A stretch of DNA of 64,000 bases. It comes from a virus. Made by a program: the position numbers and the translations under genes. Positions 1 through 64,000 of the stretch are shown here, one piece after another; positions within the stretch are counted from its first letter, which is position 1; every line of letters begins with the position of its first letter. The notes beneath the pieces were generated by a model that made no database searches, was not told the origin of the DNA, and worked only from the letters and a program-made list of their open reading frames with translations. The stretch spans positions 1 to 64,000 of the IMG/VR virus record IMGVR_UViG_3300007512_000009; one strand, given 5' to 3'.

Positions 1-429
1 TTTAAACAATACTTAAGAGAAATAGACCTAAACCCAGAAGAACCACCGTTCGACCCAACGGAACTTCCAGGCTTTCCATACTTACCATATGACCCGATGG
101 TGCCACCAAATCCTTATATGCCGGCTCCTCTACCCGACCCGTCGCAACCTAACCTACCAACCACACCAGAGTACCCTGATTTACCAGAGTATCCTAATAA
201 TCCTTATTGGGACCCCGACCTATTCCCACAATGGCCCTTCCCACCAGAGTATGTTCCATCAGGGCGTTTGCCTGAACCACCGTGGATACCAAGCAGGAGA
301 GATAGTGATGGCGATGGTATTCCAGACTGGGACGACGTTGACCCTCTAGACCCTTTAAATCCTAGTTTAACACCAACAAACCCATTAGCCCCAGAATATG
401 ATGAAGATGAAGATAATGTTATCGTTTAA
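1..429 (+). CDS. Pro/Asp-rich low-complexity protein with capsid-targeting-like leader (5' partial)
   Basis: Frame 1 is open from base 1 (FKQYLREIDLNPEEPP...) into the 97..429 ORF, so the start lies just upstream of the window. Contains DSDGDGIPDWDDVDP, a Ca-binding-like loop. Confidence 0.75.
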   Translation, partial: FKQYLREIDLNPEEPPFDPTELPGFPYLPYDPMVPPNPYMPAPLPDPSQPNLPTTPEYPDLPEYPNNPYWDPDLFPQWPFPPEYVPSGRLPEPPWIPSRRDSDGDGIPDWDDVDPLDPLNPSLTPTNPLAPEYDEDEDNVIV

Positions 430-1168
430 GCAATACATCATAGAAGAGTTACCGACAAAGGAAATCAAAATTTCTGAGTTTCCTAATCCCCTATCTGCAC
501 GTCTAAAAGCAATCTTTCAAAAGAAGGGTGATATGGATGGTAGTCAGGGTGATGATGTGGTTAAAACCAAATCAAAAAGTTGGAAAGCAGGAAAACTTCG
601 CCCATCTCAATCAGCAATATATCTTGGTAAATCACTAGGAATGGCCGTTGGTGGTGTAAAAGGTGGAAATTTGGGTTCTATCGTTTCTAATGATAAACAC
701 ATTCTTGACGGTCATCACAGATGGGCAGCAACTATGCTATCAGAACCAACAGCAAAAATCGGAGGTATTGAAGCAAATCTAGGAATTGGTGATTTAGTTC
801 CTGTGCTTCGTGCGTTGGGTGATTCTATTGGTAATGCACGACGAGGTGAACCAACTGGTGGAGATATTAACATCTTTAAAGCAACAGTTAAAGATGCTAT
901 AGATGCTCTAACCACTGGTAAAAACATGGCCCCCCAGTTTTATAACAAAGAAAAATCACTTGCTTGGTTGGAATCAATTGGTGGAAAAGAAGGATTAGCA
1001 AAAAGACTTAAAGACCTACAAAGTCATAGACCACCAAAAGGTGCACCACCACGAATTGAAATGCCTGTTATTGATGCAGATAAAGGTGATGAGAAGTTAG
1101 CGGCTAAACTTCTAAGAAAAGGTAAACTGGATGTACGTGAACCGTATGCAAATGGGCAACAAGCATGA
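416..1168 (+). CDS. ParB/Sulfiredoxin-like domain protein with capsid-targeting-like leader
   Basis: Start moved to ATG at 416 (MLSFKQYIIEE). LRPSQ...IVSNDKHILDGHHRWAA matches the ParB/Srx DGHHR motif. Confidence 0.75.
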   Translation: MLSFKQYIIEELPTKEIKISEFPNPLSARLKAIFQKKGDMDGSQGDDVVKTKSKSWKAGKLRPSQSAIYLGKSLGMAVGGVKGGNLGSIVSNDKHILDGHHRWAATMLSEPTAKIGGIEANLGIGDLVPVLRALGDSIGNARRGEPTGGDINIFKATVKDAIDALTTGKNMAPQFYNKEKSLAWLESIGGKEGLAKRLKDLQSHRPPKGAPPRIEMPVIDADKGDEKLAAKLLRKGKLDVREPYANGQQA

Positions 1169-1911
1169 AATCATTCAAGCAATATCTTAAAGAATCGACA
1201 GTATTGATGGACTTAATCAATAAATACGATGACCCATTCAGTTTTCTTGCAGCCTCTATGGATGCTATTGCTAACGGTACTCTCAAACTAAAACAAAGAG
1301 GACTAGCAAACGCTCGTGAATTGATTGCCGCTTGGAATAAAGTAAAGAAAAGAAAAATCAAACTGAAAGAAGCAACCGAATACATCTTAGAAAGAAGACA
1401 AGATTTAGTAAAGGGTTGGACATTTAAAAACAAGATTGCTACATCCACCACCGACTATAACTATTATCACATCCAACATATAATTAAAGAACCTAAAAAA
1501 TTTGGTTTAGATAAAAAGAAAATATTAAAAATTATTGAAGATAGTGCTAAGAATATGAGTGTACCAAACATCGAAGCATATGTAGAAGACCAATACGAAT
1601 CCCTTGGGAATGGTATTGTGGACAATGATGTATACATCGAAGAATACCTGAAGAAAAAAGGTTATTGTATGTTTGTCGTTGATAAGACACACGGTAGTGT
1701 TGAAGGATGGGATGAAAAATCTTGCAAAATGGGTGCAAAGGCTGTAGACGATAATTACCTACCATACGAAAGAGATGGATTCAAGTTGTTTGAAATTAAA
1801 CCTGTAAAGGGTAGACCTAAATACATCACCAACAAACTAGACTGGAATGACTTCGTAGAAGGTAAAAAAGCAAAACGAAAGTATGTTTCACCAATGGCAC
1901 AATTCAGATGA
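1165..1911 (+). CDS. Hypothetical protein, putative head-internal protein
   Basis: 248 aa. Leader MKSFKQYLKE, second LKE site near aa 68, ATGA overlap with the upstream gene. Confidence 0.75.
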   Translation: MKSFKQYLKESTVLMDLINKYDDPFSFLAASMDAIANGTLKLKQRGLANARELIAAWNKVKKRKIKLKEATEYILERRQDLVKGWTFKNKIATSTTDYNYYHIQHIIKEPKKFGLDKKKILKIIEDSAKNMSVPNIEAYVEDQYESLGNGIVDNDVYIEEYLKKKGYCMFVVDKTHGSVEGWDEKSCKMGAKAVDDNYLPYERDGFKLFEIKPVKGRPKYITNKLDWNDFVEGKKAKRKYVSPMAQFR

Positions 1912-2357
1912 TTTCATTTAAACAATATGTCGTAGAGTTATTCGAAAAACCATACAAGTGGAAAAAGAAAAAAGATGATGATATAGAAGCAGTGTATCAA
2001 TCAGCAACAAGTTCGAAAGATATAATAAAGGTTATATTTTCAAAGGGGTGGTCAAGAGGAATTGATAACTTGTTATTTACAGTTGGCGGTGACACCGATA
2101 CCACTGGTGGTGGTGATGCATTCAGAATAATGTCAACCGTGTTGGATATTATTAAGGACTATATTAAAAACAATGACCCAGAAGGGATAAAGTTCGCCGC
2201 AAATAAGGACGAACTCTTTGGTCAAGACTCTGAAAAAACACAAAGTCGAGAGAAACTTTATAATAAAATGATTGAACGGTTTGCTAAAAAGGCAGGATAT
2301 AAGGTGCATGCGGATAAACATAAGTACGGTACACAGTATAAGTTGACCAAAAAATGA
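1908..2357 (+). CDS. Hypothetical protein, paralogue family A (GxGxA..STV...F.A...R.KLY)
   Basis: Leader MISFKQYVVELFEKPYKW. Motif GGGDAFRIMSTVLDIIKDY...SREKLYNKMIERF. Confidence 0.8.
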   Translation: MISFKQYVVELFEKPYKWKKKKDDDIEAVYQSATSSKDIIKVIFSKGWSRGIDNLLFTVGGDTDTTGGGDAFRIMSTVLDIIKDYIKNNDPEGIKFAANKDELFGQDSEKTQSREKLYNKMIERFAKKAGYKVHADKHKYGTQYKLTKK

Positions 2358-2824
2358 TTTCATTTAAGCAATACATCACAGAGTTATTCGACAATCCACT
2401 GAAATGGAAAGAGTTTATCAAATCACCGAGAGCAAGAAAAGCAGAGTTTCGTGTAGGTGACTTTGGATATATTATCACTATTGAAATAGGTGACAAAGGA
2501 ATAGCACAACGAATGGGCGAAAAAGTGGCAGCATCAATTGAGTTTGGACTTGCAGATGAAAAAGGTGTATCAAAAGACGGTAGACAAAATAAACACAAAA
2601 TCTTAAACACAGGCAATGCAGGTTTAGTATTCTCTACAGTCATTGATTATGCAAAATATGTTATCAAACAAGAAGGTATCGGTAAGGTCATATTCACTGG
2701 ATGGGAGCCGTCACGACAAAAGTTATATTGGAAGTTGATGAAACGATTTTCGGGAAGCATTTTTAAGGGTGGTGTCGAACGAAAAGGTTCACGGTTCGTT
2801 GGACATATAGACAAGATAAAATAA
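2354..2824 (+). CDS. Hypothetical protein, paralogue family A
   Basis: Leader MISFKQYITELFDNPLKW. Motif TGNAGLVFSTVIDYAKY...SRQKLYWKLMKRF. Confidence 0.8.
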   Translation: MISFKQYITELFDNPLKWKEFIKSPRARKAEFRVGDFGYIITIEIGDKGIAQRMGEKVAASIEFGLADEKGVSKDGRQNKHKILNTGNAGLVFSTVIDYAKYVIKQEGIGKVIFTGWEPSRQKLYWKLMKRFSGSIFKGGVERKGSRFVGHIDKIK

Positions 2825-3180
2825 TGAAATCATTTAAAGAATTTGTTAACGAACATTATGATGAATACGGTATTCCAATGGATGGTGGATTGAACCATGA
2901 CCATGATGGTATGGGACCACATAGTCATCCATGGGATGCACCGTTTGATTACGATAATTGGCCTCCATTAGAAGATTGGGAGAAGGAATGGGACCCAGAT
3001 GACCAAGACGGTGATGGGAAAAAAAATTGGGAAGACGATGATTATGTTCCACCAATTCCATGGGACGAAAACAATCCAGACCACCCAGATTATGTTCCTC
3101 CAGGCCCCGTTGGACCATTTTACCCAAACGCCCCTTTATACCCAAGCGACCCACCACAAGACCCACATTGGATAGTTTAA
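2824..3180 (+). CDS. Pro/Asp/Trp-rich peptide with capsid-targeting-like leader
   Basis: Leader MKSFKEFVNE. DQDGDGKKNWEDDD loop. Confidence 0.75.
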   Translation: MKSFKEFVNEHYDEYGIPMDGGLNHDHDGMGPHSHPWDAPFDYDNWPPLEDWEKEWDPDDQDGDGKKNWEDDDYVPPIPWDENNPDHPDYVPPGPVGPFYPNAPLYPSDPPQDPHWIV

Positions 3181-3181
3181 C

Positions 3182-3616
3182 ATGGGTTTATTTTCTTCAC
3201 CATCTGAAATCGACATACAGTATGAAAACGACACTGATATAAGAGGTACATTTAAAGCAGGTGATACCGACTATAAAGTGTGGGGTAGACACAACTACCT
3301 AATGAGCGGAACTAGTTTGGGTGAGAATGTGTGGGAAATGTTTTTCGCTATGTGTGAAGATGATGACAAAATTTATGGTTTGCATGACACCAAACCAAAC
3401 GGTGCAGGAAATGCAGCCAAGGTGTTTGCAACGGTGATTGAATTCATGAGATATGTAAATAAAAAACATCAACCAAGCGATTTTGTTTTCTCTGCAAAAG
3501 ATGAAAAGCAACAAAGAATATACCTAAAGTTGATTGAAAGATATCAAAAACTTGGGGAAATAAATAACATATCCACCTCTGAAAAAGGAAACATAATTAA
3601 ATTTGAAGTCGTTTAA
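3182..3616 (+). CDS. Hypothetical protein, paralogue family A (no leader)
   Basis: Motif GAGNAAKVFATVIEFMRY...FSAKDEKQQRIYLKLIERY. Confidence 0.75.
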   Translation: MGLFSSPSEIDIQYENDTDIRGTFKAGDTDYKVWGRHNYLMSGTSLGENVWEMFFAMCEDDDKIYGLHDTKPNGAGNAAKVFATVIEFMRYVNKKHQPSDFVFSAKDEKQQRIYLKLIERYQKLGEINNISTSEKGNIIKFEVV

Positions 3617-4805
3617 GCAATACATCTTAACAGAATCCAAAAATACACACCTAGAGCATCTTGAAGATGAAATCTGGAATGCGGGTTCTGCTGGCGCTGA
3701 CAACGCTATCAAATTTTTAAAAGGTGTATCAGACATGCTTACCAGCAATGTCAGTTCGTCCCACAATGTTACGGTTAAGTGGGATGGTGCACCTGCTATT
3801 ATTGCAGGAGTAAACCCAGAAAACAATAAATTCTTTGTTGGAACAAAAAGTGTATTTAATAAGGGTACACCAAAGATTAACTACACTAGTAGGGATGTTG
3901 ATAAAAACCACAGTGGTGACCTTGCTGTTAAGTTGAAAATTGCTCTAAATGAACTACCTAAAATTGGAATAAAGGGTGTGCTTCAGGGTGATTTTATGTT
4001 TGACTCCAGTAGTCTGGGTTCTATGAAAATGGACGGTAAAAGTCATACTACTTTCACACCCAACACCATAACTTACGCAGTGGAAGATGGTAGTCCTCAG
4101 TCTAAAGCAATTAAAGGTGCTAAAATGGGTATAGTATTTCACACTGAATACAAAGGTAAAATACTTGCTGACATGAAAGCATCATTCAGACCGAACATCA
4201 AAAAACTTAAAAAGACCAAAGCGGTATGGTTCAGAGATGCTGATTTTAAAGACGAAAGCGGTGCATCTACTTTAACTACTGGTGAAAAAAAATCTGTCGA
4301 TAAAGCAATCGAGAATGCATCTAGTAAACTAAGTAAGGCATCGGGATTTATTGATAACCTCCAAAGGGACATAACACCTAAAATAAAGACTTATGTAAAC
4401 AGTACGATTAAGAACGGTTTGTCCAATTCCGATTATAAAGGTTTCGTGTCTTATATAACTGACCAGTTTGACACAGCCATTAGTAAACTAAAGACAGACA
4501 GAGGCAAAGAGAATAAATCCAAAAATCGTGATGATGCTCTAAAATATCTTAAGACCAATAAATCGGGTCTTACCTCCCTGTTTGATTTACACAAATCATT
4601 GAGTGTAGCAAAAATGATGTTGATAAAAAAACTCGAAAAAATAGGTGGTATTGGTACATTTATTAGAACGGATGACGGATTCAAAGCAACAGCACCAGAG
4701 GGATTTGTGGCTGTTGATGATACAGGAAAAGCCTTAAAATTAGTGGATAGACTTGAATTTAGTCGGGCCAATTTTACGGTTGCAAAAAACTGGGTTAAGG
4801 GCTAA
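3603..4805 (+). CDS. ATP-dependent ligase-fold nucleotidyltransferase (RNA-ligase-like; resembles the DUF6267-type protein of marine T4-like phages)
   Basis: TTG start, leader MKSFKQYILTE. KNTHLEHLED N-terminus; motif I VKWDG, motif III LQGDF, motif IV EGFVA, motif V LKLVDR. Confidence 0.7.
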   Translation: MKSFKQYILTESKNTHLEHLEDEIWNAGSAGADNAIKFLKGVSDMLTSNVSSSHNVTVKWDGAPAIIAGVNPENNKFFVGTKSVFNKGTPKINYTSRDVDKNHSGDLAVKLKIALNELPKIGIKGVLQGDFMFDSSSLGSMKMDGKSHTTFTPNTITYAVEDGSPQSKAIKGAKMGIVFHTEYKGKILADMKASFRPNIKKLKKTKAVWFRDADFKDESGASTLTTGEKKSVDKAIENASSKLSKASGFIDNLQRDITPKIKTYVNSTIKNGLSNSDYKGFVSYITDQFDTAISKLKTDRGKENKSKNRDDALKYLKTNKSGLTSLFDLHKSLSVAKMMLIKKLEKIGGIGTFIRTDDGFKATAPEGFVAVDDTGKALKLVDRLEFSRANFTVAKNWVKG

Positions 4806-4811
4806 GACTGT

Positions 4812-4819
4812 TATAAATA
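4812..4819 (+). promoter_or_regulatory. T4-type late promoter TATAAATA
   Basis: Exact octamer in the intergenic gap upstream of the ORF at 4864. Confidence 0.75.
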
Positions 4820-4863
4820 TATTGAATTTTTATCTTTTACAAACAACAACGAGGGAAATAAAA

Positions 4864-5064
4864 ATGGCTAGTAAAGAATGGGTAAGGTTTAATGAAGACG
4901 CAAAAGCAAAACAACATAGAACAGTACATGTTGAAAAATATGGTGGTGAATTTGTCTATCGTGGTAACAGCAGAGGCTGGCACTGGGTAAACGGTACTTC
5001 AACACCAAAACCTGAAGTTGCATCATTTAGCAAAAAGAAAAAAACAACAACAAAGCAAAAATAA
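4864..5064 (+). CDS. Small basic hypothetical protein
   Basis: Start moved to ATG at 4864 behind a GAGG RBS. 66 aa, Lys-rich tail. Confidence 0.7.
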   Translation: MASKEWVRFNEDAKAKQHRTVHVEKYGGEFVYRGNSRGWHWVNGTSTPKPEVASFSKKKKTTTKQK

Positions 5065-5405
5065 TGAGCAATAGGGTTGATTATCTTAGAGAACGTGTGA
5101 TACGTAACATTATTGATAATGTTGTATTAAGCGAGGCGCCCGGCTCACCTGCTGTTGGTGGCGATGGTGGTGGTGGTACTAAATCAGGCGGCGGTGACAG
5201 TTATTTTACTGGAGGAGTTGCTGGGATGGAATTGGATAATGTTTTCTTTCCAACGGCAGATGTTATGAAACAAAAAATACAACAACCACAGTTTAATAAA
5301 GCACAACAATTATGGTTTATGAATAACTGGCAAAAATTACCACGTAATATCCAAGCACAAATGTTAAATTTATTAAAAAAGAAGAAGAAAAGATATGAAT
5401 ATTAA
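5064..5405 (+). CDS. Hypothetical protein
   Basis: 113 aa, coupled to its neighbours. Leader ends VVLSE, followed by a Gly-rich linker. Confidence 0.7.
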   Translation: MSNRVDYLRERVIRNIIDNVVLSEAPGSPAVGGDGGGGTKSGGGDSYFTGGVAGMELDNVFFPTADVMKQKIQQPQFNKAQQLWFMNNWQKLPRNIQAQMLNLLKKKKKRYEY

Positions 5406-6327
5406 TTTTGAACAGTTTGACCCACTTGATAGAAAATCAAAGTCTACCATTATTAATGAGCAAAGAAAAAGAATGCCTAGAGGTGATATGCTTCAAAAGA
5501 TTATGAGTATGATAAACCAAGGTAAAAAAAAGAAAAGAGGCCCGCAACCTCAGGGAGCAGAACGCTCTATGATGCCTGGTGGTATGGATGACCTTGGTGG
5601 ATTGATGGGTATGATGCAAGGTCAGCAAAAACCTGGCCAAATGCCCCCAGAGATGGATATGTGGGATGCTTACTCTGGTAAAAAACAAAAATTCATGACA
5701 AAAAATGCTGAAGAAGGAAAGCCTGGACTAGAATCTTCAAGAGATATTAATGGTAACATCATGAAAGGTTACATGGATGCAGCCGCCTCAATGAGAATTT
5801 CACAACCCTCTGGTGGTAATGACCCAACTAAATTTAATGTTCCTCATGGGTCGGGTAGTGACCCAAGGATGGTTCGTGGATTATCACCAGAAGATTTACC
5901 ATTACAAATGGATTATAAACAATTAGACCAAATAAAGAAACCGTCATTAGAAGCAGGAATGAAAGACCCTCAGGTTGCCGCACCACATCAAACGCCTGGC
6001 GCACCTGTTGATATTCCAGATGGTATGGGTGGTACTGACCAACAAAAATCGCAAGCAATGAAAGGGGCCGCATTCTTTGGTGGTAAACCAGAAATGCCTG
6101 AACCACAACAAGGTGGAATGCCTGGCGGTGGTGGTGACATGGGTAGCATGATGCAACAAATGATGGGTGGTGGTCAACCTCAAGGTGGTGGTCAACCTCA
6201 AGGAATGCCTCCAATGCCGAAGATGGGTGGAAAAGAAGGTCAAGCACCAGACATGATACAAAAACTAATGTCAGACCCAAAAATCAAAAAATTTTTGCAA
6301 AAATTAATGCAAGGTATGAAAAAATAA
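5395..6327 (+). CDS. Gly/Met/Gln/Pro-rich, probably disordered protein
   Basis: 310 aa, low complexity. Includes an 18-bp duplication (GGGQPQ x2) at 6166-6201. Confidence 0.75.
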   Translation: MNINFEQFDPLDRKSKSTIINEQRKRMPRGDMLQKIMSMINQGKKKKRGPQPQGAERSMMPGGMDDLGGLMGMMQGQQKPGQMPPEMDMWDAYSGKKQKFMTKNAEEGKPGLESSRDINGNIMKGYMDAAASMRISQPSGGNDPTKFNVPHGSGSDPRMVRGLSPEDLPLQMDYKQLDQIKKPSLEAGMKDPQVAAPHQTPGAPVDIPDGMGGTDQQKSQAMKGAAFFGGKPEMPEPQQGGMPGGGGDMGSMMQQMMGGGQPQGGGQPQGMPPMPKMGGKEGQAPDMIQKLMSDPKIKKFLQKLMQGMKK

Positions 6328-6328
6328 A

Positions 6329-6853
6329 ATGTCACTACAGAATAAAATATATCTACAAAGAATAATTCAGAATCTAAATGAGGCGAATTGGTTATCACCC
6401 ACCCCACCCCAACAGTCACCATGGCCACCAGAAACACCAGCCGAAGAAAACCCTTTTCAAGAATATTGGCCATTAAGACCACCCAAAAAAGTACCACATA
6501 GACCCGATTTTACCCCACATGATGAAATTCCAGGCGGGGCTGGTGGTGGAATGTCAGAAAAACAATTATTAAAACTTATCTGGTGGTTAATACATCAAAA
6601 GACTAGTTTGCTGGATGATAATTTTCTGGGTAGATTGTATTTAGGTCTACCAGAACCACCTAGTGATGCATGTAGGGCTGACCCCGTTTGTTATCAAGAA
6701 TACCTTGATGCATTATGGGCTTGGTTAGAAGATGCACTAGGTGACGCATTACAGGACTATTGGGATGAATATCAAGACTGGCTTGAAGACCATCCAGGCA
6801 GTAGTTTTTGGGATTGGTTACTCGCAATAGATTGGGGTCAGATGTTCTACTAA
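6329..6853 (+). CDS. Pro/Trp-rich hypothetical protein with leader type 2
   Basis: Leader MSLQNKIYLQRIIQNLNE, shared with the ORF at 15035. Confidence 0.75.
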   Translation: MSLQNKIYLQRIIQNLNEANWLSPTPPQQSPWPPETPAEENPFQEYWPLRPPKKVPHRPDFTPHDEIPGGAGGGMSEKQLLKLIWWLIHQKTSLLDDNFLGRLYLGLPEPPSDACRADPVCYQEYLDALWAWLEDALGDALQDYWDEYQDWLEDHPGSSFWDWLLAIDWGQMFY

Positions 6854-7254
6854 TGTCTGACCATAATAAAGAAATACGAAATTTAACGGAATCCGTTAAT
6901 AACCTATATGAACAAGGTGGATGGCCTGGTGGTAGCGGTCAAATTGGAAGGTCTTTATGGCATTTGTTTTTATGGTGGCAATTCCAGAGGCGGATGCAAA
7001 AAATACTTGATGGAGGCGGGCTTAAGGGCTGGGCTCTTCGTATCTTCATGATGGGCTGTGACATGGGATGTTTATTTCAGATGTGGTTAGATGCAGGACA
7101 ACCTAGCAACTTTGAAGAATGGTTAGAAAGCCTAACGAATCCTTCTGATGATGATGATGTTACCCCTGATGACGGTGGTGGTGGTGGAACTGATACTAAA
7201 CCCCCACCCCCCATAGAATATCCAAAGAATTGGCCACCACCAATGCGGGCATAA
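6853..7254 (+). CDS. Trp/Gly/Pro-rich hypothetical protein
   Basis: Start moved to ATG at 6853 (TAATG overlap). Leader MSDHNKEIRNLTESVNNLYE. Confidence 0.7.
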   Translation: MSDHNKEIRNLTESVNNLYEQGGWPGGSGQIGRSLWHLFLWWQFQRRMQKILDGGGLKGWALRIFMMGCDMGCLFQMWLDAGQPSNFEEWLESLTNPSDDDDVTPDDGGGGGTDTKPPPPIEYPKNWPPPMRA

Positions 7255-7262
7255 TATAAATA
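7255..7262 (+). promoter_or_regulatory. T4-type late promoter TATAAATA
   Basis: Exact octamer directly after the stop codon at 7254. Confidence 0.7.
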
Positions 7263-7281
7263 ATAATAAAGGAGAAACGTT

Positions 7282-7425
7282 ATGATAGAAACAACAACAA
7301 TGTTAGCAAGTGCAGAAGGTTTTGTAGGAACTATTTGGTTCACAGCCTTGGTATTCATTGCGGGCGCATTTATTGGTGCACCAATGTGGAACTGGGTTAA
7401 AGCAAAATTCCCTTGGAATCAATAA
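7282..7425 (+). CDS. 47-aa single-pass membrane peptide (not in ORF track)
   Basis: AAGGAG RBS. MIETTTMLASAEGFVGTIWFTALVFIAGAFIGAPMWNWVKAKFPWNQ. Confidence 0.7.
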   Translation: MIETTTMLASAEGFVGTIWFTALVFIAGAFIGAPMWNWVKAKFPWNQ

Positions 7426-7438
7426 TAAGTAAAAATAG

Positions 7439-9574
7439 ATGGATTCATCAGATTTTATTAAGCAGTATATCCTCAATGAAAAACGTGATAAAGGGATAGT
7501 TTTTACCTTTGGTAGATTCAGTCCACCTCATGTAGGTCATGAATTATTAATTAATAAAGTCTTAAAAGTTGCTAAGCAACATAAGTTTGAACATGGAATT
7601 TATGCGAGTAAATCCCATGACAAAACAAGAAACCCTTTAAAATACAAAGACAAAATAGCATTCATGAAAAAAGCATTCAAGAATGCTAATGTTATTAACG
7701 ACCCTAAATTAATAAATCCGTTTTTTGTTGCAAAAAAACTCAGCGACAACGGATACAAACATGTAATCTTAGTTGTTGGTGGTGATAGAGTAGATGAAAT
7801 GGATAAAAACATTAGACCATACATCAACCACTCAGACCCAAATAAATCTTTCAACTTCGAAACTTTCAAAGTGGTAAGTGCGGGTCGACGTGACCCAGAC
7901 TCAAGTGATGTATCTGGTATGTCTGCATCTAAAATGAGAGCAACGGCAGCCGATGGAGATTTTGAAACTTTCAAATCTGGTGTTCCATCTGGAATGTCTG
8001 ATAAAGATGCACAAAAAATGTATAATACCATAAGGAAAGAAATGGGTATAAGAGAAGAAATAGAATCATTTTTTGATAGCATAGAATTGTTAGGTATCTC
8101 AGAGGAGAAATTAGTAAATCTAGCAAGAGAAAGACTATCAGAAGATGCTTTAAACTACATGAACCTTAACGAACAATCAGAAGATTCAAAACCAACCTTG
8201 GTTGTACTTTCAAAATACAGTGATAAAGACGACCAGAGTAATACAATAGAAAAAGTGGAAAAATCTGCAGATGAAATGGGTATCGATTTTTATTCAATAT
8301 CAGTAGACGATGCTTATATTGTAGACGAAGACATGTCTGACAATGAATTGGTTATCCATAATTATGATGGTAAAAACAATAAAATAACTATCGATACTGA
8401 AAACACGGTATGTTGGCCACGTGGTGGTGTATTAACAAATTTTTCTGGTGTTGGTTTATTAAGTGTGTTACAAGATTCAGACATATTTTGTGTTAATAAA
8501 CTGAGCAATATGGAATTGGCTAGAAACAAATATGCTACTGCGATGCTCCTAGAGAGGGAACAAATCTCATCACCCAGAACAGCACTAGTTTCTAGTGAAG
8601 AAGCAATTGATATAGCATTGGAAAAAATAGGTGGTGAATTCCCTGTCGTATTAAAAACTCTAACTGGTGCTGAGGGTATTGGTGTTTCTATTGTAGAATC
8701 GTATGAATCACTGGTAAGTGTATTACAATCTTTATGGAAATTTGATGCTGAAGTGATTATGCAGGAATATTTTGAGATTGAACACGATATAAGAACAATT
8801 GTTCTAGACAATGATATTATTGCCAGCATAAAAAGAGTAAAAGGCAGTAAAGATTTTAGAACCAATAAATCATTGGGCAATGACACAGAGTTGTACGAAC
8901 TTTCTGAAAAAGAGAAGTCATTAATATTAAAAACAGCAAAAGCATCTGGTTGTTATCTTTGTGGTGTAGACCATATAACTGTCGGTGAAGATGACCACAA
9001 AATCTTAGAGGTCAATGGTTCGCCCGGCAGCGGTGCTGACAAATATACAATTTATTTTGGTGATGAAGAATCGGGTGACGGTAAAATGGTCATTGATTAT
9101 ATAGTTGAATATATCACTGATAAAGACAACTGGAAATATTCTTCTAGAGAAATCGGTATGATAGAGCAAGTTGAAATTGAAGGTATTGGTACTCTTAATG
9201 CTAGAGCAGACACTGGAAACACTGGTCTTAACTCATTACATGCTGAGGATATTACAGTTGAAGATGGAAACGTTACATTTACCACAGAATTCGGTAAAAG
9301 TATAACTCTACCTCTTGATGATACCTCTAAAATAAGAATAGACAATGACCTAGAAAAAAGACCTGTTGTATTGTTTAATATCAAAATGGGTAAGAAGTCC
9401 TATAAAGATGTGCCGTTTACACTAAACGATAGAGATGGTATGGACTACTCGGTATTGCTTGGTCAAGATTTCTTAAAAAGAGCAAATTTTTCTGTTAATG
9501 TCAAAAAGAAATATGAACTGTCAGAGGATGAAAAAAAGATTTTAAATATTAAATTTAACCTTCTTGAGGCATAA
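7439..9574 (+). CDS. Triple fusion: HxGH cytidylyl/nucleotidyltransferase + RimK-type ATP-grasp ligase + RimK-associated retropepsin-like protease
   Basis: GRFSPPHVGHELL and MSASKMR (nucleotidyltransferase); ARNKY, PVVLKTLTGAEGIGV, QEY, DIR, LEVNGSPG (ATP-grasp); ARADTG...RPVV...FTLNDR...VLLG (aspartic protease). Confidence 0.85.
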   Translation: MDSSDFIKQYILNEKRDKGIVFTFGRFSPPHVGHELLINKVLKVAKQHKFEHGIYASKSHDKTRNPLKYKDKIAFMKKAFKNANVINDPKLINPFFVAKKLSDNGYKHVILVVGGDRVDEMDKNIRPYINHSDPNKSFNFETFKVVSAGRRDPDSSDVSGMSASKMRATAADGDFETFKSGVPSGMSDKDAQKMYNTIRKEMGIREEIESFFDSIELLGISEEKLVNLARERLSEDALNYMNLNEQSEDSKPTLVVLSKYSDKDDQSNTIEKVEKSADEMGIDFYSISVDDAYIVDEDMSDNELVIHNYDGKNNKITIDTENTVCWPRGGVLTNFSGVGLLSVLQDSDIFCVNKLSNMELARNKYATAMLLEREQISSPRTALVSSEEAIDIALEKIGGEFPVVLKTLTGAEGIGVSIVESYESLVSVLQSLWKFDAEVIMQEYFEIEHDIRTIVLDNDIIASIKRVKGSKDFRTNKSLGNDTELYELSEKEKSLILKTAKASGCYLCGVDHITVGEDDHKILEVNGSPGSGADKYTIYFGDEESGDGKMVIDYIVEYITDKDNWKYSSREIGMIEQVEIEGIGTLNARADTGNTGLNSLHAEDITVEDGNVTFTTEFGKSITLPLDDTSKIRIDNDLEKRPVVLFNIKMGKKSYKDVPFTLNDRDGMDYSVLLGQDFLKRANFSVNVKKKYELSEDEKKILNIKFNLLEA

Positions 9575-9589
9575 ATATAAAGGTTAAAT

Positions 9590-9597
9590 TATAAATA
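9590..9597 (+). promoter_or_regulatory. T4-type late promoter TATAAATA
   Basis: Exact octamer upstream of 9622, followed by an AGAGGA RBS. Confidence 0.75.
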
Positions 9598-9621
9598 CAT
9601 GAAAAGAGGATTATCACTACC

Positions 9622-10131
9622 ATGAAAACATATAAACAACTAATTGAGTCTATAGTGTCCGCACTACCCAGAACGTATACTGGTCATGTTCAGGATGGTC
9701 CCACTAATTCTGACACAGATGGGAATTTTCAAGATATCGAAAACCCAGAAATTGCAGATAGAATTAATGCAGCCCTAGCACACCTAAATAGACTTCCCAC
9801 TTCTAATCCTAAACAAAGAATTTCAGAGATAAAAGTGGCACTCAGTCATGCGGGTGTAGACTTTGACCACACTAGTGTAGGTATTAATGAAGGTGAAATG
9901 TTTGAAGTGCCAGCAAAAAGATGGGGCGGAAGACTAGGAATGGACGAAGATGGGAACTGGATAGATGATGATGGATTTGGAAATAATCCTCATGTTATCC
10001 AATTCGAATGGACTAGAAATGACCACATGTGGCACCTTGATGCAACGATGAAACCTGCTGTGTTGGGTGAGCAGTGGGAGTATGACCCAATAGATGACGA
10101 AGGAGAACCCAATTGGGATTACTGGAATTAA
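9622..10131 (+). CDS. Hypothetical protein with capsid-targeting-like leader
   Basis: Leader MKTYKQLIE, close to T4 IPII/III MKTYQEFIAE. Confidence 0.75.
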   Translation: MKTYKQLIESIVSALPRTYTGHVQDGPTNSDTDGNFQDIENPEIADRINAALAHLNRLPTSNPKQRISEIKVALSHAGVDFDHTSVGINEGEMFEVPAKRWGGRLGMDEDGNWIDDDGFGNNPHVIQFEWTRNDHMWHLDATMKPAVLGEQWEYDPIDDEGEPNWDYWN

Positions 10132-10171
10132 ACCTAAAGGGTATATTATAAAGTGAATTTTTTTGATTATT

Positions 10172-10570
10172 ATGACAACAAAATTTGATAGATTGACTAA
10201 CAAAAACTATGTAATGTATGCAATGAAGCACTATAATAATCCTCAGTGCTTAGATATTGAAGAATTTTATAGTGATTTAAATAGAATAAAATACCTAAAG
10301 AGATTGTTTAGACGGTATTTGACATCGGGTGAGTTAAAAGAACGACTGGTTCTTAATCACTTAATCATCCTTTATAACGTATTCGGAATTGTGCCCACAA
10401 CTAGAATGTTATTCTATAGAATGGAGAAAGAATTCCATCCGATTTTAAAAACATGTATAGTTTACTTAAACATGTTACCAGAAGATAAAAATGCGGACAA
10501 AGTACATGAGGTAGATTTGTTAGTGATACCATTAGATAATAAAGTAATAAAGATATTAAGGGAAGTATAA
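10172..10570 (+). CDS. Conserved T4-like phage hypothetical protein
   Basis: YAMKHYNNPQC...DLNRIKYLKRL...LKERLVLNHLIILYNVFG, a pattern typical of T4-like phages. Confidence 0.8.
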   Translation: MTTKFDRLTNKNYVMYAMKHYNNPQCLDIEEFYSDLNRIKYLKRLFRRYLTSGELKERLVLNHLIILYNVFGIVPTTRMLFYRMEKEFHPILKTCIVYLNMLPEDKNADKVHEVDLLVIPLDNKVIKILREV

Positions 10571-10574
10571 CACA

Positions 10575-11150
10575 ATGGTAGCGATATTTGACACATTTGT
10601 TGCTTACAAATTCATTAAAATCTTGACTACACCGTGGGAAAAAACAGACGCATTTAAACTCGGATTGATTGACAAAAAGGGTAATCCTCTTGTTAAACGT
10701 TCTAAGTTGAAAACCGATAAACAAAAGAAAGCATACACCATCGTTCATGTTCTAGTTTGGAACATAAAAAGATTATTAGATAAAATACCAATGACCCGCA
10801 CAAAACTGGGTTCGTTTGCTACTGCACTATGGTTACTTAAAGACAAAAAAGTAATTAAAAAGAAAGATACAGTAGAGAGTGTCTTTCTTGAATATACTGG
10901 TTTAAAACTAAAAAAGAAAAACATTATGGAATCATATCTAGATGGTGATAACCAAATAAAGGCTGGTATTTACATGTCTAGAAACACACTTCCTGAATTA
11001 TATGACTTTATAGATAATAAGGATACTATCATAGTTGAGCAGGAAACCCCTGAGGGTGAAATGTTAGGTGTTTTTATTTTTTCAGGTATCCATAAGAAAA
11101 CAGGTAATAAGGTGGTATTTTCAAATGAAGACGTTCTCAGAATTAGTTGA
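10575..11150 (+). CDS. Conserved T4-like phage hypothetical protein
   Basis: AYKFIKILTTPWEKTDAFKLGLIDKKG N-terminal pattern. Confidence 0.75.
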   Translation: MVAIFDTFVAYKFIKILTTPWEKTDAFKLGLIDKKGNPLVKRSKLKTDKQKKAYTIVHVLVWNIKRLLDKIPMTRTKLGSFATALWLLKDKKVIKKKDTVESVFLEYTGLKLKKKNIMESYLDGDNQIKAGIYMSRNTLPELYDFIDNKDTIIVEQETPEGEMLGVFIFSGIHKKTGNKVVFSNEDVLRIS

Positions 11151-14100
11151 TAGTTTAAATGAAGATATAATATCCGAAGCAGTACCTGCTATGTCTTCTG
11201 GTAAGTCCGTAGCATCTTCTATGACCAATGCCACTGTTTCAAACCAAACGGCATACGCAGCCAAACCTATGGGTTGGAACAGATTAATAACAAGAGATGG
11301 TAGGGTAACTGCACCAACTACAAAGAAAGATTTTGTAAGAAACCTAATATCAATTATCGGTCAAGAAGAAGCAGAAAAATACCACAACGAATTTAAAGAA
11401 TATGTAGATTTGTTATGGGGTAAACGTGCTCAAGGTCATAGCGATTTGATGATTGACGTTGAAAAATCATTTGATAAATCAAACAGACCATACACTGAAT
11501 TTGAATTTACCACCACTGACGTTGAAAACATGAGGGATGGTCAAGGTGGTTATAGAGATGATGGTCAAGGTGGTTACGATGATGGTCGACAACCGACAAT
11601 GGATATCCAAGGTGGCGGTTACGATGGGCCTCTTATTGAACCACCAGATTGGACTGGGATATTTCCAACTACTGATGTATGTGCAAACCCGCCCTGTGGT
11701 CCACAGGATAGACCAATCCCACCACACAAACCATTTACAATAGGTCATGAAGGGGAAGTCGAAGATATACCACCACACACTGGGGCTTGTGAGTTCCCAC
11801 CTTGTTATGTAGACACTGGTGGTGACATCAACGTACAAACTCAAGACCCAAACCTAGGAATTGGGGATAGTGGAGAAGATGACCCTGACCCAATAGATAC
11901 CTCAAGTGTTGGTGGTGGTGACACAGTAATACCACCAACCATAGACGTTCAGACACAATCTGGAGATTCTAGTATAACACCAAGCGGTACTATTGACCCA
12001 ACAGACGATAATCTTTACATCGGTGGTGGTGATACCGACCCCGTCGACCCTGACGATGATTTTGAACTAAAAGGTAAAAAGAAAAAATGGTCAAATTATA
12101 ATGCATTTTTAAATGCTATGGGGTGGGATAAAAAATATGCAGTACAAGAAAAGTACACTTTAAATGATTTTCGTAGCAACAGTTTAAGTGAAGCAGAAAC
12201 GTTGCACTGGAATACCTTAGACGATGCTGAGAAAAAAGATTTCGCTAAACACGCTAAAATGAATGCTAATATTGTTTTGAAAAAGTCTTGGAAACAACTA
12301 AAATCTTCTGAGAAGAAAAAGTTAGCACAGATGATTAAGAAAACAACTGGTGGTGAGTTTGCTCTTGAAGAAGAACTCACACCTTCCCAAGCAAAGAAGA
12401 AAGAAGAAATCGTTCTTTCATTGAAGAAAAAGAAGAAAGAATTTCAAGAACGATATGGTAATGACTGGGAAAGTGTGATGCATGCGACTGCTACTAAGAT
12501 GGCAAAGAAAAATGAATCCATTAATGAAGACGACAATACCATAGGGATGGAACAATTAACTGCGTTGTTGGGTAGATGGGGTTCATCAGTTGTTCCAGGC
12601 ACGCCCCCTGATTACGACGGAGATGGCGTTGTGAACATGGCAGACATTTTGTGGCTTCTTGACCACTGGGGAGAAGATATTATAATTGGTTTCAATGGTG
12701 ATGACCAAGAAACACCACAGTTGGGTCTTGCACCATCTATTAAAAACAATGGTAACAAGGGTATATTGTCACGTGGTTTATTTGGTGAATCTATGTTGAG
12801 AGAAAGACCTACACCTCCCACACCTACCAAATATCCACAATCACCATATCCACCAAGACCACCTGACCCCATACTTCCAGGCGATGTTGTACCTGTGTCA
12901 CCAGATGGTGAACCATGGGACATCGAGGAAGCAATCGTTCGTGGTGATAGAAGCGGTGGAATGCCAACAGGTGCAGACCGTGGTAGTGATGAAAAACCAT
13001 TAATGAAGTGGTTGACTGAACTAGAAAGAGAACTAAAGAAAATGCGTTCTTCTTATGATAACGTAGATGCAGATGTTGCTATTTGGTTATATGGTAAGGG
13101 ACGTTCAGCAAAACAAACTGCAAAAGTCCTTGCTACCAGAAAAGAATCCGTTGAACTGGGTGAAGCAAAGATTTCCAGAAACCCTCAACTAAAAATCGGA
13201 CTCCATAAAGGAATCTCCGTTGGTAAGGGTAAAAAAGTCATCCTATCTAAAGGAATAAAGGGTAAAGGATGGACTCTAAATGCGGGTGACGAAGTAATTG
13301 CTTATCCGTATGATGGTGACAGGGTTGCAATACTCAATCCCAATAACGCTTGGGAGTTTGTAGCAAAACGACACATCAAAGGTGGATTTAGAGAATCCGC
13401 TAACGAAGCAGTAGATGAAGCAAAAGACAAACAAGGACATGTTACATTTGAGTTTAAATCACTTGCAGATTCATCAAAATTTGAAAAAGAGTTGAGAATT
13501 CTTAAACGAAAATTTAGTAAAATGTTCAATACCAAGTTATCTGGAAAAGAAGTGACCATACTTTTTGATAAAAGGTTTAGTACAAAAGATGAAGAATTCA
13601 GCACAAAAGATGTAGATATGGTTAGGGTTTTACAGCAAAAGCATAAAGGAAATCTATTAGATTGGTCTGGTAAAAACCCATTCGGTGTTGACACCAGACT
13701 ATTGAAAAAATCTGCATCAGACCTACGAAAAGAATCCGTAGATGCAACACGTTTTGTACGTGCACATGGTAAAACACCACGTGGTTCGGGAACTTGGTTC
13801 TTTACAATCCATCGAGGCGGTATTGAATTCGATAAGCATAAAGAAGGTAAAGATTATGTTAAAATCAAAGATACTTATTATACAGCCGCTGCCAAGAAAG
13901 CAGAAAAAATGCTTAAAAGTAAAAAACTATTTGTTGCTGAATCTGTAATTGTTAATGAAGAACTTGACCTAAGAGCATTTATTGAAAAAATCAAAAAAGC
14001 CTTTAAGATGAGGGATTTCGATAAAAGTGAACGAGCAAGAGCAAAAAGGATAAAAAAAGCAAACAGACAGTATAGTAAACTTTTAGGTCTACATGCTTCT

Positions 14101-14838
14101 TTTGACCCACTTGCTGAAGCAACCGTTTCTGAAGCACGAACGAAAGATGCTATCTTGGTTGTGCTCGATTCAATTGAAAAACTATCTAAGAAACACAAAT
14201 CAACCGTTGACAACATAGTTAAAGATACCAAACTTAAAAAAGATTTTGTGCAAGATGCAGTAGAATTTTGGTTGGACGATAAGAAAATCAAAAAGATGGG
14301 GTCTGGAAGGAATACCCATTACATGCCAGAATCTAACAGATATAGTCTTAGTGATTTTTTTGAATCAGTAGAAGAAGAAACTCCTGCTACAAACACAGCA
14401 GGTGTTGCTCATACTGGTGATGACCCAAGAGTTGGGATTAAAAAGAAAAAGAAGAAAAAGAAGAAAGGTGAATTATCCCCTAGAGGTATGACGATGATGA
14501 TGGATAATGCACAAGAAATTGGTGAATCCCTTGAACGTTCACTTCGTAGTTTAGCAACAAGTGATGAAACACCAAGATTTAGAAATGAATATTGTGGTCA
14601 TCCTGTTTTCAAGGTGAGCGAAGGTGAATTTGGTAAATGCAAAACTAGACGAGCAAAGGGTGAACGATGGAACAAATTCTTTGAGGATGATTCACCAAAT
14701 TATGGTGTTATTAGAAAATACTCAAGACGAAATCCAAATAAACCAATTGTTATTCAGAATGAACTAAATGGTGAAATGTCGATTTATCGTCGCAGAATGA
14801 ATGACCAACGACTAAAGCACAATAGAAGGATGAAATAA
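11125..14838 (+). CDS. Large mosaic putative head-internal polyprotein
   Basis: Start moved to ATG at 11125 (MKTFSELVDSLNE). Modules are separated by E-rich linkers. Contains a dockerin-like motif and a C-terminal GHPVFKV...RWNKF...IRKY...NPNKPIVIQNE..GEM domain of T4-like type. Confidence 0.8.
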   Translation: MKTFSELVDSLNEDIISEAVPAMSSGKSVASSMTNATVSNQTAYAAKPMGWNRLITRDGRVTAPTTKKDFVRNLISIIGQEEAEKYHNEFKEYVDLLWGKRAQGHSDLMIDVEKSFDKSNRPYTEFEFTTTDVENMRDGQGGYRDDGQGGYDDGRQPTMDIQGGGYDGPLIEPPDWTGIFPTTDVCANPPCGPQDRPIPPHKPFTIGHEGEVEDIPPHTGACEFPPCYVDTGGDINVQTQDPNLGIGDSGEDDPDPIDTSSVGGGDTVIPPTIDVQTQSGDSSITPSGTIDPTDDNLYIGGGDTDPVDPDDDFELKGKKKKWSNYNAFLNAMGWDKKYAVQEKYTLNDFRSNSLSEAETLHWNTLDDAEKKDFAKHAKMNANIVLKKSWKQLKSSEKKKLAQMIKKTTGGEFALEEELTPSQAKKKEEIVLSLKKKKKEFQERYGNDWESVMHATATKMAKKNESINEDDNTIGMEQLTALLGRWGSSVVPGTPPDYDGDGVVNMADILWLLDHWGEDIIIGFNGDDQETPQLGLAPSIKNNGNKGILSRGLFGESMLRERPTPPTPTKYPQSPYPPRPPDPILPGDVVPVSPDGEPWDIEEAIVRGDRSGGMPTGADRGSDEKPLMKWLTELERELKKMRSSYDNVDADVAIWLYGKGRSAKQTAKVLATRKESVELGEAKISRNPQLKIGLHKGISVGKGKKVILSKGIKGKGWTLNAGDEVIAYPYDGDRVAILNPNNAWEFVAKRHIKGGFRESANEAVDEAKDKQGHVTFEFKSLADSSKFEKELRILKRKFSKMFNTKLSGKEVTILFDKRFSTKDEEFSTKDVDMVRVLQQKHKGNLLDWSGKNPFGVDTRLLKKSASDLRKESVDATRFVRAHGKTPRGSGTWFFTIHRGGIEFDKHKEGKDYVKIKDTYYTAAAKKAEKMLKSKKLFVAESVIVNEELDLRAFIEKIKKAFKMRDFDKSERARAKRIKKANRQYSKLLGLHASFDPLAEATVSEARTKDAILVVLDSIEKLSKKHKSTVDNIVKDTKLKKDFVQDAVEFWLDDKKIKKMGSGRNTHYMPESNRYSLSDFFESVEEETPATNTAGVAHTGDDPRVGIKKKKKKKKKGELSPRGMTMMMDNAQEIGESLERSLRSLATSDETPRFRNEYCGHPVFKVSEGEFGKCKTRRAKGERWNKFFEDDSPNYGVIRKYSRRNPNKPIVIQNELNGEMSIYRRRMNDQRLKHNRRMK

Positions 14839-14839
14839 G

Positions 14840-15034
14840 ATGGGTATTTTTAAAGATAAATGGGCAGAGAACCTGATGAGGTCTAAAAAAGAACAAGCCA
14901 GTGAACCTTCGGAAGGTCTTGGTGATACAGTTAAGAAAATTACTAATGCTATGGGTATAAAACCTTGCGACGAGTGTGAGGAGAGAAGGAAAAGTCTTAA
15001 TAAGAAATTCCCATTTAAAAGGAAGAACAAATAA
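14840..15034 (+). CDS. Small CxxC protein
   Basis: GLGDTVKKITNAMGIKPCDECEERRKSLNKKFP. Confidence 0.7.
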   Translation: MGIFKDKWAENLMRSKKEQASEPSEGLGDTVKKITNAMGIKPCDECEERRKSLNKKFPFKRKNK

Positions 15035-15364
15035 GTGTCTTTACAAAACAAAATATATCTACAGAGAATACAACAAACCATTAAAGAACAATCCGCACAC
15101 GGCCATGAAGGACAATCTTGTGAGGAAGCACATCCAGACATGTCACATGAGGAGTGGGAAGCAACCCACGATGACCATGAAGGGTGTTCAACCTGTGGAG
15201 AATCCGTTATTACTGAAGAACAATTAACTGAAGCATTAATGGTTTTAAGTGAAGATAAAAAAGAAGTATGGAATCCATTTCCAGAGAGTTGGTGGAAACC
15301 TGAGCCTAAAGAAGAACCGACACTTGGTAGTCCAATGAAACCATTACATAAGTACAAAGTATGA
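15035..15364 (+). CDS. His/Cys-rich hypothetical protein with leader type 2
   Basis: GTG start. Leader MSLQNKIYLQRIQQTIKE, then HGHEGQSCEEAHP...CSTC. Confidence 0.7.
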   Translation: MSLQNKIYLQRIQQTIKEQSAHGHEGQSCEEAHPDMSHEEWEATHDDHEGCSTCGESVITEEQLTEALMVLSEDKKEVWNPFPESWWKPEPKEEPTLGSPMKPLHKYKV

Positions 15365-15657
15365 CTTTACAAAACAGACAATATTATAATAACATCCACG
15401 GTCTTAAAGAGGCTAGAGAGAAAACGCTTACTGTACTGTTTAAAACAGACGAGCAGATGATGGAACGGATATATGAAAGAGATTTGAAACGTGAGTTTAA
15501 GAAACTTTATAAGTCTACTAACTATGTAAAAAAGGGAAACTTCCGAGGTTTTGAGGTTGTATTCAAAGGTGAAGTAAAAGAACTAGTAAAAGTAACGAAA
15601 TACATTGAGAAATTGGACAGGAAAAATAAAATCTACGATAGCAAGGTGTTTTCATGA
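15361..15657 (+). CDS. Hypothetical protein with leader type 2 variant
   Basis: Leader MTLQNRQYYNNIHGLKE. ATGA overlaps on both sides. Confidence 0.7.
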   Translation: MTLQNRQYYNNIHGLKEAREKTLTVLFKTDEQMMERIYERDLKREFKKLYKSTNYVKKGNFRGFEVVFKGEVKELVKVTKYIEKLDRKNKIYDSKVFS

Positions 15658-15905
15658 AATCGTTTAAAGAATATCTAGAACTAAAAGAACATGACCCATG
15701 GAATTATCCAAACATTGACCACGACACATATCATGACTGGCTAAATTCATTGTCGTGGTGGGACAGACTTTTTGGAGTCCCTGGCCCTGAATACATGCCC
15801 AAAGGTTGGAGAAAACCAGTACCAGTACCACCAACACCATCAAAACCTGCCGACCCAATGAACCCTACAGACCCTTCAAACCCCATGCGTCGAGAAACAT
15901 ACTGA
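15654..15905 (+). CDS. Pro/Trp-rich peptide with capsid-targeting-like leader
   Basis: Leader MKSFKEYLE. Confidence 0.75.
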   Translation: MKSFKEYLELKEHDPWNYPNIDHDTYHDWLNSLSWWDRLFGVPGPEYMPKGWRKPVPVPPTPSKPADPMNPTDPSNPMRRETY

Positions 15906-15920
15906 GTAAGGAAAACAAAA

Positions 15921-16442
15921 ATGAAAAAAATAATCGCACTGACAATATTATTATTAGCAACAACCGCAGTTGCTCAGAATCTGGAGGTAAATCATGATGA
16001 AAAAACTAATAATGGTGTTCGCAACGTTGACAATGACAAGCGGATGCGAAATGTTCCAAGAGGTGACTGGAGAGGCGCCAGCGAACACATCGAGTACAGT
16101 CGTGGACAGCGTACGAGAGCAGAGAGAACAGACGGACGAAATAACGAACGCATCAGAGGTGATTGGAAACGACTTAAAGAAGATAGACGACCAAGCAAAT
16201 TCAATTTTGAACGACATCGCACTAGTTCCAGAGGACAGAAATTACAACATCGACCCGACTCTAGAGAGCATAGAGGATTCCGCAGAAACAATCAAGGAAA
16301 CCGTGGACAACTCTCAGAAAGAGCAAATAAGGATAGACGAATCTCTAGAGGATTTAGAGCAAGCAAACAATCGTGTTGCTGCCGCTGTGGGTCAGATAGA
16401 GGAACTAGAGGACCTAGTCACAGAGTACGAACAGTCCGATAG
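15921..16442 (+). CDS. Secreted Arg-rich protein overlapping the lipoprotein gene in another frame
   Basis: AAGGA RBS and signal peptide MKKIIALTILLLATTAVA. Frame stays open across a 449-nt overlap. Confidence 0.6.
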   Translation: MKKIIALTILLLATTAVAQNLEVNHDEKTNNGVRNVDNDKRMRNVPRGDWRGASEHIEYSRGQRTRAERTDGRNNERIRGDWKRLKEDRRPSKFNFERHRTSSRGQKLQHRPDSREHRGFRRNNQGNRGQLSERANKDRRISRGFRASKQSCCCRCGSDRGTRGPSHRVRTVR

Positions 16443-16908
16443 GGAAGTTCGTAAAGAAGCACTAGAAAACTTATACGAGAACATTGCATTGTTCTTCACA
16501 ATTGGTTTTGCACTTATTGTGGGTGGTATATTTGTAATGTTCTGGGTAAGCAGAAAACTCGGTGGGACGATATTAGCAATCGGATTCCTTACTGTAGGTT
16601 TCGCAACCGCAAGTCAGTATTATCTTGAAGAGATGGCTCAAGTTGGGTTATACATCTTTATTGGTGGGTTCTTATTGACTGCTGTTATTGTTGGATTTAT
16701 GTTACTTAACGGAAAACATAACGAAAAAGCATTACTTGAAATTGTAGAACTCATTGAAGAAATGAAAGAACACCTTGACGATGAAGAGAGAAAAGAAATC
16801 TTTGGACGAGATGGGTTTGCTAGTCGTCTAACAAGTCCTATGACAAAGAAAATAGTATCTCAAATCAAAATCAAAAATGGATTTAAAAATTTAAACAAAA
16901 ATAAATAA
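15994..16908 (+). CDS. Lipoprotein with periplasmic coiled coil and C-terminal TM helices (unimolecular-spanin-like architecture)
   Basis: GGAGGT RBS; lipobox TSG-C18; about 140 aa of acidic heptads, then about 3 hydrophobic segments and a soluble tail. Confidence 0.75.
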   Translation: MMKKLIMVFATLTMTSGCEMFQEVTGEAPANTSSTVVDSVREQREQTDEITNASEVIGNDLKKIDDQANSILNDIALVPEDRNYNIDPTLESIEDSAETIKETVDNSQKEQIRIDESLEDLEQANNRVAAAVGQIEELEDLVTEYEQSDREVRKEALENLYENIALFFTIGFALIVGGIFVMFWVSRKLGGTILAIGFLTVGFATASQYYLEEMAQVGLYIFIGGFLLTAVIVGFMLLNGKHNEKALLEIVELIEEMKEHLDDEERKEIFGRDGFASRLTSPMTKKIVSQIKIKNGFKNLNKNK

Positions 16909-16952
16909 TAACAGTTTTAAACCCGTACAAACAGATAAAAAGGATTATCAGT

Positions 16953-17351
16953 ATGAAACCGAACAATTTTAGAAGTCTAAGCGAATCAGCGAGAAAGGTA
17001 TTAAATAGAGAATACACATGTTCTCCTACTAAAGAGCAGTTACAATCACTTATCACTGAGCAAGGTACAACCATGCCTGGCGAGGCAGCAATTCAATCAA
17101 TCATGAGCAACTGGGGTAATAATAACTGTGGTGGCCCATGGTGTGGAGATTTTAATGGTGATGGAGTTGTTGATGTACAAGACTTGCTATGGGTTCTTCA
17201 CAATTGGGGAGATTTTGGTCCTCAAGGCGCTCAAGCACCTGCACCTACTTTGACTACACAACGACCATCACAACGACCAACAACTGGAGGAGTCATGCGT
17301 CCCCCATCACAACGACCACAACGAAGCAATTTTGGGATTCGGAAGACGTAG
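16953..17351 (+). CDS. Dockerin-like/EF-hand motif protein with leader type 3
   Basis: Leader MKPNNFRSLSESARKVL. IMSNWG...CGDFNGDGVVDVQDLLWVLHNWG. Confidence 0.75.
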   Translation: MKPNNFRSLSESARKVLNREYTCSPTKEQLQSLITEQGTTMPGEAAIQSIMSNWGNNNCGGPWCGDFNGDGVVDVQDLLWVLHNWGDFGPQGAQAPAPTLTTQRPSQRPTTGGVMRPPSQRPQRSNFGIRKT

Positions 17352-17408
17352 ATAATAATATAAACCCAGACTTGATAGAAAATTGATGTAGTTGGTTGTT
17401 CACTTAGT

Positions 17409-17861
17409 ATGAAACCAGAAGATTTCAGAAATTTAACAGAAAGTGCTAGGCAGATTTTGTCTGGTGAACCTTCATCACTAGTTGAATTCAACAACATGTT
17501 ACAGCCTAACTATCTTGAACGTGAATATGACCTTGATGACCTACCAGACGACCTCTTCCCAGAAAAAGAAGAAGAACCAGAAGAAATAACCCCCAACCCA
17601 TATGGTCTAACTCTTTTGGGAATTTTAGGTTTATTATCGAGAGGGCTTACATTTGCTCAAATTGCCGGAATGTATGGTGTACCCATATGGTTTGTGTTGC
17701 TGTTTCTGAGGGCAAACCCAGATTTGAGTCCAGACAACCCAATCACTGACCCATATAAACCAGGCGGAAAGGAAGAAGGCAACCCAGAGCATCCCGGCTG
17801 GGGTGGTGGTAGCAGGTGGAGAGTTGGTGCACCATCAGATAACCAACCACACCAAGCATAA
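17409..17861 (+). CDS. Pro-rich hypothetical protein with leader type 3
   Basis: Leader MKPEDFRNLTESARQIL. Central hydrophobic segment. Confidence 0.7.
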   Translation: MKPEDFRNLTESARQILSGEPSSLVEFNNMLQPNYLEREYDLDDLPDDLFPEKEEEPEEITPNPYGLTLLGILGLLSRGLTFAQIAGMYGVPIWFVLLFLRANPDLSPDNPITDPYKPGGKEEGNPEHPGWGGGSRWRVGAPSDNQPHQA

Positions 17862-17865
17862 ATTT

Positions 17866-18438
17866 TTATAAAATTTCGAAAAAATAATACTTACAGATGA
17901 AGTAGGAATCCACGATATCACTGACTGGATTACCTACTTTTTCTCTATTTGGAATCATTATTTCTTTTAGGTCGATACCAGTTTCTTTCAACCAAGCATC
18001 ATACATATCGTCTTTGGTTGCATTGCCTTTACCAGTAGCAAATTTTTTAATAACTGATGGGGAGTAAGTATCGAACGGTGTGTTTGATTCCCAAAGTTTG
18101 TGTTTCAATAACCCTGTATTTTCCGCAACTTGAAATACACGACCAGTTGCGTTGAATGCATACCCTTCTATTGCTACAAAATCGAATTTGAAACAATGCT
18201 GAACCGCCCAATGAGATATCATCTCAAACCGTTCTTCATCTGATTTATGTTTTTTGGGCTGCAAAGTTCCGTGAAACTCTGAGTGTTCACCGAATTTCTT
18301 TGCTAGTTTTTTAACCGAAGTCAAATAATAAAATTGACAATTTCGGAAATCCCATCGTTTTCCAATATGAGTACATATTGCAGGGGATGTCATACTATAA
18401 TCTATGCCGGCTATCCGTTGCATATTTTTATTTATCAA
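17866..18438 (-). CDS. RuvC-like Holliday junction resolvase/nuclease
   Basis: IAGIDYSMTSPA, VAIEGYAF, KKFATGKGNATK, DIVDSY. Confidence 0.8.
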   Translation of the reverse strand: MINKNMQRIAGIDYSMTSPAICTHIGKRWDFRNCQFYYLTSVKKLAKKFGEHSEFHGTLQPKKHKSDEERFEMISHWAVQHCFKFDFVAIEGYAFNATGRVFQVAENTGLLKHKLWESNTPFDTYSPSVIKKFATGKGNATKDDMYDAWLKETGIDLKEIMIPNREKVGNPVSDIVDSYFICKYYFFEIL

Positions 18439-18442
18439 TTTT

Positions 18443-18580
18443 TTAGAATATTGTCAAGAGGAATCGTCCGATGACAACACCGATAAAAAAACCACCAACA
18501 ATAAACACCCCAGTTCCAATGCGTTCTCCCACACTACCTTCCATCCTTAATAATTTAATAATTCTGTTCCATCTCTTCAT
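18443..18580 (-). CDS. 45-aa membrane peptide (not in ORF track)
   Basis: MKRWNRIIKLLRMEGSVGERIGTGVFIVGGFFIGVVIGRFLLTIF. Fills the gap between the protease and RuvC-like genes. Confidence 0.6.
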   Translation of the reverse strand: MKRWNRIIKLLRMEGSVGERIGTGVFIVGGFFIGVVIGRFLLTIF

Positions 18581-19370
18581 TCAACATCTCCAATTCTATC
18601 CAATCTAGGTGTTTAGCAATAATAACTGCTGAACATTCCGTTATATCGTCAACACCTTTATAATTTTTCAGTACCGTAAACGTGCTTATAATCCCAACCA
18701 AGTATTTTTTACCTTCAAATCTGGTAAAAACCCCACCACCGCTATCACCAAACCAAACTGATATTGGTCTTGGGATAAATTTCATAGTATTTGGTTCTTC
18801 AACAATTGTACCGAAGTACCTGAACACTTTGTATTTACTGTATTTTTTATATCCAAAGGAGAAACCGACAGTTGTTATTGGGTCATACCTTTCCATCCAT
18901 TCAACACATCCAATTTTTGCGGGTTTGTATTTTGAATCACACTCTAAGAAAATAATACCAATATCATTTTTTACCCGCCCTAATGTATTGCTGTAATGGG
19001 GATGCAACACCATTTTCTTGACACCAATTTCTTCATCGTCACCAAACTTTACCGAGAAAATTGAATCATCGTCTATACAATGACCTGCCGTTAGAACTAC
19101 ATCAGGACGAATAAGAGTACCACTACCAATTAATCTTCCATCCGAGTCATGTAGACTACCTACAGACGGATAAGGGTCGTTGCCTTGAGTTACCCTGTTG
19201 AACCATTCTGATAGTGGGTCAACAAGAAGAACGGAATCAACAGGAGTAACAGTGTTGTTTATTTCTGGTGTGGGGACTGGGACTAAATCGGAGGATGAAT
19301 TTCTGCTAACACATCCTATTATTAATAAGCATAACAAAAGGACTGAGAAATATTTAGTTGTCCTAACCAT
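18555..19370 (-). CDS. Trypsin-like (S1) serine protease, lipoprotein
   Basis: Lipobox LIIG-C. Triad motifs VLTAGHC, NDIGII, GDSGGG. Confidence 0.9.
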   Translation of the reverse strand: MVRTTKYFSVLLLCLLIIGCVSRNSSSDLVPVPTPEINNTVTPVDSVLLVDPLSEWFNRVTQGNDPYPSVGSLHDSDGRLIGSGTLIRPDVVLTAGHCIDDDSIFSVKFGDDEEIGVKKMVLHPHYSNTLGRVKNDIGIIFLECDSKYKPAKIGCVEWMERYDPITTVGFSFGYKKYSKYKVFRYFGTIVEEPNTMKFIPRPISVWFGDSGGGVFTRFEGKKYLVGIISTFTVLKNYKGVDDITECSAVIIAKHLDWIELEMLNEEMEQNY

Positions 19371-19376
19371 ACGTAT

Positions 19377-19384
19377 TATTTATA
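19377..19384 (-). promoter_or_regulatory. T4-type late promoter (TATAAATA on minus strand)
   Basis: TATTTATA on the plus strand, 6 nt before the protease start codon. Confidence 0.7.
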
Positions 19385-19434
19385 AGCCGTGGCACCTTTA
19401 ATAACAATACTGAGTGAAGAGGAGAATATTCTCG

Positions 19435-20340
19435 TCAAGGACAAACGCTCTCATGAAGGCAGGTTAACTCGTCGACTTCGGTGGGATTCAATCTTCTCCC
19501 AACCACCCAAAAACATGTCTTTTCATTTTCGGTGTCAATGTTCTCTCTCATCCATCGATGTGCCTTCCCCTCATAGATGTCATCCAACGGAACATCTCCA
19601 ATATTTTCCCAAACAGATTTTGAGTACGCATGCTTGGTCAACACAATCTCATAATCATCAAATTCTGTTATCTCTTCTTCTGGAAAATTCTCGTATTTGA
19701 ATCTATCGAGATGCTTATTGATACTTTTAGTCCTATCACAAAAAGAAACACCCACAATGCGTTTTACCTTTTTATTGTACTTTTTAAGACCACGTATGAT
19801 ACCTGCAAATTGGATACCACTTCCCACTGGAATCACCAAATTATCTAATTCATCAGGTATGTTTGCAACTTGGTCGGTAACACCATCGAAAATCGCTTCT
19901 GGGTTGGACTCTAGAGAGATTGCAAATTTGATTAACTTGTATCCGTTATGTGCGATGATTTTCTTTTTAGCACCTGCATCAATAGCAGTGGTCATACCGT
20001 GTCCTGCTACAATGCGAATGTCCGCACCATAGAACTTACTCAACCGCATCATATGGTGGTTGTAAAGTGTTTCCTTTTTAGTACCACCGACAGCGATTAT
20101 GCATTTGAATCCGTGTTCCTGTGCAACCTTTGCGATGATAGCGGATTGGGGACTGTGCACACTGCTAGCAGTGACTACACCACCGTTGTGATTGTCCCTA
20201 ATGTCATCGTGGATTTCATCGAAAAGTTGTACCGCTTGACGTACCTTACCACCATTAACGTGAGTATCCCCAAAGGGTGTGTAAAGGTCATCACGTTTGT
20301 AGAAAATTTTATTATAATACTCGACAGGGGTAACGTCCAC
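19435..20340 (-). CDS. PLP-dependent enzyme, ACC deaminase/D-cysteine desulfhydrase-like (TrpB fold)
   Basis: YKRDDL...NGGKVRQ (PLP Lys), PVGSGIQFAG, LDDIYEGKA. Confidence 0.8.
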   Translation of the reverse strand: MDVTPVEYYNKIFYKRDDLYTPFGDTHVNGGKVRQAVQLFDEIHDDIRDNHNGGVVTASSVHSPQSAIIAKVAQEHGFKCIIAVGGTKKETLYNHHMMRLSKFYGADIRIVAGHGMTTAIDAGAKKKIIAHNGYKLIKFAISLESNPEAIFDGVTDQVANIPDELDNLVIPVGSGIQFAGIIRGLKKYNKKVKRIVGVSFCDRTKSINKHLDRFKYENFPEEEITEFDDYEIVLTKHAYSKSVWENIGDVPLDDIYEGKAHRWMRENIDTENEKTCFWVVGRRLNPTEVDELTCLHESVCP

Positions 20341-20344
20341 ATTG

Positions 20345-20352
20345 TATTTATA
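20345..20352 (-). promoter_or_regulatory. T4-type late promoter (minus strand)
   Basis: TATTTATA directly upstream of the PLP enzyme start. Confidence 0.7.
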
Positions 20353-20373
20353 GAAAGATTTCTAGACCCACAA

Positions 20374-20635
20374 GATACCCCTCTCCTGATATCGAGAAGG
20401 GGGTATTTAAGACAGATGTTCAGCATGTTCACGGAGGGGCGGGAATATATCTTCCCGTGTCCACGGAGCCGGCTGGCTTCTTATCTTATGAGCCCCTACC
20501 GTGCTCACGGAGAGCGTTTCTTGTACCTTCCTTGACTTTCCGTGGTCACGGGGAGATGTTGACCGTCAATCATTGACGATACCCCTTCCTGATATCAGAA
20601 AGACATATGACGACGTACTGTCAGTGCCATATGAA
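20374..20635. other. GC-richer non-coding segment with direct repeats and hairpins at a divergent strand switch
   Basis: GATACCCC-T(C)TCC-TGATATC at 20374 and 20578; four CACGG(A/G)G copies; several short inverted repeats. Confidence 0.55.
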
Positions 20636-20644
20636 TAATATGGG

Positions 20645-20673
20645 TTGACAGAAGCCTCTCGGCATGGTATAAT
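20645..20673 (+). promoter_or_regulatory. sigma70-type early promoter
   Basis: TTGACA-17 nt-TATAAT with extended -10 TG. Confidence 0.9.
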
Positions 20674-20720
20674 ACACGTTGGAATTAATATTCGAAACAT
20701 ATACAGGAGATATTCGAAAA

Positions 20721-21926
20721 ATGACAGGTAAAACACTAAAACGAAAAAATGACTTCCTTGAAGCAATGCGTAATGCAGGTATGGGTTCAGAAGTAACTCG
20801 ACAAGACTTGCTCGACCTTTGTGCTTCAACAGGTATCTACAATGTAATCCCATCGTGGATAACTCATGACAAGACTCGTCGCACAAGTGATAGAAATGTC
20901 TTTGCAATGCATGAGTTGGGTTATGTTGCACAAACTCCTGAAGCGGTTGTTCCTGCCCCTGCCCCTGTGCAGGGTGCAGTTGAGCAACCTTCTTTAACTA
21001 CTGCGTCCATGATTATGGGTATGACTGGTGGTGAACGAGATACTCTCATTCCTGAAAAAATCAACACATATGTCCCATGGGGTAACTTCAAAGATGTTGC
21101 ACAAATCGTGAAAGCAAAGATTTTTTATCCTTGCTTCGTGACTGGTCTTTCAGGTAATGGTAAGACCACCATGATTGAGCAAGTATGTGCGAAAGCGAAG
21201 CGTGACTGCTATCGTGTGAATATCACTCGTCAAACTGACGAAGATGACCTACTAGGTGGATTCCGCCTAATCAACGGTAACACAGTGTGGCAAGACGGCC
21301 CAGTTGTTTCCGCTATGAAAAATGGTGGTGTTCTTCTTCTTGACGAAGTTGACCTTGCATCACATAACGTTATGTGCCTGCAACCTGTCCTTGAAGGTAA
21401 AGGTGTTTTCCTTAAGAAAATCGGTGAATGGGTAACACCTGCAGCCGGCTTCACAGTGTTCGCAACCGCAAATACCAAAGGTAAAGGTAGCGATGATGGT
21501 CGCTTCATCGGTACTAGCGTTATGAACGAAGCATTCCTTGACCGATTCCCTGTGACACTTGAGCAAGAATATGCTCCTCAAAACACTGAGGAAAAAATTC
21601 TTCGCAAAGCGATGGAATCAGTGGATATCGACGATAATGATTTCGCAAAGCACCTAACCAAATGGGCAGGTATCATCCGCAAGTCATTCTACGAAGGTGG
21701 AGTTGATGAAATAATCTCGACTCGTCGCCTCGTGGACATCGTGAAAGCACTCGCAATCTTTGGTGGTGATAAGCCCAAAGCACTCGCAATGTGCCTCGCT
21801 CGATTCGATGATGACACCAAGCAAGGTTTCATGGATTTATACGACAAGGTTGACGGTGATGTTGACCTTAACAATGTAGCAGACACCGACGCAACAGACG
21901 AGGATTCAAACTCATGCCCATTTTAA
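20721..21926 (+). CDS. MoxR/CobS-type AAA+ ATPase of T4-like phages
   Basis: Start moved to ATG at 20721 after AGGAGA. Walker A GLSGNGKT, Walker B LLLDEVD, ATANTKGKG, LDRF. Confidence 0.9.
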   Translation: MTGKTLKRKNDFLEAMRNAGMGSEVTRQDLLDLCASTGIYNVIPSWITHDKTRRTSDRNVFAMHELGYVAQTPEAVVPAPAPVQGAVEQPSLTTASMIMGMTGGERDTLIPEKINTYVPWGNFKDVAQIVKAKIFYPCFVTGLSGNGKTTMIEQVCAKAKRDCYRVNITRQTDEDDLLGGFRLINGNTVWQDGPVVSAMKNGGVLLLDEVDLASHNVMCLQPVLEGKGVFLKKIGEWVTPAAGFTVFATANTKGKGSDDGRFIGTSVMNEAFLDRFPVTLEQEYAPQNTEEKILRKAMESVDIDDNDFAKHLTKWAGIIRKSFYEGGVDEIISTRRLVDIVKALAIFGGDKPKALAMCLARFDDDTKQGFMDLYDKVDGDVDLNNVADTDATDEDSNSCPF

Positions 21927-22015
21927 TGTACGACGATTTCGATACTCAGATTCAATGTGAAGAGATGGAAGGGTTCATCCCTTCTGCGGAGGACTACCAA
22001 GAATGCATATCTTGA
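21914..22015 (+). CDS. 33-aa acidic peptide (not in ORF track)
   Basis: MPILMYDDFDTQIQCEEMEGFIPSAEDYQECIS. Bridges the AAA gene and the ORF at 22003. Confidence 0.45.
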   Translation: MPILMYDDFDTQIQCEEMEGFIPSAEDYQECIS

Positions 22016-22191
22016 GCCACCCAAACACACTTGAATTGTTTTCATTTAAAATTTTGCATCCTGATTTGGTTCAAGTCAAAAAAGACTGTAAACCATACAC
22101 TGAAGACATCCGTGATGGATTTTACTCTATGCGACTTGCCCGCCAACTATGGGAAGCACTAATATCACAAGGATTTGAAAGGTCACTATGA
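22003..22191 (+). CDS. Small early protein, family B
   Basis: C-terminal ARQLWEALISQGF. Confidence 0.65.
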   Translation: MHILSHPNTLELFSFKILHPDLVQVKKDCKPYTEDIRDGFYSMRLARQLWEALISQGFERSL

Positions 22192-22418
22192 ACCCCGAAC
22201 TTCGCTCAAAAAACTATATTTTAACCAAACGTGGGACAGGTTGTGCATATATGTTTAAACCATATACAGGATGTGTCAAAGTGTTAATTAATAATGGTCA
22301 CGGATGGCGTACATATGATTCCGCTATGGTTGCGGGTAACTACGCAATCGCACAAGCAAGGACATTTTGGGATTCCCTAATTAAACAAGGATTTAATAAA
22401 CAACATGAAAACGCATGA
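22188..22418 (+). CDS. Small early protein, family B
   Basis: C-terminal ARTFWDSLIKQGF. Confidence 0.65.
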   Translation: MNPELRSKNYILTKRGTGCAYMFKPYTGCVKVLINNGHGWRTYDSAMVAGNYAIAQARTFWDSLIKQGFNKQHENA

Positions 22419-22887
22419 AATAAAAACATTTAGAAAAACGTACAGACAATATATCAAGCCTTGTGTATTTGAAGGTTACAGACTCGCTGTCCTCTTTGAC
22501 GAAAAAGACACAGTTAAAAACCTTGGTGCTAGGTGGGATAAAGAAGAACAAATTTGGTGGATTCCAAAAGACAAGTTAAACAACAACGATGGTAGGGTTG
22601 GAACTGTTCATGAGTATTTGAATGCCAACAGCATGATTGTTGGTCAGTACGGTGCTAATGCAGATGCGGGATATATCGAACAAAATGGTACACCTAAAAT
22701 GTATTCCCTTATGCATAATGGTAATACGGTATCTGTTGCATGGTACGAAGAGTACGATGCAGTAAGATTCAACCGAGAAGGTATTGCTAGCGAATGGATG
22801 ACCATTGAAGAAGGTAGAAAATATTGGGATTCTCTAATACAAGGTGGATACAGCCGTATGTGGGGGACACACCCAAAAAATGTTTGA
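22405..22887 (+). CDS. DUF5710-like domain fused to a family-B module
   Basis: LAVLFDEKDTVKNLGARWDKEEQIWWIP; C-terminal GRKYWDSLIQGGY. Confidence 0.7.
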   Translation: MKTHEIKTFRKTYRQYIKPCVFEGYRLAVLFDEKDTVKNLGARWDKEEQIWWIPKDKLNNNDGRVGTVHEYLNANSMIVGQYGANADAGYIEQNGTPKMYSLMHNGNTVSVAWYEEYDAVRFNREGIASEWMTIEEGRKYWDSLIQGGYSRMWGTHPKNV

Positions 22888-22912
22888 CATACTACAGCCG
22901 TTGTGGTATAAT
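22884..22912 (+). promoter_or_regulatory. sigma70-type early promoter
   Basis: TTGACA-17-TATAAT; spacer contains AGCCGTT. Confidence 0.9.
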
Positions 22913-22976
22913 ACACGTTAAGCCCCATGGGGCTAAAAAACAAAACCGTTTCTAGAATATAAAGGAAGAAACAAAA

Positions 22977-23420
22977 ATGGATATGAAAAATAAATATAGC
23001 GTTATTAATTATAATTTTGATGATGTAAGTCCAGAGTGGACATACGACAATTTGACAGATGCACGAAAAGCATATGTAGATAGAATTTTAGAATTTGGTG
23101 AAGCCGTTGGGATTGACCTCTCAGAGATGACCTTCTCAAGAAAGCAACTTAAAGCAGTATCTCTCAGTTTTAAGGACAACGATGACGTTCCGAACTGGAT
23201 TGTAAAAGACCACGACCGTCGTGCAATGCAAGGTGTGTATACTATACCAGAAGTTGTTGAAAAGTTTACTGGTGAGTCACCATTGTCGACAATGGTATTA
23301 GTAATAAAAGAAGATGCTGAAGAAGATGCTGACCAATCAGCATACCAGTATGATGACATCGACCCGACCTCTAGTGAGATTGAGTCAATTATTGCTGAAC
23401 TTGAAGAATCCGTAAAATAA
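22977..23420 (+). CDS. Hypothetical early protein
   Basis: 147 aa, AAGGA RBS, acidic tail. Confidence 0.75.
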   Translation: MDMKNKYSVINYNFDDVSPEWTYDNLTDARKAYVDRILEFGEAVGIDLSEMTFSRKQLKAVSLSFKDNDDVPNWIVKDHDRRAMQGVYTIPEVVEKFTGESPLSTMVLVIKEDAEEDADQSAYQYDDIDPTSSEIESIIAELEESVK

Positions 23421-23435
23421 GAAAGGTCTGAACTC

Positions 23436-23708
23436 ATGTTAATCAGAAGTACGTTTCAATATTCCGATGCTTTAAAAGCAATTATTAAGTTAAACAATAA
23501 AATTGATAATGGGGACTTTCAATGGATGCCAATTGAGCAGAGAATCGGGGCTTTATATTCAGCCAATATCGTTGCTGAAACTTTAATGAAGCAAGATGAG
23601 GGTTATTTTACTGATGACGAAATTTATTTTATGATGGGTGCATATAATTCAATCGGTGATGAAATAAACAAAATAACCACTGGTGACCATTCAGAAGACT
23701 GGAGTTAA
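23436..23708 (+). CDS. Hypothetical protein
   Basis: 90 aa, within the early operon, AAGG RBS. Confidence 0.65.
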   Translation: MLIRSTFQYSDALKAIIKLNNKIDNGDFQWMPIEQRIGALYSANIVAETLMKQDEGYFTDDEIYFMMGAYNSIGDEINKITTGDHSEDWS

Positions 23709-23711
23709 TGA

Positions 23712-24032
23712 GTGTTAAAAGTAACTAATAATGGAAAAATAGTACATGCAGTTCTTACCTTCCCAACTAACGAAGAAAGAACCAAATTTTTCGAAACTAA
23801 TTGTTTAGAAAAACACGGTATATCCGAGAATACGTTGGATACAAAAAATGCTTGTTTCATTGATAGCATTAATATTAATCGTTTAGCGGAAATTATTAAA
23901 TTTACTAGAGATAATTTTAGTGGTGTTGAATTTAATACTAGTTGTGGTGGTAATAACCTAAAAGACTGTAGTAAATATGAACGAAAACACGGTAGCCTTT
24001 GCAATTATTGTCAATATATGGAGTTCGGTTAA
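23712..24032 (+). CDS. Hypothetical protein with C-terminal Cys cluster
   Basis: 106 aa, GTG start, GGAG RBS; CGGNNLKDC...CNYC. Confidence 0.6.
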   Translation: MLKVTNNGKIVHAVLTFPTNEERTKFFETNCLEKHGISENTLDTKNACFIDSININRLAEIIKFTRDNFSGVEFNTSCGGNNLKDCSKYERKHGSLCNYCQYMEFG

Positions 24033-24038
24033 AAAAAG

Positions 24039-24398
24039 ATGATTAAAGCACATAATAACAATAATAATAAAAAATTAAAAAGGACTGACAGTGACACTAT
24101 TTTGATAAATCTTAATAATGTGACACGTGCAGACCTTAACAAATGTTTAAAAAATGGTATTTGTGAAGTTAAAACCACCAACAATAAAGGTGTAGAAGAG
24201 GTAATTTATTGTACCCTTAAAGAATTCCATATGGAAAGTGAAAAAGCAAATGATTGGGTTGATTATTCCTATGAGAGTAATATCCTTGTTGTTTGGGATA
24301 TGAACGGAGATGAATGGCGAGGTGGAAAATGGGTTCAAGTTCACATAAATAATATTACACACTTTGAACAACTAACAGGAGTATTGAGAACATCATGA
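24039..24398 (+). CDS. Hypothetical protein (SH3/WYL-like beta barrel possible)
   Basis: LKNGICEV...YCTLKE...VVWDM...W...I pattern seen in T4-like small proteins. Confidence 0.65.
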   Translation: MIKAHNNNNNKKLKRTDSDTILINLNNVTRADLNKCLKNGICEVKTTNNKGVEEVIYCTLKEFHMESEKANDWVDYSYESNILVVWDMNGDEWRGGKWVQVHINNITHFEQLTGVLRTS

Positions 24399-24595
24399 TT
24401 ACATATAATATCGGAGATTCAGTAGTAGAAAGAGATTCTAAAAGAAAAGGTAAAGTTTTAGACCTTCTAGAAGAAAAAAATCCAAACACGGGCGATATCA
24501 CATATTCTGCGGTTAAAGTCCAATTCCCAGATGGGGAAACAGATTGGGTAAATACAGAAAAAGTTTCTATCATGTTAATAGAAAATAGCAGTTAA
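24395..24595 (+). CDS. Small SH3/Tudor-like protein
   Basis: YNIGDSVV...GKVLD...VKVQFPDGETDWV. Confidence 0.65.
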   Translation: MITYNIGDSVVERDSKRKGKVLDLLEEKNPNTGDITYSAVKVQFPDGETDWVNTEKVSIMLIENSS

Positions 24596-24644
24596 TAGAA
24601 TCTTTTAATATATCTTTCCTAATAAATACTTTTGGAGAGGATAC

Positions 24645-24887
24645 ATGTCTATATCTAATAAAAAGGGGAAAAACGACTGGAAAGAACCCGAAGATAAGAC
24701 TAAATGGCTTCTTGATTTGATTGAGGCAGGTGAGTCAGTGGTAAAAGGATATGAACAATACCTATTAAATAGGGTAGACCACATAGAGTTAGCAAAATTG
24801 ATGACAATGCTACATGATTTATTACCAATGTCTATTAATGACAATTATGATGATGATGGTAATGAAAAAAAGAAGAAGAATAGTTGA
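24645..24887 (+). CDS. Hypothetical protein
   Basis: 80 aa, GGAGAGG RBS. Confidence 0.65.
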   Translation: MSISNKKGKNDWKEPEDKTKWLLDLIEAGESVVKGYEQYLLNRVDHIELAKLMTMLHDLLPMSINDNYDDDGNEKKKKNS

Positions 24888-24912
24888 CATCTTAGAGCCG
24901 TTCTGGTATAAT
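24884..24912 (+). promoter_or_regulatory. sigma70-type early promoter
   Basis: TTGACA-17-TATAAT; spacer contains AGCCGTT. Confidence 0.9.
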
Positions 24913-24994
24913 AAACATTCGTTAAGAGGATACGCAATCTCCCGATGGGTTGAGTGTCTGACAAAGTGAAGCATCGGAAAAAGGAGAACTGATT

Positions 24995-25273
24995 ATGGCA
25001 ATGCCCTCAGTTTCGAAACGTAGACAGGTAATCAACTACCTAACTAACTCTGACAATGGTCTTACTGCTTCAGAAGCAAAAAGCCGTTATGGAATCAAAC
25101 GACTTGCAACAGTTATGCATTACATTAAGGCTCAACTTGAGTCAAATGGTAATTGGGAAGTTGTTACAGAAACCACACCACGTGGTAACACTCGATATTT
25201 TATCAATGACATTCATCCAAACCGTACTTACGGTTTTAACCGAATGGGTAAACGAGTACTTGCTACTGCATAA
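24995..25273 (+). CDS. Winged helix-turn-helix DNA-binding protein
   Basis: VINYL...GLTASEAKSRYGIKRLATVMHYIK, then a beta wing. AAGGAG RBS. Confidence 0.75.
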   Translation: MAMPSVSKRRQVINYLTNSDNGLTASEAKSRYGIKRLATVMHYIKAQLESNGNWEVVTETTPRGNTRYFINDIHPNRTYGFNRMGKRVLATA

Positions 25274-25300
25274 CCTTCTTCTCAAAAGAAGGAATTCCTC

Positions 25301-25334
25301 TCTAGTGGTGGAGGAAGATACGACCACCACTAGA
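25301..25334 (+). other. Perfect 11-bp hairpin followed by an (AC)n run before the RBS
   Basis: TCTAGTGGTGG-12 nt-CCACCACTAGA. No U-tract, so not a typical terminator. Confidence 0.55.
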
Positions 25335-25369
25335 TTTGAACACACACACACACACAAGGAGATAAAATT

Positions 25370-25585
25370 ATGGCAAACCCCTACGAGTTACGATACGACA
25401 TTTACCAGAACGCAAGACAATCATTATCGGAAAAATTCTATAATGATTACGAAATTTGGAATAACTGGCAGTTTGATGAACAGGCAAAGGGTGAGTGTCC
25501 TATCAAGGAACGACCGTTAATGCCGACACACGAACAAGTTTTGGTAGAAGCAGAAAAAATTTACAGTTTTGTTCAACAAAAATAA
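25370..25585 (+). CDS. Conserved T4-like small protein
   Basis: MANPYELRYDIY...PTHEQVLVEAEKIYSFV; AAGGAG RBS. Confidence 0.8.
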   Translation: MANPYELRYDIYQNARQSLSEKFYNDYEIWNNWQFDEQAKGECPIKERPLMPTHEQVLVEAEKIYSFVQQK

Positions 25586-25612
25586 ATAGATTTTCTTTGA
25601 TAAGTGAATAAC

Positions 25613-25762
25613 CGTTCCTGTGGAAAAGCAGAGGCATTTTTAGACCCTAATACCCTATGCGGGTGTGATGGTGAAGATGATGTAAGATTCATTACCACTT
25701 TACACTGTGGGGCCTCGCAGTGGGAACGATAATTGATGAAAGACCCCTTGTACAAGGGGTCT
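25613..25762. ncRNA. Candidate structured non-coding RNA ending in a strong hairpin
   Basis: CGTTCC(25613)/GGAACG(25723) closing stem, internal CACTG/CAGTG stem, palindromic AGACCCCTTGTACAAGGGGTCT. Confidence 0.35.
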
Positions 25763-25770
25763 TCGTCTTA

Positions 25771-25778
25771 TATAAATA
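25771..25778 (+). promoter_or_regulatory. T4-type late promoter TATAAATA
   Basis: Exact octamer 4 nt before the ATG at 25783. Confidence 0.7.
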
Positions 25779-25782
25779 ATAT

Positions 25783-26049
25783 ATGGATAAAGTGTATGAA
25801 ATTGTTGAGGTTATTTGGGTTGATGCTGAAGAAATCGGTGAAACTGGGTGGAACAACCTAAAATCCCAAATCCGTGATGCTAAGAAACCTTGCCCTAAAA
25901 TGAAATCTGTAGGTTACCTAGTTTATCAAAATGATAAACATATATCTCTATTATCCACCGTGGGAAAAGATTTAGCATCTACTTTAGAAAAAATACCCTC
26001 AGGGTTTATAATTGAAATTAACAAGTTAACCAAGGTTGAAAAAAAATAA
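25783..26049 (+). CDS. Small phage hypothetical protein
   Basis: VEVIWVDA...GW...SVGYLV...KIPSGFI. Confidence 0.75.
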   Translation: MDKVYEIVEVIWVDAEEIGETGWNNLKSQIRDAKKPCPKMKSVGYLVYQNDKHISLLSTVGKDLASTLEKIPSGFIIEINKLTKVEKK

Positions 26050-26052
26050 AAA

Positions 26053-26343
26053 ATGATTTACGAATATAAATGCCGTGAATGTGAAGAAATATGGGAAGAA
26101 ATTCTTCCTATGTCGAAGTTCGACAAGCCCATGAAAAATAAATGTCCACACTGCGATGCTAAAAAAGGTAGCGTTTACAGATACGTAAGTACTGCACCCG
26201 CAATGCAAATGGATATGCAAATGGACATCAAAAAACCACATAATATGGGTGGATTCCAAGATGCAATGCAACGAATGGTGGAGTCGCCTGGCGTAAAAGG
26301 TACACCAGAGGCAGAACTACTTAAAGGTAAACATCTGAGTTGA
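26053..26343 (+). CDS. FmdB-like zinc-ribbon protein
   Basis: MIYEYKCREC...CPHC. Confidence 0.8.
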   Translation: MIYEYKCRECEEIWEEILPMSKFDKPMKNKCPHCDAKKGSVYRYVSTAPAMQMDMQMDIKKPHNMGGFQDAMQRMVESPGVKGTPEAELLKGKHLS

Positions 26344-26368
26344 CAACCGAAAGCCCGTAGTGTATAAT
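26340..26368 (+). promoter_or_regulatory. sigma70-type early promoter for purZ-kinase
   Basis: TTGACA-17-TATAAT with TG extension, 37 nt upstream of purZ. Confidence 0.9.
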
Positions 26369-26405
26369 AATATTACAAACGAACTCTAATTAGAAAAGGA
26401 AGTAT

Positions 26406-27497
26406 ATGATGATTGAAAATGGTAAGGTAAACTTTTTGATTGATGGACAATGGGGAAGCACTGGTAAAGGTAAACTAGCAGGTTATCTTTATAGTAAACA
26501 TCCAGAACTGACAATGGCAATAAGTGATAATATGCCTAATGCAGGACATACTTTTACAAGAGATGGAAAGAACTTCATTTTTAAAGCACTACCTACTGGT
26601 GTTCTATTTGACGGAGTGACATCGCTAATCGGACCACAATCAGTTATTGGTGAAGAACAATTTCAATACGAAATGGAAATGGTAAAAAATGAAATTGGTC
26701 ATTACCCGAAAATCATAATTCACCCGATGGCATGCGTTGTCACAGCAAGTGATAAAGATGCGGAAGCAGAAATCGTCAGCAAAATGGCAAGCACTGGACA
26801 AGGTTCGTGTGCAGCCACTGTTAAGAAAATGTGGAGAGCGGGCGAAGCAAACCTTGCTAAAAACAGCAAAATCTTAGAACCTTTCGTGGGTGATACACAT
26901 GAATTTTTACAAGAAAATTTAAAGAATGGTGGAACAGCACTTTCAGAAGGAAGTCAAGGTTTTGACCTTTCAATGAATTGCGGTCATTCTTATCCCCATA
27001 CAACATCTCGTGATTGTCTTATCGGTCGAATGATGGACAACGCAGGTTGTTCGGTCAAATCAGTTGGTAGTATCATTGCTTGTCTTCGAACTCTGCCTAT
27101 TCGTGTAGGTAGCACAGAAAATACCAGTGGCCCCTACTACGATGACCAAGTTGAACTAAATTGGGGTGATGTTTCAAATATGTGTGGGTATGATGTTGAA
27201 GAAAAAACAACAGTGACTCAAAGAATCCGTCGTGTGTTTACAATGTCGGAACAGCAAACACGCAAATTCTGTGAGTACGTGCGACCAGACTATGCATTTT
27301 TGAATTTCGTTAATTACTATGATGAACCAATGGACAGACTAGATGCAATAAATGATGTAGCAAGCATTTTGAATGAATACGGATGTGATTTAACACTACT
27401 TGGTACTGGTGCTGAACTCGATGCAATGGAAATGACTGACAATGCAACCATATCTACACAACATACAGAATTGTTAAAAAATACTCAATGTTTATGA
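26406..27497 (+). CDS. purZ: PurZ-type N6-succino-2-amino-2'-deoxyadenylate synthase (PurA paralogue)
   Basis: IDGQWGSTGKGK (Ser in place of the PurA catalytic Asp), PNAGHT, EGSQG, TTSRDC, GPYYDDQVELNW, TTVTQRIRRVF, FLNFVNY in place of TKLD. Confidence 0.85.
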   Translation: MMIENGKVNFLIDGQWGSTGKGKLAGYLYSKHPELTMAISDNMPNAGHTFTRDGKNFIFKALPTGVLFDGVTSLIGPQSVIGEEQFQYEMEMVKNEIGHYPKIIIHPMACVVTASDKDAEAEIVSKMASTGQGSCAATVKKMWRAGEANLAKNSKILEPFVGDTHEFLQENLKNGGTALSEGSQGFDLSMNCGHSYPHTTSRDCLIGRMMDNAGCSVKSVGSIIACLRTLPIRVGSTENTSGPYYDDQVELNWGDVSNMCGYDVEEKTTVTQRIRRVFTMSEQQTRKFCEYVRPDYAFLNFVNYYDEPMDRLDAINDVASILNEYGCDLTLLGTGAELDAMEMTDNATISTQHTELLKNTQCL

Positions 27498-28078
27498 GTA
27501 ATAACACAATAATTCATTGCGTAATAGGGCAAGCAGGCTCTGGTAAATCAACTTTTATACTCCAAAATTTTCCATCGGAAGAACACATTTTTTACAACGT
27601 GGGTTCTATCCTAAGAAAGATGTTCGGTGCCAGCATTGGCAAGAAACAAGATGGTAATAAAAACACGTGGGATTTTGCAGACCCTTTAGTTTATAACGTG
27701 TTTGACCATTGTCATCATATATCAAGAACTCATAATGTACCAATGGTTTCTGATGGGTTTCCGAGAAATATTAATCAACTGGACTATATAGACAAAGTGC
27801 TTAGAGTCGCTGAATATGGTAAAGTTGAAATAAACTTTCATTTATTAGATATCAGTGAAAAAGAGCAGGTACGTAGAATATTGGAAAGAAATGGTCAACT
27901 TGACCAGTACCATATAGAAAGGATTGCTGAATCACGACATAACTTTGAATGCGTTATAGAACGTCTTGAAGGTATCCTTCTTGGTGAAACCGAAAACCTT
28001 GTCTACAACTTAAACTGGTATAAACAAGAAAACGGTTCATTTCAAAAAATTAGTACAGTTAAGCATTCTAGAATATAA
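27488..28078 (+). CDS. Adenylate-kinase-like nucleoside monophosphate kinase
   Basis: P-loop GQAGSGKST, NVGSILR, DGFPRNINQ, RRILER. Overlaps the end of purZ by 10 nt. Confidence 0.85.
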   Translation: MFMSNNTIIHCVIGQAGSGKSTFILQNFPSEEHIFYNVGSILRKMFGASIGKKQDGNKNTWDFADPLVYNVFDHCHHISRTHNVPMVSDGFPRNINQLDYIDKVLRVAEYGKVEINFHLLDISEKEQVRRILERNGQLDQYHIERIAESRHNFECVIERLEGILLGETENLVYNLNWYKQENGSFQKISTVKHSRI

Positions 28079-28081
28079 ATA
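28074..28081 (+). promoter_or_regulatory. T4-type late promoter TATAAATA
   Basis: Exact octamer upstream of 28089. Confidence 0.7.
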
Positions 28082-28088
28082 ATACGTT

Positions 28089-28646
28089 ATGGCAGATTTT
28101 AGTATTAACATCCCAGACGAATATTTAGATGGTTCTGAAGACTTCGGTTTCACTACTATAGATTCTAATGAATTTGAACAAGCCGAGGCAGTAGAAAGAG
28201 AAATTACTGCTGATGTCGCTGAAGAATTAACATCGGGTCTTGTATCAAAAATAACAGGTCTTGAAGGAAAGATTAATGCGGTTCTTTTAAGGCTTAATGA
28301 TTCGACTCAAGACGATGACGATTTGATTCAATCTATTGATATGGTACGTATTGAAGAAAAAATTGATAAAATCCTCTCTATGGAAAACACGGAGATGATG
28401 TCTGCTCTAAACCAACAAGGAGAGAACATCCGTGCAGTTATTGATGAAGTAGAGGAAAGGAAAAACTTATTAGACGACCAATATAAAAAGAAATTATCAG
28501 AGGTCGAAAAAACGGTTATGCCTCTATTAATCAATCTAACTAAAAACCCAGAACGAGAGTATTTAAAGTGGCCCGACCGAGCGTCAAAGGTAAGGGGTTA
28601 TATACAAAGAGTATTAACACTCACAAGAGGAGATGAAAGTACTTGA
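28089..28646 (+). CDS. Conserved T4-like coiled-coil hypothetical protein
   Basis: DFGFT N-terminus and PLLINLTKNPEREYLKWPDR C-terminus. Confidence 0.75.
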   Translation: MADFSINIPDEYLDGSEDFGFTTIDSNEFEQAEAVEREITADVAEELTSGLVSKITGLEGKINAVLLRLNDSTQDDDDLIQSIDMVRIEEKIDKILSMENTEMMSALNQQGENIRAVIDEVEERKNLLDDQYKKKLSEVEKTVMPLLINLTKNPEREYLKWPDRASKVRGYIQRVLTLTRGDEST

Positions 28647-28688
28647 CAAAATTTGTGACAGTGAACTTTTTAGGATTATTTTTATATT

Positions 28689-29372
28689 ATGAAAACAAAA
28701 CAAAACTTTAACCATATCGGTCTAGCCGACTCGATTATCGAATTAGATACCACATATCGTAACAATAAACGATGGTATAAAATACCAAATGGGGAACTCT
28801 ACCCCAGTGTCACAACCGTTACTGGTTGGGGAAAAAGAGCATTTTTTGCTGAGTGGCGAAGAAAAAACCCAGAAGAATCAAAATTATCGCTATCAAGAGG
28901 TACTGCTTTTCACTCTCTAGTTGAAAACTACCTTAACAACGACGAAGATTTTTTAAAAGGTCAATCTTCCGATTGTATGTTTTTGTTTGAGCAATTTAAA
29001 TCATTACTGGATGGAAAAATTAGTAATATCCGTGCACAAGAAGTGCCATTGTATAGTAATACATTAAGGTTAGCCGGCAGGGTAGACTGTGTTGCAGATT
29101 ATGATGGTACTTTAAGCATTATCGACTTTAAAACTAGTAAAGCAGAGAAAAAAGAAGAATGGGTTGAAAGTTATTTCGCTCAAGCAACTGCTTATGCTAT
29201 TATGTGGAAAGAAATGACTGGTGAAACAATAGACCAAATTGTTATTTTGATATCATCTATGGACGGTTCAAGTCAAGAATTTGTTAAAAAACCTGTTAAG
29301 TACGTACCCGTCTTAAAAAAGATGATAGATGGGTATTGGAAAGACAACATACCACACGATTTTAGTTATTAA
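28689..29372 (+). CDS. PD-(D/E)xK (RecB/Cas4-like) exonuclease
   Basis: YPSVTTV, RGTAFH, AGRVDC, IIDFKTS, QATAYA. Confidence 0.9.
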   Translation: MKTKQNFNHIGLADSIIELDTTYRNNKRWYKIPNGELYPSVTTVTGWGKRAFFAEWRRKNPEESKLSLSRGTAFHSLVENYLNNDEDFLKGQSSDCMFLFEQFKSLLDGKISNIRAQEVPLYSNTLRLAGRVDCVADYDGTLSIIDFKTSKAEKKEEWVESYFAQATAYAIMWKEMTGETIDQIVILISSMDGSSQEFVKKPVKYVPVLKKMIDGYWKDNIPHDFSY

Positions 29373-30985
29373 GGTGATGTTTTCCTCATATAGGTTACAT
29401 CTATTCTTGGCCTCCAATCTATTATATTTGCATCTTTAGAAAAGTATTTGCATTGATTAATCCAATATACAAAATAAGTTGGTAATTCATCGGCTGGAAC
29501 ATTCGGCCAATCAAACTCGGCAGTAAGGCCATTGGTATCGTAAGGATAATATAACATCAGTCTGCAATCGCCTGTCCTGTTAGTCATAGCATCAGTCACC
29601 AAATCAGTAACGTTAATATGATATTGCGTTCCTTGCTCTACATCAAATAATTGAGAATATGTTGCTCCATTGGCGATTGGGAACTCTAAATCTGATGTGT
29701 CTTTGACATCAGTTGTTCCAACTGAACTACCTCCACTTGCTCCCCAATAACTGGCACTTCCAGCATGTCCGCCAGTAAAGTCCGTTACATCAACTATGTT
29801 CACGCCTGATGCACTGGCCAGTGCATCACTAACATTACCATCATTGCCTGCATTATCCATTGTAAGTGTAATTTTAGTACCACTTGAACCTTGTTTTGCA
29901 GTAATACCCAAGTCGTGGCCTGATTGACCATTTCCCTCCGAGGCATATATGAAGCGACCAGCGACCACCCCATTAATAGCATTGATAATAAAATCTGCCA
30001 CCATGTCATCGTTTTCAGATGCGTCAAGGGTGCCAATTGTGATTGTGTTAGGAGCGGCCGTTGCTTGATTGATATCATCTTTGTCTTCATCAAGTAAAAT
30101 TGTAACAGCCGTGCCACCTAAACCACCCGCAGAGGTTGGTATCGATATCGTAAACGAAGCGTCCGCATCGCTGGTGGTGTAGCCAGTTGTATCAATCGCA
30201 TCCACTGCAGTTGCAAGTCTATCTCCACCTTTATAAGACCACCATCCTGTATTTTCCATTGAACCTGCTGTATAACCGTTTGATGCACCGTCTGCACTAG
30301 ACCCTCTAGTAACTCTGGCAACTCTTATAGTAACATCTCCTTGAGCAAGATGTGATGGTACAACTGGCGGATGGTTTCCATCAGTCTGTTGGAATATCCC
30401 ACTAGCATCAGCATCTCGGGCATGTGTTTGTACTGAATCTACCGTTAATACTAATGTTGCTCGAACGACAGTATCACCAGTAGTAATACCATCAATAGTA
30501 ACCCCACCCGATGGGAATGGTGAGGGATTCCCCCAATCGGAAGATTTGAAATACATTGTGCCTCTTTTTGCGGGTGTTGATAACCATCCGTCCCTCCAAA
30601 CACCAACACCACCACCGGCTAGAGAATCTTCATGGTTGAAACCATAAGAAAAATCTGTAGACTGCACGTTGTTGTGACTGCCAGTCCAGATATGAGTAAA
30701 GGCTGAACCTATTGTAAAATAACCGTCGGAACTTGACCCAGCGTATAAATGATGTATGTCTTGGTCGTACAGGTACGTTGCACTGGTAGTACCTGTACCG
30801 CCCAAACCAGAACCATGGTCTGTATATGTTGCACCAAGGTCACCCCTGACATCGTATAGTGTCATGTCTTCTGTTGGATACCATCTTGATAAAAGTAAGG
30901 TCGGGTTGGGCGTATCAATATCAGTGAATCCTATATCAGCATCTTGATGTCTTAAGGCTGTTAATCTATGTCTTGCAAGTGTCAT
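29369..30985 (-). CDS. Putative virion-associated protein, Gly/Thr/Ser-rich, with beta-sandwich (DNRLRE-like) termini
   Basis: 538 aa. C-terminal YFSKD...RPRIDVTY; central insert ending FTGG. Confidence 0.6.
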   Translation of the reverse strand: MTLARHRLTALRHQDADIGFTDIDTPNPTLLLSRWYPTEDMTLYDVRGDLGATYTDHGSGLGGTGTTSATYLYDQDIHHLYAGSSSDGYFTIGSAFTHIWTGSHNNVQSTDFSYGFNHEDSLAGGGVGVWRDGWLSTPAKRGTMYFKSSDWGNPSPFPSGGVTIDGITTGDTVVRATLVLTVDSVQTHARDADASGIFQQTDGNHPPVVPSHLAQGDVTIRVARVTRGSSADGASNGYTAGSMENTGWWSYKGGDRLATAVDAIDTTGYTTSDADASFTISIPTSAGGLGGTAVTILLDEDKDDINQATAAPNTITIGTLDASENDDMVADFIINAINGVVAGRFIYASEGNGQSGHDLGITAKQGSSGTKITLTMDNAGNDGNVSDALASASGVNIVDVTDFTGGHAGSASYWGASGGSSVGTTDVKDTSDLEFPIANGATYSQLFDVEQGTQYHINVTDLVTDAMTNRTGDCRLMLYYPYDTNGLTAEFDWPNVPADELPTYFVYWINQCKYFSKDANIIDWRPRIDVTYMRKTSP

Positions 30986-30994
30986 TTTTAATTA

Positions 30995-31777
30995 TTATGA
31001 ACCACAAATTCTGATATCAGCAGTTCCTGTACCATCAATTACTACTCGTAGTCCTTCTGGTTTTGATGCTTCAATGAATATTGTTCCAAATTTAAGTAGT
31101 GGGAATCCATGCGCCAAAGCACCGCTTCCTGCTGTTAAACTGGTTGCTGCCGTTGCTCCAATATAAACATCTGAAGGCCCCAAATTTGTAACTCTGAATC
31201 CTGTGGTGAATGTACCTGCGGGAAGGGTTGTTCGTGCTAGGTCTGAGGTTTGGTCGATTGTAACGCCCCCTGAGGTAAATCCGTAAGAGGGGATAGCAAC
31301 AGTAAGAACATCAACATCACCGATGTTATTTGTGCTGGCTGCCAGTTTAACATCACCTGTTATTTGTGCAGTAATACCAAGAAGACCATTAGAAGCAACA
31401 CAAACTGTAGCACCGACACCAAAACCTTTAACTGTACTAATGTAATCTAAAGTACCACCTACGATTTTATCCACAGTACCACCATGTAATGTGACACCAG
31501 CAATACTTAGAGATGCACCACCACAAATTTCGATTGGTACTGCTAAAGTACCTGATGTGTTACCTGCACACGGTACGAATGTTTGACTTGGTGCATTGGT
31601 ATATGCGATAGGCAGTGGTGCGGTATTTGTTAATATAGAGTCTACACCATCACCTCCAACATTAATTTTAACTTCCTGCCAATGTCCAACATTGTCCCCA
31701 CCATAATCAGTGGCAAAGGTAGCCCCCGAAGGGTCGGTTGATGTAAGTTGAACGTTATCAGATGTTATTTGAGCCAT
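30995..31777 (-). CDS. Putative virion structural protein
   Basis: 260 aa, Gly/Thr/Ala-rich, beta-strand character. Confidence 0.6.
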   Translation of the reverse strand: MAQITSDNVQLTSTDPSGATFATDYGGDNVGHWQEVKINVGGDGVDSILTNTAPLPIAYTNAPSQTFVPCAGNTSGTLAVPIEICGGASLSIAGVTLHGGTVDKIVGGTLDYISTVKGFGVGATVCVASNGLLGITAQITGDVKLAASTNNIGDVDVLTVAIPSYGFTSGGVTIDQTSDLARTTLPAGTFTTGFRVTNLGPSDVYIGATAATSLTAGSGALAHGFPLLKFGTIFIEASKPEGLRVVIDGTGTADIRICGS

Positions 31778-31867
31778 TATCGGTATTCTCCAATATTAAT
31801 ATATGTTGACAGATATTATCTACTTATTATATATAAAATGTAAAAATACACAAAAGGGAGCATACTT

Positions 31868-32086
31868 TTGATTGAATCTACCGAATTTTGTAAGAAGGTT
31901 GAGAATCTTATTCTCAACGACACTTATGATAACTATATAGAGGCTGTTCTACGAGTATGTGATGAGGAGAGTCTTGAACCTTTTATGGGAGCAAGATTGC
32001 TTAGTCAACCCATCAAAGAGAAAATTAAAGAAGAAGGTCAAACAATAAATTTATTGCCGTCTAAGACTAAACTTCCTCTTGAATAA
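31868..32086 (+). CDS. gp33: Late transcription coactivator
   Basis: FCKKVE...YIEAV...LLSQPIKEKIKEE...NLL; directly upstream of gp32. Confidence 0.8.
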   Translation: MIESTEFCKKVENLILNDTYDNYIEAVLRVCDEESLEPFMGARLLSQPIKEKIKEEGQTINLLPSKTKLPLE

Positions 32087-32092
32087 CAATAA

Positions 32093-32121
32093 TTGACTAA
32101 ATACAGCCGTTCTGATACAAT
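32093..32121 (+). promoter_or_regulatory. sigma70-like promoter for gp32
   Basis: TTGACT-17-TACAAT; spacer contains AGCCGTT. Confidence 0.8.
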
Positions 32122-32181
32122 ACACATTAATCGTTTATACAAAACTCCGTTTACACACAATACAAAAAAAGGAAAATATAT

Positions 32182-33090
32182 ATGAGTTTTAGCAAGATGA
32201 AAAAGTCCACAGGAAACACTAGCAATCTGATGGACGAACTAAACAAAATCTCTTCAGGTAGTGGTAAGAAAGACTACAATGACGAGAGATTTTGGAAACC
32301 AACACGTGATAAATCAGACAATGGATACGCAGTTATCCGATTTCTTCCACCTGTAGATGGTGAGGATGTACCATGGGTTCGTGTCTTTAATCATGGGTTT
32401 AAAGGTAAAGGTGGATGGTTGATTGATAATTGTCCTACAACTATTGGTAAGAAATGTCCTGTTTGTGAAGCAAATAATGCATTATGGAACAGTGGTCTTG
32501 AATCAGACAAAGACATTGCTCGTAACCGTAAGCGAAAATTACAATACATTTCAAATATCGTGGTTGTTGAAGATTCAAAAAATCCTGATGCAGAAGGTAA
32601 AGTGTTTTTATATAAATTCGGTAAGAAGATTTTTGATAAGATTCAAGAAGTTCTTCAACCAGAGTTTGAAGATGAAGACCCAATGAACCCATTCGATTTC
32701 TGGAAAGGTGCAAATTTTAAAATTAAAATACGCAAAGTCGGTGGATTTGTGAATTATGATAAAAGCGAATTCACTACGCCAACTGCTTTTGCAGATGGTG
32801 ATGATGGAGCACTAGAAATAATCTGGAAAAAACAATATAAGTTGCAAGAATTTATTGGTGATGACCAGTTCAAATCGTATGATGAATTGAAATCACGGAT
32901 GGACATGGTTCTTGGTGGTGGTGGTGTTGCTACATCTGCTGTGGAAGTGTCTGAAAAGAAAGATATCCCATATCCAAAGAGTAATCCATTTGGTGAACCG
33001 AAAGCGGAAGAAAAAGCGGAAGAAGTAAGCGATAGTGAAGAAGGTGAAGATGCATTAGCCTACTTTGAAAGACTCGCTAACGAAGATTAA
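32182..33090 (+). CDS. gp32: Single-stranded DNA-binding protein
   Basis: DERFWKP..DKSDNGYAVIRFLP, CPTTIGKKCPVCE, FDFWKGANFKIK, acidic tail ending ALAYFERLA. Confidence 0.97.
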   Translation: MSFSKMKKSTGNTSNLMDELNKISSGSGKKDYNDERFWKPTRDKSDNGYAVIRFLPPVDGEDVPWVRVFNHGFKGKGGWLIDNCPTTIGKKCPVCEANNALWNSGLESDKDIARNRKRKLQYISNIVVVEDSKNPDAEGKVFLYKFGKKIFDKIQEVLQPEFEDEDPMNPFDFWKGANFKIKIRKVGGFVNYDKSEFTTPTAFADGDDGALEIIWKKQYKLQEFIGDDQFKSYDELKSRMDMVLGGGGVATSAVEVSEKKDIPYPKSNPFGEPKAEEKAEEVSDSEEGEDALAYFERLANED

Positions 33091-33113
33091 TTTTTTATAA
33101 TTTATTCTTATTT

Positions 33114-33151
33114 ACAACGGACGTGTCTAATTAGTTTAGTACGTCCGTTGT
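33114..33151. terminator. Bidirectional intrinsic terminator
   Basis: ACAACGGACGT/ACGTCCGTTGT 11-bp stem between convergent genes, with T-rich flanks. Confidence 0.75.
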
Positions 33152-33160
33152 TTTATATTA

Positions 33161-34639
33161 TTACCACTGATTCGAAGGTATATGAGGGTTATAATCATTT
33201 CTAGAAGACATTGGTGGTTGGGAAAACGAATTATTTTCTATGTGGGTAATTAAATTATTATTATTTGTAGGACTACTAGGAAATATGGTGGGAACGTTAT
33301 CAGCCATTGAAAGTCTTGTATTTTCTCTTTGCAGTTCAAGACCAGTATTTGATGGTACTGATTGAACATCACCACCGAGGCCCAACATGTCCCTGGCCGC
33401 ATCTGCTATGTCATCACCAATCCAAGGTATATGTGTCAACATGTTTATAACATTGTTAATTGACTTTTTCAATTGTGTAAATATCCAACTAAAGAAATCA
33501 CCAACCGCTTCAATAGGAATAGCAACAAGTCCCATGACCAAATTAAATCGGCTTTTTAAAGTTGACCCAATATTACCAAAGAAATCACCAATCAAATCAA
33601 CAAAATTAATGTCTTTTAAGTCTTTAAAAAATTTAGCCGCACCGTCTAAACCTATCCAACCCATCACTGTTTCTAGCAAGCCCAATACTGAATCCATTAC
33701 TAATTCTGGCATACCAACCATCCAATTTAGTAAAAATTGTCCCAAATCTTCAAGTGCACCTGTGATGTCACCAGAAAACAATTTTTGGAATCCACTAATT
33801 AAATTACCAAAAATGCCTTCAAACACTGCGGAAAAATCATCCATCGATATCAGTCCAAAGGTGAAAAATTCTATAATGCTACCTATAAAGTCACCAATAC
33901 CACCTAGTATATCACCGCTTGCAAATTTATCCCAAGAGCGTATGGTTGCTTCTACCAGTGACCATATTATAGAAATCGGTAAAAGAAACTTAGAGAATGC
34001 TTTACCTAATTGGAAAAATACCTTAAATATCTTTCCCATATGTTTAAATTGAGGAGCAATGAATTTAAAAACAAACTTACCTATTTCAATAAATGGTTTA
34101 AGTATTTTACCGATAACCCTAAAAAACTTACCTAGGGCCTTAAAAAATGTACCAACCTTTTGTAGTCTTCCACCTTTAGAAAAAACTGTTAACCATTTAC
34201 CCCATTTGATGTTTGCAATCCACTGGAAAAAACTGTTTATTTTCTTTACCCCAGGCAACTTACTCATAATTGACCCAACCTGACCAAAAATTCCAGCAAC
34301 AATTCCTGCTGCCAATGCAGGTACTGCTAATAAAAGCAGTTTAACAATACCTGTTAAATTAGTATCTTTAAATGGTTGCGTCATCTCTGATTTAGCATCA
34401 AGGAATGCGTCTTGAAAACCTTCAAGAAGATTTAACATAAAACTTTCACGCTCTCTCTTTTCTTCTTTCGCTTTGGTCTTGGACTCTTGGCCCATTTTAC
34501 TAATACCCGCAGAAACTTTTTTAACTTCCTTGGTTTGTTTTGCATCTTCTACATTAAGTGCTTTTTCATTAGCAAGCATAATATTCTTAGTGAATATACT
34601 TGTTATCGATAGATTTTCTGGGTTATTATCATTAGCCAT
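33161..34639 (-). CDS. Tape measure / baseplate hub protein (gp29-like position)
   Basis: 492 aa of amphipathic helical repeats, downstream of gp26/gp51. Confidence 0.7.
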   Translation of the reverse strand: MANDNNPENLSITSIFTKNIMLANEKALNVEDAKQTKEVKKVSAGISKMGQESKTKAKEEKRERESFMLNLLEGFQDAFLDAKSEMTQPFKDTNLTGIVKLLLLAVPALAAGIVAGIFGQVGSIMSKLPGVKKINSFFQWIANIKWGKWLTVFSKGGRLQKVGTFFKALGKFFRVIGKILKPFIEIGKFVFKFIAPQFKHMGKIFKVFFQLGKAFSKFLLPISIIWSLVEATIRSWDKFASGDILGGIGDFIGSIIEFFTFGLISMDDFSAVFEGIFGNLISGFQKLFSGDITGALEDLGQFLLNWMVGMPELVMDSVLGLLETVMGWIGLDGAAKFFKDLKDINFVDLIGDFFGNIGSTLKSRFNLVMGLVAIPIEAVGDFFSWIFTQLKKSINNVINMLTHIPWIGDDIADAARDMLGLGGDVQSVPSNTGLELQRENTRLSMADNVPTIFPSSPTNNNNLITHIENNSFSQPPMSSRNDYNPHIPSNQW

Positions 34640-34645
34640 ACGATT

Positions 34646-34653
34646 TATTTATA
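34646..34653 (-). promoter_or_regulatory. T4-type late promoter (minus strand)
   Basis: TATTTATA 6 nt before the tape-measure ATG. Confidence 0.7.
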
Positions 34654-34655
34654 CC

Positions 34656-34838
34656 TTAAAATTTGTTCTGCTCATTCTTTTTATTTTCTTCTTTAATAAA
34701 TTTAGTTAATAAAGTTATGTATACTTGTCTTTCCCATGGTAACATATTTTCTAAATCATTCAATGAATAGTTGTGGTGTTGCATCATTGAAAAATTTGTT
34801 TGATAATAGTTAATTAACGTATCATGACAAAGACCTAT
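34656..34838 (-). CDS. gp51: Baseplate hub assembly protein gp51 reading frame (not in ORF track; no ATG at the expected start)
   Basis: IGLCHDTLINYYQTNFSMMQHHNYSLNDLENMLPWERQVY...; lies in the -1 frame relative to gp26. Confidence 0.8.
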   Translation of the reverse strand: MGLCHDTLINYYQTNFSMMQHHNYSLNDLENMLPWERQVYITLLTKFIKEENKKNEQNKF

Positions 34839-35530
34839 GCGAAAAAATCCTGTAGTTTCTCCATTGTAACTGAATTTTCATTTAAACAACTATCACATTT
34901 GAAATTTATCACTTTTTGCATTTTAGGCATCGTTTCAAAGAATTTTTGTATCTTCTCAAATTGCAAGTGGTTAAGACTATCTACGAAATCTGATAGTTCT
35001 TCATCTGTAGAATCTTTTGCCTCATGAACTGTTTTAGCATCATAAATCTTGTCTATGCACATATTTACCACTTTAAGAGGGTTTTCCTTCATGTTTGGTG
35101 AATCAAGCATACCAAAAGTAGGATATCTCATAACAACACCAATGTCATCAGTCAGTTGAATTTTGCTGTCATGACCTTCAGTTTTAATAACACCGACATC
35201 AGAAAGGTTTACTCCGACAAGACATTCATGTTCACATTTTTCACACTTTAACTTTAGTTTGACCGTTTCACCTACCGATTTCGACCTCAAATTTAAAAAT
35301 AGATATTCAATATCAAAAACGGGTAGTGTTTGAACATCAACGTCATCACTTTCTATACAGTTATTAATGATGGTTTTAACTGCATTTGCTAATTCTCTGT
35401 CATCTTCCGATTCAACGGCCATCAATAAAATTTTTTCTTCTTTAACCAAAAACGGTCTATAGTTAATTGTATCACCGTTAGACGGTAATTTTAGACTGTA
35501 TTTTGGTGTTGCAACTTTTGGTAGTGCCAT
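34835..35530 (-). CDS. gp26: Baseplate hub assembly protein / tail assembly chaperone
   Basis: MALPK...YRPFLVKEEKILL...DIEYLFLNLRSKSVGE...LQDFFA. Confidence 0.93.
   Translation of the reverse strand: MALPKVATPKYSLKLPSNGDTINYRPFLVKEEKILLMAVESEDDRELANAVKTIINNCIESDDVDVQTLPVFDIEYLFLNLRSKSVGETVKLKLKCEKCEHECLVGVNLSDVGVIKTEGHDSKIQLTDDIGVVMRYPTFGMLDSPNMKENPLKVVNMCIDKIYDAKTVHEAKDSTDEELSDFVDSLNHLQFEKIQKFFETMPKMQKVINFKCDSCLNENSVTMEKLQDFFA
34841..34847 (-). promoter_or_regulatory. Candidate -1 slippery heptamer T TTT TTC
   Basis: gp26 ends GAT TTT TTC GCA TAG; a -1 shift enters the gp51 frame. Confidence 0.55.
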
Positions 35531-35550
35531 ACTATATCATCTCCTATAAA

Positions 35551-36303
35551 TTATAACCAATTACCCATACCCCCAATGTTGAAGCCAGTTATCTCCTGTA
35601 AAGTAGCCGCTCCACCATCTGCCCAAACCTCAAACAATTGTGAAAAGTTGAATGGATTACCATACTCTCCACCTAAAATTCCTAACTCCTGCAGAGTACC
35701 ACCCAGACCTTCGTCGAAATTTCTTACTGCAGGTACATCATATAAAAACTCTGCGGCCACTGCACCACCAAAAGAAATAATGGTGGGTACATACCTTCTG
35801 AATGCTAGGGTGACTGATTGTTGAGCAATAGCACCACCACCTTCATTGCTGAGCGTTAATTCACCGATTGCTTTAGGGAACACTTCTTCTACCCTTATTC
35901 GATAAATGGGCATATCAAACTCATTGAGTACGTATATGTACATATCACATTTGTAGTCATCATAATAGGCAAGTCTACCACTTCTTGGGTCTACTATACC
36001 ATCCATCCAAGTTTCAAAAACCCTTCTCTCCCACATATCTTTACCCAAAAATAAATTCAATGTTATTTCTGAACCATAAAGTGAATCATATGGTATCTCT
36101 CTTGAAGGCCCTGCATAATTTTTATCGGGTGCGGTGGCAATTGACCTGCCGGGCGCTGAAACTGAATTACACATTAAACTCATCCTGTTGCCCTGAGCGA
36201 AGTCGGAAATACCTAAAAATCCACTAAATTCAATTAAGTATTTGTTTGGTGTAAATACACCAAACTTCTTTATATTATTTATCATTCTATCTATTCTTGG
36301 CAT
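35551..36303 (-). CDS. Tail-tube-fold baseplate/tube initiator (gp54/gp19-like)
   Basis: LMCNSVSAPGRSI...FETWMDGI...Y...VEEVFPKAIG...V.LAFR. Confidence 0.8.
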   Translation of the reverse strand: MPRIDRMINNIKKFGVFTPNKYLIEFSGFLGISDFAQGNRMSLMCNSVSAPGRSIATAPDKNYAGPSREIPYDSLYGSEITLNLFLGKDMWERRVFETWMDGIVDPRSGRLAYYDDYKCDMYIYVLNEFDMPIYRIRVEEVFPKAIGELTLSNEGGGAIAQQSVTLAFRRYVPTIISFGGAVAAEFLYDVPAVRNFDEGLGGTLQELGILGGEYGNPFNFSQLFEVWADGGAATLQEITGFNIGGMGNWL

Positions 36304-36317
36304 GTTTATTCTCTAAG

Positions 36318-36325
36318 TATTTATA
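36318..36325 (-). promoter_or_regulatory. T4-type late promoter (minus strand)
   Basis: TATTTATA upstream of 36303. Confidence 0.7.
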
Positions 36326-36329
36326 ACAA

Positions 36330-36971
36330 CTACCGCAAACTATCCATAACATCGTCATGACTTTTCTTCCAGACTCTTTGTTTAGACCATTTCTTAAATT
36401 GTTCAGTTGGCAATCGTATTGCTGAGTTCCAATCGGGAGAAGGTATTAATAACATTTCCGACCTGAACCTAGTCCTTAGGTATTTTTTAAAACAGGGTTT
36501 ATACCATTTTAACCTTGATGCACTCTTTAACCAGTCATATGTAACCCTGAGTCTTGTGAACTCATCATATTGGGTGTTATTTGAATAGTCATCCAAATGG
36601 TTTAATAGTATTTGTCTATATCTTGGTGCAATGTAGTGTAGGTTAAGACCCGTGATGTATGTTTTAGTCACGTCCAAGGTTATGACAAGAGGGAAGGTGT
36701 CGTAGTATTTAAGTGTGGCCCTACCCTTAGGTAGATATCTGAAAGTAAACATTTTACCAGTCTGGTCACCAGAAACAAGACTTCTTAAAGAAGTCTGAGG
36801 GCCTTTTTTAATATGTGATGCCTGTGCAACATCATCATATCCATATTTTTTACCTTCTGAGATTCTGCTAACAGTATCTTTGAACCATCTCCATGATTGT
36901 TTGGTTTCTGGGTCAACCTCAGACATAGAGGAAAGAGTTTTAAGTTTACCAAATGGATTCCGTTTAGCCAT
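36330..36971 (-). CDS. gp2: DNA end protector protein
   Basis: GKMFTFRY...YYDTFPLV...GLNLHY...CFKKYL...LPTEQF. Confidence 0.92.
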   Translation of the reverse strand: MAKRNPFGKLKTLSSMSEVDPETKQSWRWFKDTVSRISEGKKYGYDDVAQASHIKKGPQTSLRSLVSGDQTGKMFTFRYLPKGRATLKYYDTFPLVITLDVTKTYITGLNLHYIAPRYRQILLNHLDDYSNNTQYDEFTRLRVTYDWLKSASRLKWYKPCFKKYLRTRFRSEMLLIPSPDWNSAIRLPTEQFKKWSKQRVWKKSHDDVMDSLR

Positions 36972-37425
36972 GTTTCTTTTTTTTATTTCCTTTTTTATAT
37001 AACACGTCTTCTGTTAAAATCTTAAAGTTCCATCCCTTGTTTTCAGCAAATTCTCTGGCTGCTTTCCATTTAGCACTGTTAACACCCCATCTCATAACTT
37101 CTGTTATATACCTTCTAGTAGGTTTTTCTCTCTTTTCTGGTGCTTTGCACTGTGCTTTTGGTTTAACTTCAATCAAAGTTATTTCTTTAAAACCCTTTTT
37201 ATTTATTGTTTCAACTATGAAATCAACAAAATACCTGTGTATTTTGTTGTCTTTCGGTGATTTATATGGAACAACCACCTCTTCTGAACCCCAGTTTAAA
37301 ACTGAACTGGTGCTGTCACAAAAAACCATAAATCGTCTTTCCCATAAAGACCTATATACCACTTTGGTTGGGTCACCTAGATATTTTGAAGGATTTTTTA
37401 CTCTGTATTTTCCCTTATATGCCAT
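36964..37425 (-). CDS. gp4: Head completion nuclease
   Basis: MAYKGKY...KYLGDPTKVVYRSLWE...WGSEE...YFVDF...EVKP...KWKAA. Confidence 0.95.
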   Translation of the reverse strand: MAYKGKYRVKNPSKYLGDPTKVVYRSLWERRFMVFCDSTSSVLNWGSEEVVVPYKSPKDNKIHRYFVDFIVETINKKGFKEITLIEVKPKAQCKAPEKREKPTRRYITEVMRWGVNSAKWKAAREFAENKGWNFKILTEDVLYKKGNKKKKHG

Positions 37426-37436
37426 AATCTATATTT

Positions 37437-37481
37437 TATTTATAAATAACTATAGGTATTTCTGTATATGCTTTATAAATA
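37437..37481. promoter_or_regulatory. Overlapping divergent late promoters (TATTTATAAATA) plus a second TATAAATA
   Basis: Minus octamer 37437-37444, plus octamers 37441-37448 and 37474-37481, between divergent gp4 and gp48. Confidence 0.75.
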
Positions 37482-37499
37482 AACTGGGAGTTATTATAA

Positions 37500-38651
37500 A
37501 TGGTAGATAATCAAGACGTACAAGCAAGTGGTGGTATTTTTGGACAATTGTCTGATGCTGTTACTGGGACACTTGCAGATTTAGGTAATCTAGGTTTAGA
37601 CCAAATGGCTGCCTCAGGTAATTTAGATAACTGGGATGGTCAAAACCCCACCAACCTAGAATATCCACCAACGATGCATTCTAATCCTAATGAGGGTAAC
37701 ATTATTTTGTTTAAAATGTGGAATAAAAAGAGTGCTAAATTTAGTGGTACTCAATTTTCTACCAGAAATTTTGTAGAAACTGAGACTGAGCAAATAGATA
37801 ATTTAAGCCAAGGGTCATGTCCCGCTTGTCATCAATATTCAAATTCTTCAGTATTTTCACACGATTTTGGTGCAAATTGTAACGAGGTAACTAATGAAAC
37901 TGTTGTTGAAGAAACAAGAGAATTAGTTGAAGATACTAGGTTAGGTAAAGCAACAGAAGAATCTAAAGATACTATTGCACTTTTTATGCCTAGAGGACTT
38001 AAAAATTCTGATACTATTGAATACTCTGATGTAGATTTTGGTCTTATCAAGGGTATTATGGAAGGAAATTTAGCATCTTTAATTCCAGGCATGGCACAAA
38101 AGGCAGCAGGTCTTGTTGATGGTCTTGCTCAGATAACTAACACCGAATTGAATACATCATCTGCAATAAACGCAATAACGGGTGCTGTTAGAAACCCTAG
38201 ACAAGAGCAGTTATTCAACGGTGTTGGATTCAGAACTTTTGATTTCACCTTCAATTTCTTTCCTAAGAATGCAAATGAATCTTTATTAGTTAAACAGATA
38301 TGTGATGTTTTTAGATTTCATGCTTATCCAGAATCTGTTGGTGCTAATGCTTTTTGGCGATTTCCTTCAGAATTTGAAATTAAATTTGCAAACTTAACTG
38401 TTCCTACAGCAAACCCATGGCAGCAAATACAAGGTCTATTTGGTGTAGGAGATGACGATGTTGAACAAATACAAGAAAATTATTGGATTAATCGAGTAGG
38501 CAGATGTGTTTTAACCAGTGTTAATGTAGAATATTTTCCGAATGATGCAATGTCTACATTTAGAAGTGGTGCACCTACTGCAGTAAATCTTAGTCTTACC
38601 TTCCAAGAAATGCATCAAATGGATAGGGCAGCAATAAAATTAGGTTATTAA
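37500..38651 (+). CDS. gp48: Baseplate tail tube cap
   Basis: IALFMP...NPRQEQLFNGVGFRTFDFTFNFFP...FPSEFEI...CVLTSVNVEY...LTFQE. Confidence 0.9.
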   Translation: MVDNQDVQASGGIFGQLSDAVTGTLADLGNLGLDQMAASGNLDNWDGQNPTNLEYPPTMHSNPNEGNIILFKMWNKKSAKFSGTQFSTRNFVETETEQIDNLSQGSCPACHQYSNSSVFSHDFGANCNEVTNETVVEETRELVEDTRLGKATEESKDTIALFMPRGLKNSDTIEYSDVDFGLIKGIMEGNLASLIPGMAQKAAGLVDGLAQITNTELNTSSAINAITGAVRNPRQEQLFNGVGFRTFDFTFNFFPKNANESLLVKQICDVFRFHAYPESVGANAFWRFPSEFEIKFANLTVPTANPWQQIQGLFGVGDDDVEQIQENYWINRVGRCVLTSVNVEYFPNDAMSTFRSGAPTAVNLSLTFQEMHQMDRAAIKLGY

Positions 38652-38652
38652 T

Positions 38653-39579
38653 ATGGTTTATTTTAGTAAATTTCCAAGAGTAAACTACACCTTTGATAAT
38701 GGTAAAACCAATAAAATGGCCATTGACATTATGAAAAGAGTGGGGTTTAAAAGCACTACCAAGGCCAACGCAGGTATGTTTGCTGAGCATAATGTTATGG
38801 ATGGTGATACACCAGAAATGCTAGCACATAAAATCTATGGTAGTTCCGAACTACACTGGGTCATTTTGCTTTTTAATGACATTATTAACCCTGACTATGA
38901 CTGGCCAATGTCTAGTAGAAAATTGGAAAGTTTCATTAAGAAAAAGTATCCAGGCAAGGCATTTTTTGTTACAGATGAAAGCGGTGGAACAGGAACTTTT
39001 GCTGATGTACATTTTGAGAGAAATTGGACTGTTCTTGGTATAGATGGTAATACATATGATGATTTACAAAAAACATCTTATGGTCAAACAAATGCGGCCT
39101 TGATACATAGATGGAATAAGAGTCTTTCAAAACTAGAAGTGACAGGTGTTTCAGGTACTTTTTCTACAGGTGACTATATTGTTGCTATTGGCACTTCTGC
39201 AGACGGTTCTACATATAATGTCGGTGCATATCTTGCTAGGGTCGTTGACCAAAACCATGCATCAGTACATCATTTTGAAAATTCAATAGATAAAACTATA
39301 CTTAATCCACTTGGTGCACCACCAACTGGTGGTACTGGGGAACAAGCAGTTGTTGGTCATACCGCTGGCGGACAGACCATTGGTACAACAGGTGATAATT
39401 CAACATATGATGATACTTTATTGCAAAACTATATTGTCGGTTTAACCGACACATATACTAAAACCAATTTTGAATACGAAACAGAAGAAAATGAAAAGAA
39501 AAGAACAATTAAATTGGTTAGGCCAGATTATATAGCCAAAGTGGTTAGAGAATTTGAAGCATTGATGAGGAGTAGATAA
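38653..39579 (+). CDS. gp53: Baseplate wedge subunit with insertion
   Basis: YFSKFP...DGDTPEMLAHKIYG...HWVILLFN...DWP...NFEYE..EN..KR.I. Confidence 0.9.
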   Translation: MVYFSKFPRVNYTFDNGKTNKMAIDIMKRVGFKSTTKANAGMFAEHNVMDGDTPEMLAHKIYGSSELHWVILLFNDIINPDYDWPMSSRKLESFIKKKYPGKAFFVTDESGGTGTFADVHFERNWTVLGIDGNTYDDLQKTSYGQTNAALIHRWNKSLSKLEVTGVSGTFSTGDYIVAIGTSADGSTYNVGAYLARVVDQNHASVHHFENSIDKTILNPLGAPPTGGTGEQAVVGHTAGGQTIGTTGDNSTYDDTLLQNYIVGLTDTYTKTNFEYETEENEKKRTIKLVRPDYIAKVVREFEALMRSR

Positions 39580-39581
39580 TC

Positions 39582-41111
39582 TTGCCTAAAGAACACGACT
39601 CATATGAAATATTAAATGATGTTGTAATTGGTAAGGTTGAACTTATCTCAGATAACGGTGGTGCATTAAATGTTACAGATATGGTAAAACATATCAGCAT
39701 TTACGAAGACATAAAAAAACCATATCTAACTGGCTATGTTTACATACAGGATGCTATGAATATTAGTAAACATCTTCCTATAACTGGACATGAAACGTTA
39801 TTGATAGACTTTAAAACGCCAGGTATTGAAAATTCGCAATATATTACCCTTGAGATGGATGTGTTTTCTGTTACTGATAGAACCCGAACGAAAAACGATA
39901 GAGCAGAAATGTATAAGTTGAATTTCTCTTCGAAAATACGAAAAATCAACGAACAAATAAGGATAAACCAAAACTTTAAAGGTTCATGTTCCAGTGTGAT
40001 TAGTCGACTAATAGAAAACATCTTTCCAAAAGACACAATATTTAACATTGAACCAACCCAATATGACTTTGATTTTGTAATACCAAATTTAAAACCACTG
40101 GATACAATTGAGTTTATCTCTAAGAAGGCAATTTCTTGTACCCCACCACACAATGCTAACTTCATGCATTATGAATCAATGGTTGATGGTCAAGTTTTCG
40201 TGTCTTTAGGATTTCTTACAAATAACGATGTGGTAAGAAATTATGAAATGAGAACCAGTGGTTATTACGGAGATAATCTTCTTAAACAAAGATTTAATAT
40301 ACAAGATTTTGAACTAGTTGGCGATTTTAATAGGTATGAAGACTTATCCAATGGTGTTTACATGAGTACCTTAGTTACCCATGACATAACCACAAAACAA
40401 ATAAAAACCTACCGACAGACTGGTGCTCATCATGAGAGTGACACTATTGAGGAGTATGGTATATTACCCCAAAAAAGCAAGTGGACTAGTGTATCTGTTG
40501 TAAATATGGGTTTAGACCACGTAGGTCCAACATATTTTAGGCCTAAACAAATGTACGCATATACTGGTGACATGGGTGCACCAACATCAAATAATCCCAG
40601 CCCTACATGGTATTATAAAGAAGACGGACAATATTTTTTTAGCGACGATGGTAAATTGCTTGACCAAGAATCAGTTGATATGATTGAAGAGGGTAGTGAC
40701 ATTACAATGCGTGAAAACAATTCAGTTAATTTCAACCCAGAAGATTATCTTCTGAAAAATAGAATGACCTCTGGTGCACTTGGTAATACTAGGATAAATA
40801 TAAGGGTAGCGGGTGATTCAACATTAACTTCAGGTATGATAGTAAGCATAAAAGTACCTTCAACTGAACCCTTAGACAAAGATAGTACCGAGTGGTGGGA
40901 CCCATATTATAGTGGTAAGTATATGATTACCGCAATTAGACATTTAATTGATAACATTGGTGGTGGATATACTAGCATTTTAGAGTTATCTAGAGATTCG
41001 TTACCCAATAAAATACCAGACAAAAAGACTTTCGATTTAGGTGAGGATTATAATGAATCTGCATGGCGTAGAGTAGAAGAATTACAACAAGGTAATCTTT
41101 TAGGAATATAA
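39582..41111 (+). CDS. Baseplate hub protein (gp27-like)
   Basis: TTG start; I.IYEDI...LTG...D...LPITGHE; C-terminal GDS.LTSG...SGKYMITAIRH; position before gp5. Confidence 0.75.
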   Translation: MPKEHDSYEILNDVVIGKVELISDNGGALNVTDMVKHISIYEDIKKPYLTGYVYIQDAMNISKHLPITGHETLLIDFKTPGIENSQYITLEMDVFSVTDRTRTKNDRAEMYKLNFSSKIRKINEQIRINQNFKGSCSSVISRLIENIFPKDTIFNIEPTQYDFDFVIPNLKPLDTIEFISKKAISCTPPHNANFMHYESMVDGQVFVSLGFLTNNDVVRNYEMRTSGYYGDNLLKQRFNIQDFELVGDFNRYEDLSNGVYMSTLVTHDITTKQIKTYRQTGAHHESDTIEEYGILPQKSKWTSVSVVNMGLDHVGPTYFRPKQMYAYTGDMGAPTSNNPSPTWYYKEDGQYFFSDDGKLLDQESVDMIEEGSDITMRENNSVNFNPEDYLLKNRMTSGALGNTRINIRVAGDSTLTSGMIVSIKVPSTEPLDKDSTEWWDPYYSGKYMITAIRHLIDNIGGGYTSILELSRDSLPNKIPDKKTFDLGEDYNESAWRRVEELQQGNLLGI

Positions 41112-41114
41112 CTT

Positions 41115-42314
41115 ATGAGGAAAGAGTTAACAGATGAATTAGGATTTGCTTGGTTTCAAGGAGTTGTTGAAGATAGAAACGACCCATTGATGCTTGGTAG
41201 ATGTCGTGTCAGATGTCTGGGTTTTCATACTATGAACAAAGATAGCCTTCCCACAAAAGATTTACCGTGGGCACATCCTATGAGTCCAATTACATCTGCA
41301 TCTATGAATGGTATAGGTCAAACACCTTTGGGTATGGTGGAGGGAACATGGGTAATAGGTTTCTTCCGTGATGGATTCGAGAAACAACAACCAATAATAA
41401 TAGGTACTTTGCCTGGTATCCCGCAGGAAGTATCGAATCCTGAATATGGTTTCAATGACCCTACAGGTACATATCCTAAAGACGATTACATTTTCGAGCC
41501 TGATACTAATAGACTCGCTAGGGGCATAACTAAAGATACCATTGTAGAAACTAAGATGGATAATTTGGATATAATGGACGAGGCTACATCCACAGGTGTA
41601 TCAAGCACCGTTCAAGAACCTTACTATGATAGTGCTTCTTTATATCCATTCTCTCATGTTACAGAAACAGAAAGCGGTCACATCGTACAAATGGATGATA
41701 CCCCAGGCAACGAAAGAATAAACATACATCACAAATCTGGTGCTTTCATAGAAATACTACCAGATGGTTCTATGGTTAGAAAATCTGCGGGTGAAAACGG
41801 ACTAGACTGGGTTACCGTAAATAACCAATATGTGCATGTTAAGGGTAATCAAAATATTACAGTAGATGGTAATGCAAACATTTATATTAAGAATGACTCC
41901 TACACAAAAACAGATGGTAATAGTAGGGTGGATGTAGTGGGTAATTATGAGTTAAATGTGGGTGGTGTCGCAACATTCAATGCCGGTAGTGGTAATTCTG
42001 TTATTAATATGGAAACTGGCTCTTTAAATATAGATAACGCTACTGGTATAAATCTAAACGGTGGTGGTGTGGGTAGTAATGTGTTTAGTGATGGTGAACC
42101 CTCTGACGAATCACCGATTATAATATTACCACCAGAGGGTTGGGAGTATCCTGATGGTGATGGTGGTGATAATTGGCAATCATTACATGAAGTTACTCCA
42201 GAATCCGTAGGATTCCCAGAAAATCCAGAAGTCGGTGACGAAACAACATTAGCAAATGGGAATAGTTATGTTTGGACTGGTGAAGAATTCGGGGGTTGGG
42301 TAGAATTGGAATAA
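41115..42314 (+). CDS. gp5: Baseplate central spike, no lysozyme domain
   Basis: WFQGVVEDRNDPLMLGRCRVR...LPWA OB fold; YP..HV..TESGH..QMDDTPGNERI; beta-helix repeats. Confidence 0.93.
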   Translation: MRKELTDELGFAWFQGVVEDRNDPLMLGRCRVRCLGFHTMNKDSLPTKDLPWAHPMSPITSASMNGIGQTPLGMVEGTWVIGFFRDGFEKQQPIIIGTLPGIPQEVSNPEYGFNDPTGTYPKDDYIFEPDTNRLARGITKDTIVETKMDNLDIMDEATSTGVSSTVQEPYYDSASLYPFSHVTETESGHIVQMDDTPGNERINIHHKSGAFIEILPDGSMVRKSAGENGLDWVTVNNQYVHVKGNQNITVDGNANIYIKNDSYTKTDGNSRVDVVGNYELNVGGVATFNAGSGNSVINMETGSLNIDNATGINLNGGGVGSNVFSDGEPSDESPIIILPPEGWEYPDGDGGDNWQSLHEVTPESVGFPENPEVGDETTLANGNSYVWTGEEFGGWVELE

Positions 42315-42317
42315 GAT

Positions 42318-44552
42318 ATGGTAGATTTAAATTTATCAAAAAATGCAGAAACAGCAAAAACAATTGTAACTAGTTTACAAAACTCTGGTGTTGATTTATC
42401 CATATCTGAAGAAGATAATTCTGAAATAGTAGTTACATCATCACGTGATTTAACTATATCAGAAACAAATGATATTTCTGCCTACAAAAAAGAAATCTTA
42501 GATGAAATTTCTAGCAAAATAACCACTAGTGACACTGGTACTTATCCCAAGAGAGTGTTTAGGACTGCCTCAATATCATCTGATTCTGGTATAGTTAAAT
42601 TACAGTCGCAAATAGGTTCACAAGGTGTCGCTACTATTAATGGTAGCACTGGTGAGGTAGAAGTAGTAAACAGTGTTTGTGGTGAAACTGGTGATGTTCA
42701 CGTGGTTTGTACATTCAATAGTGCAACTGGTGCAGTAGAAGGTGTAAACTCATTTAATGGTGCTACTGGTATAATAGAAGGTGTTAATAGTATAAATGGT
42801 TCTACTGGTGCTGTTACTCTAACAGATTTGGTTGGAGTTAGTACCTTTAATGGTTTATCTGGTGCTATAGACACCTCATCTCTCGTTTTAACAGTTGCAG
42901 GTCTTAGTGCAGGCTCATCCGTACAAACGATGAACGGATTGGTAATAAACCAAGGTAAATCTGGTGACTCTTTATCCATAGCAATAGGTGGCACTGCTTT
43001 AATCGGTGCACCACTGGATGCAGATACTAACTCACTAGGTGCTAATATAGCAATAGGAAATGGTGCACTTGGTACCAATACCACTGGATTATATAATACT
43101 GCAATCGGATATGGTGCTATCTATAGCGATTCTGATGGAACTGGTAGTGTAGCAATTGGACATGCATGTTCTTACAATGCCAATGGTTCATATAATACAT
43201 CCATTGGACACCAAGCATTTAAAAACGGTGATGGAACCAAAAATGTCGCCATAGGACAAGAGGCATTATATAATGCAGGTGTGATTAAGAACGGTTTGTC
43301 CAATTCCGATTATAATGTTGCTATTGGTGCTAGTGCAGGTCACGGTTTATCTCATGGGATTAACAATATCTTTATTGGATATGATACCCGACCAACTGCT
43401 TCAGAAATTAGCAATCAAATTGCAATAGGTAACACCTCAAGTGCATATCTATATACGGCTGCAGGTATTTCTGCGGGTGGTGCTACATTTGGTAGTAATA
43501 TAATTGTTCATGGTGGTATTTCAGCGAATTCAGGAATTTCAACTGCAGGAAACTTGAATGTGGGTGGTGGTACACTTCAAGGAGTAAACAATTTTGATGG
43601 TGGTACTCTGTCATTCGTTGGTGCTGGTAATATAATCCATAATAGTGGTGGGATTTCTTCGAGTGTAGTGCAAGCAACAGCAGTTATTGGGACTTGGATG
43701 GTTAATAAGGCAGGATTTTCTTCAGATGGTTATCTCCGTCACAGTGGTGGTATTTCCGCTGGCGGAAATTTAGAAACCCAAGCAGATTTGCACGTTGCAG
43801 AAAATATAGAACACGTTGGAGATACTAATACAAAAGTGGGATTCACCACGGACAGAGTAGAATTTGTCGCAGGTGGTGTTACATTTGCATACGGGGTATC
43901 TGGTGCATTTTATGCTAATAAGGGTATTACAGTAACTGGAAATGTATTAATTAGTGGTGGTATTTCAGCAAATGCAGGTATATCTACCTCAGGTCGAGTA
44001 GATGCAAACAAATTGTGGGTAACGAATGGGATATCATCAGACCATGCCATAACAACGTCCCATAACATTATCGGTTCATTCGGTAGGTGTACTAGTTCAG
44101 GTATTTCTTCAAATGCAGGTATTTCAACTGCAAGCGGAATTCAATTTTCTGATGGAAGCATTGCAACATCATATACAGACACAATAGGTGTTTACGTAAC
44201 TAATGGAAGTAGAACGATTACAACAGGAATAAAAGGAAGAAAAATAATACCCTATGATTGTACAGTTACCGAGTGGGTTGTTACTGGTTCTACTTCAGGC
44301 AGTATAACGTGGGATGTTAACTGGGGTAAAACGTCTGCATGGCCTAATGCACTTGCATCTGTAGGATTTAGCGGTAATGGTTCATCACCGCAACTGGGTG
44401 CAACAGCATCGCAATCCTATGTCTTAATACCTACCGCTTGGACAAAATCGGGATTTAGTGCGGGTGATGTTATACAATTTGAAGTAGATTCCGTGTCTAC
44501 TATAACTGACTGTGAATTGGCATTAAAAATTAAAAGGATGGATGGTACATAA
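42318..44552 (+). CDS. Tail fibre/adhesin-like protein
   Basis: 744 aa. V.S.NG.TG repeats, N.AIG (YadA-head-like) repeats, GISA/GISS repeats, C-terminal beta-sandwich. Confidence 0.8.
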   Translation: MVDLNLSKNAETAKTIVTSLQNSGVDLSISEEDNSEIVVTSSRDLTISETNDISAYKKEILDEISSKITTSDTGTYPKRVFRTASISSDSGIVKLQSQIGSQGVATINGSTGEVEVVNSVCGETGDVHVVCTFNSATGAVEGVNSFNGATGIIEGVNSINGSTGAVTLTDLVGVSTFNGLSGAIDTSSLVLTVAGLSAGSSVQTMNGLVINQGKSGDSLSIAIGGTALIGAPLDADTNSLGANIAIGNGALGTNTTGLYNTAIGYGAIYSDSDGTGSVAIGHACSYNANGSYNTSIGHQAFKNGDGTKNVAIGQEALYNAGVIKNGLSNSDYNVAIGASAGHGLSHGINNIFIGYDTRPTASEISNQIAIGNTSSAYLYTAAGISAGGATFGSNIIVHGGISANSGISTAGNLNVGGGTLQGVNNFDGGTLSFVGAGNIIHNSGGISSSVVQATAVIGTWMVNKAGFSSDGYLRHSGGISAGGNLETQADLHVAENIEHVGDTNTKVGFTTDRVEFVAGGVTFAYGVSGAFYANKGITVTGNVLISGGISANAGISTSGRVDANKLWVTNGISSDHAITTSHNIIGSFGRCTSSGISSNAGISTASGIQFSDGSIATSYTDTIGVYVTNGSRTITTGIKGRKIIPYDCTVTEWVVTGSTSGSITWDVNWGKTSAWPNALASVGFSGNGSSPQLGATASQSYVLIPTAWTKSGFSAGDVIQFEVDSVSTITDCELALKIKRMDGT

Positions 44553-45664
44553 TGGCTGAGTATAATGGTTCAAGTGTAGTTATTTATTATGTAGATGGTG
44601 GAGCAGGTAGTGATTCCAATGCGGGAACAGGGGTAACTGCGGCCTGGAAGACTTTGGAGAAAGGATTCGATGAGATGTCAGGTTTTAATGATGGTGATGA
44701 ACTCCGCATTATGAAAACAGGCAATGATGCAGTTAATTATAGACCTGCAACAGCGTTAACCGCAGATTGGGCGAGTAAAGAAATCATTATGAATGGTGCA
44801 GGCACTTCTACTGATGGTGGTCTTGTGGATGGGACAATCATAGAAATAAATGGCAGTTCATTGGATAGTTCTACCCCGATGGTGAAGGTCACCAGTTCGT
44901 CTCTTGACGCAACTATTTTTTCACACATTAAATTTCAGGCTGCTGATACTGCTCAACATTGTGTAGAGGCAACGGTTGCTAATGCACACAATGTCACCTT
45001 TGTGAACTGTCAGTTTACTCAGGCAACCAGTCATGGGTTGTACACTAACAATCTTGCTAATTATTGGAACTTAATTAACTGTAGGTTTGATAATAACGGT
45101 GGTGAAGGTTGTCATATGCAATCCTCCAACTTTAATTTAGTTTATAAATGTTTGTTTGACCATAATGCTGGTGACGGTGGTAGGTTTGGCATTTTTGCCA
45201 GAATCACAGAATGTATATTTCATAGCAACGGTGATGATGGGTTGTACGTAAGCAATTCGGGCAGCATGGTTTGTAATTGTATTTTTGATGAAAATAATAG
45301 TGATGGTGTATACAGGACAGGAAGTGGTCAAAGTTGTTTTGTCAATAACGTTTACAGCAACAATGGTTCACAGCCGCACAACACAGCATCGGGTACGGAA
45401 ACAAGAAACTTTTATAATGCCTATTTTGGCAATCCATCAAACAGGCTAGGGTACACATCTGGTACAGACCACCAGTCACTTTACAATTATATTCAGGGAG
45501 CAACGACTGAATGGGGTTCAACACCAGACCATGATTACACACCAGACTATAATTCAGATTTGATTGATGGTGGGATGCCCACACAATTTAGGTCGTTTGG
45601 AAGCACAACAGACACAATAGGCCCAAACAAATGGGTGAACACAGAAAGTATTAGCGTTTTTTAG
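44552..45664 (+). CDS. Right-handed parallel beta-helix (pectin-lyase-like) tailspike-type protein
   Basis: YYVDG..GSDSNAG start; repeated NC.F..N..G strands. Confidence 0.75.
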   Translation: MAEYNGSSVVIYYVDGGAGSDSNAGTGVTAAWKTLEKGFDEMSGFNDGDELRIMKTGNDAVNYRPATALTADWASKEIIMNGAGTSTDGGLVDGTIIEINGSSLDSSTPMVKVTSSSLDATIFSHIKFQAADTAQHCVEATVANAHNVTFVNCQFTQATSHGLYTNNLANYWNLINCRFDNNGGEGCHMQSSNFNLVYKCLFDHNAGDGGRFGIFARITECIFHSNGDDGLYVSNSGSMVCNCIFDENNSDGVYRTGSGQSCFVNNVYSNNGSQPHNTASGTETRNFYNAYFGNPSNRLGYTSGTDHQSLYNYIQGATTEWGSTPDHDYTPDYNSDLIDGGMPTQFRSFGSTTDTIGPNKWVNTESISVF

Positions 45665-45674
45665 GAGGTTTATT

Positions 45675-45941
45675 ATGGCTAGTCCAATAGCAAGATTATT
45701 TACAGATTCAGCAGGCGGAGTCATTTTAGCACCAGGCGGTGGTAATGTATTTGTCAATGGTCAACCGATTTCTGTTATGGGTGATATTGTTCAAGGACAT
45801 GGTGAGCATGCTCATTCTGCACCTACTATATTAACTGGTTCTAGCACAGTACGTGCAGGTGGTAAAGGTGTTGTCAGAACAGTAGATACAGCAACTTGCG
45901 GTCACGATGTCATTTCTTCTTCTAATGTATATGCAGGATAA
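45675..45941 (+). CDS. gp5.4: PAAR spike-tip protein
   Basis: PIARL..D..GG...NVFVNGQP...GD....H...H...GSSTV...G...D.ATCGH. Confidence 0.9.
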   Translation: MASPIARLFTDSAGGVILAPGGGNVFVNGQPISVMGDIVQGHGEHAHSAPTILTGSSTVRAGGKGVVRTVDTATCGHDVISSSNVYAG

Positions 45942-45948
45942 CTAAATT

Positions 45949-46785
45949 ATGACACTTTATTCACACGAAACATTTTCTACAGTATTAACTAACCCTGATG
46001 GTACTACAGGAGCAATACCTATTTCTTCTCCACCTTTGTCTGAAGAGGAAAAAGATGTAATTGCTCTAGCATTTGGAACTACTAGTCCATTTAAAAATCC
46101 AATGGCCAATTATATTACTACTAGTCAGAATGGTTTAAGTGGTGCAAGTGTCCTTTTGGTGGCTAGAAATGAGGATGCAGAAGATGAATTGTATGGTCTA
46201 TTAACATCCACTATTAGTAATGTTGTGTCATTACACGATAATTTAAATAGTAGCGACACAAATCCTAACTTTTTAAATCACACTAATAGGCTTAGTGGTA
46301 CTTCTGGTGGTAAAACCTATTTAAATAATGACGGTGGTCTATATGGTTTTGGTGGTCTTCAAGGTATAGCATCTTCCTATAACAATGTCAGAGAGGCTAT
46401 GAGGGGACAAACAGCATCTGTAGAAGACAACTACTCAATATTTTTTACTAGTATATTGACTGTGGGTGAAAGCATAATGTCTGATATTATGGATTTTGGA
46501 AAAGATGGTAGTGGTGTAACTGGACAAATTGGTGGTATCACAATTAGCGAATTAAATGCTGACCAAATATCAACAATAAACACCACAGCAACAGATTTGA
46601 CCACGGCTGTTGTCGATAACATTGATGCAGATAACACTCACCTTTCTATAGCGGTAGATTACCTCAAAAAGTTCGGTAACGGTATGCGTATTTTGGGGAT
46701 GAACAAAGACACATACTTTGGAAGAAAACTTTTAGATGTGATGCAAACAGATATATTAGAGGACGAATTGGACGATTTAACTTGA
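45949..46785 (+). CDS. Hypothetical, probably virion-associated protein
   Basis: 278 aa within the late operon. Confidence 0.65.
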   Translation: MTLYSHETFSTVLTNPDGTTGAIPISSPPLSEEEKDVIALAFGTTSPFKNPMANYITTSQNGLSGASVLLVARNEDAEDELYGLLTSTISNVVSLHDNLNSSDTNPNFLNHTNRLSGTSGGKTYLNNDGGLYGFGGLQGIASSYNNVREAMRGQTASVEDNYSIFFTSILTVGESIMSDIMDFGKDGSGVTGQIGGITISELNADQISTINTTATDLTTAVVDNIDADNTHLSIAVDYLKKFGNGMRILGMNKDTYFGRKLLDVMQTDILEDELDDLT

Positions 46786-46786
46786 A

Positions 46787-46803
46787 TATAAATATTATAA
46801 ATA
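46787..46803 (+). promoter_or_regulatory. Tandem late promoters TATAAATA x2
   Basis: Octamers at 46787 and 46796. Confidence 0.7.
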
Positions 46804-46837
46804 CAGTATATTTTATATTCAAAAATTTTACTAGGAA

Positions 46838-47491
46838 TTGATGATTTTGTTAAATACAACGGAAACAAATAACCAACTTGGTATTGACGTAATGGGGTCA
46901 TGGGTTGAAGTAGGAATGGTATTGGCCGCTATTGCTGTTGGTGTATTTCTAGCAATCCCTGCTATTAAATCAATAATCAACAAAAGAAAAACAACATACC
47001 CCTGCTCCCAAAAATTTAGAAAGACCCATTCTAGAATACATGAATTTTTAACCGAGATTAGGGTCAAAATGGGTGCTGACCGTGCTTCTATGCTTCAATT
47101 TCATAATGGTGGAAAATTTCTAGATGGTTCTTCAGTAAAAAAGTTTTCTTTAACACACGAATCTTGTGTGGTTGGAATATCAGAATCGATGTCCCTAAGA
47201 CAAAACCTCTTAGCATCTACGTTTGTTGAAGCGTTAGAACACTTATCAAAAGATGACCCAACAATAGAGGTAACGTCTAATCTTCATGATAGCCACTTTA
47301 AAAGACACTTGGAAGCAAACCATACCTTAGTTTTTTCTTTAGTCCCTATAAAAGATGTAAGGGGTGCATTGACAATAGGATTCCTACTAGTTGAGTGGTG
47401 TAATTGGGACAAAGCAGATTTAATAAATGACGATAAGGTACTGGTTGAAATACCTCAGTATGCAAGACACATAGAAGGACAACTATACTAA
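46838..47491 (+). CDS. Single-TM plus GAF-like domain protein (T4 holin T-like architecture)
   Basis: TM segment WVEVGMVLAAIAVGVFLAIPAI, then ADRASMLQFHNGG...THE...LVPI...IGFLLVEW. Confidence 0.55.
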   Translation: MMILLNTTETNNQLGIDVMGSWVEVGMVLAAIAVGVFLAIPAIKSIINKRKTTYPCSQKFRKTHSRIHEFLTEIRVKMGADRASMLQFHNGGKFLDGSSVKKFSLTHESCVVGISESMSLRQNLLASTFVEALEHLSKDDPTIEVTSNLHDSHFKRHLEANHTLVFSLVPIKDVRGALTIGFLLVEWCNWDKADLINDDKVLVEIPQYARHIEGQLY

Positions 47492-47492
47492 T

Positions 47493-47873
47493 ATGGCCAG
47501 ATGGAAAGACCTAGATTTAAACTTCACAGCACATCCTGTTACAGGTGATTTAACCACACTGGAAGATGATGATGCTGTAAAAAGGTCAATAAGAAATATT
47601 GTTTATATGTCGGCATACGAGAAACCTTTCCACCCAGAGATAAATGTGGGTATAAGAGATTTGCTATTTGAACAACTATCACCAATCACAGCATTACGTA
47701 TTAGAGAAAAAATAATTGACTCAATAAAAAACTTTGAACCAAGAGCAAATCTGATGGAGGTTCAAGTTTTTGCTGATGCTGACAGGAACTCATTTGCAGT
47801 AAAAATATACTTTAGGATAGTCAATCTACCAGACCCTATTGTACTTGATTTAACACTAGAGAGGTTAAGATAA
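47493..47873 (+). CDS. gp25: Baseplate wedge / sheath initiator
   Basis: KDLDLNF..HPVTGD...AVKRSIRNIV...EKPF.P...FEPR. Confidence 0.95.
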   Translation: MARWKDLDLNFTAHPVTGDLTTLEDDDAVKRSIRNIVYMSAYEKPFHPEINVGIRDLLFEQLSPITALRIREKIIDSIKNFEPRANLMEVQVFADADRNSFAVKIYFRIVNLPDPIVLDLTLERLR

Positions 47874-47874
47874 C

Positions 47875-49713
47875 ATGGCTACTACTAATTCAAATTTAAC
47901 CATTAATAATTTAGATTTTGATGCAATCAAAAACAATCTTAAAAGTTACCTGTCTGGACAGACTGCATTTACAGATTATAACTTCGAAGGTGCTGGTATC
48001 AACATCCTTTTAGACCTTTTAGCATATAATACCCACTATGAGGCCTTTTACAATAACATGATTGCTAATGAAATGTTTTTAGATAGTGCCATAGACAGAA
48101 GTAATATTGTTTCTATAGCAAAGCATCTGGGATATGTACCAAACTCAGTTAGAGGTTCTCAAGCAACAGTGAATGTCGTTCTTGGCAGCACGGTTGGAAT
48201 AAATGCAGGCGATTATCTTTCTATAGGTAGCGTTTTTTCAACAACTAAAGATGGCACCAACTACACATTTGTAAATACCAGTACTTCTACTATAGACCCA
48301 GATGCATCTAATGGATATCACATTAATAATTTAGTTATAACTGAAGGTAAATACGAGTCACATTCTTGGATTAAAGATGATAAACAATCAGACCAGAAAT
48401 TTATTATACCTTCAGCAAATGTAGACACAACATCATTAATAGTCAGAGTACAAAACTCTACTACTGATGACTCTGGTTATAGTGATGGTTGGAATTTATC
48501 TACAGATTATAATGAAGTTACATCCACGTCTAGAGCATATTTTCTACAAGAAGTAGAAGGTGGTAAATTTGAAATTTATTTCGGTGATGGTGTAGTGGGC
48601 AAAAAGCCTGACGATGGTAATTTAATTATTGCTAAGTATTTAACTTCTAACGGTTCTGTTACTAATAACATAGGTGTTAATGACGCAAGCGGTTCTAGGT
48701 CGTTTTCATATGGTTCTGGTAATGCGGTATCTGTAGTATCACCATCAGCAGGTGGTTCTGAAAGAGAATCAATCGATTCAGTTAGATTTTATGCACCTCT
48801 ATCATACCAAACTCAGGGTAGAGCAGTAACTGTAGACGATTATAAATCAATCTTAGTCAGCGATTACCCAGACATTGACTCGATTAGCATTTGGGGTGGA
48901 GAAGAAAACGACCCACCAGAATATGGTAGGGTAATTATTGCTTTCAAACCATCATCGGGTACTGTCATCTCACAAACAACAAAAGATAGTATTATTGATA
49001 CTTTAGTTTCTAGTAAAAATATTGTGGGTCTTCAGGCTAAGATTATTGACCCTAATTACATTTATATTAGGGTCAATACAGAAATTAATTATAATCCCGA
49101 TTATTTGTCTATTAGTGCTGACTCTCTTAAGACTTTGGTCAATAACGCAATAATTAATTTCGGTGATACTAACTTAGACAAATTCGAAAAAGGTCTTAGA
49201 TATTCAAAACTTATTAAAGAAATCGATGATGTCGATACAACTGCTATATTAAGTAATGAAACATCATATAATATGGAATATAGACTCTACCCTGTTGAAG
49301 ACCCAGTTAATGCTTCATATGTTGTAGACTTTTTAAATCCCATATATCATCCACACAGTGCACACTCTTCTGTAGTTAGTAGTACACCATTTTCTTATAC
49401 AGATACAGCAGACAACATCCAAAGAACAGCGTATATTGATGACGATGGAGATGGACTTTTAAGAACTTGGTATTACTTGGGTGGTTTAAAAACGGTAATT
49501 AATAGCAACATAGGAACTATAGACTATGCTAGTGGTGTAATAAATATTAACAACATTACCATTAACTCTGTAGTTTCTGATGCATTTATTAAGATTATTG
49601 CTCAACCAGCCAACAAAGACATAGACAGCAGAAGAGATACAATCTTGTTGATTGATAATGATGACCCTACTGCGATAACAATAACAACAACTCCGAGTAC
49701 TTATTTAATCTAA
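47875..49713 (+). CDS. gp6: Baseplate wedge subunit
   Basis: LDFDAIKNNLKSYL...DYNFEG...LLDLLAYNTHY...AKHLGY...GG.ERES...RAVT..DY. Confidence 0.95.
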   Translation: MATTNSNLTINNLDFDAIKNNLKSYLSGQTAFTDYNFEGAGINILLDLLAYNTHYEAFYNNMIANEMFLDSAIDRSNIVSIAKHLGYVPNSVRGSQATVNVVLGSTVGINAGDYLSIGSVFSTTKDGTNYTFVNTSTSTIDPDASNGYHINNLVITEGKYESHSWIKDDKQSDQKFIIPSANVDTTSLIVRVQNSTTDDSGYSDGWNLSTDYNEVTSTSRAYFLQEVEGGKFEIYFGDGVVGKKPDDGNLIIAKYLTSNGSVTNNIGVNDASGSRSFSYGSGNAVSVVSPSAGGSERESIDSVRFYAPLSYQTQGRAVTVDDYKSILVSDYPDIDSISIWGGEENDPPEYGRVIIAFKPSSGTVISQTTKDSIIDTLVSSKNIVGLQAKIIDPNYIYIRVNTEINYNPDYLSISADSLKTLVNNAIINFGDTNLDKFEKGLRYSKLIKEIDDVDTTAILSNETSYNMEYRLYPVEDPVNASYVVDFLNPIYHPHSAHSSVVSSTPFSYTDTADNIQRTAYIDDDGDGLLRTWYYLGGLKTVINSNIGTIDYASGVININNITINSVVSDAFIKIIAQPANKDIDSRRDTILLIDNDDPTAITITTTPSTYLI

Positions 49714-49717
49714 TTAT

Positions 49718-51772
49718 ATGGCACTAATCCCCCTACATCTTGGACAAGATGGTATTACCCTTCATGCTATTAGTGGTATATCTGCCAGTGTTGATGATGG
49801 TGCATCTCACCAAAATAAAGACAGGATTCCTGAATTTGTTGCTACTGACCATACGTCTTTTATGACTTTTTTACAAGCATACTATGAATGGATGGAAACA
49901 GAAGGTAATCCTAAATATGAATCTCTTAAAATGTTAGACAGAAGAGATGTGGATGATACTGTTGATGATTTTGTTAAATACTTCTCTAAAGAGTTTATTC
50001 AGAATTTCCCAGAAACATTTGCTAGTACTAGTACAGACAAAAGAAAACTTATTAAAAACATTAAAGATTTTTACTATGCAAAAGGCACTGAAAAATCCTA
50101 TAAGTTATTGTTTAGACTTTTATTTGATGAAACACCTGAATTTAAATATCCAAGTAATGAAATAATAAAAGCATCAGATGCCAATTGGACAGAACCATTA
50201 GTATTAAAACTATCTAAAACTAACGATATATCCAATATATTCGAAATGTTGGGTAGAAAACTAGAACAAAGACACCCGTGGTCTAATGAAATTTTAGCAT
50301 ATGGATTTATTGAAAATATGTTAACATACCACAAAGAAGGTTATGGTGTTATTGAGGTAGAGTTATCAGGCATATTTGGTGACTTTGAATCAGAGAAAGA
50401 AGTTCAAATCACTTTACCTAGTGGTACTACAATATATGAATACGTTTATCCAACCTTAGCAAGCATAGGAGTTTCTTCTGGTGCCAGCGGTACTAATTAT
50501 TCTGTGGGCGACCAAATTACTATCAGTGGAAGCAGTATGGGTGTTGGTGCGTTAGGAGAGGTTACATCAGTTGGTCTTAGTGGTGAGATAAACAGAATTG
50601 AACTATTAAATACAGGTATTAATTACAGGTCTATTGAAAGTTTAACCGCTACAATATCTTCTAACGGTGGTACTGGTAGTGGTGCTACTCTTGGTATTAC
50701 TGGTGGTGGTAACATTCAAAGGAAGAAAGGATACTGGTCTGGGAATGCAGGGTTGTTAAGTTCTTCCAACAAATTACAAGACAATGACTACTACCAATCA
50801 TTTTCTTATGTGATTAAATCATCTAAAAATCTTAAAGATTATGCGGATACGGTAAAGAGAATTATACATCCCGCAGGGTTCAAATTATTTGGTAATACTC
50901 TTCTATCCGAAATCATGTCTGCAGGGGGTACTTTAAGTCCCACACTTAAAAAATATGAAGTACCGCTTAGTGGTCATTATACACCATATAGGTTTACAAC
51001 TGAAAGAAATCTCAGAGCAAACGGTATTGGTGGGTCTGGTGGAACAGACTTATATCCAGACGGATATGGTTGGTCTGCGGGTGCAACTGGATTTGTAGTG
51101 GGAGAAACAGCAAGTACTGTCCATGCAGTTGTCGGTGGTTCTGGCCCTCTAGGGGGTGTTACTCATAGAAATGAAAGTATAGGTTCGGGTGCATCACATG
51201 GAACTGCTGATTCTCAAGGGCCTGGTGGTACACTGAATGGCCCTCAGGGCAACCAGTTTAATGTTGTAGGTGGTATTTGGGGAGCATCTGGAATGTCATC
51301 TGGTGAAACTGGTTATGGTTCAACGCTAGCAGGTGCTGGCTATTGGGAGATTTATTGTCACCCCAATTCTAGAAACATAACCAATATACCCAACAAAAAA
51401 GGTCTTACAACAGATAGACTTTTCTTAACTTCAGCAGAAGGTCAATTAAATGGTTGGGGTATTTGTACTGGTCAGTTTGATGTGGGTGAATACATAATAC
51501 AAAAGAGTCCTCATTCACAATTAGCCATAGGCAAAGTTGGTGCTGTTGATTTTATGGGTGGTATGTTTTATATTGATGTTAACACCATAAGCGGTGTTTT
51601 TCTACCTTATAATCAAGATATGATTGGTGGCTCTGTAGGATTAGCAACTGGAAAGTCTTGGGGTAAAACAGGTTACATAAATAGTATAGGTCGTAGTGTA
51701 GGTTCAACTACTAACTATAACGAAATGAATTATGTAACCATTCAAGACTTCTTATTTGGAATAGAGAGATGA
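49718..51772 (+). CDS. gp7: Baseplate wedge initiator (gp7-like)
   Basis: IPEF...FLQAYYEW...FY.AKGTEKS...LF; LQDNDYYQSFSYVIKS...HPAGFKLFG; lies between gp6 and gp8. Confidence 0.8.
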   Translation: MALIPLHLGQDGITLHAISGISASVDDGASHQNKDRIPEFVATDHTSFMTFLQAYYEWMETEGNPKYESLKMLDRRDVDDTVDDFVKYFSKEFIQNFPETFASTSTDKRKLIKNIKDFYYAKGTEKSYKLLFRLLFDETPEFKYPSNEIIKASDANWTEPLVLKLSKTNDISNIFEMLGRKLEQRHPWSNEILAYGFIENMLTYHKEGYGVIEVELSGIFGDFESEKEVQITLPSGTTIYEYVYPTLASIGVSSGASGTNYSVGDQITISGSSMGVGALGEVTSVGLSGEINRIELLNTGINYRSIESLTATISSNGGTGSGATLGITGGGNIQRKKGYWSGNAGLLSSSNKLQDNDYYQSFSYVIKSSKNLKDYADTVKRIIHPAGFKLFGNTLLSEIMSAGGTLSPTLKKYEVPLSGHYTPYRFTTERNLRANGIGGSGGTDLYPDGYGWSAGATGFVVGETASTVHAVVGGSGPLGGVTHRNESIGSGASHGTADSQGPGGTLNGPQGNQFNVVGGIWGASGMSSGETGYGSTLAGAGYWEIYCHPNSRNITNIPNKKGLTTDRLFLTSAEGQLNGWGICTGQFDVGEYIIQKSPHSQLAIGKVGAVDFMGGMFYIDVNTISGVFLPYNQDMIGGSVGLATGKSWGKTGYINSIGRSVGSTTNYNEMNYVTIQDFLFGIER

Positions 51773-51779
51773 TACTAAT

Positions 51780-53771
51780 ATGGCATTAAAAGCGACACTA
51801 AAAACTCATATTTTACAAAAATTAATAGATGATTTTCGTATAAATTCTGGTAATTCAAATTTTATCTTTGTTGCAAGAGGAACTTCGTGGTCAAACGACA
51901 GTTCTGCACCAACATATGTTGATAACACAGAATCATATAATGATTTACATAAGAGAATGATTGCCGCTAAAAGGATTACATCCACTGATGCCTATCTTAT
52001 GGTCCCCAAAAATACTTGGGTTAGTGGTACTACCTATAGTATGTACACAGATGACGATGATATGTCTGGAATCACATTTTGGTCTACAAATTCAGAAAAT
52101 AACATATATAAATGCATCTATAACGGTCAAACTGGTGGTAACACATCTAGTGCATTAAATACCTCAGATTCTCCAAGAGGCACATCAAATAATGTAATAA
52201 CTACTGGTGATGGATATCAATGGAAATTCATGTTTAAAGTACCAGAAAACTGGAATAGATTTATCACTGACGACTACATTCCAGTTAAAAAGTTGACACT
52301 ACAAGATGGGGTTTCAGAAAAGTTTGATGATGAAAGACAACTACAATATCATGTGCAATATAATGCTGTAAATGGTTCTATAGATTATATCGATATAACT
52401 AGTGCAGGGAATTCGTATGGTAATAACATCAACGCAGTATATACTGATGCTAACCCAGCACTCCCTAAAACTATATTAACGGATGCGACAACTGGTGAAG
52501 GTACTACTGGTACTGGTGTTCTTAGAACCGTAGATTCTACCGTAGACGATTTTTATAATTCCTACTCGCTCAACATTGTTAAGGGTACAGGAATAGGTCA
52601 GTTCAGAAGAATTCAAGACTATAAAGGTGAAACTAGAACATGTACCGTAGATAACTGGACTATATTACCAGACACATCTAGTTTTTTCGAAATAATGCCC
52701 GAAGCAATCATTGATGGTGATGGTACTGGGGCTGTAGCCAGACCATTTTGTGATGGTGTTACTCTTAGCGGTATTGAAGTTATTAATAAAGGTAGCGGTT
52801 TTACTAGAGCAACCGTAAAAATAAAAACTACTAATAGTAGTGGGGCAACATTTGAACCAATATTAAGTCCATATGGTGGTCACGGTTCAGACCCAGTTTC
52901 CGAAATTCCACCGACCAGACTTATGATTTTAGCCAAACTAGACAGGGATGAATCGGGCATTACTTCTGGAAAATTGTATACTGGTTCTTTTCCTTTAAGA
53001 AACGACTTTAGACAATATGGTATAATCAGAAATCCTACGTTAGCAACTGGTGATAGTAAAGGTAAAATCGCAGGTTCAGAGGTAGACTCTGTTACAGACA
53101 TTAAAATCAGTGCCGCCACAGGTTCTGTTTATGGTGCTGGCGATTTTGTAGAGGATGATATTGTATTTGGGGAATCTAGCATAGCCTGCGGTAAGGTATT
53201 ACAATGGTTTAGAAATACTGATATTTCAAAAGGCACTCTTAGGTTATTAAATGTAGGTACTAAATTCAAAATTGGTGAATATGTTGTAGGATTGGGTACT
53301 GGTAGCGATTGGTCTTCAAGTAACAAAGGTAGTGGCTATGTACAATACCAAGACGAAACGGACATCACTCAAACTAACAACCATTATAGGTTGACTACTG
53401 CATTAGAAATTAGGTCAACCGCAGGGAATTCTGGTGACACCTATGGTATTGCCCATAGCAATAGATTTGATTTAGACCAAATTATCATGGGTTCATCTGG
53501 TAGTTCTGCTACTGTAATTGAATATATTCCAAGCGGTGGACAAACTGCAACGTTGTATTTAAGTAATGTTATCGGTAGTTCTGGTGCAGATTATCACGGA
53601 TTTACTGTAGGAGAAAACCTGTCAGGGGTAACTGTTTCGTCTGTAATAAATAAAATATATATACCCGAATTTAATAAAGGTTCAGGTCAACTGTTATATA
53701 TAAATAATGTAACACCTGTCAGTAGACATAATGAACAGGAAGAGGAAATTAAAATTATCATAGACATATGA
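51780..53771 (+). CDS. gp8: Baseplate wedge subunit
   Basis: W.SGTTY...YKCIYN...DGYQWKFMF...DFRQYGIIRNP...SGQLLYINN..PV.R...Q.EEIKIII. Confidence 0.9.
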   Translation: MALKATLKTHILQKLIDDFRINSGNSNFIFVARGTSWSNDSSAPTYVDNTESYNDLHKRMIAAKRITSTDAYLMVPKNTWVSGTTYSMYTDDDDMSGITFWSTNSENNIYKCIYNGQTGGNTSSALNTSDSPRGTSNNVITTGDGYQWKFMFKVPENWNRFITDDYIPVKKLTLQDGVSEKFDDERQLQYHVQYNAVNGSIDYIDITSAGNSYGNNINAVYTDANPALPKTILTDATTGEGTTGTGVLRTVDSTVDDFYNSYSLNIVKGTGIGQFRRIQDYKGETRTCTVDNWTILPDTSSFFEIMPEAIIDGDGTGAVARPFCDGVTLSGIEVINKGSGFTRATVKIKTTNSSGATFEPILSPYGGHGSDPVSEIPPTRLMILAKLDRDESGITSGKLYTGSFPLRNDFRQYGIIRNPTLATGDSKGKIAGSEVDSVTDIKISAATGSVYGAGDFVEDDIVFGESSIACGKVLQWFRNTDISKGTLRLLNVGTKFKIGEYVVGLGTGSDWSSSNKGSGYVQYQDETDITQTNNHYRLTTALEIRSTAGNSGDTYGIAHSNRFDLDQIIMGSSGSSATVIEYIPSGGQTATLYLSNVIGSSGADYHGFTVGENLSGVTVSSVINKIYIPEFNKGSGQLLYINNVTPVSRHNEQEEEIKIIIDI

Positions 53772-53790
53772 TAATGGAATAACTACTAAT

Positions 53791-56700
53791 ATGCCACAAA
53801 ATTACGACGCACAATTGTTTAATAAAACCCCTTATTATGATGACTATGATGAGGACAAGAGATTTCTTAGGTCTTTATTTAAGCCAGGCGTTGCTATTCA
53901 AGCACGTGAATTGACTCAACTTCAGACTGTTCTTCAAACGCAAATTGAAAGAATGGGTAGTCACATATTTGATAATGGAGCAGTAATCGCAGGTGGTGGT
54001 ATTGCTGAATCTAAAATCAACTATGCACGATTAGGTACTGCTGATGCATTAACTTCTACTGCATTAAGCAGTTTAGTCGGCCAGCAAATTTATGACCCGA
54101 ATCACATAAACGGTGTTGTGCTACACGTACTTAGTGGTTCTACTTTAAGTTCAGACCCTAATCAAGTAGTATTTTACCAATATACATCCAATGGTATTTT
54201 CACAGAGGGTACTCAAATAGGTACTACTGGTTCTGACAGCGTTGGTGTGACTTTTTCAATTGCTAATTCAGGTACTACAGCACCATCAATCGGGGCTGAT
54301 GCAAACATATTTACAGTAGATGACGGTATTTTCTATGTTGATGGATATTTTATTAGAAATTCAAAACAATCAGCAGTACCGTACTACACAACAGGTAATT
54401 ATAGTGCCACCACTGGTGATAGTAGATATAGAGGGTTCGGAAGCCCAACATCATCTGTAGGTTGGAGTGTTGAAAGAACAGTAACAGACCATAATGGTGA
54501 TGTTAGCCTTCGTGACCCATCTGCAGGATTTAACAATTATAATGCGCCGGGCGCAGACAGATATACAGTAAATCTTACATTAAGTCATGTCCCATTTGAT
54601 GGTTCTATTGGAAGTGCTTCTGGTCTTACATTCGATAATAAGGATTTTGTTGAATTGGTAAGGGTAGTGGGTGGTAGTAGTACAAAAACAGTAAAATACA
54701 CAGATTATGCAGAAATTGAAGAAACTTTTGCTAGAAGGACTTTCGATGAATCTGGTAATTACACAGTTAATGCACCTAAGTTGAGGGTAATATCTCACGG
54801 TTCAGTGTTCTCACCATCTGATAGTACAAAATTTGCTGTGGGTATTGACCCTAATAAGTCTTATGTGGGTGGGTTTGAGGTAGATACACAAAGTGTTGCA
54901 TATCTTGAGGTAGATAAAACTAGAGATATAGGTGAAGTACCTGCATATGGTGAAAATCTTGATACAGCACTTGGTAATTATGTATTAGTTAATAGAACTG
55001 ATGTTGATGGTGGATTTGGTGGTGCATCTCAAGGAGATTTTAATGAATCTGCACTAGCAATGAGCAAGCAAAGGTCTTTTAGTATCTGGAAAGATTTCTC
55101 AATCTCTGGTACATCAATTGGTTCATGTAATCTTAGAACAATTGTCAATAACCCTGATGATAAAAATCTCAAAGCGTACCTTTTCAATGTGGGTATGAGT
55201 TCCGATGGTGCATCTGGTTATAAGTTTTCCTCTGCAGGATATCTAGTTGCTGATGATACAGGGAGCGGACATACTGGTGCTACTGGTGTTTTCTTTAAAC
55301 TCAAAGCAGATGCTAGTGGTTGGACTGGACCACATGATGCAGGTAAACGCTCTCTTATATTCCCAGTTGCAAATAATAAAACAATTGGTAAGTCTGGTCC
55401 TGCATATGAATCAAAATACAATTCTAAATTTGTAGTACAAAAAACTTCGACAGCACACTTTAGTAGTGATGCGGATGGTTCTACAGTTTCCATGTCTGAT
55501 TCTATAGGTTTATTAGACGCAGATGATGATAATTATGTAGTATGGTTTGGTGCAACTTCTGATACTTATACAGGTGTGTCTGCCTCTATTTTAGACCCCT
55601 CTGAATATAATATAAAAATATACGGTGCTGACTCTACCAATGCTAAATTTGTTTTAAGCCTTGTGGGTATGTCTGGACCAGCAGATGGTTCTACAGCATC
55701 GATTTTACATCCAGTAATCTATAATTCAAACAGGATTACTACTAATACTGGTCAAAAAGTATACAGGACTCTTACCCAGACTACACAGTCTTCTACAACA
55801 GTATCTACCTCAGAAACTGTATATTTTAACGGTGCTACGTCCGCTAAATTTATTTTAAACCATGCTCATGTTTATGATGTAAAAGAAGTTTCTAATGAGG
55901 GTAACGACATTGCTCTGAGCGATATAACCATAGAAGATGGTCAAAGACAGTCTGCATTCCATAGAAGTTCTGTTTATATCCCTGTAAGTTCACTAGTACT
56001 GGTTGGTTCGGAATACAGATGCCTGTTCACCTATGACTACTATGCACACTCTGGTATTGGCCCAGTTACAGTTAACAGTTATCCAGATTCGTATGAAGAT
56101 GTCCCAGAATTTAATGACCCAGATAGCGGTAAAATTTTAAAACTAAGAGAACATATAGATTTTAGACCTGTACAAAATTCTGATAATACTTATACAGAAT
56201 TTGGTATACCATTCTTTAAAAATAATAACTCATATTCTCAAATAGGCTATAGTTACTATTTACCCAGAATAGACAAAATTTCACTTTGCAAAGATAGAAC
56301 ATATAGAGTCATAAAAGGTGTACCTTCAATAAATCCACAATCACCACAGACATCCTCTGAGGACATGGATTTGTATTTGTTGAAAATTAAACCTTACGTA
56401 TTTAACCTAGGTAAAGATGTCGATGCAAAATACATTGACAATAGACGATTTACCATGAAAACAATAGGTGAATTAGAAAATCAAGTAGAAAACGTTGAAA
56501 GGGACAGACATCTAGAATCGATGTATACCTCTGCGGTCGCTCTAGGGGCTGCAGTGACATCTACGACTCTTATTGAAGAAGGTACTCTAATAGACGATTT
56601 TAGTGGACATGCATTTGGTGATGTATCAAATAGAGATAACAATTGCAGTATGGACTTTAAAGACAGAGGGCTTAAAGCACCATTTACCACAAATGCATTA

Positions 56701-58866
56701 AAATTTGATGTTAACACATTACCTTCAGGGTTAACATTGACTTCTGGTAGAGTTGTAACTTACGACTTCACAGAAGAGAAGGCACTAGGTGTATCGTTTG
56801 GTACTAGTTCGCTGAAAGTCAACCCTTATGGTAATACAGATTTCTTAGGTTATCTAAAACTAAATCCTGCATCTGATTTTTGGTATGATACAGAAACCAA
56901 TCCAGAGGTTTTGGTCAATTCATTTGGTGAAAACAACCAATATCAAACAACAGGGAACGCATGGCAAGCAGGACGTTCTGCGGGTTGGGGTAGCGAATAT
57001 GGTGAATGGAGAAGTCACTGGTTGGGTTCAGAAGAGTTGAATGAAACCATGTCGAAAGTAGACCCCTTAGACAGAAATTATAAATTACCAGTAAAATCAG
57101 CAAGGGCCCAGTTACCTGACAGAGTTCTAAGAGAATCTAACGATAGAACAGTGGATGAAAGTATTGTTCCTTATATGAGGTCAGTAGGTGTTACTTTTGA
57201 TGCTACTGGTTTATTGCCTGGTTCAACAGTTTATGCTTTATTTGATGGTGTATTGGTGGGTGCATCCGGCACAGGTTACTCGGTTAGTAGTCAAGGTGCA
57301 GTTAGCGGTAGAGTTACAGTTGGTAACTCCTATTTAACAGGTGAGAAGACATTTAGATTAACAAACAGTAATACAGACACTTTAAGTAGTACAACAACTG
57401 CAGCCGATGCTAAATTCTATTCACAAGGTTTGTTAAATAGCAAAAGTTCTAATATCATCTCAGATAGACCTGCTATGTCTAGAAGGAAATCTGTTAACAG
57501 CGATAGCATCATTAGCGGACCATATTTGAACACAGTGGATGGTAATTATTCTTCTGTTCAAAACGGATTAGACCCTCTAACACAAGAAATAATTGTGGAT
57601 GCGGGTGCTTTCCCTCAAGGTGTATTCTTAAGTAGTGTTGAGTTATTCTTTAAGAAAGCAGATACTTCTTTACCAGTAACAATCGACATCAGACCCGTTG
57701 TTAATGGTGCACCACACGATTTCTTAGTAGTACCTCATTCAGAAGTTACAGTATTACCAACTACAACTTCGGACGGGCCTAATGGTGGATTAGGAACTAA
57801 ATTTAGTTTTGAATCACCAGTTTATTTACCGCCTGGAAATTGGGCTATCGGTATAATGTCTAATAGTAGCAATAATATATTGTTTAAGGCAGAAGTTGGT
57901 AATGTTTGGTTAGATATAGATGGTACACAAAATGCAAACTCAGACATCTATGGTGGTATGGGATACGGTAATGGAATTCGCCCAGGCAAAATGTTTAAAC
58001 CTTTAAATAATGGTTCTAGACAAAGTAGCAGTCTTGAAAGTGTTACCATGAATGTTCATAGGTGCAGTTTCAGTGGTGGTTCTTTAACCAAAGAACAAAG
58101 AACTCTAATATTAGATGCTACAATGTCATCAGGTTCAACAGCATATGGTCATATAGCAAACGTTGTTAGCAATGACCAGTTATTTACATCAAGTAGCGTA
58201 AGACCTATTTATGATTTGAAGGTCAATGGTGTTAGGTATTCTGGTATTATACCAAATAAAGATGTTACTTTAGTGAAACAAGAAACAATAGATGAAACAG
58301 GTGATATGCAATTAGAGGTAGAATATGGTAGCACTACATCTTCCCTATTAACCCCTGTGTTAGATATGGATAGGATTGGGTCGGTGTTAATCCATGATAG
58401 ATTTACTTGGGCTGTAGTTGGTGCTGATACTGGTTCGGTTCTAGGTGAAACACAAAAGAACTCTGCAGGAGCACCTACTATTGCAAGATATGTATCCAAA
58501 AAATTACATTTTGGTAATTTGATTGCTGACGATTTGAGGGTCTATCTAGACATTGCTCGAAATCAAGGACATGTCAAAGTATTCGCTAAGGTAAACAACG
58601 ATGATGAAGATTTTAACAATATAAAATGGGTTCAACTATATAAGGATGGTGATGCTGAAAAGGAATGGTGGACCGACAGCCAAGCGGAAGTGCTAACACC
58701 AATAGAATTCATGCCGCAGTCCAGTCCAGTTGTCACTTCTTTAGGTGAATTTGATGTTTATGCAATCAAGATTGTGATATTTGGTAGCGATTTGGGTGAA
58801 GGGGATGCAACAGGGATGCCAACAATCAAGAATTTGAGAGCGGTAGCACTAAAGTCTACGGTTTAA
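53791..58866 (+). CDS. Large baseplate/fibre-attachment protein (VrlC/DUF4815-like)
   Basis: PYYDDYDEDK.F...LFKPG..IQARELTQLQ...APGADRY...ARRTFDESGNY...LIDDF. Confidence 0.85.
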   Translation: MPQNYDAQLFNKTPYYDDYDEDKRFLRSLFKPGVAIQARELTQLQTVLQTQIERMGSHIFDNGAVIAGGGIAESKINYARLGTADALTSTALSSLVGQQIYDPNHINGVVLHVLSGSTLSSDPNQVVFYQYTSNGIFTEGTQIGTTGSDSVGVTFSIANSGTTAPSIGADANIFTVDDGIFYVDGYFIRNSKQSAVPYYTTGNYSATTGDSRYRGFGSPTSSVGWSVERTVTDHNGDVSLRDPSAGFNNYNAPGADRYTVNLTLSHVPFDGSIGSASGLTFDNKDFVELVRVVGGSSTKTVKYTDYAEIEETFARRTFDESGNYTVNAPKLRVISHGSVFSPSDSTKFAVGIDPNKSYVGGFEVDTQSVAYLEVDKTRDIGEVPAYGENLDTALGNYVLVNRTDVDGGFGGASQGDFNESALAMSKQRSFSIWKDFSISGTSIGSCNLRTIVNNPDDKNLKAYLFNVGMSSDGASGYKFSSAGYLVADDTGSGHTGATGVFFKLKADASGWTGPHDAGKRSLIFPVANNKTIGKSGPAYESKYNSKFVVQKTSTAHFSSDADGSTVSMSDSIGLLDADDDNYVVWFGATSDTYTGVSASILDPSEYNIKIYGADSTNAKFVLSLVGMSGPADGSTASILHPVIYNSNRITTNTGQKVYRTLTQTTQSSTTVSTSETVYFNGATSAKFILNHAHVYDVKEVSNEGNDIALSDITIEDGQRQSAFHRSSVYIPVSSLVLVGSEYRCLFTYDYYAHSGIGPVTVNSYPDSYEDVPEFNDPDSGKILKLREHIDFRPVQNSDNTYTEFGIPFFKNNNSYSQIGYSYYLPRIDKISLCKDRTYRVIKGVPSINPQSPQTSSEDMDLYLLKIKPYVFNLGKDVDAKYIDNRRFTMKTIGELENQVENVERDRHLESMYTSAVALGAAVTSTTLIEEGTLIDDFSGHAFGDVSNRDNNCSMDFKDRGLKAPFTTNALKFDVNTLPSGLTLTSGRVVTYDFTEEKALGVSFGTSSLKVNPYGNTDFLGYLKLNPASDFWYDTETNPEVLVNSFGENNQYQTTGNAWQAGRSAGWGSEYGEWRSHWLGSEELNETMSKVDPLDRNYKLPVKSARAQLPDRVLRESNDRTVDESIVPYMRSVGVTFDATGLLPGSTVYALFDGVLVGASGTGYSVSSQGAVSGRVTVGNSYLTGEKTFRLTNSNTDTLSSTTTAADAKFYSQGLLNSKSSNIISDRPAMSRRKSVNSDSIISGPYLNTVDGNYSSVQNGLDPLTQEIIVDAGAFPQGVFLSSVELFFKKADTSLPVTIDIRPVVNGAPHDFLVVPHSEVTVLPTTTSDGPNGGLGTKFSFESPVYLPPGNWAIGIMSNSSNNILFKAEVGNVWLDIDGTQNANSDIYGGMGYGNGIRPGKMFKPLNNGSRQSSSLESVTMNVHRCSFSGGSLTKEQRTLILDATMSSGSTAYGHIANVVSNDQLFTSSSVRPIYDLKVNGVRYSGIIPNKDVTLVKQETIDETGDMQLEVEYGSTTSSLLTPVLDMDRIGSVLIHDRFTWAVVGADTGSVLGETQKNSAGAPTIARYVSKKLHFGNLIADDLRVYLDIARNQGHVKVFAKVNNDDEDFNNIKWVQLYKDGDAEKEWWTDSQAEVLTPIEFMPQSSPVVTSLGEFDVYAIKIVIFGSDLGEGDATGMPTIKNLRAVALKSTV

Positions 58867-58874
58867 AAAGAAGA

Positions 58875-58882
58875 TATAAATA
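58875..58882 (+). promoter_or_regulatory. T4-type late promoter TATAAATA
   Basis: Exact octamer upstream of 58904. Confidence 0.7.
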
Positions 58883-58903
58883 CTAATAGGAAAATAGTAA
58901 AAA

Positions 58904-60382
58904 ATGGGAACATCGACAACAACACCACCTTCAGGAACAACATCAGACCCAGTACCTAGTCTGTATTTGTCTGATACATTTTATACATGGTATAATAATA
59001 CCAATGATTTGATTAACAAAGTAAATCCGATTGAGGTCTATACCATTCGTGGTATTACTCATAGTGACCATAGTGTTACCTATCAAGCAGGTGGTACTAA
59101 TGATTTCGAAGGTGTTACCCTTGATGATTTAGGAAATGGTAACTGGAGAATTGGTTACATCCTTCCAGAGAAGATTACTGGTGGTCATACTTGGTATCAA
59201 CATGCTGATTTTAAAAAGGGCCCATCTGGTCACATTGCAAATAGTTTTTGTGGTAGAACTGGTGAAATCGTTGGTGCGAATACCGTAAGTGGTAGATATC
59301 CAGAAATAACTGGTGGTACAGGTAATATTACTGGTTGTGTCATCGAAATTAATAGTCTTTTGGCATCAGCAGGTGGTACTATCTCCCTTACTGCGGGTGA
59401 CATTTCTGGTTCTCTTGGACGTGCTACTGGCCCACAAGGTTACATATTAGGTTCGACTGTTGATGGGTCACCAATCCAAGAACCAATCAGATTGTTCCAA
59501 GGTTACGTTGATACCTTACAGGATGCTTTGTTTTTGGTAGGACATGCGGGTGACACAGCAGGTATTGGTTCTCCACCGAGAGCAGTATTCGGTAGCAGTA
59601 CAGTACCTTCTCACCCAAGCCATTCGAGTTCTTTGGTAACAATTGATTCGATAGGTATGTCTGGTGCTTCATATGACCAACACGGTCTTGTAATTAGCCA
59701 AAACCTCAATAAAGGGTATCATATTAAGTCCTCCACTGGTGGATTTGGTCTAGCGGCCTCTGGAGGCGTCTACATTGATATTCAAAGCGGTGCAGGTAAC
59801 ACTGGTTCATTTGTTATCAAAAAATCTACTGTTGCAGAATCTGGATACTCTGCAGGTACTGAATTGTTTAAAATAGACCCCGACAGTACCATGCATTTAA
59901 CCAATATAATTCAGGATTCTGCAAGCAACACAGCAACTGGCGTATCGGCTGGATATTTTTTAATTTCTGATGCTAACAGTAAAATGGTATGGAAGAATGC
60001 ACCAGAGGGTGCATGGGAGTATTCTACTGACTCTGTCATAGAGAATGCACAATGGTTCAAACTGAATAATGTTCCTGATAATGTCATAGGGTCGACCGAT
60101 AGTCACATGTTAACAGTTTATTGGAGTAATGGTTCAGCCCAAGGTCAATATTCCCCAACTGGTACAATGAAGGTGCAAACCACGGCCGACAGTGCCGACG
60201 CAGTTACCATTTCAAATACAGTAACATTCCACGGAAACGGCTCTAATGATGGCGGAGGTACTATAATTAACAAAGTATTTGGCGAAAAAACGATGCTTGT
60301 TGAACCCAATGGTCATGCTGGCCAGTTCTATATCTATCACAGCCCAAGAGGTGGAAACCTTGAATACTATATATGGTCATAA
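58904..60382 (+). CDS. Putative short fibre / virion protein
   Basis: SDTFYTWYNNTN N-terminus typical of fibre anchors; Gly/Ser/Thr-rich. Confidence 0.65.
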   Translation: MGTSTTTPPSGTTSDPVPSLYLSDTFYTWYNNTNDLINKVNPIEVYTIRGITHSDHSVTYQAGGTNDFEGVTLDDLGNGNWRIGYILPEKITGGHTWYQHADFKKGPSGHIANSFCGRTGEIVGANTVSGRYPEITGGTGNITGCVIEINSLLASAGGTISLTAGDISGSLGRATGPQGYILGSTVDGSPIQEPIRLFQGYVDTLQDALFLVGHAGDTAGIGSPPRAVFGSSTVPSHPSHSSSLVTIDSIGMSGASYDQHGLVISQNLNKGYHIKSSTGGFGLAASGGVYIDIQSGAGNTGSFVIKKSTVAESGYSAGTELFKIDPDSTMHLTNIIQDSASNTATGVSAGYFLISDANSKMVWKNAPEGAWEYSTDSVIENAQWFKLNNVPDNVIGSTDSHMLTVYWSNGSAQGQYSPTGTMKVQTTADSADAVTISNTVTFHGNGSNDGGGTIINKVFGEKTMLVEPNGHAGQFYIYHSPRGGNLEYYIWS

Positions 60383-60417
60383 CAAAAATGAAAAAAAGGT
60401 TAAATTAATAAAAAAAT

Positions 60418-61425
60418 ATGGCATCAAAAACAATAAGATATAGTTATTTACTAACAGGTGGTAGAGTGAGTGGCGGCTCTGGTGGAACACCAGACAACGA
60501 TGACCTTACCGAACATGGTGCGAGTACGTATAGAACATATACTGTAGGTATCGATGATAAATTTTCAAAAGGAGATTCTAAACGAGCAAGAGGCAGTGTG
60601 ATGGAAGCACTTGGACCATATCCATATGGAACAGAATATATATTATACGCTGAAGGTGGATGCGGTGATTTTGTTTTGGGTACTACTTGCCAACAGCAAG
60701 TTGGTGGTGAAACATTAAATGCAATAGTGACATTATGGGAACACACTACTAGCCATAACTTTAACATTTGGCCAGGTAATACAAATGGATATATTCTTGG
60801 TATAGCAAATGTTGGCCCGACTGGTGGTACAGGACTCAACGGGCCGACGGGGCCTGGACACAGTGGTGGTTACACAGCCAATAGTGCAGGTACTGGTGGA
60901 AAAGTTTTTCATGGTACTACACATGGTTGGTCTGGTGGTGGTTGTTCTTGGGATGTTAGGGACATAAATAGAATAATAAATCCAGACGATTACAGAACTG
61001 TATGTACAGATTTCGAAATAGATGCTATCACCCAAGGTATTGATTATACTGCTTTATTATATAATGAAAGTGGTAATACACTGGATTTGACCAACACCAT
61101 TACCCACATGGAAGAGTTAAAACATAAAATATATAACAACCACACTATTTACGGTACTGCCAATGCGAATTTTTCTATAAGTGGATGTGTAATAATGGAT
61201 TCCAACGGAGATTCTTTTACTATAAATGCTATTTCAGGTGGAACACCAGATAATGGTAATGTATCTCAGTTTACTACTCTTTATTATCATTGGTCTATAG
61301 CCGATGATGCATTTGATGTAATTAGAGATGGAATTCTTTCTGACTATACAGCAGGAACTGGTGGTAGCCAAGGAGCATTAGATTCTGTTCATAAATTACG
61401 AACACTATACGATAGCAGGAATTGA
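60418..61425 (+). CDS. Hypothetical virion protein
   Basis: 335 aa, Gly/Thr-rich, in the late cluster. Confidence 0.6.
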   Translation: MASKTIRYSYLLTGGRVSGGSGGTPDNDDLTEHGASTYRTYTVGIDDKFSKGDSKRARGSVMEALGPYPYGTEYILYAEGGCGDFVLGTTCQQQVGGETLNAIVTLWEHTTSHNFNIWPGNTNGYILGIANVGPTGGTGLNGPTGPGHSGGYTANSAGTGGKVFHGTTHGWSGGGCSWDVRDINRIINPDDYRTVCTDFEIDAITQGIDYTALLYNESGNTLDLTNTITHMEELKHKIYNNHTIYGTANANFSISGCVIMDSNGDSFTINAISGGTPDNGNVSQFTTLYYHWSIADDAFDVIRDGILSDYTAGTGGSQGALDSVHKLRTLYDSRN

Positions 61426-61434
61426 ACATAAAAT

Positions 61435-62184
61435 ATGGCTACACCAACATCCAGACAGACTCTTAAAGAATACTCACTACGAAGGTTGGGTCATCCTGTC
61501 ATCGAAATTAATATTGATGACTCTCAGATGGAAGATAACCTTGATGATGCTATCCAATTCTTCCAAGAATACCACTTTGATGGTGTGCTTCAAGTATATT
61601 TAAAACACCAAGTCACATCAAGTGATATAACTAATGGTTATATAGACATGGATGCTGTTGATTCGAATGTAGTTTCTGTAACTAAACTATTCAATCTCGC
61701 TGTAAATTCAGTAAATCTCTTCGATGTTTCCTACCAACTTGCATTGAACGACTTCTTTGGTACTTTTACTTCAGGTACTTTAACTAATTACACACTAAAC
61801 AAGCAACACCTAGAAATGTTGGAAGACATTTTAGACCCAGAAAAGAATATACGATTTAATAAGGTGCAAAATAGATTATATGGTGATTTTAATTGGAGCG
61901 ATGATTTGGATGCTGATGATTATCTTGTTATAGAAGCATATTCAAAGTTAGACCCAGAAACTTATACAGAAATTTATAATGATAGACTATTAAAAAAATA
62001 TACTACTGCATTATTTAAAAGAACATGGGGCAGTAACTTATCGAAATTTGAAGGTGTTCAATTGCCTGGCGGAATCCAATTTAACGGTCAAAGGATTTTG
62101 GATGAGGCTAGAGAAGAAATTCAAAAGATAGAAGAAGAGGTGCAAGAAACTTATGAATTACCACCAGACTTCAGTGTAGGATAA
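61435..62184 (+). CDS. gp13: Neck protein
   Basis: P.SR..LKEY.LRRLGHPVIEIN...YHFDG...LKKYTTALFKR.WG.NLSKF.GVQLPGG. Confidence 0.95.
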   Translation: MATPTSRQTLKEYSLRRLGHPVIEINIDDSQMEDNLDDAIQFFQEYHFDGVLQVYLKHQVTSSDITNGYIDMDAVDSNVVSVTKLFNLAVNSVNLFDVSYQLALNDFFGTFTSGTLTNYTLNKQHLEMLEDILDPEKNIRFNKVQNRLYGDFNWSDDLDADDYLVIEAYSKLDPETYTEIYNDRLLKKYTTALFKRTWGSNLSKFEGVQLPGGIQFNGQRILDEAREEIQKIEEEVQETYELPPDFSVG

Positions 62185-62203
62185 AAGGGGTTAAATAACA
62201 TTT

Positions 62204-63076
62204 ATGGCTATTAATCCACATTTTAAACCCCAAAAAGGTGAACAAGATATAATTGAAGACTTGACCGTAGAAACGATTAAAATTCACGGTCATGATTTTA
62301 TATATTTACCAAGAACACTAGTTAAAGAAGATGAATTGTTTGGTGAAGATGTACTATCTAAATTCACCAATGGGATAGAGTTGGAAATGTATATTGAATC
62401 TGTAGACGGATTTGAGGGCGAAGGTGATTTTATCTCTAAATTTGGTCTTGAAATTAGGGATTCGATGAGTTTGGTATTGTCTAAGAAAAGATTTACACAA
62501 GAGGTGACACCTGTAGTACCTACTGTTTTAACTCCTAGAGAGGGGGATTTGATTTATTTTCCCAAAACACAGGGTATTTTTGAAATCAAATTCGTAGAAC
62601 ATGAAAACCCATTCTACCAATTAAACAAACTATATACCTATAAACTTTCATGTGAGTTATTCCAATACAGTCAAGAAGATATCGATACTGGTTGGACAAA
62701 TGTGGATAAAATTGAATCCGACAGGATGGATTTTGTCGTTGAATTAACTATGACTGGTGGTGTAACTGGTACGTTTGAAACTGGTGAATATATATTTGAT
62801 AATGCAACGTATGCTACTTCAACCAACACCGCAGAAGTTATCAAATGGACATCTTCTACTAAGGTTATGCAAATTGCAGGTCAATCTGGTAATATCGGAC
62901 TGGTTGGGGTCACAGGACAATGTGGTGGATATGCAGTTGTCGGTTCTACAGCATCACCATCAACTACTACTGTCATCCCTACAGACACCTATTCCGATAA
63001 TAGGGATTTCCAAATTGAAGCAGATGATATATTTGACTTTACTGACCAAGACCCATTCTCAGAGGGTAATTATTAA
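62204..63076 (+). CDS. gp14: Neck protein
   Basis: EQ...EDL..E.IKIHG...YLPR...FGED..SKF...EGDLIYFP...EHE.PFYQL...DPFSE. Confidence 0.95.
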   Translation: MAINPHFKPQKGEQDIIEDLTVETIKIHGHDFIYLPRTLVKEDELFGEDVLSKFTNGIELEMYIESVDGFEGEGDFISKFGLEIRDSMSLVLSKKRFTQEVTPVVPTVLTPREGDLIYFPKTQGIFEIKFVEHENPFYQLNKLYTYKLSCELFQYSQEDIDTGWTNVDKIESDRMDFVVELTMTGGVTGTFETGEYIFDNATYATSTNTAEVIKWTSSTKVMQIAGQSGNIGLVGVTGQCGGYAVVGSTASPSTTTVIPTDTYSDNRDFQIEADDIFDFTDQDPFSEGNY

Positions 63077-63918
63077 TGTTTGAGATTTTTTATAACAAAG
63101 CAGTAAGAAAACTCACAGTAGCAATGGGTTCTCTGTTCAACAATATTCATGTTGTAAGAACCGATGCTGATGGTGATATCACATCTCAAATTCGTGTACC
63201 CTTAGGTTACGGGCCGAAAGAAAAATGGATTAGAAGACTTAGAGAATCCAACTCTCTTGCGGATGATACTAATGATGTAGAAATTACTTTACCGAGATTA
63301 AGTTTCGAAATGAATAGTATCCATTATGACCCTGCTAGAAAGAAAAATACCATGCAAAAAAGATGGTATAGACACACCGATAATACTAAATTATATACAA
63401 ACTACATAGAAGTACCCTATGATTTTGAGTTTAGTGTTACTGCTATGGTGAAATTTATGGAAGATGGGTTGTGTATTATGGAGCAAATTTTACCATATTT
63501 CACTCCTGAGTTTACTGTTACTATCAACTTTAATGACATTAATCAATCTGTTGATATCCCTATTATCCTTAACTCTGTAGAAGTGAATGAAGAATATGAA
63601 GGTGATTTTGATGCACGAAGATTGATTACTTTTGACATGTCGTTCACAGCGAAATCCAACGTGTTTGGCCCAACAAAAACAAGCCAACCTATTCAAACAG
63701 CAATTGCTACTATCTGGGAGCCAAATTCATTCTACCACGATGGTACATCTCTTGGTATGTCTGGTACAACTGCAGCCATGTCCAAACTTACTGTCGGTGT
63801 TACGGGACCAAGTGGTGCGTCTTCTGGTGTGGATACCTTCACTGGATTTACTGTGGGAACTAGAGTTTATGGTATGACTGGAGAAGATGGTATAAGTCTT
63901 GATGGAACTAATTTATGA
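63076..63918 (+). CDS. gp15: Tail sheath stabiliser / tail terminator
   Basis: FYNK..RK....G.LFNNI...VPL.YGPK.K...LPR.SFE...VPY...EQILPYF.P. Confidence 0.95.
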   Translation: MFEIFYNKAVRKLTVAMGSLFNNIHVVRTDADGDITSQIRVPLGYGPKEKWIRRLRESNSLADDTNDVEITLPRLSFEMNSIHYDPARKKNTMQKRWYRHTDNTKLYTNYIEVPYDFEFSVTAMVKFMEDGLCIMEQILPYFTPEFTVTINFNDINQSVDIPIILNSVEVNEEYEGDFDARRLITFDMSFTAKSNVFGPTKTSQPIQTAIATIWEPNSFYHDGTSLGMSGTTAAMSKLTVGVTGPSGASSGVDTFTGFTVGTRVYGMTGEDGISLDGTNL

Positions 63919-64000
63919 GTGATAATGATAAAAAGAAAAGTGTTAATGAAAAAATTGCAGATGCTCTCGATATAAACCTTGATAATGATAAAACAAAACC
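63915..64000 (+). CDS. Start of the next gene, probably terminase small subunit (3' partial)
   Basis: ATG overlaps the gp15 stop: MSDNDKKKSVNEKIADALDI. gp16 normally follows gp15. Confidence 0.5.
   Translation, partial: MSDNDKKKSVNEKIADALDINLDNDKTK

Follow-up and report, generated by a model that had tools for sequence, protein, structure and literature searches.

Every CCWGG, CCGG, GCGC and GCWGC site in the stretch of viral DNA analysed here is preceded by G or followed by C and thus overlaps a GGC/GCC triplet, while the copies with any other flanks are missing. The window comprises positions 1-64000 of a 126,210-bp contig that derives from an uncultured marine T4-like phage, and the whole contig was analysed as well. 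The rule is specific, it recurs in related phages, and the same contig encodes a conserved methyltransferase-like protein of 544 amino acids. The sequence-only reading of the window had proposed that such sites are eliminated except where they overlap a modified GCC/GGC. This is the only fitting explanation that we found for a pattern that is absolute, strand-symmetric, satisfied by a single flank and recurrent in relatives whose avoidance profiles differ; we infer the existence of the modification, the base that carries it and the gene that makes it. We tentatively favour, with a probability of roughly 0.4, a protective modification of G-S-C, most economically placed at the C in third position, introduced as N4-methylcytosine (m4C) by the 544-aa putative amino-methyltransferase. 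A DNA-level search for cultured relatives of the contig found none, and its DNA polymerase is ~50% identical to cyanophage polymerases. About 30% of the phage genome is missing from the contig, a caveat on the absence of DpdA reported below.

In an exhaustive count, all 87 sites of the four types in the window had a 5′ G or a 3′ C (CCWGG 33/33, CCGG 14/14, GCGC 10/10, GCWGC 30/30), as had those in the remaining 62 kb, which the sequence-only reading had not covered (17/17, 15/15, 7/7 and 34/34 in the same order), making 160/160 for the whole 126-kb contig. The rule is stronger than originally claimed from a manual reading. The example positions given in that reading (compare Table 1) were accurate to a few bases, apart from a GCGC placed near 31089, where the closest site lies at 31111. 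Codon-preserving shuffles of the whole contig (n = 100), in which the protein sequence and the codon usage of each gene are fixed, predict ~245 unflanked sites over the four types, against none observed: HCCWGGD 0 versus 57 expected, HCCGGD 0 versus 86, HGCGCD 0 versus 37 and HGCWGCD 0 versus 65, the lowest shuffle counts for the four forms being 25-63. The exempt forms are not depleted overall. Across the contig, GCCWGG (25 observed, 14 expected), CCWGGC (33, 12), GGCWGC (31, 16) and GCWGCC (40, 12) exceed expectation, and GCCGG (21, 24) and GGCGC (14, 18) lie close to it. The preference for writing Pro-Gly as CCA/CCT-GGC was likewise borne out: the GGC codon is used in 29 of the 45 CCW-GGN pairs, though it makes up 7% of the glycine codons.

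Table 1 Positions of the avoidance pattern, of exempt example sites and of the candidate methyltransferase gene on the contig
Feature	Position	Strand	Remarks
Avoidance of unflanked CCWGG, CCGG, GCGC and GCWGC; GATC, AGCT and CGCG absent	1..64000		Counts and shuffles
Exempt CCWGG, cttCCAGGctt	67..71		3′ C gives GGC (top strand) and GCC (bottom strand)
Exempt CCGG, atgCCGGCtcc	121..124		Both 5′ G and 3′ C
Exempt GCWGC, tggGCAGCaac	725..729		5′ G gives GGC
Exempt GCGC, ctgGCGCTgac	3694..3697		5′ G gives GGC
Candidate DNA-methyltransferase-like gene, 544 aa	84,534-86,168	+	Outside the window; motifs I and IV

That the pattern arose without any modification, from flank preferences of host nucleases, from codon or dipeptide constraints or by chance, is very improbable in view of the codon-preserving null and of the replication in the part of the contig that the sequence-only reading had not covered. 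No fewer than four unrelated specificities would have to discriminate flanks in the same way, and the exempt forms are enriched although synonymous removal was possible for all of them. A single flank on either strand is enough for exemption, which fits hemi-modification.

When the flank is a 5′ C or 3′ G, with neither a 5′ G nor a 3′ C, no site is left (0 versus ~61 expected), which rules out a general S-flank rule. The base next to GGC is unconstrained and GGCG contexts also exempt GCGC, ruling out RGCY or another 4-bp motif. With 5′ C and 3′ G flanks giving no exemption and the fourth position unrestricted, the exemption rule is the 3-bp GGC/GCC, that is, palindromic GSC. GGSCC is found above expectation (61 versus 26) and GGWCC below it (36 versus 87). 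Survivors of the type GS|CGCG number 0 versus 4.6 expected, where a model with the third base of G-S-C modified predicts that survival is possible; no site type was found that tells the central base pair from the third base of the triplet. For the modified base the data leave three candidates, namely the 3′ C of G-S-C, the middle C of GCC and the second G of GGC.

Site avoidance extends further than the sequence-only reading had stated. Across the contig, GATC (0 observed, 330 expected from shuffles), AGCT (0, 282) and CGCG (0, 45), none of which can overlap the GGC/GCC motif, are absent, and GAGAC plus GTCTC (5, 108), GGTACC (1, 25), CTCGAG (0, 6) and GACGTC (0, 8) are depleted. With palindromic 4-6-mers far under composition- and codon-matched expectation, the contig shows restriction-site avoidance. 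A classical case is that of the staphylococcal Twort-like phages, which lack GATC. The almost complete disappearance of 4-6-bp palindromes, GATC, AGCT and CGCG among them, resembles this case, but the flank-dependent survival of four site families has no place in the classical picture. A connection of GATC avoidance with a PurZ-like gene was ruled out, as relative G001 has PurZ (83% identity) yet 649 GATC sites.

In the mechanism that we propose, the phage DNA would be modified at 3-bp palindromic G-S-C, and a host restriction site overlapping it would carry the modification on one strand or both and thus remain uncut, so that selection would have purged only the copies without such an overlap. 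The most economical position of the modification would be the C at the third place of G-S-C. By the REBASE assignments, this third C is the target of the cognate methylases Dcm/EcoRII in G|CCWGG, HpaII in G|CCGG, HhaI in G|GCGC, TseI/Fnu4HI in G|GCWGC and HaeIII in GGCC. Restriction enzymes have to tolerate hemi-methylation at this position after replication. Sites unable to form G-S-C around the protected base (GATC, AGCT, CGCG, GAGAC) would lack this escape and would hence be absent.

The logic is known from ClaI, XbaI and StuI, where an overlapping Dam or Dcm motif protects only that copy of the site. There, as in the contig, protection depends on one or two flanking bases; in the phage, however, it would act as an evolutionary filter that is genome- and clade-wide, and the motif would be the 3-bp GSC, not GATC or CCWGG. 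A single phage enzyme covering nearly the same host sites is also familiar from the Bacillus phages SPR, phi3T and rho11s, whose multispecific C5-methyltransferases act on GGCC, CCGG, CCWGG and GCNGC. As these enzymes methylate the complete site, neither avoidance nor a flank rule would be expected from them, and a search for C5-methyltransferases (PF00145) found no match in the contig or in 10 related contigs. Among viral methyltransferases with very short, degenerate targets, which cover many restriction sites at once, the chlorella-virus enzymes M.CviJI and M.CviPI recognize RGCY and GC. In marine Myoviridae-like genomes, m4C is the commonest methylation and the measured m4C motifs include RGCY, CCWGG, GGWCC and CCNGG (PMC8919816). 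GSC specificity was not reported in that study, and unlike RGCY enzymes the modification proposed here leaves the fourth base free, with AGCT, an RGCY site, fully avoided.

A modifier methyltransferase encoded elsewhere had been predicted from the window, and one DNA-methyltransferase-like gene, the only one found in 126 kb, does lie on the same contig. Its product contains motif I as DPSAGWGG (residues 320-327, with D320 and G324 invariant) and motif IV as TSPPYF (residues 414-419). Among 52 homologues with identity down to 26%, residues S415 and Y418 never vary, and conservation of P416 and P417 is 90% or more. The SPP(Y/F) version of motif IV, (S/D/N)PP(Y/F), is the form typically seen in N4-cytosine enzymes; the 544-aa enzyme would produce N4-methylcytosine. 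The contig-wide search for C5 and N4 methyltransferases returned one N4-type (SPPY) candidate and no C5 enzyme; Dam (D12 class) and UPF0020 had no match in the contig either. An AF2 model of the protein (pLDDT 92) has a class-I methyltransferase fold most similar to exocyclic-amine methyltransferases, with Trm11, TrmN, Trm14 and METTL5 as the best neighbours (Z 14.7-15.9); m2G tRNA methyltransferases lead these matches by ~1 Z unit, a margin too small to settle the target base. PF01555 was hit only in a read-through frame search, at 22.4 bits and below the gathering cut-off of 26.7, and a Pfam scan of the full-length protein was negative at E ≤ 0.01. Many homologues at 58-72% identity do match PF01555, the copy in G022 with 32.6 bits. 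A PDB sequence search returned 2zie as sole match (E 0.013, profile), and an NCBIfam search returned none. Atlas neighbours of the protein are all viral, some of them named N4-cytosine DNA methylases; marine metagenomes contain over 1800 homologues, and identity to proteins of cultured phages is at most 31%. An alignment-based scan for distant subfamilies with a changed exemption motif gave only homologues with at least 58% identity.

Dozens of marine phage contigs related to this one follow the flank rule as well. Among those bearing the methyltransferase, G002 and G022 have 56 and 63 GCGC sites, none unflanked, and G001 has 112 CCWGG sites, 17 of them unflanked versus 174 expected. Pooled loci with the gene (1.48 Mb) have CCWGG observed/expected ratios of 1.18 for exempt and 0.12 for non-exempt forms, against 0.58 and 0.25 in loci whose syntenic slot lacks it (0.29 Mb), a comparison that ignores phylogeny. 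All methyltransferase-bearing lineages show the CCWGG exemption, whereas three of the four lineages that avoid CCWGG and lack the gene (G013/G015/L133-142, G024 and G007) do so without exemption. GGCC is depleted in several methyltransferase-bearing relatives, and CCGG is entirely missing from G001 and G004 although the gene is present. The 544-aa protein is the leading candidate for the modifying enzyme, but its link to the rule is correlative and unproven, and is contradicted by G021, G024 and the cultured pelagiphage HTVC008M, in which flank exemptions occur without this gene.

On the 77-kb contig G021, none of the 8 CCWGG sites is unflanked (59 expected), and no methyltransferase was found in the syntenic slot or elsewhere. 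G024 (80 kb) has 16 GCGC sites, none unflanked (51 expected), and its slot holds only a Dam-like methyltransferase, besides which simple motif scans of both contigs detected no further SAM enzymes. The fragments G008, G009 and G012 also have flank exemptions without the methyltransferase, and the signature appears in all identity bins of the deduplicated relatives and in loci lacking the gene. In the complete genome of HTVC008M, each of the 83 GATC sites is GGATC or GATCC and each of the 43 GANTC sites is GGANTC or GANTCC, with HGATCD at 0 versus 196 expected, HGANTCD at 0 versus 199 and H-CCGA at 1 versus 60; these exemptions can be expressed as G-G-A plus G-G-C. Neither a homologue of the 544-aa protein nor a PF01555 match, an amino-methyltransferase, a C-terminal SPPY-type motif or a TGT was found in this genome.

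These cases make it a serious possibility, short of an even chance, that the same protective logic holds with a different phage system as the modifier, one shared with the methyltransferase-less relatives and also with HTVC008M, there with a wider motif of GGA besides GGC/GCC, in which case the SPPY methyltransferase would have another target. The genes common to the contig and HTVC008M, however, are T4 core genes and a few unknowns, with no candidate among them, and the contigs G021 and G024 are 43-44% complete, so that a modifier could sit in the missing part; the association of the CCWGG exemption with the gene also argues against a separate system. Somewhat more doubtful is a generalization to marine T4-like phages including HTVC008M, which may carry an unrecognised short-motif modification (G-S-C here, G-G-A plus G-S-C in HTVC008M) made by an enzyme family undetected by methyltransferase and DpdA profiles, its motif being readable from the surviving sites.

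DpdA-type transglycosylases would offer another route, with a 7-deazaguanine derivative at the second G of GGC, a position within all four exempt site types. In phage CAjan, DpdA/preQ0 modification occurs at GA and GGC, with GGC shown experimentally as a target and HaeIII sites protected (PMC7544227), while the modification in Pseudomonas phage iggy is at GA only (PMC10484667). Such partial, motif-specific base modification blocks enzymes cutting GGC-containing sites, as would the modification proposed here, and the G-G-A plus G-G-C of HTVC008M comes near the motif pair of CAjan. In the contig phage, GA is clearly unprotected, since GATC and GAGAC are purged. We consider a DpdA origin distinctly improbable. 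Neither the contig nor complete HTVC008M matched DpdA/TGT (PF01702) at E ≤ 0.1, the TGT family was not matched at E ≤ 0.01 in the contigs of 22 relatives (~1.9 Mb), and QueC (PF06508) was not matched at E ≤ 0.1 in 126 kb, although highly divergent DpdA subfamilies could escape Pfam.

An orphan enzyme conserved in the host clade could likewise modify GSC and protect every phage grown there, which would suit an exemption found in lineages both with and without the phage methyltransferase. The rule is, however, common to lineages with clearly different avoidance profiles, which implies different hosts, and some close relatives lack it; moreover, a 3-bp GSC is not among the methylome motifs listed for marine prokaryotic MAGs (PMC8919816). 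We regard a host origin as improbable.

If the favoured G-S-C modification by the 544-aa enzyme is real, the cloned enzyme should protect E. coli DNA from HaeIII throughout, and from HhaI, HpaII, EcoRII-type enzymes and TseI only where a G flanks the site. Virion DNA of HTVC008M is predicted to resist MboI/Sau3AI-type and HinfI-type enzymes fully despite its 83 and 43 sites, and if the methyltransferase is not the enzyme, an unknown modification system awaits discovery in a cultured phage. The exempt copies of avoided sites allow a modification motif to be inferred from sequence alone, an approach applicable to any metagenomic phage genome. A G-S-C modification would represent a new and very short (3-bp) specificity for anti-restriction modification in abundant uncultured myoviruses of the ocean.

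In the window, each of the 33 CCWGG, 14 CCGG, 10 GCGC and 30 GCWGC sites is preceded by G or followed by C, and the same is true for the remaining 62 kb (CCWGG 17/17, CCGG 15/15, GCGC 7/7, GCWGC 34/34). As null model, synonymous codons were shuffled inside each of 148 ORFs, so that proteins and codon usage were preserved. With these shuffles 57 CCWGG, 86 CCGG, 37 GCGC and 65 GCWGC sites lacking both flanks were expected, and not one was observed. The claim of the sequence-only reading that all sites of these four words overlap GCC or GGC is borne out by the exhaustive count (87/87 in the window, 73/73 in the rest of the contig) and by the codon-preserving null; the flank rule is genuine, without exception and far outside what chance would give. 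The flanked forms reach or exceed expectation (CCWGGC 33 vs 12, GCWGCC 40 vs 12), as expected if the phage satisfies coding demands such as Pro-Gly by a switch to the tolerated form. This switch is seen in the use of GGC in 29 of 45 CCW-GGN Pro-Gly pairs, a preference already pointed out in that reading, while GGC makes up only 7% of the glycine codons. A 5' C or 3' G does not exempt a site (0 sites vs approximately 61 expected) and the base beyond the GGC/GCC triplet is unconstrained. Therefore, the rule is overlap with GGC/GCC, the palindromic 3-mer GSC, of which the contig has roughly 1100 sites. GGCC has GSC within it and shows no depletion (118 vs 90 expected); GGSCC is enriched (61 vs 26 expected) and GGWCC depleted (36 vs 87).

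Other words are avoided outright. Throughout the contig GATC (0 of 330 expected), AGCT (0 of 282) and CGCG (0 of 45) are absent and GAGAC+GTCTC (5 of 108) and GGTACC (1 of 25) are nearly so; none of these can overlap GSC around its core. GGAACC/GGTTCC occurs once vs 36 expected so that, together with GGTACC, GGWWCC is almost missing, an avoidance to which no enzyme that we can name fits. CGCCG/CGGCG is found 5 times vs 30 expected.

A one-sided, strand-symmetric exemption common to four or more unrelated recognition sequences is the outcome to be expected if the phage DNA already bears a modification. The earlier proposal of a protective modification directed to GCC/GGC stands as the best available explanation of the rule, the modification itself being something that we infer from sequence; we estimate the probability that some such modification exists at roughly 80%. 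The overlapping triplet would place the modified base inside the restriction site on one strand, and hemi-modified sites would escape cleavage. The modified base could be (i) the one at the third position of G-S-C. By the REBASE assignments, this is the C that the cognate enzymes methylate in G|CCWGG (Dcm/EcoRII), G|CCGG (HpaII), G|GCGC (HhaI), G|GCWGC (TseI/Fnu4HI) and GGCC (HaeIII), so that this placement would protect without extra assumption; due to the palindromic nature of G-S-C both strands would be marked. Alternatively, (ii) the middle base pair could be modified, either at the second G in GGC or at the central C in GCC. Both placements are compatible with all data. No site type that separates them was found; GS|CGCG would, but 0 were seen vs only 4.6 expected. 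Our literature search found no paper on flank-conditional avoidance or GSC specificity.

The IMG/VR viral contig, 126,210 bp long with an estimated completeness of 70%, begins with the 64-kb window. It encodes T4-type homologues (baseplate, gp32, gp45, gp44, gp43, UvsX, gp46, CobS) and a DNA polymerase that shares approximately 50% identity with marine cyanomyovirus polymerases, no close cultured relative was found, and matching DNA was met only in marine metagenome runs. By these sequence criteria its source is an uncultured marine T4-like myovirus. A sugar-nucleotide and glycosyltransferase island, situated between gp43 and the genes of the clamp loader, is partly shared with the related contig G022; no connection of this island with the flank rule was found.

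A methyltransferase encoded elsewhere in the genome had been predicted, and a single DNA-methyltransferase-like gene was found in the 126 kb. Its product, here called SPPY methyltransferase, contains DPSAGWGG as AdoMet motif I and, after it, TSPPYF, and S415 and Y418 are invariant in 52 homologues with identities down to 26%. SPP(Y/F) is a mark of N4-cytosine enzymes. The AF2 model is confident (pLDDT 92) and shows a class-I methyltransferase whose nearest solved structures are the exocyclic-amine methyltransferases Trm11, TrmN, Trm14 and METTL5 (Z 14.7-15.9), a Z margin in the model comparison that does not suffice to identify the target base. The family has more than 1800 matches, marine and viral. 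In marine myovirus-like genomes m4C is the dominant mark (PMC8919816). We propose only tentatively that this enzyme makes the GSC modification. Neither a C5-methyltransferase nor Dam, DpdA/TGT or QueC was found in the 126-kb contig, nor a TGT in 22 related contigs; a deazaguanine modification, as inserted by the transglycosylase DpdA, is regarded as a minor alternative.

Features of the contig and of phage HTVC008M
Feature	Coordinates	Remarks
PurA-family protein, 363 aa	window 26406-27497	Pfam Adenylsucc_synt 3.6e-28; PHROG 1211, PurZ-type family
Adenylate-kinase-like gene	window 27488-28078	follows PurZ-like gene
PurB-like lyase	contig 81372-82775	elsewhere on contig
Variable slot	contig 82817-88217	between gp46 (SbcC-like) and 374-aa ORF + RNase H; varies among relatives
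SPPY methyltransferase ORF, 544 aa	contig 84,534-86,168 (+)	between gp46 and 374-aa ORF; upstream of RNase H, gp45, gp44
Sugar-nucleotide and glycosyltransferase island	contig ~91.7-104.6 kb	PseB/CapD-type dehydratase, HAD, nucleotidyltransferase, GT10-like, DegT aminotransferase, two epimerases, small-molecule SAM MTase
HTVC008M gp106, 380 aa	L340:36116-37258	hypothetical protein adjoining gp46 slot

The comparison covered about 270 loci surrounding homologues of two genes, as well as the whole contigs of 20 relatives. The avoidance profile varies by lineage: GATC is kept in some, CCGG is wholly lost in some and AGCT is missing in nearly all. The flank rule recurs for GCGC in G002 (56 sites) and G022 (63 sites), both with 0 unflanked. 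G001 has 112 CCWGG, 17 of them unflanked vs 174 expected, and the group of loci L025-L041 has about 50 with a single unflanked one, CCGG not being avoided there at all. Across 141 loci left after deduplication, the observed/expected ratios (O/E) of CCWGG are close to 1 or higher for the exempt classes in each bin, and 0.05-0.25 for the non-exempt ones. Neither avoidance nor flank rule was seen in the control, 50 kb of cyanophage S-SM2. CCGG is wholly absent, including its G/C-flanked forms, in G001 (0 vs 194 expected), G004, L075, L078, L079, L097 and L099, so the inferred modification does not stop whatever restricts CCGG in them; with the exceptions L078/L079, CCWGG obeys the flank rule in most CCGG-less contigs. 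Among residual unflanked CCWGG in the pooled loci of relatives, CCCWGG/CCWGGG is far rarer than A/T-flanked forms (e.g. 2 vs 74 and 7 vs 60 where the locus lacks the methyltransferase), which suggests an additional avoided word such as CCNNGG. In a survey of AGCT (L002-L064, G002, G010, G011, G022, G024, G028, G032), this word was absent or nearly so (0-2 per 5-128 kb, where tens to hundreds would be expected) in nearly every relative with a methyltransferase at least 63% identical, and likewise in several contigs without it. No other avoidance is as widespread in the clade, AGCT being kept only by L042-L046, G001 and some more distant groups.

The presence of the methyltransferase appears to go with the exemption, a suggestive association across these sequences with clear exceptions. 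In loci with the enzyme (1.48 Mb pooled) O/E for exempt vs non-exempt sites is 1.18 vs 0.12 for CCWGG and 1.34 vs 0.42 for GCGC; in loci with the gp46-RNase H slot lacking the enzyme (0.29 Mb) the values are 0.58 vs 0.25 and 0.73 vs 0.35. Strong CCWGG avoiders with the enzyme keep the exempt forms in 6/6 lineages, and those without it have lost them too in 3/4 (G013/G015/L133-142, G024, G007), with lineages defined after the fact. The slot is empty in G021 and G028 and holds a Dam-like DPPY methyltransferase (PHROG 56) in G024. Nevertheless, all 8 CCWGG of G021 are flanked vs 59 unflanked expected, and no amino-methyltransferase motif was found anywhere in its 77 kb (<45% complete). In G024 (80 kb, <45% complete) all 16 GCGC are flanked vs 51 unflanked expected; CCWGG is missing and GGCC almost so. 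An unrecognised phage modification system behind the rule is a serious, if rather doubtful, explanation, and modification encoded by the host a minor one.

As the cause of the avoidance pattern, the PurZ-like gene was rejected, because G001 has an 83% identical copy and yet retains GATC sites. A 2-aminoadenine genome is possible from the gene content; it would fit poorly with the complete avoidance of both GATC and AGCT.

A sister rule was met, in the search for controls, in HTVC008M, a phage cultured on Pelagibacter ubique HTCC1062 (complete genome NC_020484.1; loci L339-L341). All 83 GATC are GGATC or GATCC (HGATCD 0 vs 196 expected with codon-preserving shuffles) and all 43 GANTC are GGANTC or GANTCC (unflanked 0 vs 199). 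G precedes 10 of 11 CCGA, CCGG and GCGC are filtered in part, and TCGA (2 vs 193 expected) and CGCG (1 vs 33) are nearly absent. With placement (i), protection would fall on the A of G-G-A, as for Dam and CcrM; with placement (ii), it would fall on the second G of this triplet, close to the motifs GA and GGC of DpdA from phage CAjan (PMC7544227). Beside the gp46 slot, gp106 matches the Druantia DruA family (PF14236, E 5.5e-18). Neither a homologue of the SPPY enzyme, nor a match to PF01555 or TGT, nor a DNA amino-methyltransferase was found in the complete genome, and its methyltransferase-like genes resemble small-molecule enzymes. Thus, either HTVC008M uses an unrecognised modifier, possibly common to the phage of our contig, or different enzymes give analogous rules by lineage.

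Follow-up and report, generated by a model that had tools for sequence, protein, structure and literature searches.

[quoted passage not shown] The capsid-targeting sequence (CTS) of T4 is MKTYQEFIAE, and the leaders of IPII and IPIII have about 10 residues, against 19 for IPI. Mutagenesis of IPIII assigned targeting to residues 4 and 7 and processing to residues 8 and 10 (PMC9026906). T4 heads also package the enzyme Alt, which, like the ejection proteins of the phiKZ/SPN3US type, carries an N-terminal propeptide that is cut after Glu by a gp21-related protease and is delivered with the DNA (PMC5694885, PMC7411985). For T-even phages, two accounts (PMC2839356, PMC12373910) describe polymorphic, hyperplastic IP loci in which genes sharing the signal vary between relatives and the cassettes are bordered by conserved sequences. 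More than 30 IP variants are reported there across T4-type phages, and Ip1–3 of T4 are described as anti-restriction proteins.

The window analyzed here is a stretch of 64,000 nucleotides from a viral contig of 126 kb (IMG/VR record IMGVR_UViG_3300007512_000009, positions 1 to 64,000). The sea's most abundant viruses include the T4-like myoviruses of cyanobacteria, SAR11, and OM43, and positions 1–15905 of the window are, with a probability of roughly 75%, the internal-protein (head cargo) locus of such a marine T4-like myovirus, in which the cargo is targeted by a leader, cleaved after Glu, and probably injected. The capsid-targeting reading is favored by every computational test, and the array belongs to the known T4 internal-protein system as a new member. 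From this relationship, we infer how docking, cleavage, injection, and the cargo role would proceed. Each tagged gene would encode a capsid-targeting peptide of about 10 residues at its N-terminus, which would dock the protein onto a gp22-type scaffolding core during prohead assembly. A gp21-type prohead protease would then cleave after Glu at an I/L/V-x-E site, and the mature protein would remain beside the DNA in the head and, at infection, probably exit with it. The basic cargo would include a DUF6267 ligase-fold nucleotidyltransferase, a ParB/Srx-fold protein, two DUF6934-like paralogues, and others; the remaining cargo would comprise acidic proline-rich proteins, a 78-kDa NMNAT-like/RimK/protease fusion, and a 137-kDa protein. 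The 30-nt leader-coding stretch would also mark the junctions where relatives gain, lose, or exchange cassettes.

All features of the array lie on the + strand. The sequence-only reading had counted at least 11 leader genes in positions 1–15905, and all eleven N-termini that it quoted were confirmed. Nine of the leaders are canonical (genes starting at 1, 416, 1165, 1908, 2354, 2824, 3603, 9622, and 15654), with Glu at residue 9–11 and the consensus M-K-S-F-K-Q-Y-I-x-E, next to which comes a small residue. The other two are atypical: that at 7439 starts at residue 4, being preceded by three residues, and has one inserted residue, and in the leader at 11125 Glu is residue 13. The first gene (1–429) is 5′-truncated (..FKQYLRE) and encodes an acidic product with 29% proline and a DSDGDG motif; since the contig starts inside this gene, the array may reach further upstream. 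It is followed by leader genes for a protein with a putative ParB/Srx-fold body and an invariant ILDGHHRWAAT motif (416–1168), a basic protein of 27.6 kDa assigned to no family (1165–1911), two DUF6934-like paralogues (1908–2357 and 2354–2824), and an acidic, proline-rich protein with a DQDGDG motif (2824–3180). An acidic paralogue of the DUF6934-like pair without a leader (3182–3616) and a DUF6267 leader gene with a TTG start (3603–4805, Pfam E 1.6e-119) come next. The earlier statement that the leaders sit on otherwise unrelated bodies is accurate for most of the array, but the genes at 1908, 2354, and 3182 are paralogues with weak DUF6934-like matches.

Five genes lacking the canonical leader (4864, 5064, 5395, 6329, and 6853, together spanning 4864–7254) encode mostly low-complexity products rich in G/M/Q/P or W/D, and the gene at 6329 bears a second type of leader. 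Part of the low-complexity cargo may belong to a scaffold-like core and be broken down instead of delivered. The 78-kDa fusion (7439–9574, Pfam and PHROG matches) joins an HxGH cytidylyltransferase/NMNAT-like domain, a RimK ATP-grasp domain, and a retropepsin-like 'Zn_protease'. Downstream are a leader gene for an acidic 18-kDa protein (MKTYKQLIE, 9622–10131), two conserved leaderless backbone genes for DUF7207 and a 191-aa protein (10172–11150), and a leader gene of 1237 aa and 137 kDa (MKTFSELVDSLNE, 11125–14838), whose homologues at the equivalent position in relatives have just 109–417 aa. The array ends with two genes of the second leader type (MSLQNKIYLQRI..xE and a divergent copy, 15035–15657) and a leader gene for a proline-rich protein of 83 aa (MKSFKEYLE, 15654–15905).

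ATGA-coupled junctions and late promoters had also been described for this region. The coupling was borne out by ATGA/TAATG overlaps at 1165, 1908, 2354, 2824, and 15654, but exact copies of the late-promoter-like motif TATAAATA are just three (4812–4819, 7255–7262, and 9590–9597), all intergenic and on the strand of the genes, the last lying 24 nt upstream of the gene at 9622. With so few exact copies, the array resembles a small number of late operons rather than a series of genes each with its own promoter.

The proposed likeness to T4 internal proteins was upheld at the functional positions mapped in IPIII, where the leader has F/Y at 4, Y/F/L at 7, I/L/V at 8, and E at 10. As in T4, an N-terminal peptide of about 10 residues with aromatic or hydrophobic residues at 4 and 7, I/L/V at 8, Glu at 10, and a small residue next to it is attached to unrelated bodies, the tagged genes are non-core, clustered, and variable, and both a gp21-type protease and a gp22-type scaffold are encoded. 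Indeed, the contig contains a prohead protease (PF03420, E 7.5e-44), and PHROG matches at 68.7–76.0 kb of the contig correspond to the portal (phrog_213), maturation protease (phrog_207), scaffold (phrog_237), and major head protein (phrog_138). Yet, several differences are present. The consensus here is MKSFKQYIxE instead of the T4 CTS, a second leader type is present alongside, and at least 11 tagged genes occupy one 16-kb block. The predicted cargo also adds to small basic proteins a set of enzyme-like proteins of 42–137 kDa and acidic proline-rich proteins. The view that the locus goes far beyond the three small IPs of T4 understated the known range, which includes Alt and the many reported IP variants. 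Alt and the phiKZ/SPN3US-type proteins likewise are head-packaged enzymes or large proteins; however, their propeptides are longer and non-uniform, whereas one short leader is reused on many cassettes in the array.

Structural models were informative for two of the cargo families. The family of the gene at 416 has 380 homologues, and the leader is kept across an aligned sample of about 23–24 of them, down to about 55% identity; D98, G99, H100, H101, and R102 are invariant in this sample. The AF2 model of the protein has a pLDDT of 89.7, and all eight VIA matches with Z ≥2 are ParB/Srx-fold proteins, although the best Z is just 3.9 over about 84 residues. Foldseek gave weak ParB matches (E 0.04–0.5), and a ParB/Srx fold is modestly indicated by these models. 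The leader is also conserved across DUF6267, in which K59, D61, and G62 (K-x-D-G, motif I) are invariant in an alignment of 28 sequences. In the AF2 model of the DUF6267 protein at 3603 (pLDDT 83.6), residues 1–15 are disordered, so that the leader forms a disordered N-terminal tail. Foldseek or a PDB sequence search alone returned no match for this protein, whereas its best VIA matches were RNA/DNA ligases: 5cot (Z 8.9, 182 aligned residues, rmsd 3.8), 1xdn (Z 7.8), 2hvq (T4 Rnl2, Z 7.4), and 9do4 (Z 7.0). The model therefore suggests, with modest confidence in the fold assignment, a ligase-fold nucleotidyltransferase of the ATP-dependent RNA/DNA ligase superfamily. If the main reading is true, DUF6267, which hundreds of marine phage genomes encode, and its neighbors would be candidate early-acting or anti-defense enzymes. 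For the fusion at 7439, cytidylyltransferase homologues were found both with and without the canonical leader.

Published virion data from two cultured relatives support the packaging of leader-bearing proteins. In the S-CREM2 virion mass spectrometry data (PMC10665884, Table 3), five of the six annotated leader genes were detected, compared with a background of 52 of 219 genes (Fisher p = 0.003, for six genes of one phage); the five are a SAM hydrolase, a kinase, a cytidylyltransferase, gp13, and gp136. In S-SM1, a narrow MK-type leader DNA pattern matches once per genome, at the start of the cytidylyltransferase gene, and for this one protein of one phage, 25 peptide counts were recorded in virions (PMC3037559, Table S8). 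These virion proteins of S-CREM2 and S-SM1, classed as non-structural, share with the array the syntenic region, the cytidylyltransferase family, and the leader type. Neither paper mentions the leader, and both report detection alone, leaving true packaging undecided; the S-CREM2 authors cautioned that non-structural proteins, when abundant, might be co-purified with virions (PMC10665884). If true, capsid targeting would explain why a cytidylyltransferase, a kinase, and a SAM hydrolase recur in cyanophage virion proteomes, where the authors could not separate them from contamination. Several virion-detected neighbors in S-SM1 and S-CREM2 have no clear leader; thus, either the leader is not the sole route into the particle or the starts of these genes are mis-annotated.

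The leader might be a true head-core targeting signal while most of the tagged proteins are scaffold or core components that act in assembly or DNA condensation and are degraded or retained, rather than host effectors. Several array proteins are indeed of low complexity, proline-rich, or G/M/Q-rich; the T4 core proteins gp22, gp67, and gp68 likewise are taken into the core and cleaved into fragments; and the scaffold protein itself contains an internal stretch matching the leader pattern, both in the contig and in S-CREM2. However, no role in assembly is evident for the ligase fold, the NMNAT-like/RimK/protease fusion, or the ParB/Srx fold, homologues or analogues in S-CREM2 and S-SM1 persist in mature virions as detectable peptides, and IPI–III of T4, which are tagged in the same manner, are injected. 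We consider this explanation unlikely. A more far-reaching version of the injected-cargo reading, which is tentative and less likely than not, is that the array is a sequence-readable 'first-minute' kit, whose injected proteins (the ligase-fold enzyme, the NMNAT-like/RimK/protease fusion, the ParB/Srx-fold protein, and others) would repair or pre-empt the damage of host defense (cleaved RNA, NAD+ loss, restriction) before phage expression, and that the 30 nt of the leader act as an integron-like junction by which marine T4-like phages could capture any gene as an injected effector.

A further explanation is that the leader is the recognition sequence of the array's own RimK-type ATP-grasp ligase and its attached protease, as in a RiPP precursor, and is no capsid address. 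In its favor, ATP-grasp and retropepsin-like protease domains are present in the array. However, S-CREM2 has leader proteins in its virions, yet the fusion matches there just at residues 8–209, i.e., the nucleotidyltransferase part (E 1e-3). The leaders are borne by folded proteins that reach 1237 aa and not by peptides, the fusion protein bears a leader too, and the motif tracks the mapped positions of the T4 CTS, all of which makes this explanation highly improbable.

The specificity of the leader was assessed with a regular expression broad enough to include the T4 CTS. Across the 126 kb of the contig, it matched nine of about 2,830 candidate starts; all nine are true gene starts and lie in the first 16 kb, and no leader was found at true gene starts in the remaining 110 kb. 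In 80 related loci (0.98 Mb), 77 matches were on the gene strand versus 3 on the opposite strand, and at least 32 unrelated body families bear the leader in these related contigs. Residues E10, K2, and K5, which the pattern left free, were present in 75, 59, and 74 of 86 leaders, respectively. Ser3 is encoded by TCN in 41 leaders and by AGY in 16, third codon positions vary freely, conservation drops to background at −1 and +31, and the peptide is kept in genomes with 37% to 48% G+C. The leader's conservation lies in its peptide and not in its DNA. The idea that the shared start is a nucleic-acid element only (translational coupling, a downstream box, or a recombination site), with a peptide of no sorting role, could draw on the tight ATGA coupling and on homology breakpoints that coincide with the leader, but it is contradicted by this amino-acid-level conservation, leaves the virion association unexplained, and is very improbable. 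If the leader acts as in T4, as the capsid-targeting reading holds, the packaged and probably injected proteome would be listable from sequence alone, and the leader could be used to load foreign proteins into the heads of marine phages.

Repoila et al. 1994 (EMBO J) and Comeau et al. 2007 are reportedly the primary studies on the polymorphic IP loci of T-even phages. The present array resembles those loci in being hyperplastic, in that genes sharing the signal differ between relatives, and in having conserved cassette borders. In the T-even accounts, however, the junctions described are promoter and stem-loop sequences, whereas the junctions mapped here are the leader-coding 30 nt, and the lineage is marine and Kyanoviridae-like. 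When gene content was compared among relatives, the array differed from that of the closest relative, L003. Near-identical leader DNA had been proposed to act as a homology for cassette swapping, and the comparison with L003 supports such exchange at leaders: at two junctions, homology runs through the leader and ends exactly at its 3′ end. Moreover, a leader copy stands on either side of a cassette specific to L003, and the two copies are identical at 26 of 30 positions.

All eleven leader N-termini claimed by the sequence-only reading were recovered on the plus strand, each at its claimed position. Nine of them are canonical, consisting of M, K/I/L, S/T, F/Y, K, Q/E, Y/F/L, I/L/V, one or two further residues, and a Glu at position 9–11. 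The other two are atypical: in the fusion enzyme gene at 7439, the leader is preceded by three extra residues and has one residue inserted within it, and in the 1237-residue product of the gene at 11125, the leader Glu occupies position 13. Of about 2,830 candidate starts on the contig, nine fitted a search pattern that was made to accept the T4 sequence too, and all nine are true gene starts within the first 16 kb. When the pattern was loosened, the extra matches were antisense or internal only, one of them being a conserved internal segment of the scaffold protein. Since the contig begins inside the first tagged gene, the array is possibly longer.

The gene layout agrees in part with what had been proposed. 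The claimed coupled junctions are present, as ATGA or TAATG couplings. Regarding the claimed late promoters, exact copies of TATAAATA are located at 4812, 7255, and 9590, all in intergenic gaps, but these are only three sites and would fit a few late operons. Once the leader is removed, BLAST sorts the tagged ORFs of the 80 related contigs into at least 32 families without relation to one another. In the present array, genes 1908 and 2354 are paralogues of each other and of the leaderless 3182, so the bodies are not all unrelated. The leaderless paralogue (3182–3616) is acidic (pI 5.4), and the tagged copies at 1908 and 2354 are basic (pI 9.4–10.0). It may have lost its tag, or it may be a partner that is not packaged.

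The capsid-targeting sequence (CTS) of T4 internal proteins is MKTYQEFIAE, and the T4 protease cleaves after Glu. Suppressor mutagenesis of IPIII assigned targeting mainly to residues 4 and 7 and processing to residues 8 and 10 (PMC9026906). At these positions the leaders, like the T4 CTS, stay within set residue classes: aromatic at 4, aromatic or Leu at 7, I/L/V at 8, and Glu at 10. Positions left free by the search pattern show conservation as well in the set of 86 leaders, which comes from this contig and 80 related ones (K2 in 59, K5 in 74, and E10 in 75), and Ala is the commonest residue at position 11. Judged from sequence, this is a putative locus of the T4 internal-protein system from another lineage, with an expanded, enzyme-rich predicted cargo. 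T4-type coliphages are already known to use the CTS on unrelated proteins, to vary in their internal-protein loci (more than 30 variants), and to package enzymes such as Alt. In the searchable literature, which leaves most subscription journals outside, no paper was found on a CTS or internal proteins in cyanophages or pelagiphages, on the leader string, or on DUF6267, which does not amount to proof of novelty.

The source contig is a linear IMG/VR virus sequence of 126,210 bp, estimated to be about 70% complete. It carries a T4-type head module at 68.7–76.0 kb, with portal, maturation protease (PF03420, E 7.5e-44), scaffold, and major head protein. By the DUF6267 gene of the region, the nearest isolates are T4-like marine myoviruses with about 40–45% amino-acid identity, namely, Pelagibacter phage HTVC008M, Methylophilales phage Melnitz, and many Synechococcus and Prochlorococcus Kyanoviridae. 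No match to the 16-kb region turned up when 50,697 phage records were searched by megablast. The scaffold segment fitting the relaxed leader pattern, M-x-G-L-K-x-L-F-E-x-H-Y, lies at contig 74060–74130, outside the window (L095 about 5461), and the same conserved internal segment is present in the scaffold of cyanophage S-CREM2 (118002). One possibility is that the CTS imitates either a scaffold self-contact or a protease site.

Once mature, the products are predicted to weigh between 9 and 137 kDa; basic proteins (pI 9.3–10) number five, and another four are acidic with a high proline or Asp content. DUF6267 (gene 3603) has an invariant K-x-D-G motif, as well as E-G plus a Lys near the C-terminus. 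In its AlphaFold model (pLDDT 83.6), the leader is a disordered tail ahead of the folded domain, for which RNA and DNA ligases rank first structurally: Naegleria RNA ligase (Z 8.9), REL1 (7.8), T4 Rnl2 (7.4), and Rnl1 (7.0). Gene 416 encodes an invariant DGHHR box, and the matches of its model, all weak, were confined to ParB/Srx-fold proteins (best Z 3.9). Consistent fold families for both models came solely from an all-against-all structural aligner; Foldseek gave no significant match for either in the PDB. PDB sequence searches with the products of genes 3603, 416, and 1165 returned nothing usable, nor did the protein atlas offer a clue to 1165. The fusion enzyme combines HxGH nucleotidyltransferase, RimK ATP-grasp, and retropepsin-like domains. 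Any role of this cargo in the host is an inference. The low-complexity proteins may have a scaffold or core role rather than being delivered.

A dockerin/EF-hand-like D-G-D-G-V-V-x-x-x-D-L/I-L-W-x-L-x-x-W-G motif is found near residue 520 of the 1237-residue tagged protein (11125–14838) and in a leaderless 132-residue protein downstream (16953–17351). Shorter D-x-D-G-D-G motifs are present in the acidic proline-rich tagged proteins at 1–429 and 2824–3180.

Across relatives, the leader starts most DUF6267 proteins in the clade of this phage, and in the gene 416 family it is recognizable down to about 55% identity (24-sequence sample; 380 homologues found). Some cytidylyltransferase homologues begin with it, and others open directly at the catalytic domain; the DUF6267 proteins of cyanophages S-SM1 and Syn9 are without it. 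About six leader genes, a cytidylyltransferase and DUF6267 among them, lie in the syntenic locus of Melnitz EXVC044M (L096, 11917–23370), and that of HTVC008M (L002, 10938–23597) has four or five with weaker leaders. Thus, laboratory systems for testing exist in these cultured phages.

Virion mass spectrometry is available for two cultured relatives. S-CREM2 virions contain 52 detected proteins (PMC10665884, Table 3). When its genome, assembled from four pieces, was scanned, six annotated genes started with the leader, and the products of five are virion proteins: an SAM hydrolase, an APH-like kinase, a cytidylyltransferase, gp13, and gp136 (Fisher p = 0.003; 0.0002 without annotated structural proteins). 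The authors of that study, which makes no mention of the leader, considered these "non-structural" virion proteins not distinguishable from contaminants (PMC10665884). A narrow DNA pattern for the MK-type leader has a single match each in S-SM1 and Syn9, at the cytidylyltransferase start; in S-SM1 virions, this enzyme was detected with 25 peptide counts, together with three nearby genes of its locus (PMC3037559, Table S8). These few and indirect data may serve as an experimental proxy for the packaging of leader proteins, independent of the present sequence analysis. That the leader is instead a tag recognized by the ATP-grasp/protease fusion is unlikely, since tagged virion proteins occur in S-CREM2 and a search of that phage at E 1e-3 found no match to those two domains. 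The S-SCSM2R virion paper contained nothing relevant to the leader question. The virion-detected cyanophage core protein T4-GC15 was considered as DUF6267 and ruled out, since the S-SM1 record gives DUF6267 as T4-GC71. In S-CREM2 (OR473000), the virion-detected "Cas9-like" gp12 (10313–7704, minus strand) has a leader-like ..RFASFMAE about 17–26 residues past its annotated start. Either this leader could be internal, or the start could have been called wrongly.

A purely nucleic-acid element is contradicted by codon usage among 71 distinct leaders, in which Ser3 is encoded by both TCN (41) and AGY (16) and third positions vary freely. Nucleotide conservation falls to background at −1 and +31, and together these features indicate selection on the ten-residue peptide.

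The leader DNA had also been proposed as a homology for cassette swapping, and comparison with the closest relative, L003 (70–85% nucleotide identity in shared genes), supports this for one genome pair. Both share a backbone of gene 416, gene 1165, DUF6267, a small conserved gene, the fusion enzyme, gene 9622, DUF7207, a 191-residue gene, and gene 11125, between which the cassettes differ. BLASTN blocks cover window positions 422–1194, 1165–1916, 1940–2383, and 3609–5014. Ends 1194 and 2383 are the last base of a 30-nt leader, start 1165 is the first base of one, and start 3609 is six bases into the DUF6267 leader; homology passes through the leader and stops there. L003 also has a cassette of its own, with a leader copy on either side (26 of 30 positions identical between the two). 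In this pair, the breakpoints match the signature expected if leaders act as recombination junctions. At L003 7517–9301, bodies resembling 1165 and 1908 lie in one 594-residue ORF; contig 1165–2357 holds two genes with a leader between them.

The same array contains a second leader of about 18 residues (MSLQNKIYLQRI.Q..xE, ending in L/I-x-E) on unrelated bodies, at 6329–6382, 15035–15088, and 15361–15411. Genes 6329 and 15035 are identical at 14 of their first 20 residues (MSLQNKIYLQRI.., L/I-x-E end) and otherwise unlike, and 15361 carries a divergent copy. A pattern search for it in the 80 related loci found none, and a weak L003 homologue of the 6329 body has the standard leader in its place. 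It may be a second, longer targeting peptide, and is likened to that of T4 IPI, which is longer. Finally, an A-rich run at 14438–14460 specifies a stretch of about ten Lys residues close to the C-terminal end of the 1237-residue protein and could be a slippage or assembly-error hotspot.

Follow-up and report, generated by a model that had tools for sequence, protein, structure and literature searches.

Results

Organization of the A/B locus

Two open reading frames, ORF A and ORF B, share part of one strand between positions 15921 and 16908 of the window, which is the first 64 kb of the 126-kb IMG/VR viral contig IMGVR_UViG_3300007512_000009 (approximately 70% complete, 37% G+C). The features of the locus are listed in Table 1. 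The contig carries T4-like myovirus markers (baseplate wedge, hub and tube-cap genes, a RuvC-like resolvase and others), which identify its source, an uncultured marine phage, as T4-like. Searches of cultured-phage DNA and tblastn searches with the A/B locus yielded no match.

A preliminary description of this DNA had reported two ORFs in different frames with a 449-nt overlap, each preceded by its own ribosome binding site (AAGGA and GGAGGT) and each starting with its own export signal. The coordinates and the sites were confirmed. The same description took A to be embedded in B, which had to be corrected: A starts 73 nt upstream of the B start and ends inside B, B being in the +1 frame relative to A. 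The stop codon of the upstream gene (15654-15905) lies 15 nt ahead of A. The signal peptide region (15921..15977) is the sole part of A that is clear of both the coding sequence and the ribosome binding site of B. The conserved 'EV' following the signal peptide of A is explained by the GGAGGT of B, which reads Leu-Glu-Val in frame A.

Table 1. Sequence features of the A/B locus (window coordinates)
Feature	Position	Strand	Basis and remarks
Shine-Dalgarno-like AAGGA of ORF A	15908..15912	+	Sequence; 8 nt before the A ATG, 3 nt past the stop of the upstream gene
ORF A, overprinted gene, 173 aa	15921..16442	+	Stop avoidance, frame kept in relatives, charge, AF2
Signal peptide of A (predicted)	15921..15977	+	MKK, 15-residue hydrophobic core, AVA-Q; n-h-c pattern
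Shine-Dalgarno GGAGGT of ORF B	15983..15988	+	Sequence; 5 nt before the first ATG of B
ORF B, lipoprotein-type membrane protein, 304 aa	15994..16908	+	Homologues, omega ~0.19, invariant Cys
Lipoprotein signal peptide of B	15994..16047	+	Lipobox TSGC, Cys18; +2 residue is Glu
Dual-coding stretch, 449 nt	15994..16442	+	A codon consists of B position 3 and positions 1 and 2 of the next codon
Periplasmic part of B (predicted), aa 19-160	16048..16473	+	Acidic heptad-repeat helical hairpin; net charge -26, pI 4.1; AF2
Three predicted TM helices of B, about aa 161-184, 187-208, 215-238	16474..16707	+	AF2, hydrophobic segments
Conserved C-terminal domain of B, probably cytoplasmic	16708..16905	+	K258, F270 and G271 are the most widely conserved family positions

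Because the Asp/Glu codons of B (GAN) are read as NGA in frame A, A is automatically rich in Arg and Gly. The number of such codons in the overlap, given previously as about 35, was exactly 35; in frame A, 26 of them give Arg and 9 give Gly. Of the 35 Arg residues that A has in the window, these codons supply 26.

In the window B lies within a run of small genes on the + strand, downstream of TATAAATA at 9590. A search for late promoters found no + strand TATAAATA nearer upstream than this one, and since it is not close to the locus, the timing of A/B expression can be deduced only indirectly. In distant relatives B is placed after the major-head and tail-tube genes, among late structural genes, and by this gene order late expression of A and B is plausible. 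No holin or endolysin neighbours and no lysis cassette were found at the A/B locus. Pfam lysozyme, amidase, M15 and SLT domains were not found in the 126 kb either, an absence that means little because the genome is only about 70% complete.

Protein B

The B family comprised 386 homologues in 90% clusters and 322 clusters at 50% identity. It was confined to viruses, and the only name carried by its members was 'hypothetical protein', which was also the case for the ESM Atlas clusters. Searches with A and B in Pfam, PHROGs, NCBIfam and PADLOC returned only sub-threshold coiled-coil, SMC or LptF/G noise.

The earlier reading of B as a protein with a lipobox, a coiled coil and TM helices held up. 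The lipobox is TSGC, with Cys18 as the lipid attachment residue, and the Cys was invariant in 81/81 members, down to 20% identity. The +2 residue was Asp in only 4 of the 81 members, which fits an outer-membrane lipoprotein signal if the sorting rules of the host are assumed. An AlphaFold2 model built from 81 sequences (pLDDT 87.6) supported the coiled-coil part and the three hydrophobic helices; it consists of a signal helix, an acidic hairpin, three TM helices and a helical C-terminal domain. In the hairpin a helix (32-76) is followed by a loop (77-87) and a second helix, which starts at residue 88 and runs straight into TM1. According to this model the hairpin would be long enough to cross the periplasm, and B could bridge the inner membrane (by its helices) and the outer membrane (by its lipid). 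A short positive loop, SRKLGG, would fit a location inside the cell. The 65 aa tail following the TM helices contains the most conserved positions of the family.

Structural comparisons gave no specific relative of B. A sequence-profile search of the PDB with B found only generic heptad proteins (MCP, syntaxin, HA2, spike HR1), and Foldseek searches of the model against PDB and BFVD returned nothing at E <= 1e-3. A wide fold search with VIA reached Z values up to 12, all with generic helical hairpins and within the noise stated for helical models.

Protein A

The mature part of A in the window has a net charge of about +23 and a pI of 11.6. In the relatives the corresponding values were +18 to +34 and pI 11-12, with an Arg content of 20-28%. 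A is enriched in the high-degeneracy residues R, G and S. AlphaFold2 modelling of A with 23 homologues gave a pLDDT of 47.6, and order was confined to the signal peptide; the part following the signal peptide had no hydrophobic segment, no confident helix and no predicted coiled coil. The Sec-type signal peptide suggests that A is cleaved and exported. Sec export of a domain with a charge of +23 is not assured.

Two other readings of the A frame were considered and rejected. A is not a lipoprotein: a Cys is present in some of the signal peptides, but it is not conserved and its context is not that of a lipobox. Nor does a programmed frameshift between A and B, yielding an isoform of B with the signal peptide of A, agree with the data: B has its own conserved Shine-Dalgarno sequence, start and lipobox, the position of the A stop varies, and in one clade A reaches the end of B without a hydrophobic segment.

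No free-standing A family was found, and 8 A-like clusters were present among 5.8 billion predicted protein clusters. A is almost never reported by gene callers, although the B family has hundreds of members.

Avoidance of stop codons in frame A

Owing to the codon phase, a stop codon can arise in frame A only where a T-ending B codon precedes a codon starting with AA, AG or GA (risk codons). It had been noticed that within the overlap none of the Asp/Glu codons of B is preceded by a T-ending codon, and the full count bore this out: 0 of 58 risk codons followed a T-ending codon in the overlap, as opposed to 12/46 downstream. The frequency of T in the third position of B codons was 19/149 in the overlap and 50/156 after it. 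Within the overlap T preceded 18 of 90 harmless codons and 1 of 59 risky ones (Fisher p = 7e-4), the single case being the stop codon of A itself. Since T is still used before harmless codons in the overlap, its avoidance is context-specific.

When the synonymous codons of B were resampled from the codon usage of the genome, frame A contained on average about 20 stops, compared with the 0 observed; the analytic probability of no stop was 5e-13. In a scan of 118 genes of the genome with two alternative sense frames each (236 frames), frame A was the most extreme (8.5e-13), five orders of magnitude away from the second-ranked frame (3.6e-7). A more conservative test, in which synonymous codons were permuted within the B gene, gave P = 4e-4.

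The genome contains another alternative-frame run of 149 codons, for which composition is a sufficient explanation (P about 1e-3).

The same pattern was seen in the relatives. In 31 sequences with an open A frame the frequency of T before risk codons was 0.00 (approximately 1630 sites), compared with 0.23 before other codons, whereas in 15 sequences with a broken A frame the values were 0.18-0.23 and 0.33, respectively. In loci with an open A frame the frequency of third-position T in B was 0.12-0.19 in the periplasmic part versus 0.25-0.42 elsewhere in the gene. The hairpin is equally acidic in the presence (-27) and in the absence (-26) of A; therefore it is not the B protein that forces the frame to be open.

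Presence and loss of frame A in relatives

For comparison, 79 viral loci with B homologues (30-89% identity) and three close metagenome contigs were used. Frame A was open for 160-250 codons in about 27 distinct loci with 46-89% B identity, and it remained open despite saturating synonymous divergence. These loci had an ATG start, an N-terminal signal-like hydrophobic segment and, in most cases, an SD-like purine run. The n-h-c pattern of the signal peptide was kept, while its sequence was variable; the hydrophobic core was weak, or a Pro followed the predicted cleavage site, in L027, L041 and the L060 clade. The A stop was located within a few codons of a common point, just before the first membrane helix of B.

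In another set of loci (L016, L018-L021, L023, L025, L043-45, L054-56, L059, L062-64 and the whole group with 30-34% identity) the A frame was broken. These loci contained 6-20 stops in frame A, T usage was ordinary, no ORF with a signal peptide was present, and B directly followed the upstream gene. Several loci looked like intermediates of decay: in L026 the 5' end of A was lost and there were few stops, L038/39 had one stop in frame A, and L043-45 and L054-56 had 6-10. Stops in this frame of homologues had been named beforehand as the observation that would count against A. The frame turned out to be open, with a signal peptide, in about 27 loci, and the loci carrying stops had also lost the ORF and the avoidance of T. 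Since stops, the missing signal-peptide ORF and normal T usage go together, these relatives appear to have lost A, and such repeated loss argues that A is dispensable.

The extent of the overlap differed between lineages, from 449 nt in the window up to approximately 890 nt in one clade. In the monophyletic L060 clade (L060, L065-68, L070) the A frame was open over 275-296 of the approximately 300 codons of B, with 72-83 risk sites and P <= 4e-4 even if the gene's own codons were permuted. In L070 frame A had no signal peptide.

In the tree of B the distant group lacking A (30-34% identity) was the outgroup, and the main clade had A at its base. Changes in the state of A numbered 8-10 on the whole-protein tree; separate trees of the overlapped half and of the other half gave 5 and 8, respectively. 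The simplest reading of these trees is that the history of A consists of one gain, several losses and some recombination. B is the ancestral gene and A the younger frame laid over it.

Selection on the residues of A and B

Omega values in the overlap were estimated by an OLGenie-style analysis of 11 independent pairs, whose partial saturation and recombination weaken the test both ways; they were approximately 0.19 for B and 1.15-1.2 for A. For frame A dNN/dNS was 1.15 and dSN/dSS was 1.21, the same as in control regions where the frame is noncoding. Thus, in these 11 pairs no purifying selection was detected on the residue sequence of A in the overlap. At sites of A where a choice between Arg and Gly exists, no preference for Arg was observed, and B was not more acidic when A was present. 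The synonymous-rate ratio of B in the overlap scattered between 0.1 and 2.4 in A-open and A-broken pairs alike, evidently as a result of recombination. Because its residue sequence evolves as if unconstrained, A is not a conventional folded partner of B.

In several lineages the signal peptide of A is followed by an extra segment with the motif G-K-[LI]-[ST]-P-E-[EQ]-A-[KR]-E-R-F. It had weak SHOCT-like/DUF1707 matches in Pfam (E 1e-3 to 2e-2), and its pN/pS was 0.59 in frame A versus 1.02 in frame B. Among the sequences compared, no other part of A shows a sign of coding at the level of residues.

Discussion

Sequence comparison shows that frame A is coding, overprinted on B and maintained in evolution, and we consider it probable that A is a true gene with an exported product that acts by virtue of its bulk properties. 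A would have arisen on the older B gene in a lineage of uncultured marine T4-like myoviruses. Its translation would initiate at its own ribosome binding site and ATG, proceed through the signal peptide and continue across the region coding for the acidic hairpin of B, to stop where the membrane helices of B begin; the product would be a disordered polycation of approximately 150 residues, a charge mirror of the hairpin. Selection is visible on three things: the start of A with its ribosome binding site, the signal peptide, and the lack of stop codons, which is kept up by a ban on T-ending B codons before codons beginning with AA, AG or GA. Since the residues are not detectably constrained, the function of A must lie in bulk properties such as export, length and charge. 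A and B may both be late products of a single mRNA that reach the envelope, where the three helices of B would hold it in the inner membrane and its lipid would probably attach it to the outer one. A could then be a dispensable accessory polycation that binds the acidic hairpin of B or anionic components of the envelope.

That composition or another constraint acting on the B mRNA (purine-rich acidic coding, codon bias) keeps the frame open as a side effect, the N-terminus being a chance reading of an AT-rich spacer, is extremely improbable and close to refuted. Acidic, GA-rich coding does lower the frequency of stops in frame A, the residues of A are unconstrained, and composition does account for the other 149-codon run in this genome; but an equally acidic B in relatives without A has 6-20 stops and normal third-position T, T is avoided only before risk codons, and the probability is still about 1e-12 after conditioning on the B protein sequence. 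Moreover, the open frame comes together with an upstream ATG, an SD-like site and a signal peptide, and all of these are lost together. Harder to dismiss, though in our judgement unlikely, is the idea that selection acts on the translation of A rather than on its product: the signal peptide could tether the ribosome and the mRNA at the translocon while B is made, or ribosomes in frame A could tune the initiation of B as they cross its start. Such a mechanism would account for an omega of about 1 in an overlap from which stops are strictly excluded, for the limitation of conservation to length and to the N-terminal targeting signal, for the coincidence of the A end with the start of the membrane helices of B, and for the dispensability of A. 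On the other hand, we know of no precedent for selection on an act of translation of this type, and B already has a strong Shine-Dalgarno sequence and a signal peptide of its own. Tethering is also a misfit for the L060 clade, in which the frame is open through all of B and the signal peptide is weak or absent, and the SHOCT-like insert is conserved at the residue level in frame A.

Two further readings concern what the proteins would do in the envelope. The preliminary description had proposed an overlapping lysis or envelope module with a spanin-like lipoprotein. The dual coding and the envelope-targeting signals on both proteins stand; for the lysis part there was no match to a spanin, holin or endolysin family and no lysis cassette, and neither protein had the hallmarks of i-, o- or u-spanins. 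From the topology of the model, B could plausibly act as a spanin or in lysis. Nevertheless, it is very unlikely that the locus encodes an overlapped two-component spanin, with A as the inner-membrane subunit held by its N-terminal helix and B as the outer-membrane lipoprotein, or that B is a unimolecular spanin regulated by A. The layout does resemble that of Rz/Rz1, where the first gene has an N-terminal hydrophobic helix and the lipoprotein gene is second, in the +1 frame, with its start inside the first (PMC6139136). In B a hinged two-helix hairpin of periplasm-crossing length separates the lipid anchor from the membrane helices at the opposite end; the +2 residue is rarely Asp, B is found among late structural genes in distant relatives, and the genome yielded no endolysin and no further spanin candidate, an absence that says little at 70% completeness. 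Against this, the signal of A is short and of the cleavable type with an AxA site, and A is disordered with no predicted coiled coil. The three membrane helices and the conserved cytoplasmic domain of B are unlike o-spanins, and a helical periplasmic part sets it apart from u-spanins, which are rich in beta structure and have a single TMD (PMC6139136). The locus has neither spanin family matches nor a lysis cassette, and many phages have B without A. Also quite unlikely, if slightly less so, is a more specific form of partnership, in which A and B are a charge-complementary pair and exported A clamps or releases the hairpin of a helical, class-I-fusion-like single-chain bridge between the inner and outer membranes, acting at lysis or in phage exclusion. 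The omega of about 1 would then follow from the register of the frames, because each Asp/Glu codon of B gives an Arg or Gly in A and binding would be inherited without selection of its own.

The locus is of interest in several respects. In dsDNA phages with large genomes, long overlaps between genes on the same strand are considered rare, and gene callers do not allow them. The B family offers a natural experiment, with lineages showing an overlap, a whole-gene overlap, decay or no overlap, in which the birth, upkeep and loss of overprinted genes can be followed. A frame that is strongly held open while its residues drift bears on the selection of disordered, composition-driven proteins and also on the reliability of overlapping-gene detectors of the dN/dS type. 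A and B add two unannotated putative envelope proteins to abundant marine T4-like phages.

Comparison with known systems

Like Rz/Rz1 of lambda, the locus uses two frames of the same DNA for two envelope-targeted proteins. The lipoprotein gene is the downstream one, lies in the +1 frame and starts inside the upstream gene; the upstream protein has a hydrophobic N-terminus, and there is a two-helix periplasmic element with a hinge. An i-spanin has an uncleaved N-terminal TMD followed by periplasmic coiled-coil helices, and an o-spanin is a small outer-membrane lipoprotein without membrane helices (PMC6139136). Neither description applies here. A has a core of approximately 15 residues with an AxA site, and its remainder is predicted to be disordered (pLDDT < 50); B has the lipobox, but at 304 aa it is not small, and its model contains three TM helices and a cytoplasmic domain. 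In contrast to Rz/Rz1, the coiled coil is in the lipoprotein B and not in its partner, B also has the three membrane helices and the cytoplasmic domain, and A, the younger and dispensable gene, encodes a predicted disordered polycation whose signal is of the cleavable type and whose residues are not detectably constrained. There is no sequence or family similarity to Rz/Rz1, and no lysis cassette.

The u-spanin of T1, gp11, has an outer-membrane lipoprotein signal, one TMD at the C-terminal end and a periplasmic domain made mostly of beta-strands (PMC6139136). B is similar in joining an N-terminal lipoprotein signal to membrane helices on the C-terminal side and in having a +2 residue that is mostly not Asp. 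It has the lipoprotein signal of a u-spanin and lacks the single TMD and the beta-strand domain; u-spanins are also much shorter, and in B a helical hairpin is followed by three TMDs and a conserved tail of 65 aa.

A possible way for A to act on the envelope is suggested by gp28 of phiKT, the 'disruptin', a cationic amphipathic-helical protein of 56 aa without a signal peptide, which is hydrophobically bound to the membrane and disrupts the outer membrane at lysis (bioRxiv 10.1101/515445). Both proteins are polycationic and phage-encoded. Unlike gp28, A is approximately 150 aa long after processing, Arg-rich, non-amphipathic, predicted to be disordered and equipped with a signal peptide. It shares the cationic character (+23), but it is long and has no hydrophobic segment past the signal peptide and no confident helix.

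Overprinted accessory genes are exemplified by E within D of phiX174. Proven viral overlapping genes are enriched in high-degeneracy residues and encode disordered proteins, and overlapping pairs often interact, as in the case of AAV VP1/AAP (PMC6195259). Like such genes, A is younger than the conserved gene over which it lies, and it is disordered, fast-evolving, accessory and missed by annotation. Its frame is free of stops beyond chance, and the frame, the start and the signals are conserved, while purifying selection at the residue level was not detected. It differs from proven cases in its setting, a dsDNA phage of more than 126 kb that is under no pressure to compress its genome, in the length of the overlap (449 nt to approximately 890 nt), and in having a Sec-type signal and a charge that mirrors that of the older protein. 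Overprinting as a phenomenon is known, and the A/B pair is a new, unannotated case of it. What is unusual here, as read from the sequences, is that a polycation predicted to be secreted is the frame-shifted image of an acidic coiled coil, and that its frame is strongly kept up without constraint on its residues.

Extent of the overlap in related loci

Among the related viral loci carrying homologues of B, the lipoprotein-type membrane protein, the overprinted A frame was found to be stop-free across almost all of B in one clade (L060, L065-L068 and L070), for which B identity is ~50%. The open A frame of these loci is 275-296 codons long, the membrane-helix and C-terminal parts of B being included, and third-position T stays at ~0.12 along the entire gene. 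The signal peptide of A is weak in this clade and there is none in L070.

An additional helical segment was observed 3' of A's signal peptide in L014, L022, L024, L032, L033, L038, L046 and L048. It has the motif GK[LI][ST]PE[EQ]A[KR]ERF and weak Pfam matches (SHOCT-like/DUF1707), and its pN/pS is 0.59 in frame A vs 1.02 in frame B. Because frame B is likewise open across the segment in the lineages carrying it, B may start farther upstream there.

Long stop-free alternative frames also occur in a 533-aa gene on the contig that includes the window, where both alternative sense frames have unusually long runs around codons 285-434. One run spans 149 codons (P ~1e-3) and the other 66 codons (P 3.6e-7); genome-wide, only A/B is more extreme than the latter.

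Gene neighbourhood

In nine relatives (L016, L018, L020, L023, L026, L043, L056, L062 and L063) the gene directly 5' of B closes with a conserved C-terminal domain of ~80 aa, with the pattern FAGxxVFxV ... Y/HERW ... NQxIRxYxHxNP, for which searches of Pfam and PHROG gave no match. In the window this domain ends a 1256-aa mosaic protein, which is separated from A/B by four small ORFs (14840-15905). A dockerin-like motif was noted in the ORF immediately 3' of B (weak Pfam Dockerin_1 match, E 0.03), and one of the same type in the 1256-aa protein. The trypsin-like protease gene, located 1.6 kb 3' of A/B, encodes a further envelope-targeted phage protein.

The T4 late-promoter-like octamer TATAAATA occurs at 16 sites in the window vs 8 expected, a count reached in 1/100 shuffles; most sites sit just 5' of ORFs, and none of the 16 is directly 5' of A or B.

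Endolysin candidate

Pfam lysozyme, Amidase_2, M15_3 and SLT domains were not found across the 126 kb. A 196-aa ORF that has a membrane or lipobox segment at its N-terminus (…VMVGC) together with the motif AIRTAENGRKGIEFGV is a possible endolysin, of a muramidase or transglycosylase-like type anchored in the membrane.

Locations of the features described
Feature	Location	Strand	Remark
Whole-gene overlap, example	L065: A frame 2446-3390, B 2501-3409
Extra A segment, example	L033:2311-2970		residues ~25-55 of A
533-aa gene	G000:C1:84570-86168	+	outside window
~80-aa C-terminal domain	window 14600-14838		C-terminus of ORF 11068-14838
Dockerin-like motif, 1256-aa protein	window 12547-12672
ORF 3' of B	window 16953-17351
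Trypsin-like serine protease	window 18555-19370	-	lipoprotein signal; Pfam Trypsin, E 3e-11
TATAAATA, examples	window 4812, 7255, 9590, 19377-, 20345-, 37441, 46787, 58875
196-aa ORF	G000:C1:122243-122833	+	outside window

Follow-up and report, generated by a model that had tools for sequence, protein, structure and literature searches.

Does a T4-like marine myovirus make nucleotides of 2-aminoadenine (Z) and place them in its own DNA? The question is raised by a gene on the plus strand (26406..27497) of the window, i.e. the whole stretch of 64,000 nucleotides analysed here, which encodes a 363-aa protein of the PurA fold. The Z-DNA phages described in papers are siphoviruses and podoviruses that use either DatZ and MazZ or DutZ and DmtZ, often alongside a family-A polymerase that selects Z (PMC8599892, PMC12884076). 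No paper on PurZ in T4-like phages was found in the searchable literature. A sequence-only reading had proposed a new genomic context for Z genes, and indeed nothing like it appeared in the literature searched or among the isolate-phage matches listed. The explanation favoured here, with a probability of about 0.6, is that a working pathway of PurZ, PurB, kinase and gp43 places Z in the phage DNA, the enzymatic activities, the substrate of the kinase and the Z of the virion being predicted.

A PurZ-type synthetase in a sister clade

The motifs on which the sequence-only reading had relied are all present in the translation of 26406-27497, namely DGQWGSTGKG, AFLNFVNYY, HTTSRDC and SGPYYDDQVELNW. 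Ser18 (in QWGSTGKG) occupies the site of the catalytic Asp13 of PurA and is invariant in 116 homologues; the TKLD motif, by which PurA recognises guanine, is missing, and FLNFVNY is found instead. The signature residues of PurZ were all recovered: W16 (for F12), S18 (S14), T268 (T262), F301 (F295), Y304 (Y298), W253, Y245 and P231 are present, and these residues, whose roles are taken from bioRxiv 10.1101/2025.10.22.683976, are kept in about 116 homologues. Position 16 is aromatic, being Trp here, Phe (F12) in phiVC8 and Tyr in S-2L. F301 and Y304, both within FLNFVNY, correspond to an ATP-type donor pocket.

The protein matches Pfam PF00709 (3.6e-28) and PHROG 1211 (2.8e-60). In a phmmer search of the PDB its top match is the PurZ of phiVC8 (3.6e-52, residues 7-345), followed by S-2L PurZ (6.9e-31), Pyrococcus PurA (1.5e-25) and the PurZ0 7VF6 (4.5e-20). 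Identity over nearly the full length is 36-37% to phiVC8 PurZ and 29% to S-2L PurZ, and the three proteins have in common the GSTGKG P-loop with Ser, FLNFxNY, TTVT and the conserved W/Y. The structure model (pLDDT 84.8) is closest to phiVC8 DgsS 6TNH (TM 0.81/0.86) and S-2L PurZ; across the known structures of the two (6FKO, 6FM1 and 6TNH for phiVC8, 7ODX for S-2L) TM ranges from 0.80 to 0.86. The PurA of Pyrococcus horikoshii (5K7X) is likewise a short PurA fold of ~340 aa (TM 0.80/0.85), but it is only 25% identical and has the catalytic Asp.

Among NCBIfam families the best is PurZ (NF038379), with 208.9 bits vs 139.9 for the archaeal-type PurA (NF003295). A quick tree that has E. coli PurA as its root, and was built without archaeal PurA, tentatively makes the clade of this protein, a large and separate one, the sister of the characterised PurZs and leaves PurZ0 and PurA outside (SH-aLRT 98 and 95). 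Profile ranking, signature residues, tree and predicted fold thus support a PurZ-type protein rather than PurA or PurZ0. By profile PurZ is the top family, and by phylogeny a separation from PurA and PurZ0 is likely; membership of the characterised group is not supported, as the protein falls in a sister clade and below the curated cut-off of 300 bits, on which S-2L and phiVC8 score 349.8 and 397.2. The sub-cut-off score was counted against the main explanation.

Predicted promoter and conservation of purZ

The perfect TTGACA-17-TATAAT promoter that had been noticed upstream is read at 26340..26368 on the plus strand (TTGACA 26340-26345, a 17-nt spacer, TATAAT 26363-26368), a 12/12 match of the sigma-70 or T4-early-like type. 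The purZ ATG follows 37 nt after the -10 hexamer and is preceded by AAGGAAG. It is the sole 12/12 match within 25500-31200. The window has four, all on the plus strand (20645, 22884, 24884 and 26340) and all in a region of small ORFs between 20.6 and 26.4 kb; 1.26 matches would be expected by chance even with one mismatch tolerated. TTGAC and a -10-like box are preserved upstream of purZ in all nine related contigs; the promoter function is predicted.

Since purZ is an insertion relative to the Pelagibacter phage HTVC008M, it might be a recent acquisition, decaying or silent, with no role in the phage. This is very improbable: the reading frame is intact and has a promoter and a ribosome-binding site of its own, and purZ is the best-conserved gene of its neighbourhood over nine viral contigs differing by up to 30% (70-91% identity vs 42-60% for the flanking genes). 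Furthermore, proteins with >=64% identity fall into ~30 clusters, which were recovered from numerous marine samples.

A kinase coupled to purZ and the neighbouring genes

The end of purZ and the start of the next gene (27488..28078, plus strand) share 10 nt. The latter encodes an adenylate-kinase-like NMP kinase of 196 aa with the motifs GQAGSGKS (P-loop), G..R and DGFPR..Q, matching Pfam ADK (2.4e-4) and NCBIfam adk (6.5e-8); its model (pLDDT 85) is closest to short-lid adenylate kinases and UMP/CMP kinases. The kinase is translationally coupled to purZ, an arrangement new here, and is a candidate dZMP kinase. A kinase gene comes after purZ in six other contigs as well (L016, L018, L044, L045, L046 and P0059), and the pair, with a PurZ of the same clade, occurs on unrelated backbones, those of family-A-polymerase phages and of a 262-kb jumbo phage.

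The same transcription unit continues with an acidic 185-aa protein (28089..28646, plus strand) that has no Pfam, PHROG or NCBIfam match and is found only in the nearest relatives (L006-L008), none being present in HTVC008M. It ends with a backbone gene, a PD-(D/E)XK or Cas4-like exonuclease (28689..29372, plus strand; PF12705 1.1e-10, phrog_298 3.6e-67), 45% identical to the gp193 exonuclease of HTVC008M. Two small genes precede the purZ promoter (25783..26343, plus strand), one for a protein of 88 aa and the other for an FmdB-type zinc-ribbon protein of 96 aa (Zn_ribbon_8, 8.3e-9); both adjoin purZ in all relatives and are not found in HTVC008M. The T4-like backbone is marked beside the module by the single-strand DNA-binding protein gp32 (32182..33090, plus strand; phrog_224 4.4e-111), 52% identical to that of HTVC008M.

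A T4-like backbone without the known Z helpers

The genome is that of an uncultured marine pelagimyophage-like T4-type myovirus of ~126-136 kb, with 63.5% A+T. Its description as T4-like is borne out by core genes in conserved order (gp32, gp55, gp43, gp41, gp61, UvsX, UvsW, gp45/44/62, gp46/47 and RegA), to which gp2, gp4, gp18, gp20, gp22, gp23 and baseplate genes are to be added. HTVC008M, a small marine T4-like myovirus as well, shares the gene order of this backbone, with matches to 51 of 152 ORFs, among them gp32, gp55, gp47/46, gp45/44/62, RegA, gp43 (45% identity), UvsX, gp41, gp61, structural genes and NMAD1/DUF1599. HTVC008M lacks PurZ, the coupled kinase, PurB, IMPDH, GlnII, Dut and DUF4406. 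No isolate phage was matched when 20 kb of the window were searched by megablast.

The search proposed earlier for an HD-domain dATPase, a MazG-like enzyme and the type of polymerase covered the phage genome and two syntenic relatives, complete by synteny, and that for DUF550 the phage genome. The polymerase is of the gp43-type family B (phrog_262, E=0; ~50% identical to cyanomyovirus gp43), as had been anticipated, and no family-A polymerase (PF00476) was found in the three genomes. Nor do they contain a match to DatZ (PF01966, PF13023 or the S-2L protein), to MazZ (PF03819 or the S-2L protein), to HD_3 or to NUDIX; DUF550 (PF04447) has no match in the phage genome. These absences are taken to be real, since the ends of both relatives abut. 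Given them, nothing known would keep dATP out, which was counted against the main explanation.

The contrast with phiVC8 and S-2L goes beyond the separate clade of the synthetase. There the partners of purZ are DatZ and MazZ, and the carrier is a podovirus or siphovirus of 40 kb that has DpoZ or PrimPol; here the partners are the kinase and PurB, in a T4-like myovirus whose polymerase belongs to family B.

A 115-aa DUF1599/NMAD1 protein adjoining gp43 was considered as a stand-in for MazZ and rejected as Z-specific, its homologues being very common in marine metagenomes. It has no sequence match in the PDB, and homologues occur also in HTVC008M and in the Methylophilales phage Melnitz, a small marine T4-like myovirus compared in this gene only; neither phage is among the PurZ matches.

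Purine genes and a possible route to Z

Other purine genes accompany purZ, which is no orphan in this genome. The phage has its own adenylosuccinate lyase, PurB (phage genome 81372-82775; TIGR00928 340.6 vs a cut-off of 326.2), which matches ADSL structures at 1e-116 and is conserved in both syntenic relatives. It also encodes an IMP dehydrogenase without the CBS part, a GlnII-type glutamine synthetase and a ribonucleotide reductase. Two further genes, conserved in all three genomes, encode a 198-aa Dut (dUTPase; contig L003:1221-1814; PF00692 3e-20) and a DUF4406/NDT-like protein (contig L002:5134-5601; PF14359 2.4e-20, NDT 2e-4). A six-frame search for NDT (PF05014) found no match and the weak one came later from hmmscan of the called protein, so that the six-frame search was not fully sensitive. 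As judged by sequence, the set of PurB, CBS-less IMPDH, GlnII, dUTPase and DUF4406/NDT-like protein alongside purZ appears to be new here.

Because purZ is coupled to a kinase and accompanied by this set, synthesis of dZMP by the phage is likely. The purZ unit would be transcribed early from its host-type promoter. The PurZ-type synthetase would join aspartate to dGMP using ATP, the phage PurB would then release dZMP, the coupled kinase would convert dZMP to dZDP and the host NDK would supply dZTP, which the T4-type family-B gp43 replisome would insert opposite T. Guanine nucleotides could come from two sources: dNMPs from a T4-style breakdown of host DNA, and the CBS-less IMPDH, which would pull IMP to GMP and away from AMP. 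By its gene content, then, the phage DNA probably contains Z.

The same genes can be viewed differently, as a means of rebalancing purine pools with no Z in DNA, be it through a PurA-like IMP/dIMP route that would raise adenine nucleotides for an AT-rich genome or through Z nucleotides as transient or regulatory metabolites. With the composition of this genome, its IMPDH, GlnII and ribonucleotide reductase, and the absence of adenine-exclusion genes of known type, such a role is conceivable; in addition, the clade is assigned to PurZ by sequence, and one member contig (L016) also has a canonical GDEGKG PurA-like copy. Nevertheless, the replacement of the PurA catalytic Asp by Ser in all ~116 homologues and the loss of the guanine-recognition motif argue against a PurA-like route, and a CBS-less IMPDH drives flux to G, not A; this alternative is considered unlikely.

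How far A may be replaced by Z

Under the pathway of PurZ, PurB, kinase and gp43, the replacement of A by Z is expected to be substantial, possibly incomplete. A complete replacement as in S-2L could be achieved by non-homologous helpers, with Dut acting on dATP (and dGTP), the DUF4406 or DNPH1-like protein acting on dAMP, and the unregulated IMPDH starving the AMP branch, in functional convergence with DutZ and DmtZ, for which clearance of dATP and dAMP has been demonstrated in PurZ0 phages. Both candidate genes are conserved in the three genomes and not found in HTVC008M; a Dut gene follows directly after the purZ-kinase pair on other backbones of the PurZ clade (contigs L016, L046 and P0059, the last one also with DUF4406); and, aligned with Tyr6 and Glu103, the catalytic pair of DmtZ, the DUF4406 protein keeps a Tyr and a Glu (PMC12884076). 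The same protein, however, has Arg at the dAMP-specifying Asp12 of DmtZ, and its family occurs in 607 phage records, ~3x those with a PurZ-like match, so that most of them cannot be Z phages, a point also counted against the main explanation. In addition, neither Dut nor DUF4406 is linked to purZ in this genome, and the Dut has neither the ID[SA]GY variant nor the deletion of 2 residues that are common to DutZ and the purZ-adjacent Duts. Complete replacement by this route is considered less likely than not.

As a candidate DutZ the phage Dut finds no support: its motif is the canonical IDSDY and its closest isolate relatives come from T4-like phages absent from the PurZ matches. Both points were counted against the main explanation.

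The PurZ0 phages Wayne (Arthrobacter) and Ghobes (Gordonia), which combine PurZ0 with DutZ and DmtZ (PMC12884076), resemble this phage in having dUTPase-family and NDT-superfamily proteins and neither DatZ nor MazZ, which fits helper sets that are convergent. Their synthetases differ, being of the GSEAKG type and of a distinct clade; Dut and DUF4406 here are ~27% identical, or without detectable similarity, to DutZ and DmtZ, and lack the residues that distinguish these. Besides, no DpoZ is present here.

Along the same line, a still broader proposal can be made, and is doubtful to a similar degree: that small T4-like phages of the sea, a widespread lineage related to SAR11 and OM43 myophages, might replicate AT-rich genomes whose A is wholly or largely replaced by Z, with an ordinary family-B gp43 replisome. 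It would rely on a third Z toolkit, comprising a new-clade PurZ with a dedicated dZMP kinase, its own PurB, an unregulated IMPDH, and adenine clearance by Dut and a DNPH1-like hydrolase, the purZ-kinase module marking Z-DNA also in jumbo and family-A-polymerase phages.

The palindromes GATC and AGCT are both absent from the phage genome (0 vs ~402 and 0 vs 236 expected, respectively), so the phage still depends on avoiding A-containing sites. Such avoidance is compatible with Z, dZ-DNA being cut by 47% of the enzymes tested (PMC12944874). It does speak against a blanket protection and was counted against the main explanation; the palindrome statistics decide neither for nor against Z.

In E. 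coli, purZ, mazZ and datZ alone yielded just 9-28% Z (PMC12944874), a figure counted against the main explanation.

Significance

If Z is present in these abundant marine T4-like phages, the modification would extend to a major phage lineage of the ocean, a family-B T4 replisome would be able to copy Z-DNA, and a third helper logic would exist, in which a phage-borne lyase and kinase take the place of a dATPase. The conserved purZ-kinase pair would offer a simple marker for such phages, and the kinase a candidate dZMP kinase for engineering cells with Z-DNA, in which the genes known so far give incomplete yields (PMC12944874).

Among the isolate-phage matches listed, T4-like marine isolates have no PurB-like gene; such annotations are found in the Streptomyces Hiyaa group and in the Microcystis phage MaAM05, and Hiyaa and Galactica have PurA-like or PurZ matches as well. 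The Hiyaa group, as annotated, is like this phage in pairing a synthetase with its own adenylosuccinate-lyase homologue; it differs in having a GSEAKG synthetase, as in PurZ0, a PurB of only ~25% identity and 82-kb actinophages as carriers.

The purZ gene product

A purZ-type ORF of 363 residues lies at 26406-27497 on the plus strand and contains all the motifs quoted in the sequence-only reading (QWGSTGKG, FLNFVNY, TTSRDC and GPYYDDQVELNW). The PurA fold proposed there is borne out by Pfam, which assigns the product to adenylosuccinate synthetase, and PHROG 1211 is matched at 2.8e-60. Among solved structures, phiVC8 PurZ ranks first (3.6e-52, residues 7-345), followed by S-2L PurZ (6.9e-31), Pyrococcus PurA (1.5e-25) and PurZ0 7VF6 (4.5e-20); superposition of the AlphaFold model (pLDDT 84.8) yields the order phiVC8 DgsS/PurZ (TM 0.81/0.86), S-2L PurZ, Pyrococcus PurA and PurZ0. 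The NCBI PurZ model is the top family, with 208.9 bits versus 139.9 for archaeal-type PurA, yet the score stays below the model's cut-off of 300 bits, which both S-2L (349.8) and phiVC8 (397.2) exceed. The substitutions taken to define PurZ are likewise in place: every residue by which PurZ differs from PurA according to a 2025 preprint (bioRxiv 10.1101/2025.10.22.683976) is found, the only change being a Trp replacing F12, shared with about 116 metagenomic homologues.

A quick maximum-likelihood tree with E. coli PurA as root, built from a set lacking archaeal PurA, places PurZ0 as the first branch. The characterised PurZs and three MAG sequences then form the sister group (SH-aLRT 95) of a large unnamed clade, in which the product sits inside a tight T4-like subclade (SH-aLRT 97-99). 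The closest isolate-phage proteins are less than 40% identical to it, metagenomic relatives up to 92%. We place the probability that the product has PurZ chemistry at roughly 85%.

The searchable literature describes Z phages as siphoviruses or podoviruses, which make up seven groups of NCBI viruses defined by gene sharing, and yielded no description of PurZ together with T4-like phages or myoviruses. One paper predicts more than 2000 viruses with Z by PurZ homology, among which contigs of the present lineage may be counted, uncommented. PurZ-like matches occur in 207 isolate-phage records, mostly phages of Arthrobacter, Vibrio, Microbacterium and Acinetobacter; none of those listed exceeds 89 kb.

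A T4-like genome

The whole record (G0) is an IMG/VR contig of 126,210 bp and 36.5% G+C. Its T4-like nature, first read from a few genes, extends to replication and regulation (UvsX, gp41, gp61, gp45, gp44, gp62, RegA, gp46/47, the late sigma gp55, gp32) and to the virion (gp2, gp4, baseplate genes, sheath, portal, scaffold, major head protein), and the polymerase gp43 is indeed of family B, about 50% identical to cyanomyovirus gp43. Pelagibacter phage HTVC008M, a small marine T4-like reference, matches 51 of the 152 ORFs in conserved order. Two 136-kb relatives (G1 and G2) are collinear with G0 and, because each ends exactly at its own start in G0 coordinates, the three genomes are about 126-136 kb and essentially complete; the CheckV completeness of 70-75% is an underestimate for a small-genome T4-like lineage. 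A 532-aa protein (L002:570-2165 in follow-up piece coordinates, G000 84570-86168 in the whole record, plus strand) is conserved in both relatives and has no HTVC008M counterpart; its C-terminal part alone is weakly similar to a DNA methyltransferase PHROG.

The purZ-kinase module

Directly after purZ, its start overlapping the purZ stop by 10 nt, lies an NMP kinase gene of 196 aa. The product belongs to the adenylate-kinase family (P-loop, G..R, DGFPR..Q), and its model (pLDDT 85) has short-lid adenylate and UMP/CMP kinases as closest folds. The order 88-aa gene, zinc-ribbon gene, promoter, purZ, kinase, 185-aa gene and Cas4-like exonuclease is kept in nine viral contigs, across which PurZ is 70-91% identical versus 42-60% for its neighbours; the 185-aa gene is found in the closest relatives only.

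The pairing predates the T4-like lineage. At distant loci of the same PurZ clade a kinase is again the next gene, or the next but two, after purZ. The DGFPR-type motifs recur at four of them: the locus of the 262-kb jumbo phage L018 and three with a family-A polymerase, namely the 96-kb phage L016 and the contigs L045 and L046. Pfam places the kinase of the P0059 contig in the ADK family, and that of the 466-kb contig L044 is of the dNK/AAA type and lacks these motifs. A dUTPase follows the kinase at three of the distant loci. Among isolate phages, no kinase homologue was found besides one 635-kb uncultured record. The 96-kb L016 contig holds both kinds of gene (898-2013 and 10001-11062): one is PurA-like and canonical-looking (GYGDEGKG), with a very long branch, and the other belongs to the PurZ clade and has a kinase and then a dUTPase downstream.

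Other purine and nucleotide genes

Between gp47 and gp46, where HTVC008M instead encodes a 2OG-Fe(II) oxygenase, lies the gene for a full-length adenylosuccinate lyase (PurB, 467 aa; L001:17372-18772, G000 81372-82775, plus strand). The lyase reaches 340.6 bits with TIGR00928 (cut-off 326.2) and 1e-116 against ADSL structures, with eukaryote-type ADSL as top PDB matches, and is kept in G1 and G2. The isolates listed with a PurB-like annotation are the Streptomyces Hiyaa group, two members of which (Hiyaa and Galactica) are also among the PurA-like/PurZ matches, and Microcystis phage MaAM05, with no T4-like marine isolate among them.

The catalytic core of an IMP dehydrogenase, missing the CBS (Bateman) subdomain (L004:141-1199, G000 124141-125202, plus strand), scores 375.7 bits as IMPDH versus 209 as GMP reductase, shares about 50% identity with bacterial GuaB over two blocks and is kept in both relatives. 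Isolate-phage records matching it mostly resemble bacterial guaB, and no T4-like isolate is among those listed. Also conserved in both is a GlnII-type glutamine synthetase (L003:8771-9841, G000 112771-113844, plus strand; 402 bits, below the cut-off of 500).

Directly 5' of gp43, two overlapping genes (together L003:1221-2158, G000 105221-106161, plus strand) encode a 198-aa dUTPase with an insertion of about 45 aa between motifs 1 and 2 and a 115-aa DUF1599/NMAD1 protein; the latter has very many marine-metagenome homologues at 60-65% identity. A 156-aa DUF4406/NDT-superfamily protein (L002:5134-5601, G000 89134-89604, plus strand), encoded between gp45 (clamp) and gp44 (clamp-loader), is a candidate dNMP N-hydrolase. 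It has a YxAGPMRG motif resembling that of DNPH1 as well as a Glu that is conserved, and its Tyr and Glu line up with the two catalytic residues of DmtZ. HTVC008M has no counterpart of PurZ, kinase, PurB, IMPDH, GlnII, Dut or DUF4406.

As for the usual companions of PurZ named in the sequence-only reading, G0, G1 and G2 have no HD, HD_3 or MazG match, and DUF550 is absent from G0, the genome searched for it. The three genomes also lack any match to NUDIX or family-A polymerase and any sequence matching S-2L DatZ or MazZ.

A proposed route to Z

The phage appears to carry the full route from dGMP to dZDP, in which PurZ, then PurB and then the kinase would act. Its IMP dehydrogenase could drive IMP toward guanine nucleotides, a supply that matters because a genome of 63.5% A+T would require far more Z than G. 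We infer that T4-style degradation of host DNA would release dGMP directly and make MazZ dispensable. On the adenine side, DutZ and DmtZ of PurZ0 phages clear dATP and dAMP (PMC12884076), and removal of both by the phage dUTPase and DUF4406 protein is only a candidate mechanism. The dUTPase looks canonical, with relatives in T4-like isolates outside the PurZ matches, and the 607 phage records that have a DUF4406 protein outnumber those with a PurZ-like match about threefold. A substantial share of Z in virion DNA is, on balance, rather probable; complete replacement is unlikely.

Different restriction sites are avoided by the three genomes. GATC (about 402 expected), AGCT (236) and CGCG (42) do not occur at all in G0, which has 29 CCGG versus 116 expected; G1 retains 123 GATC versus 582 expected, G2 has no CCGG versus 152 expected, and GGTACC occurs 3 times in the three together versus 83 expected. 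This loss of sites shows a response to heavy restriction pressure. It neither proves nor refutes Z, because dZ-DNA is cut by 47% of 147 tested enzymes, BstYI (RGATCY) among them (PMC12944874).

The putative purZ promoter and its surroundings

The perfect promoter claimed ahead of purZ is present: TTGACA-17 nt-TATAAT (12/12) reads at 26340-26368 on the plus strand, 37 nt 5' of the ATG, with AAGGAAG as ribosome-binding site. Within 25.5-31.2 kb no other 12/12 match occurs. The window holds four perfect matches, this one included, each on the plus strand and in the small-ORF stretch of 20.6-26.4 kb; by chance 1.26 would be predicted even with one mismatch permitted. TTGAC and a -10-like box precede purZ in 9/9 related contigs.

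The other three perfect promoters (20645-20673, 22884-22912 and 24884-24912, plus strand, identified by sequence match) all have a TGG extended -10 and a common GCC..T..TGG spacer, and small early-type ORFs lie downstream of them. Just 5' of this early region (18555-20052, minus strand, and 20721-21926, plus strand) are genes for a trypsin-like protease, for a short fragment of 205 aa that resembles PLP enzymes (PALP match below cut-off) and for an AAA ATPase of the CobS/MoxR type, which shares 54% identity with HTVC008M CobS.
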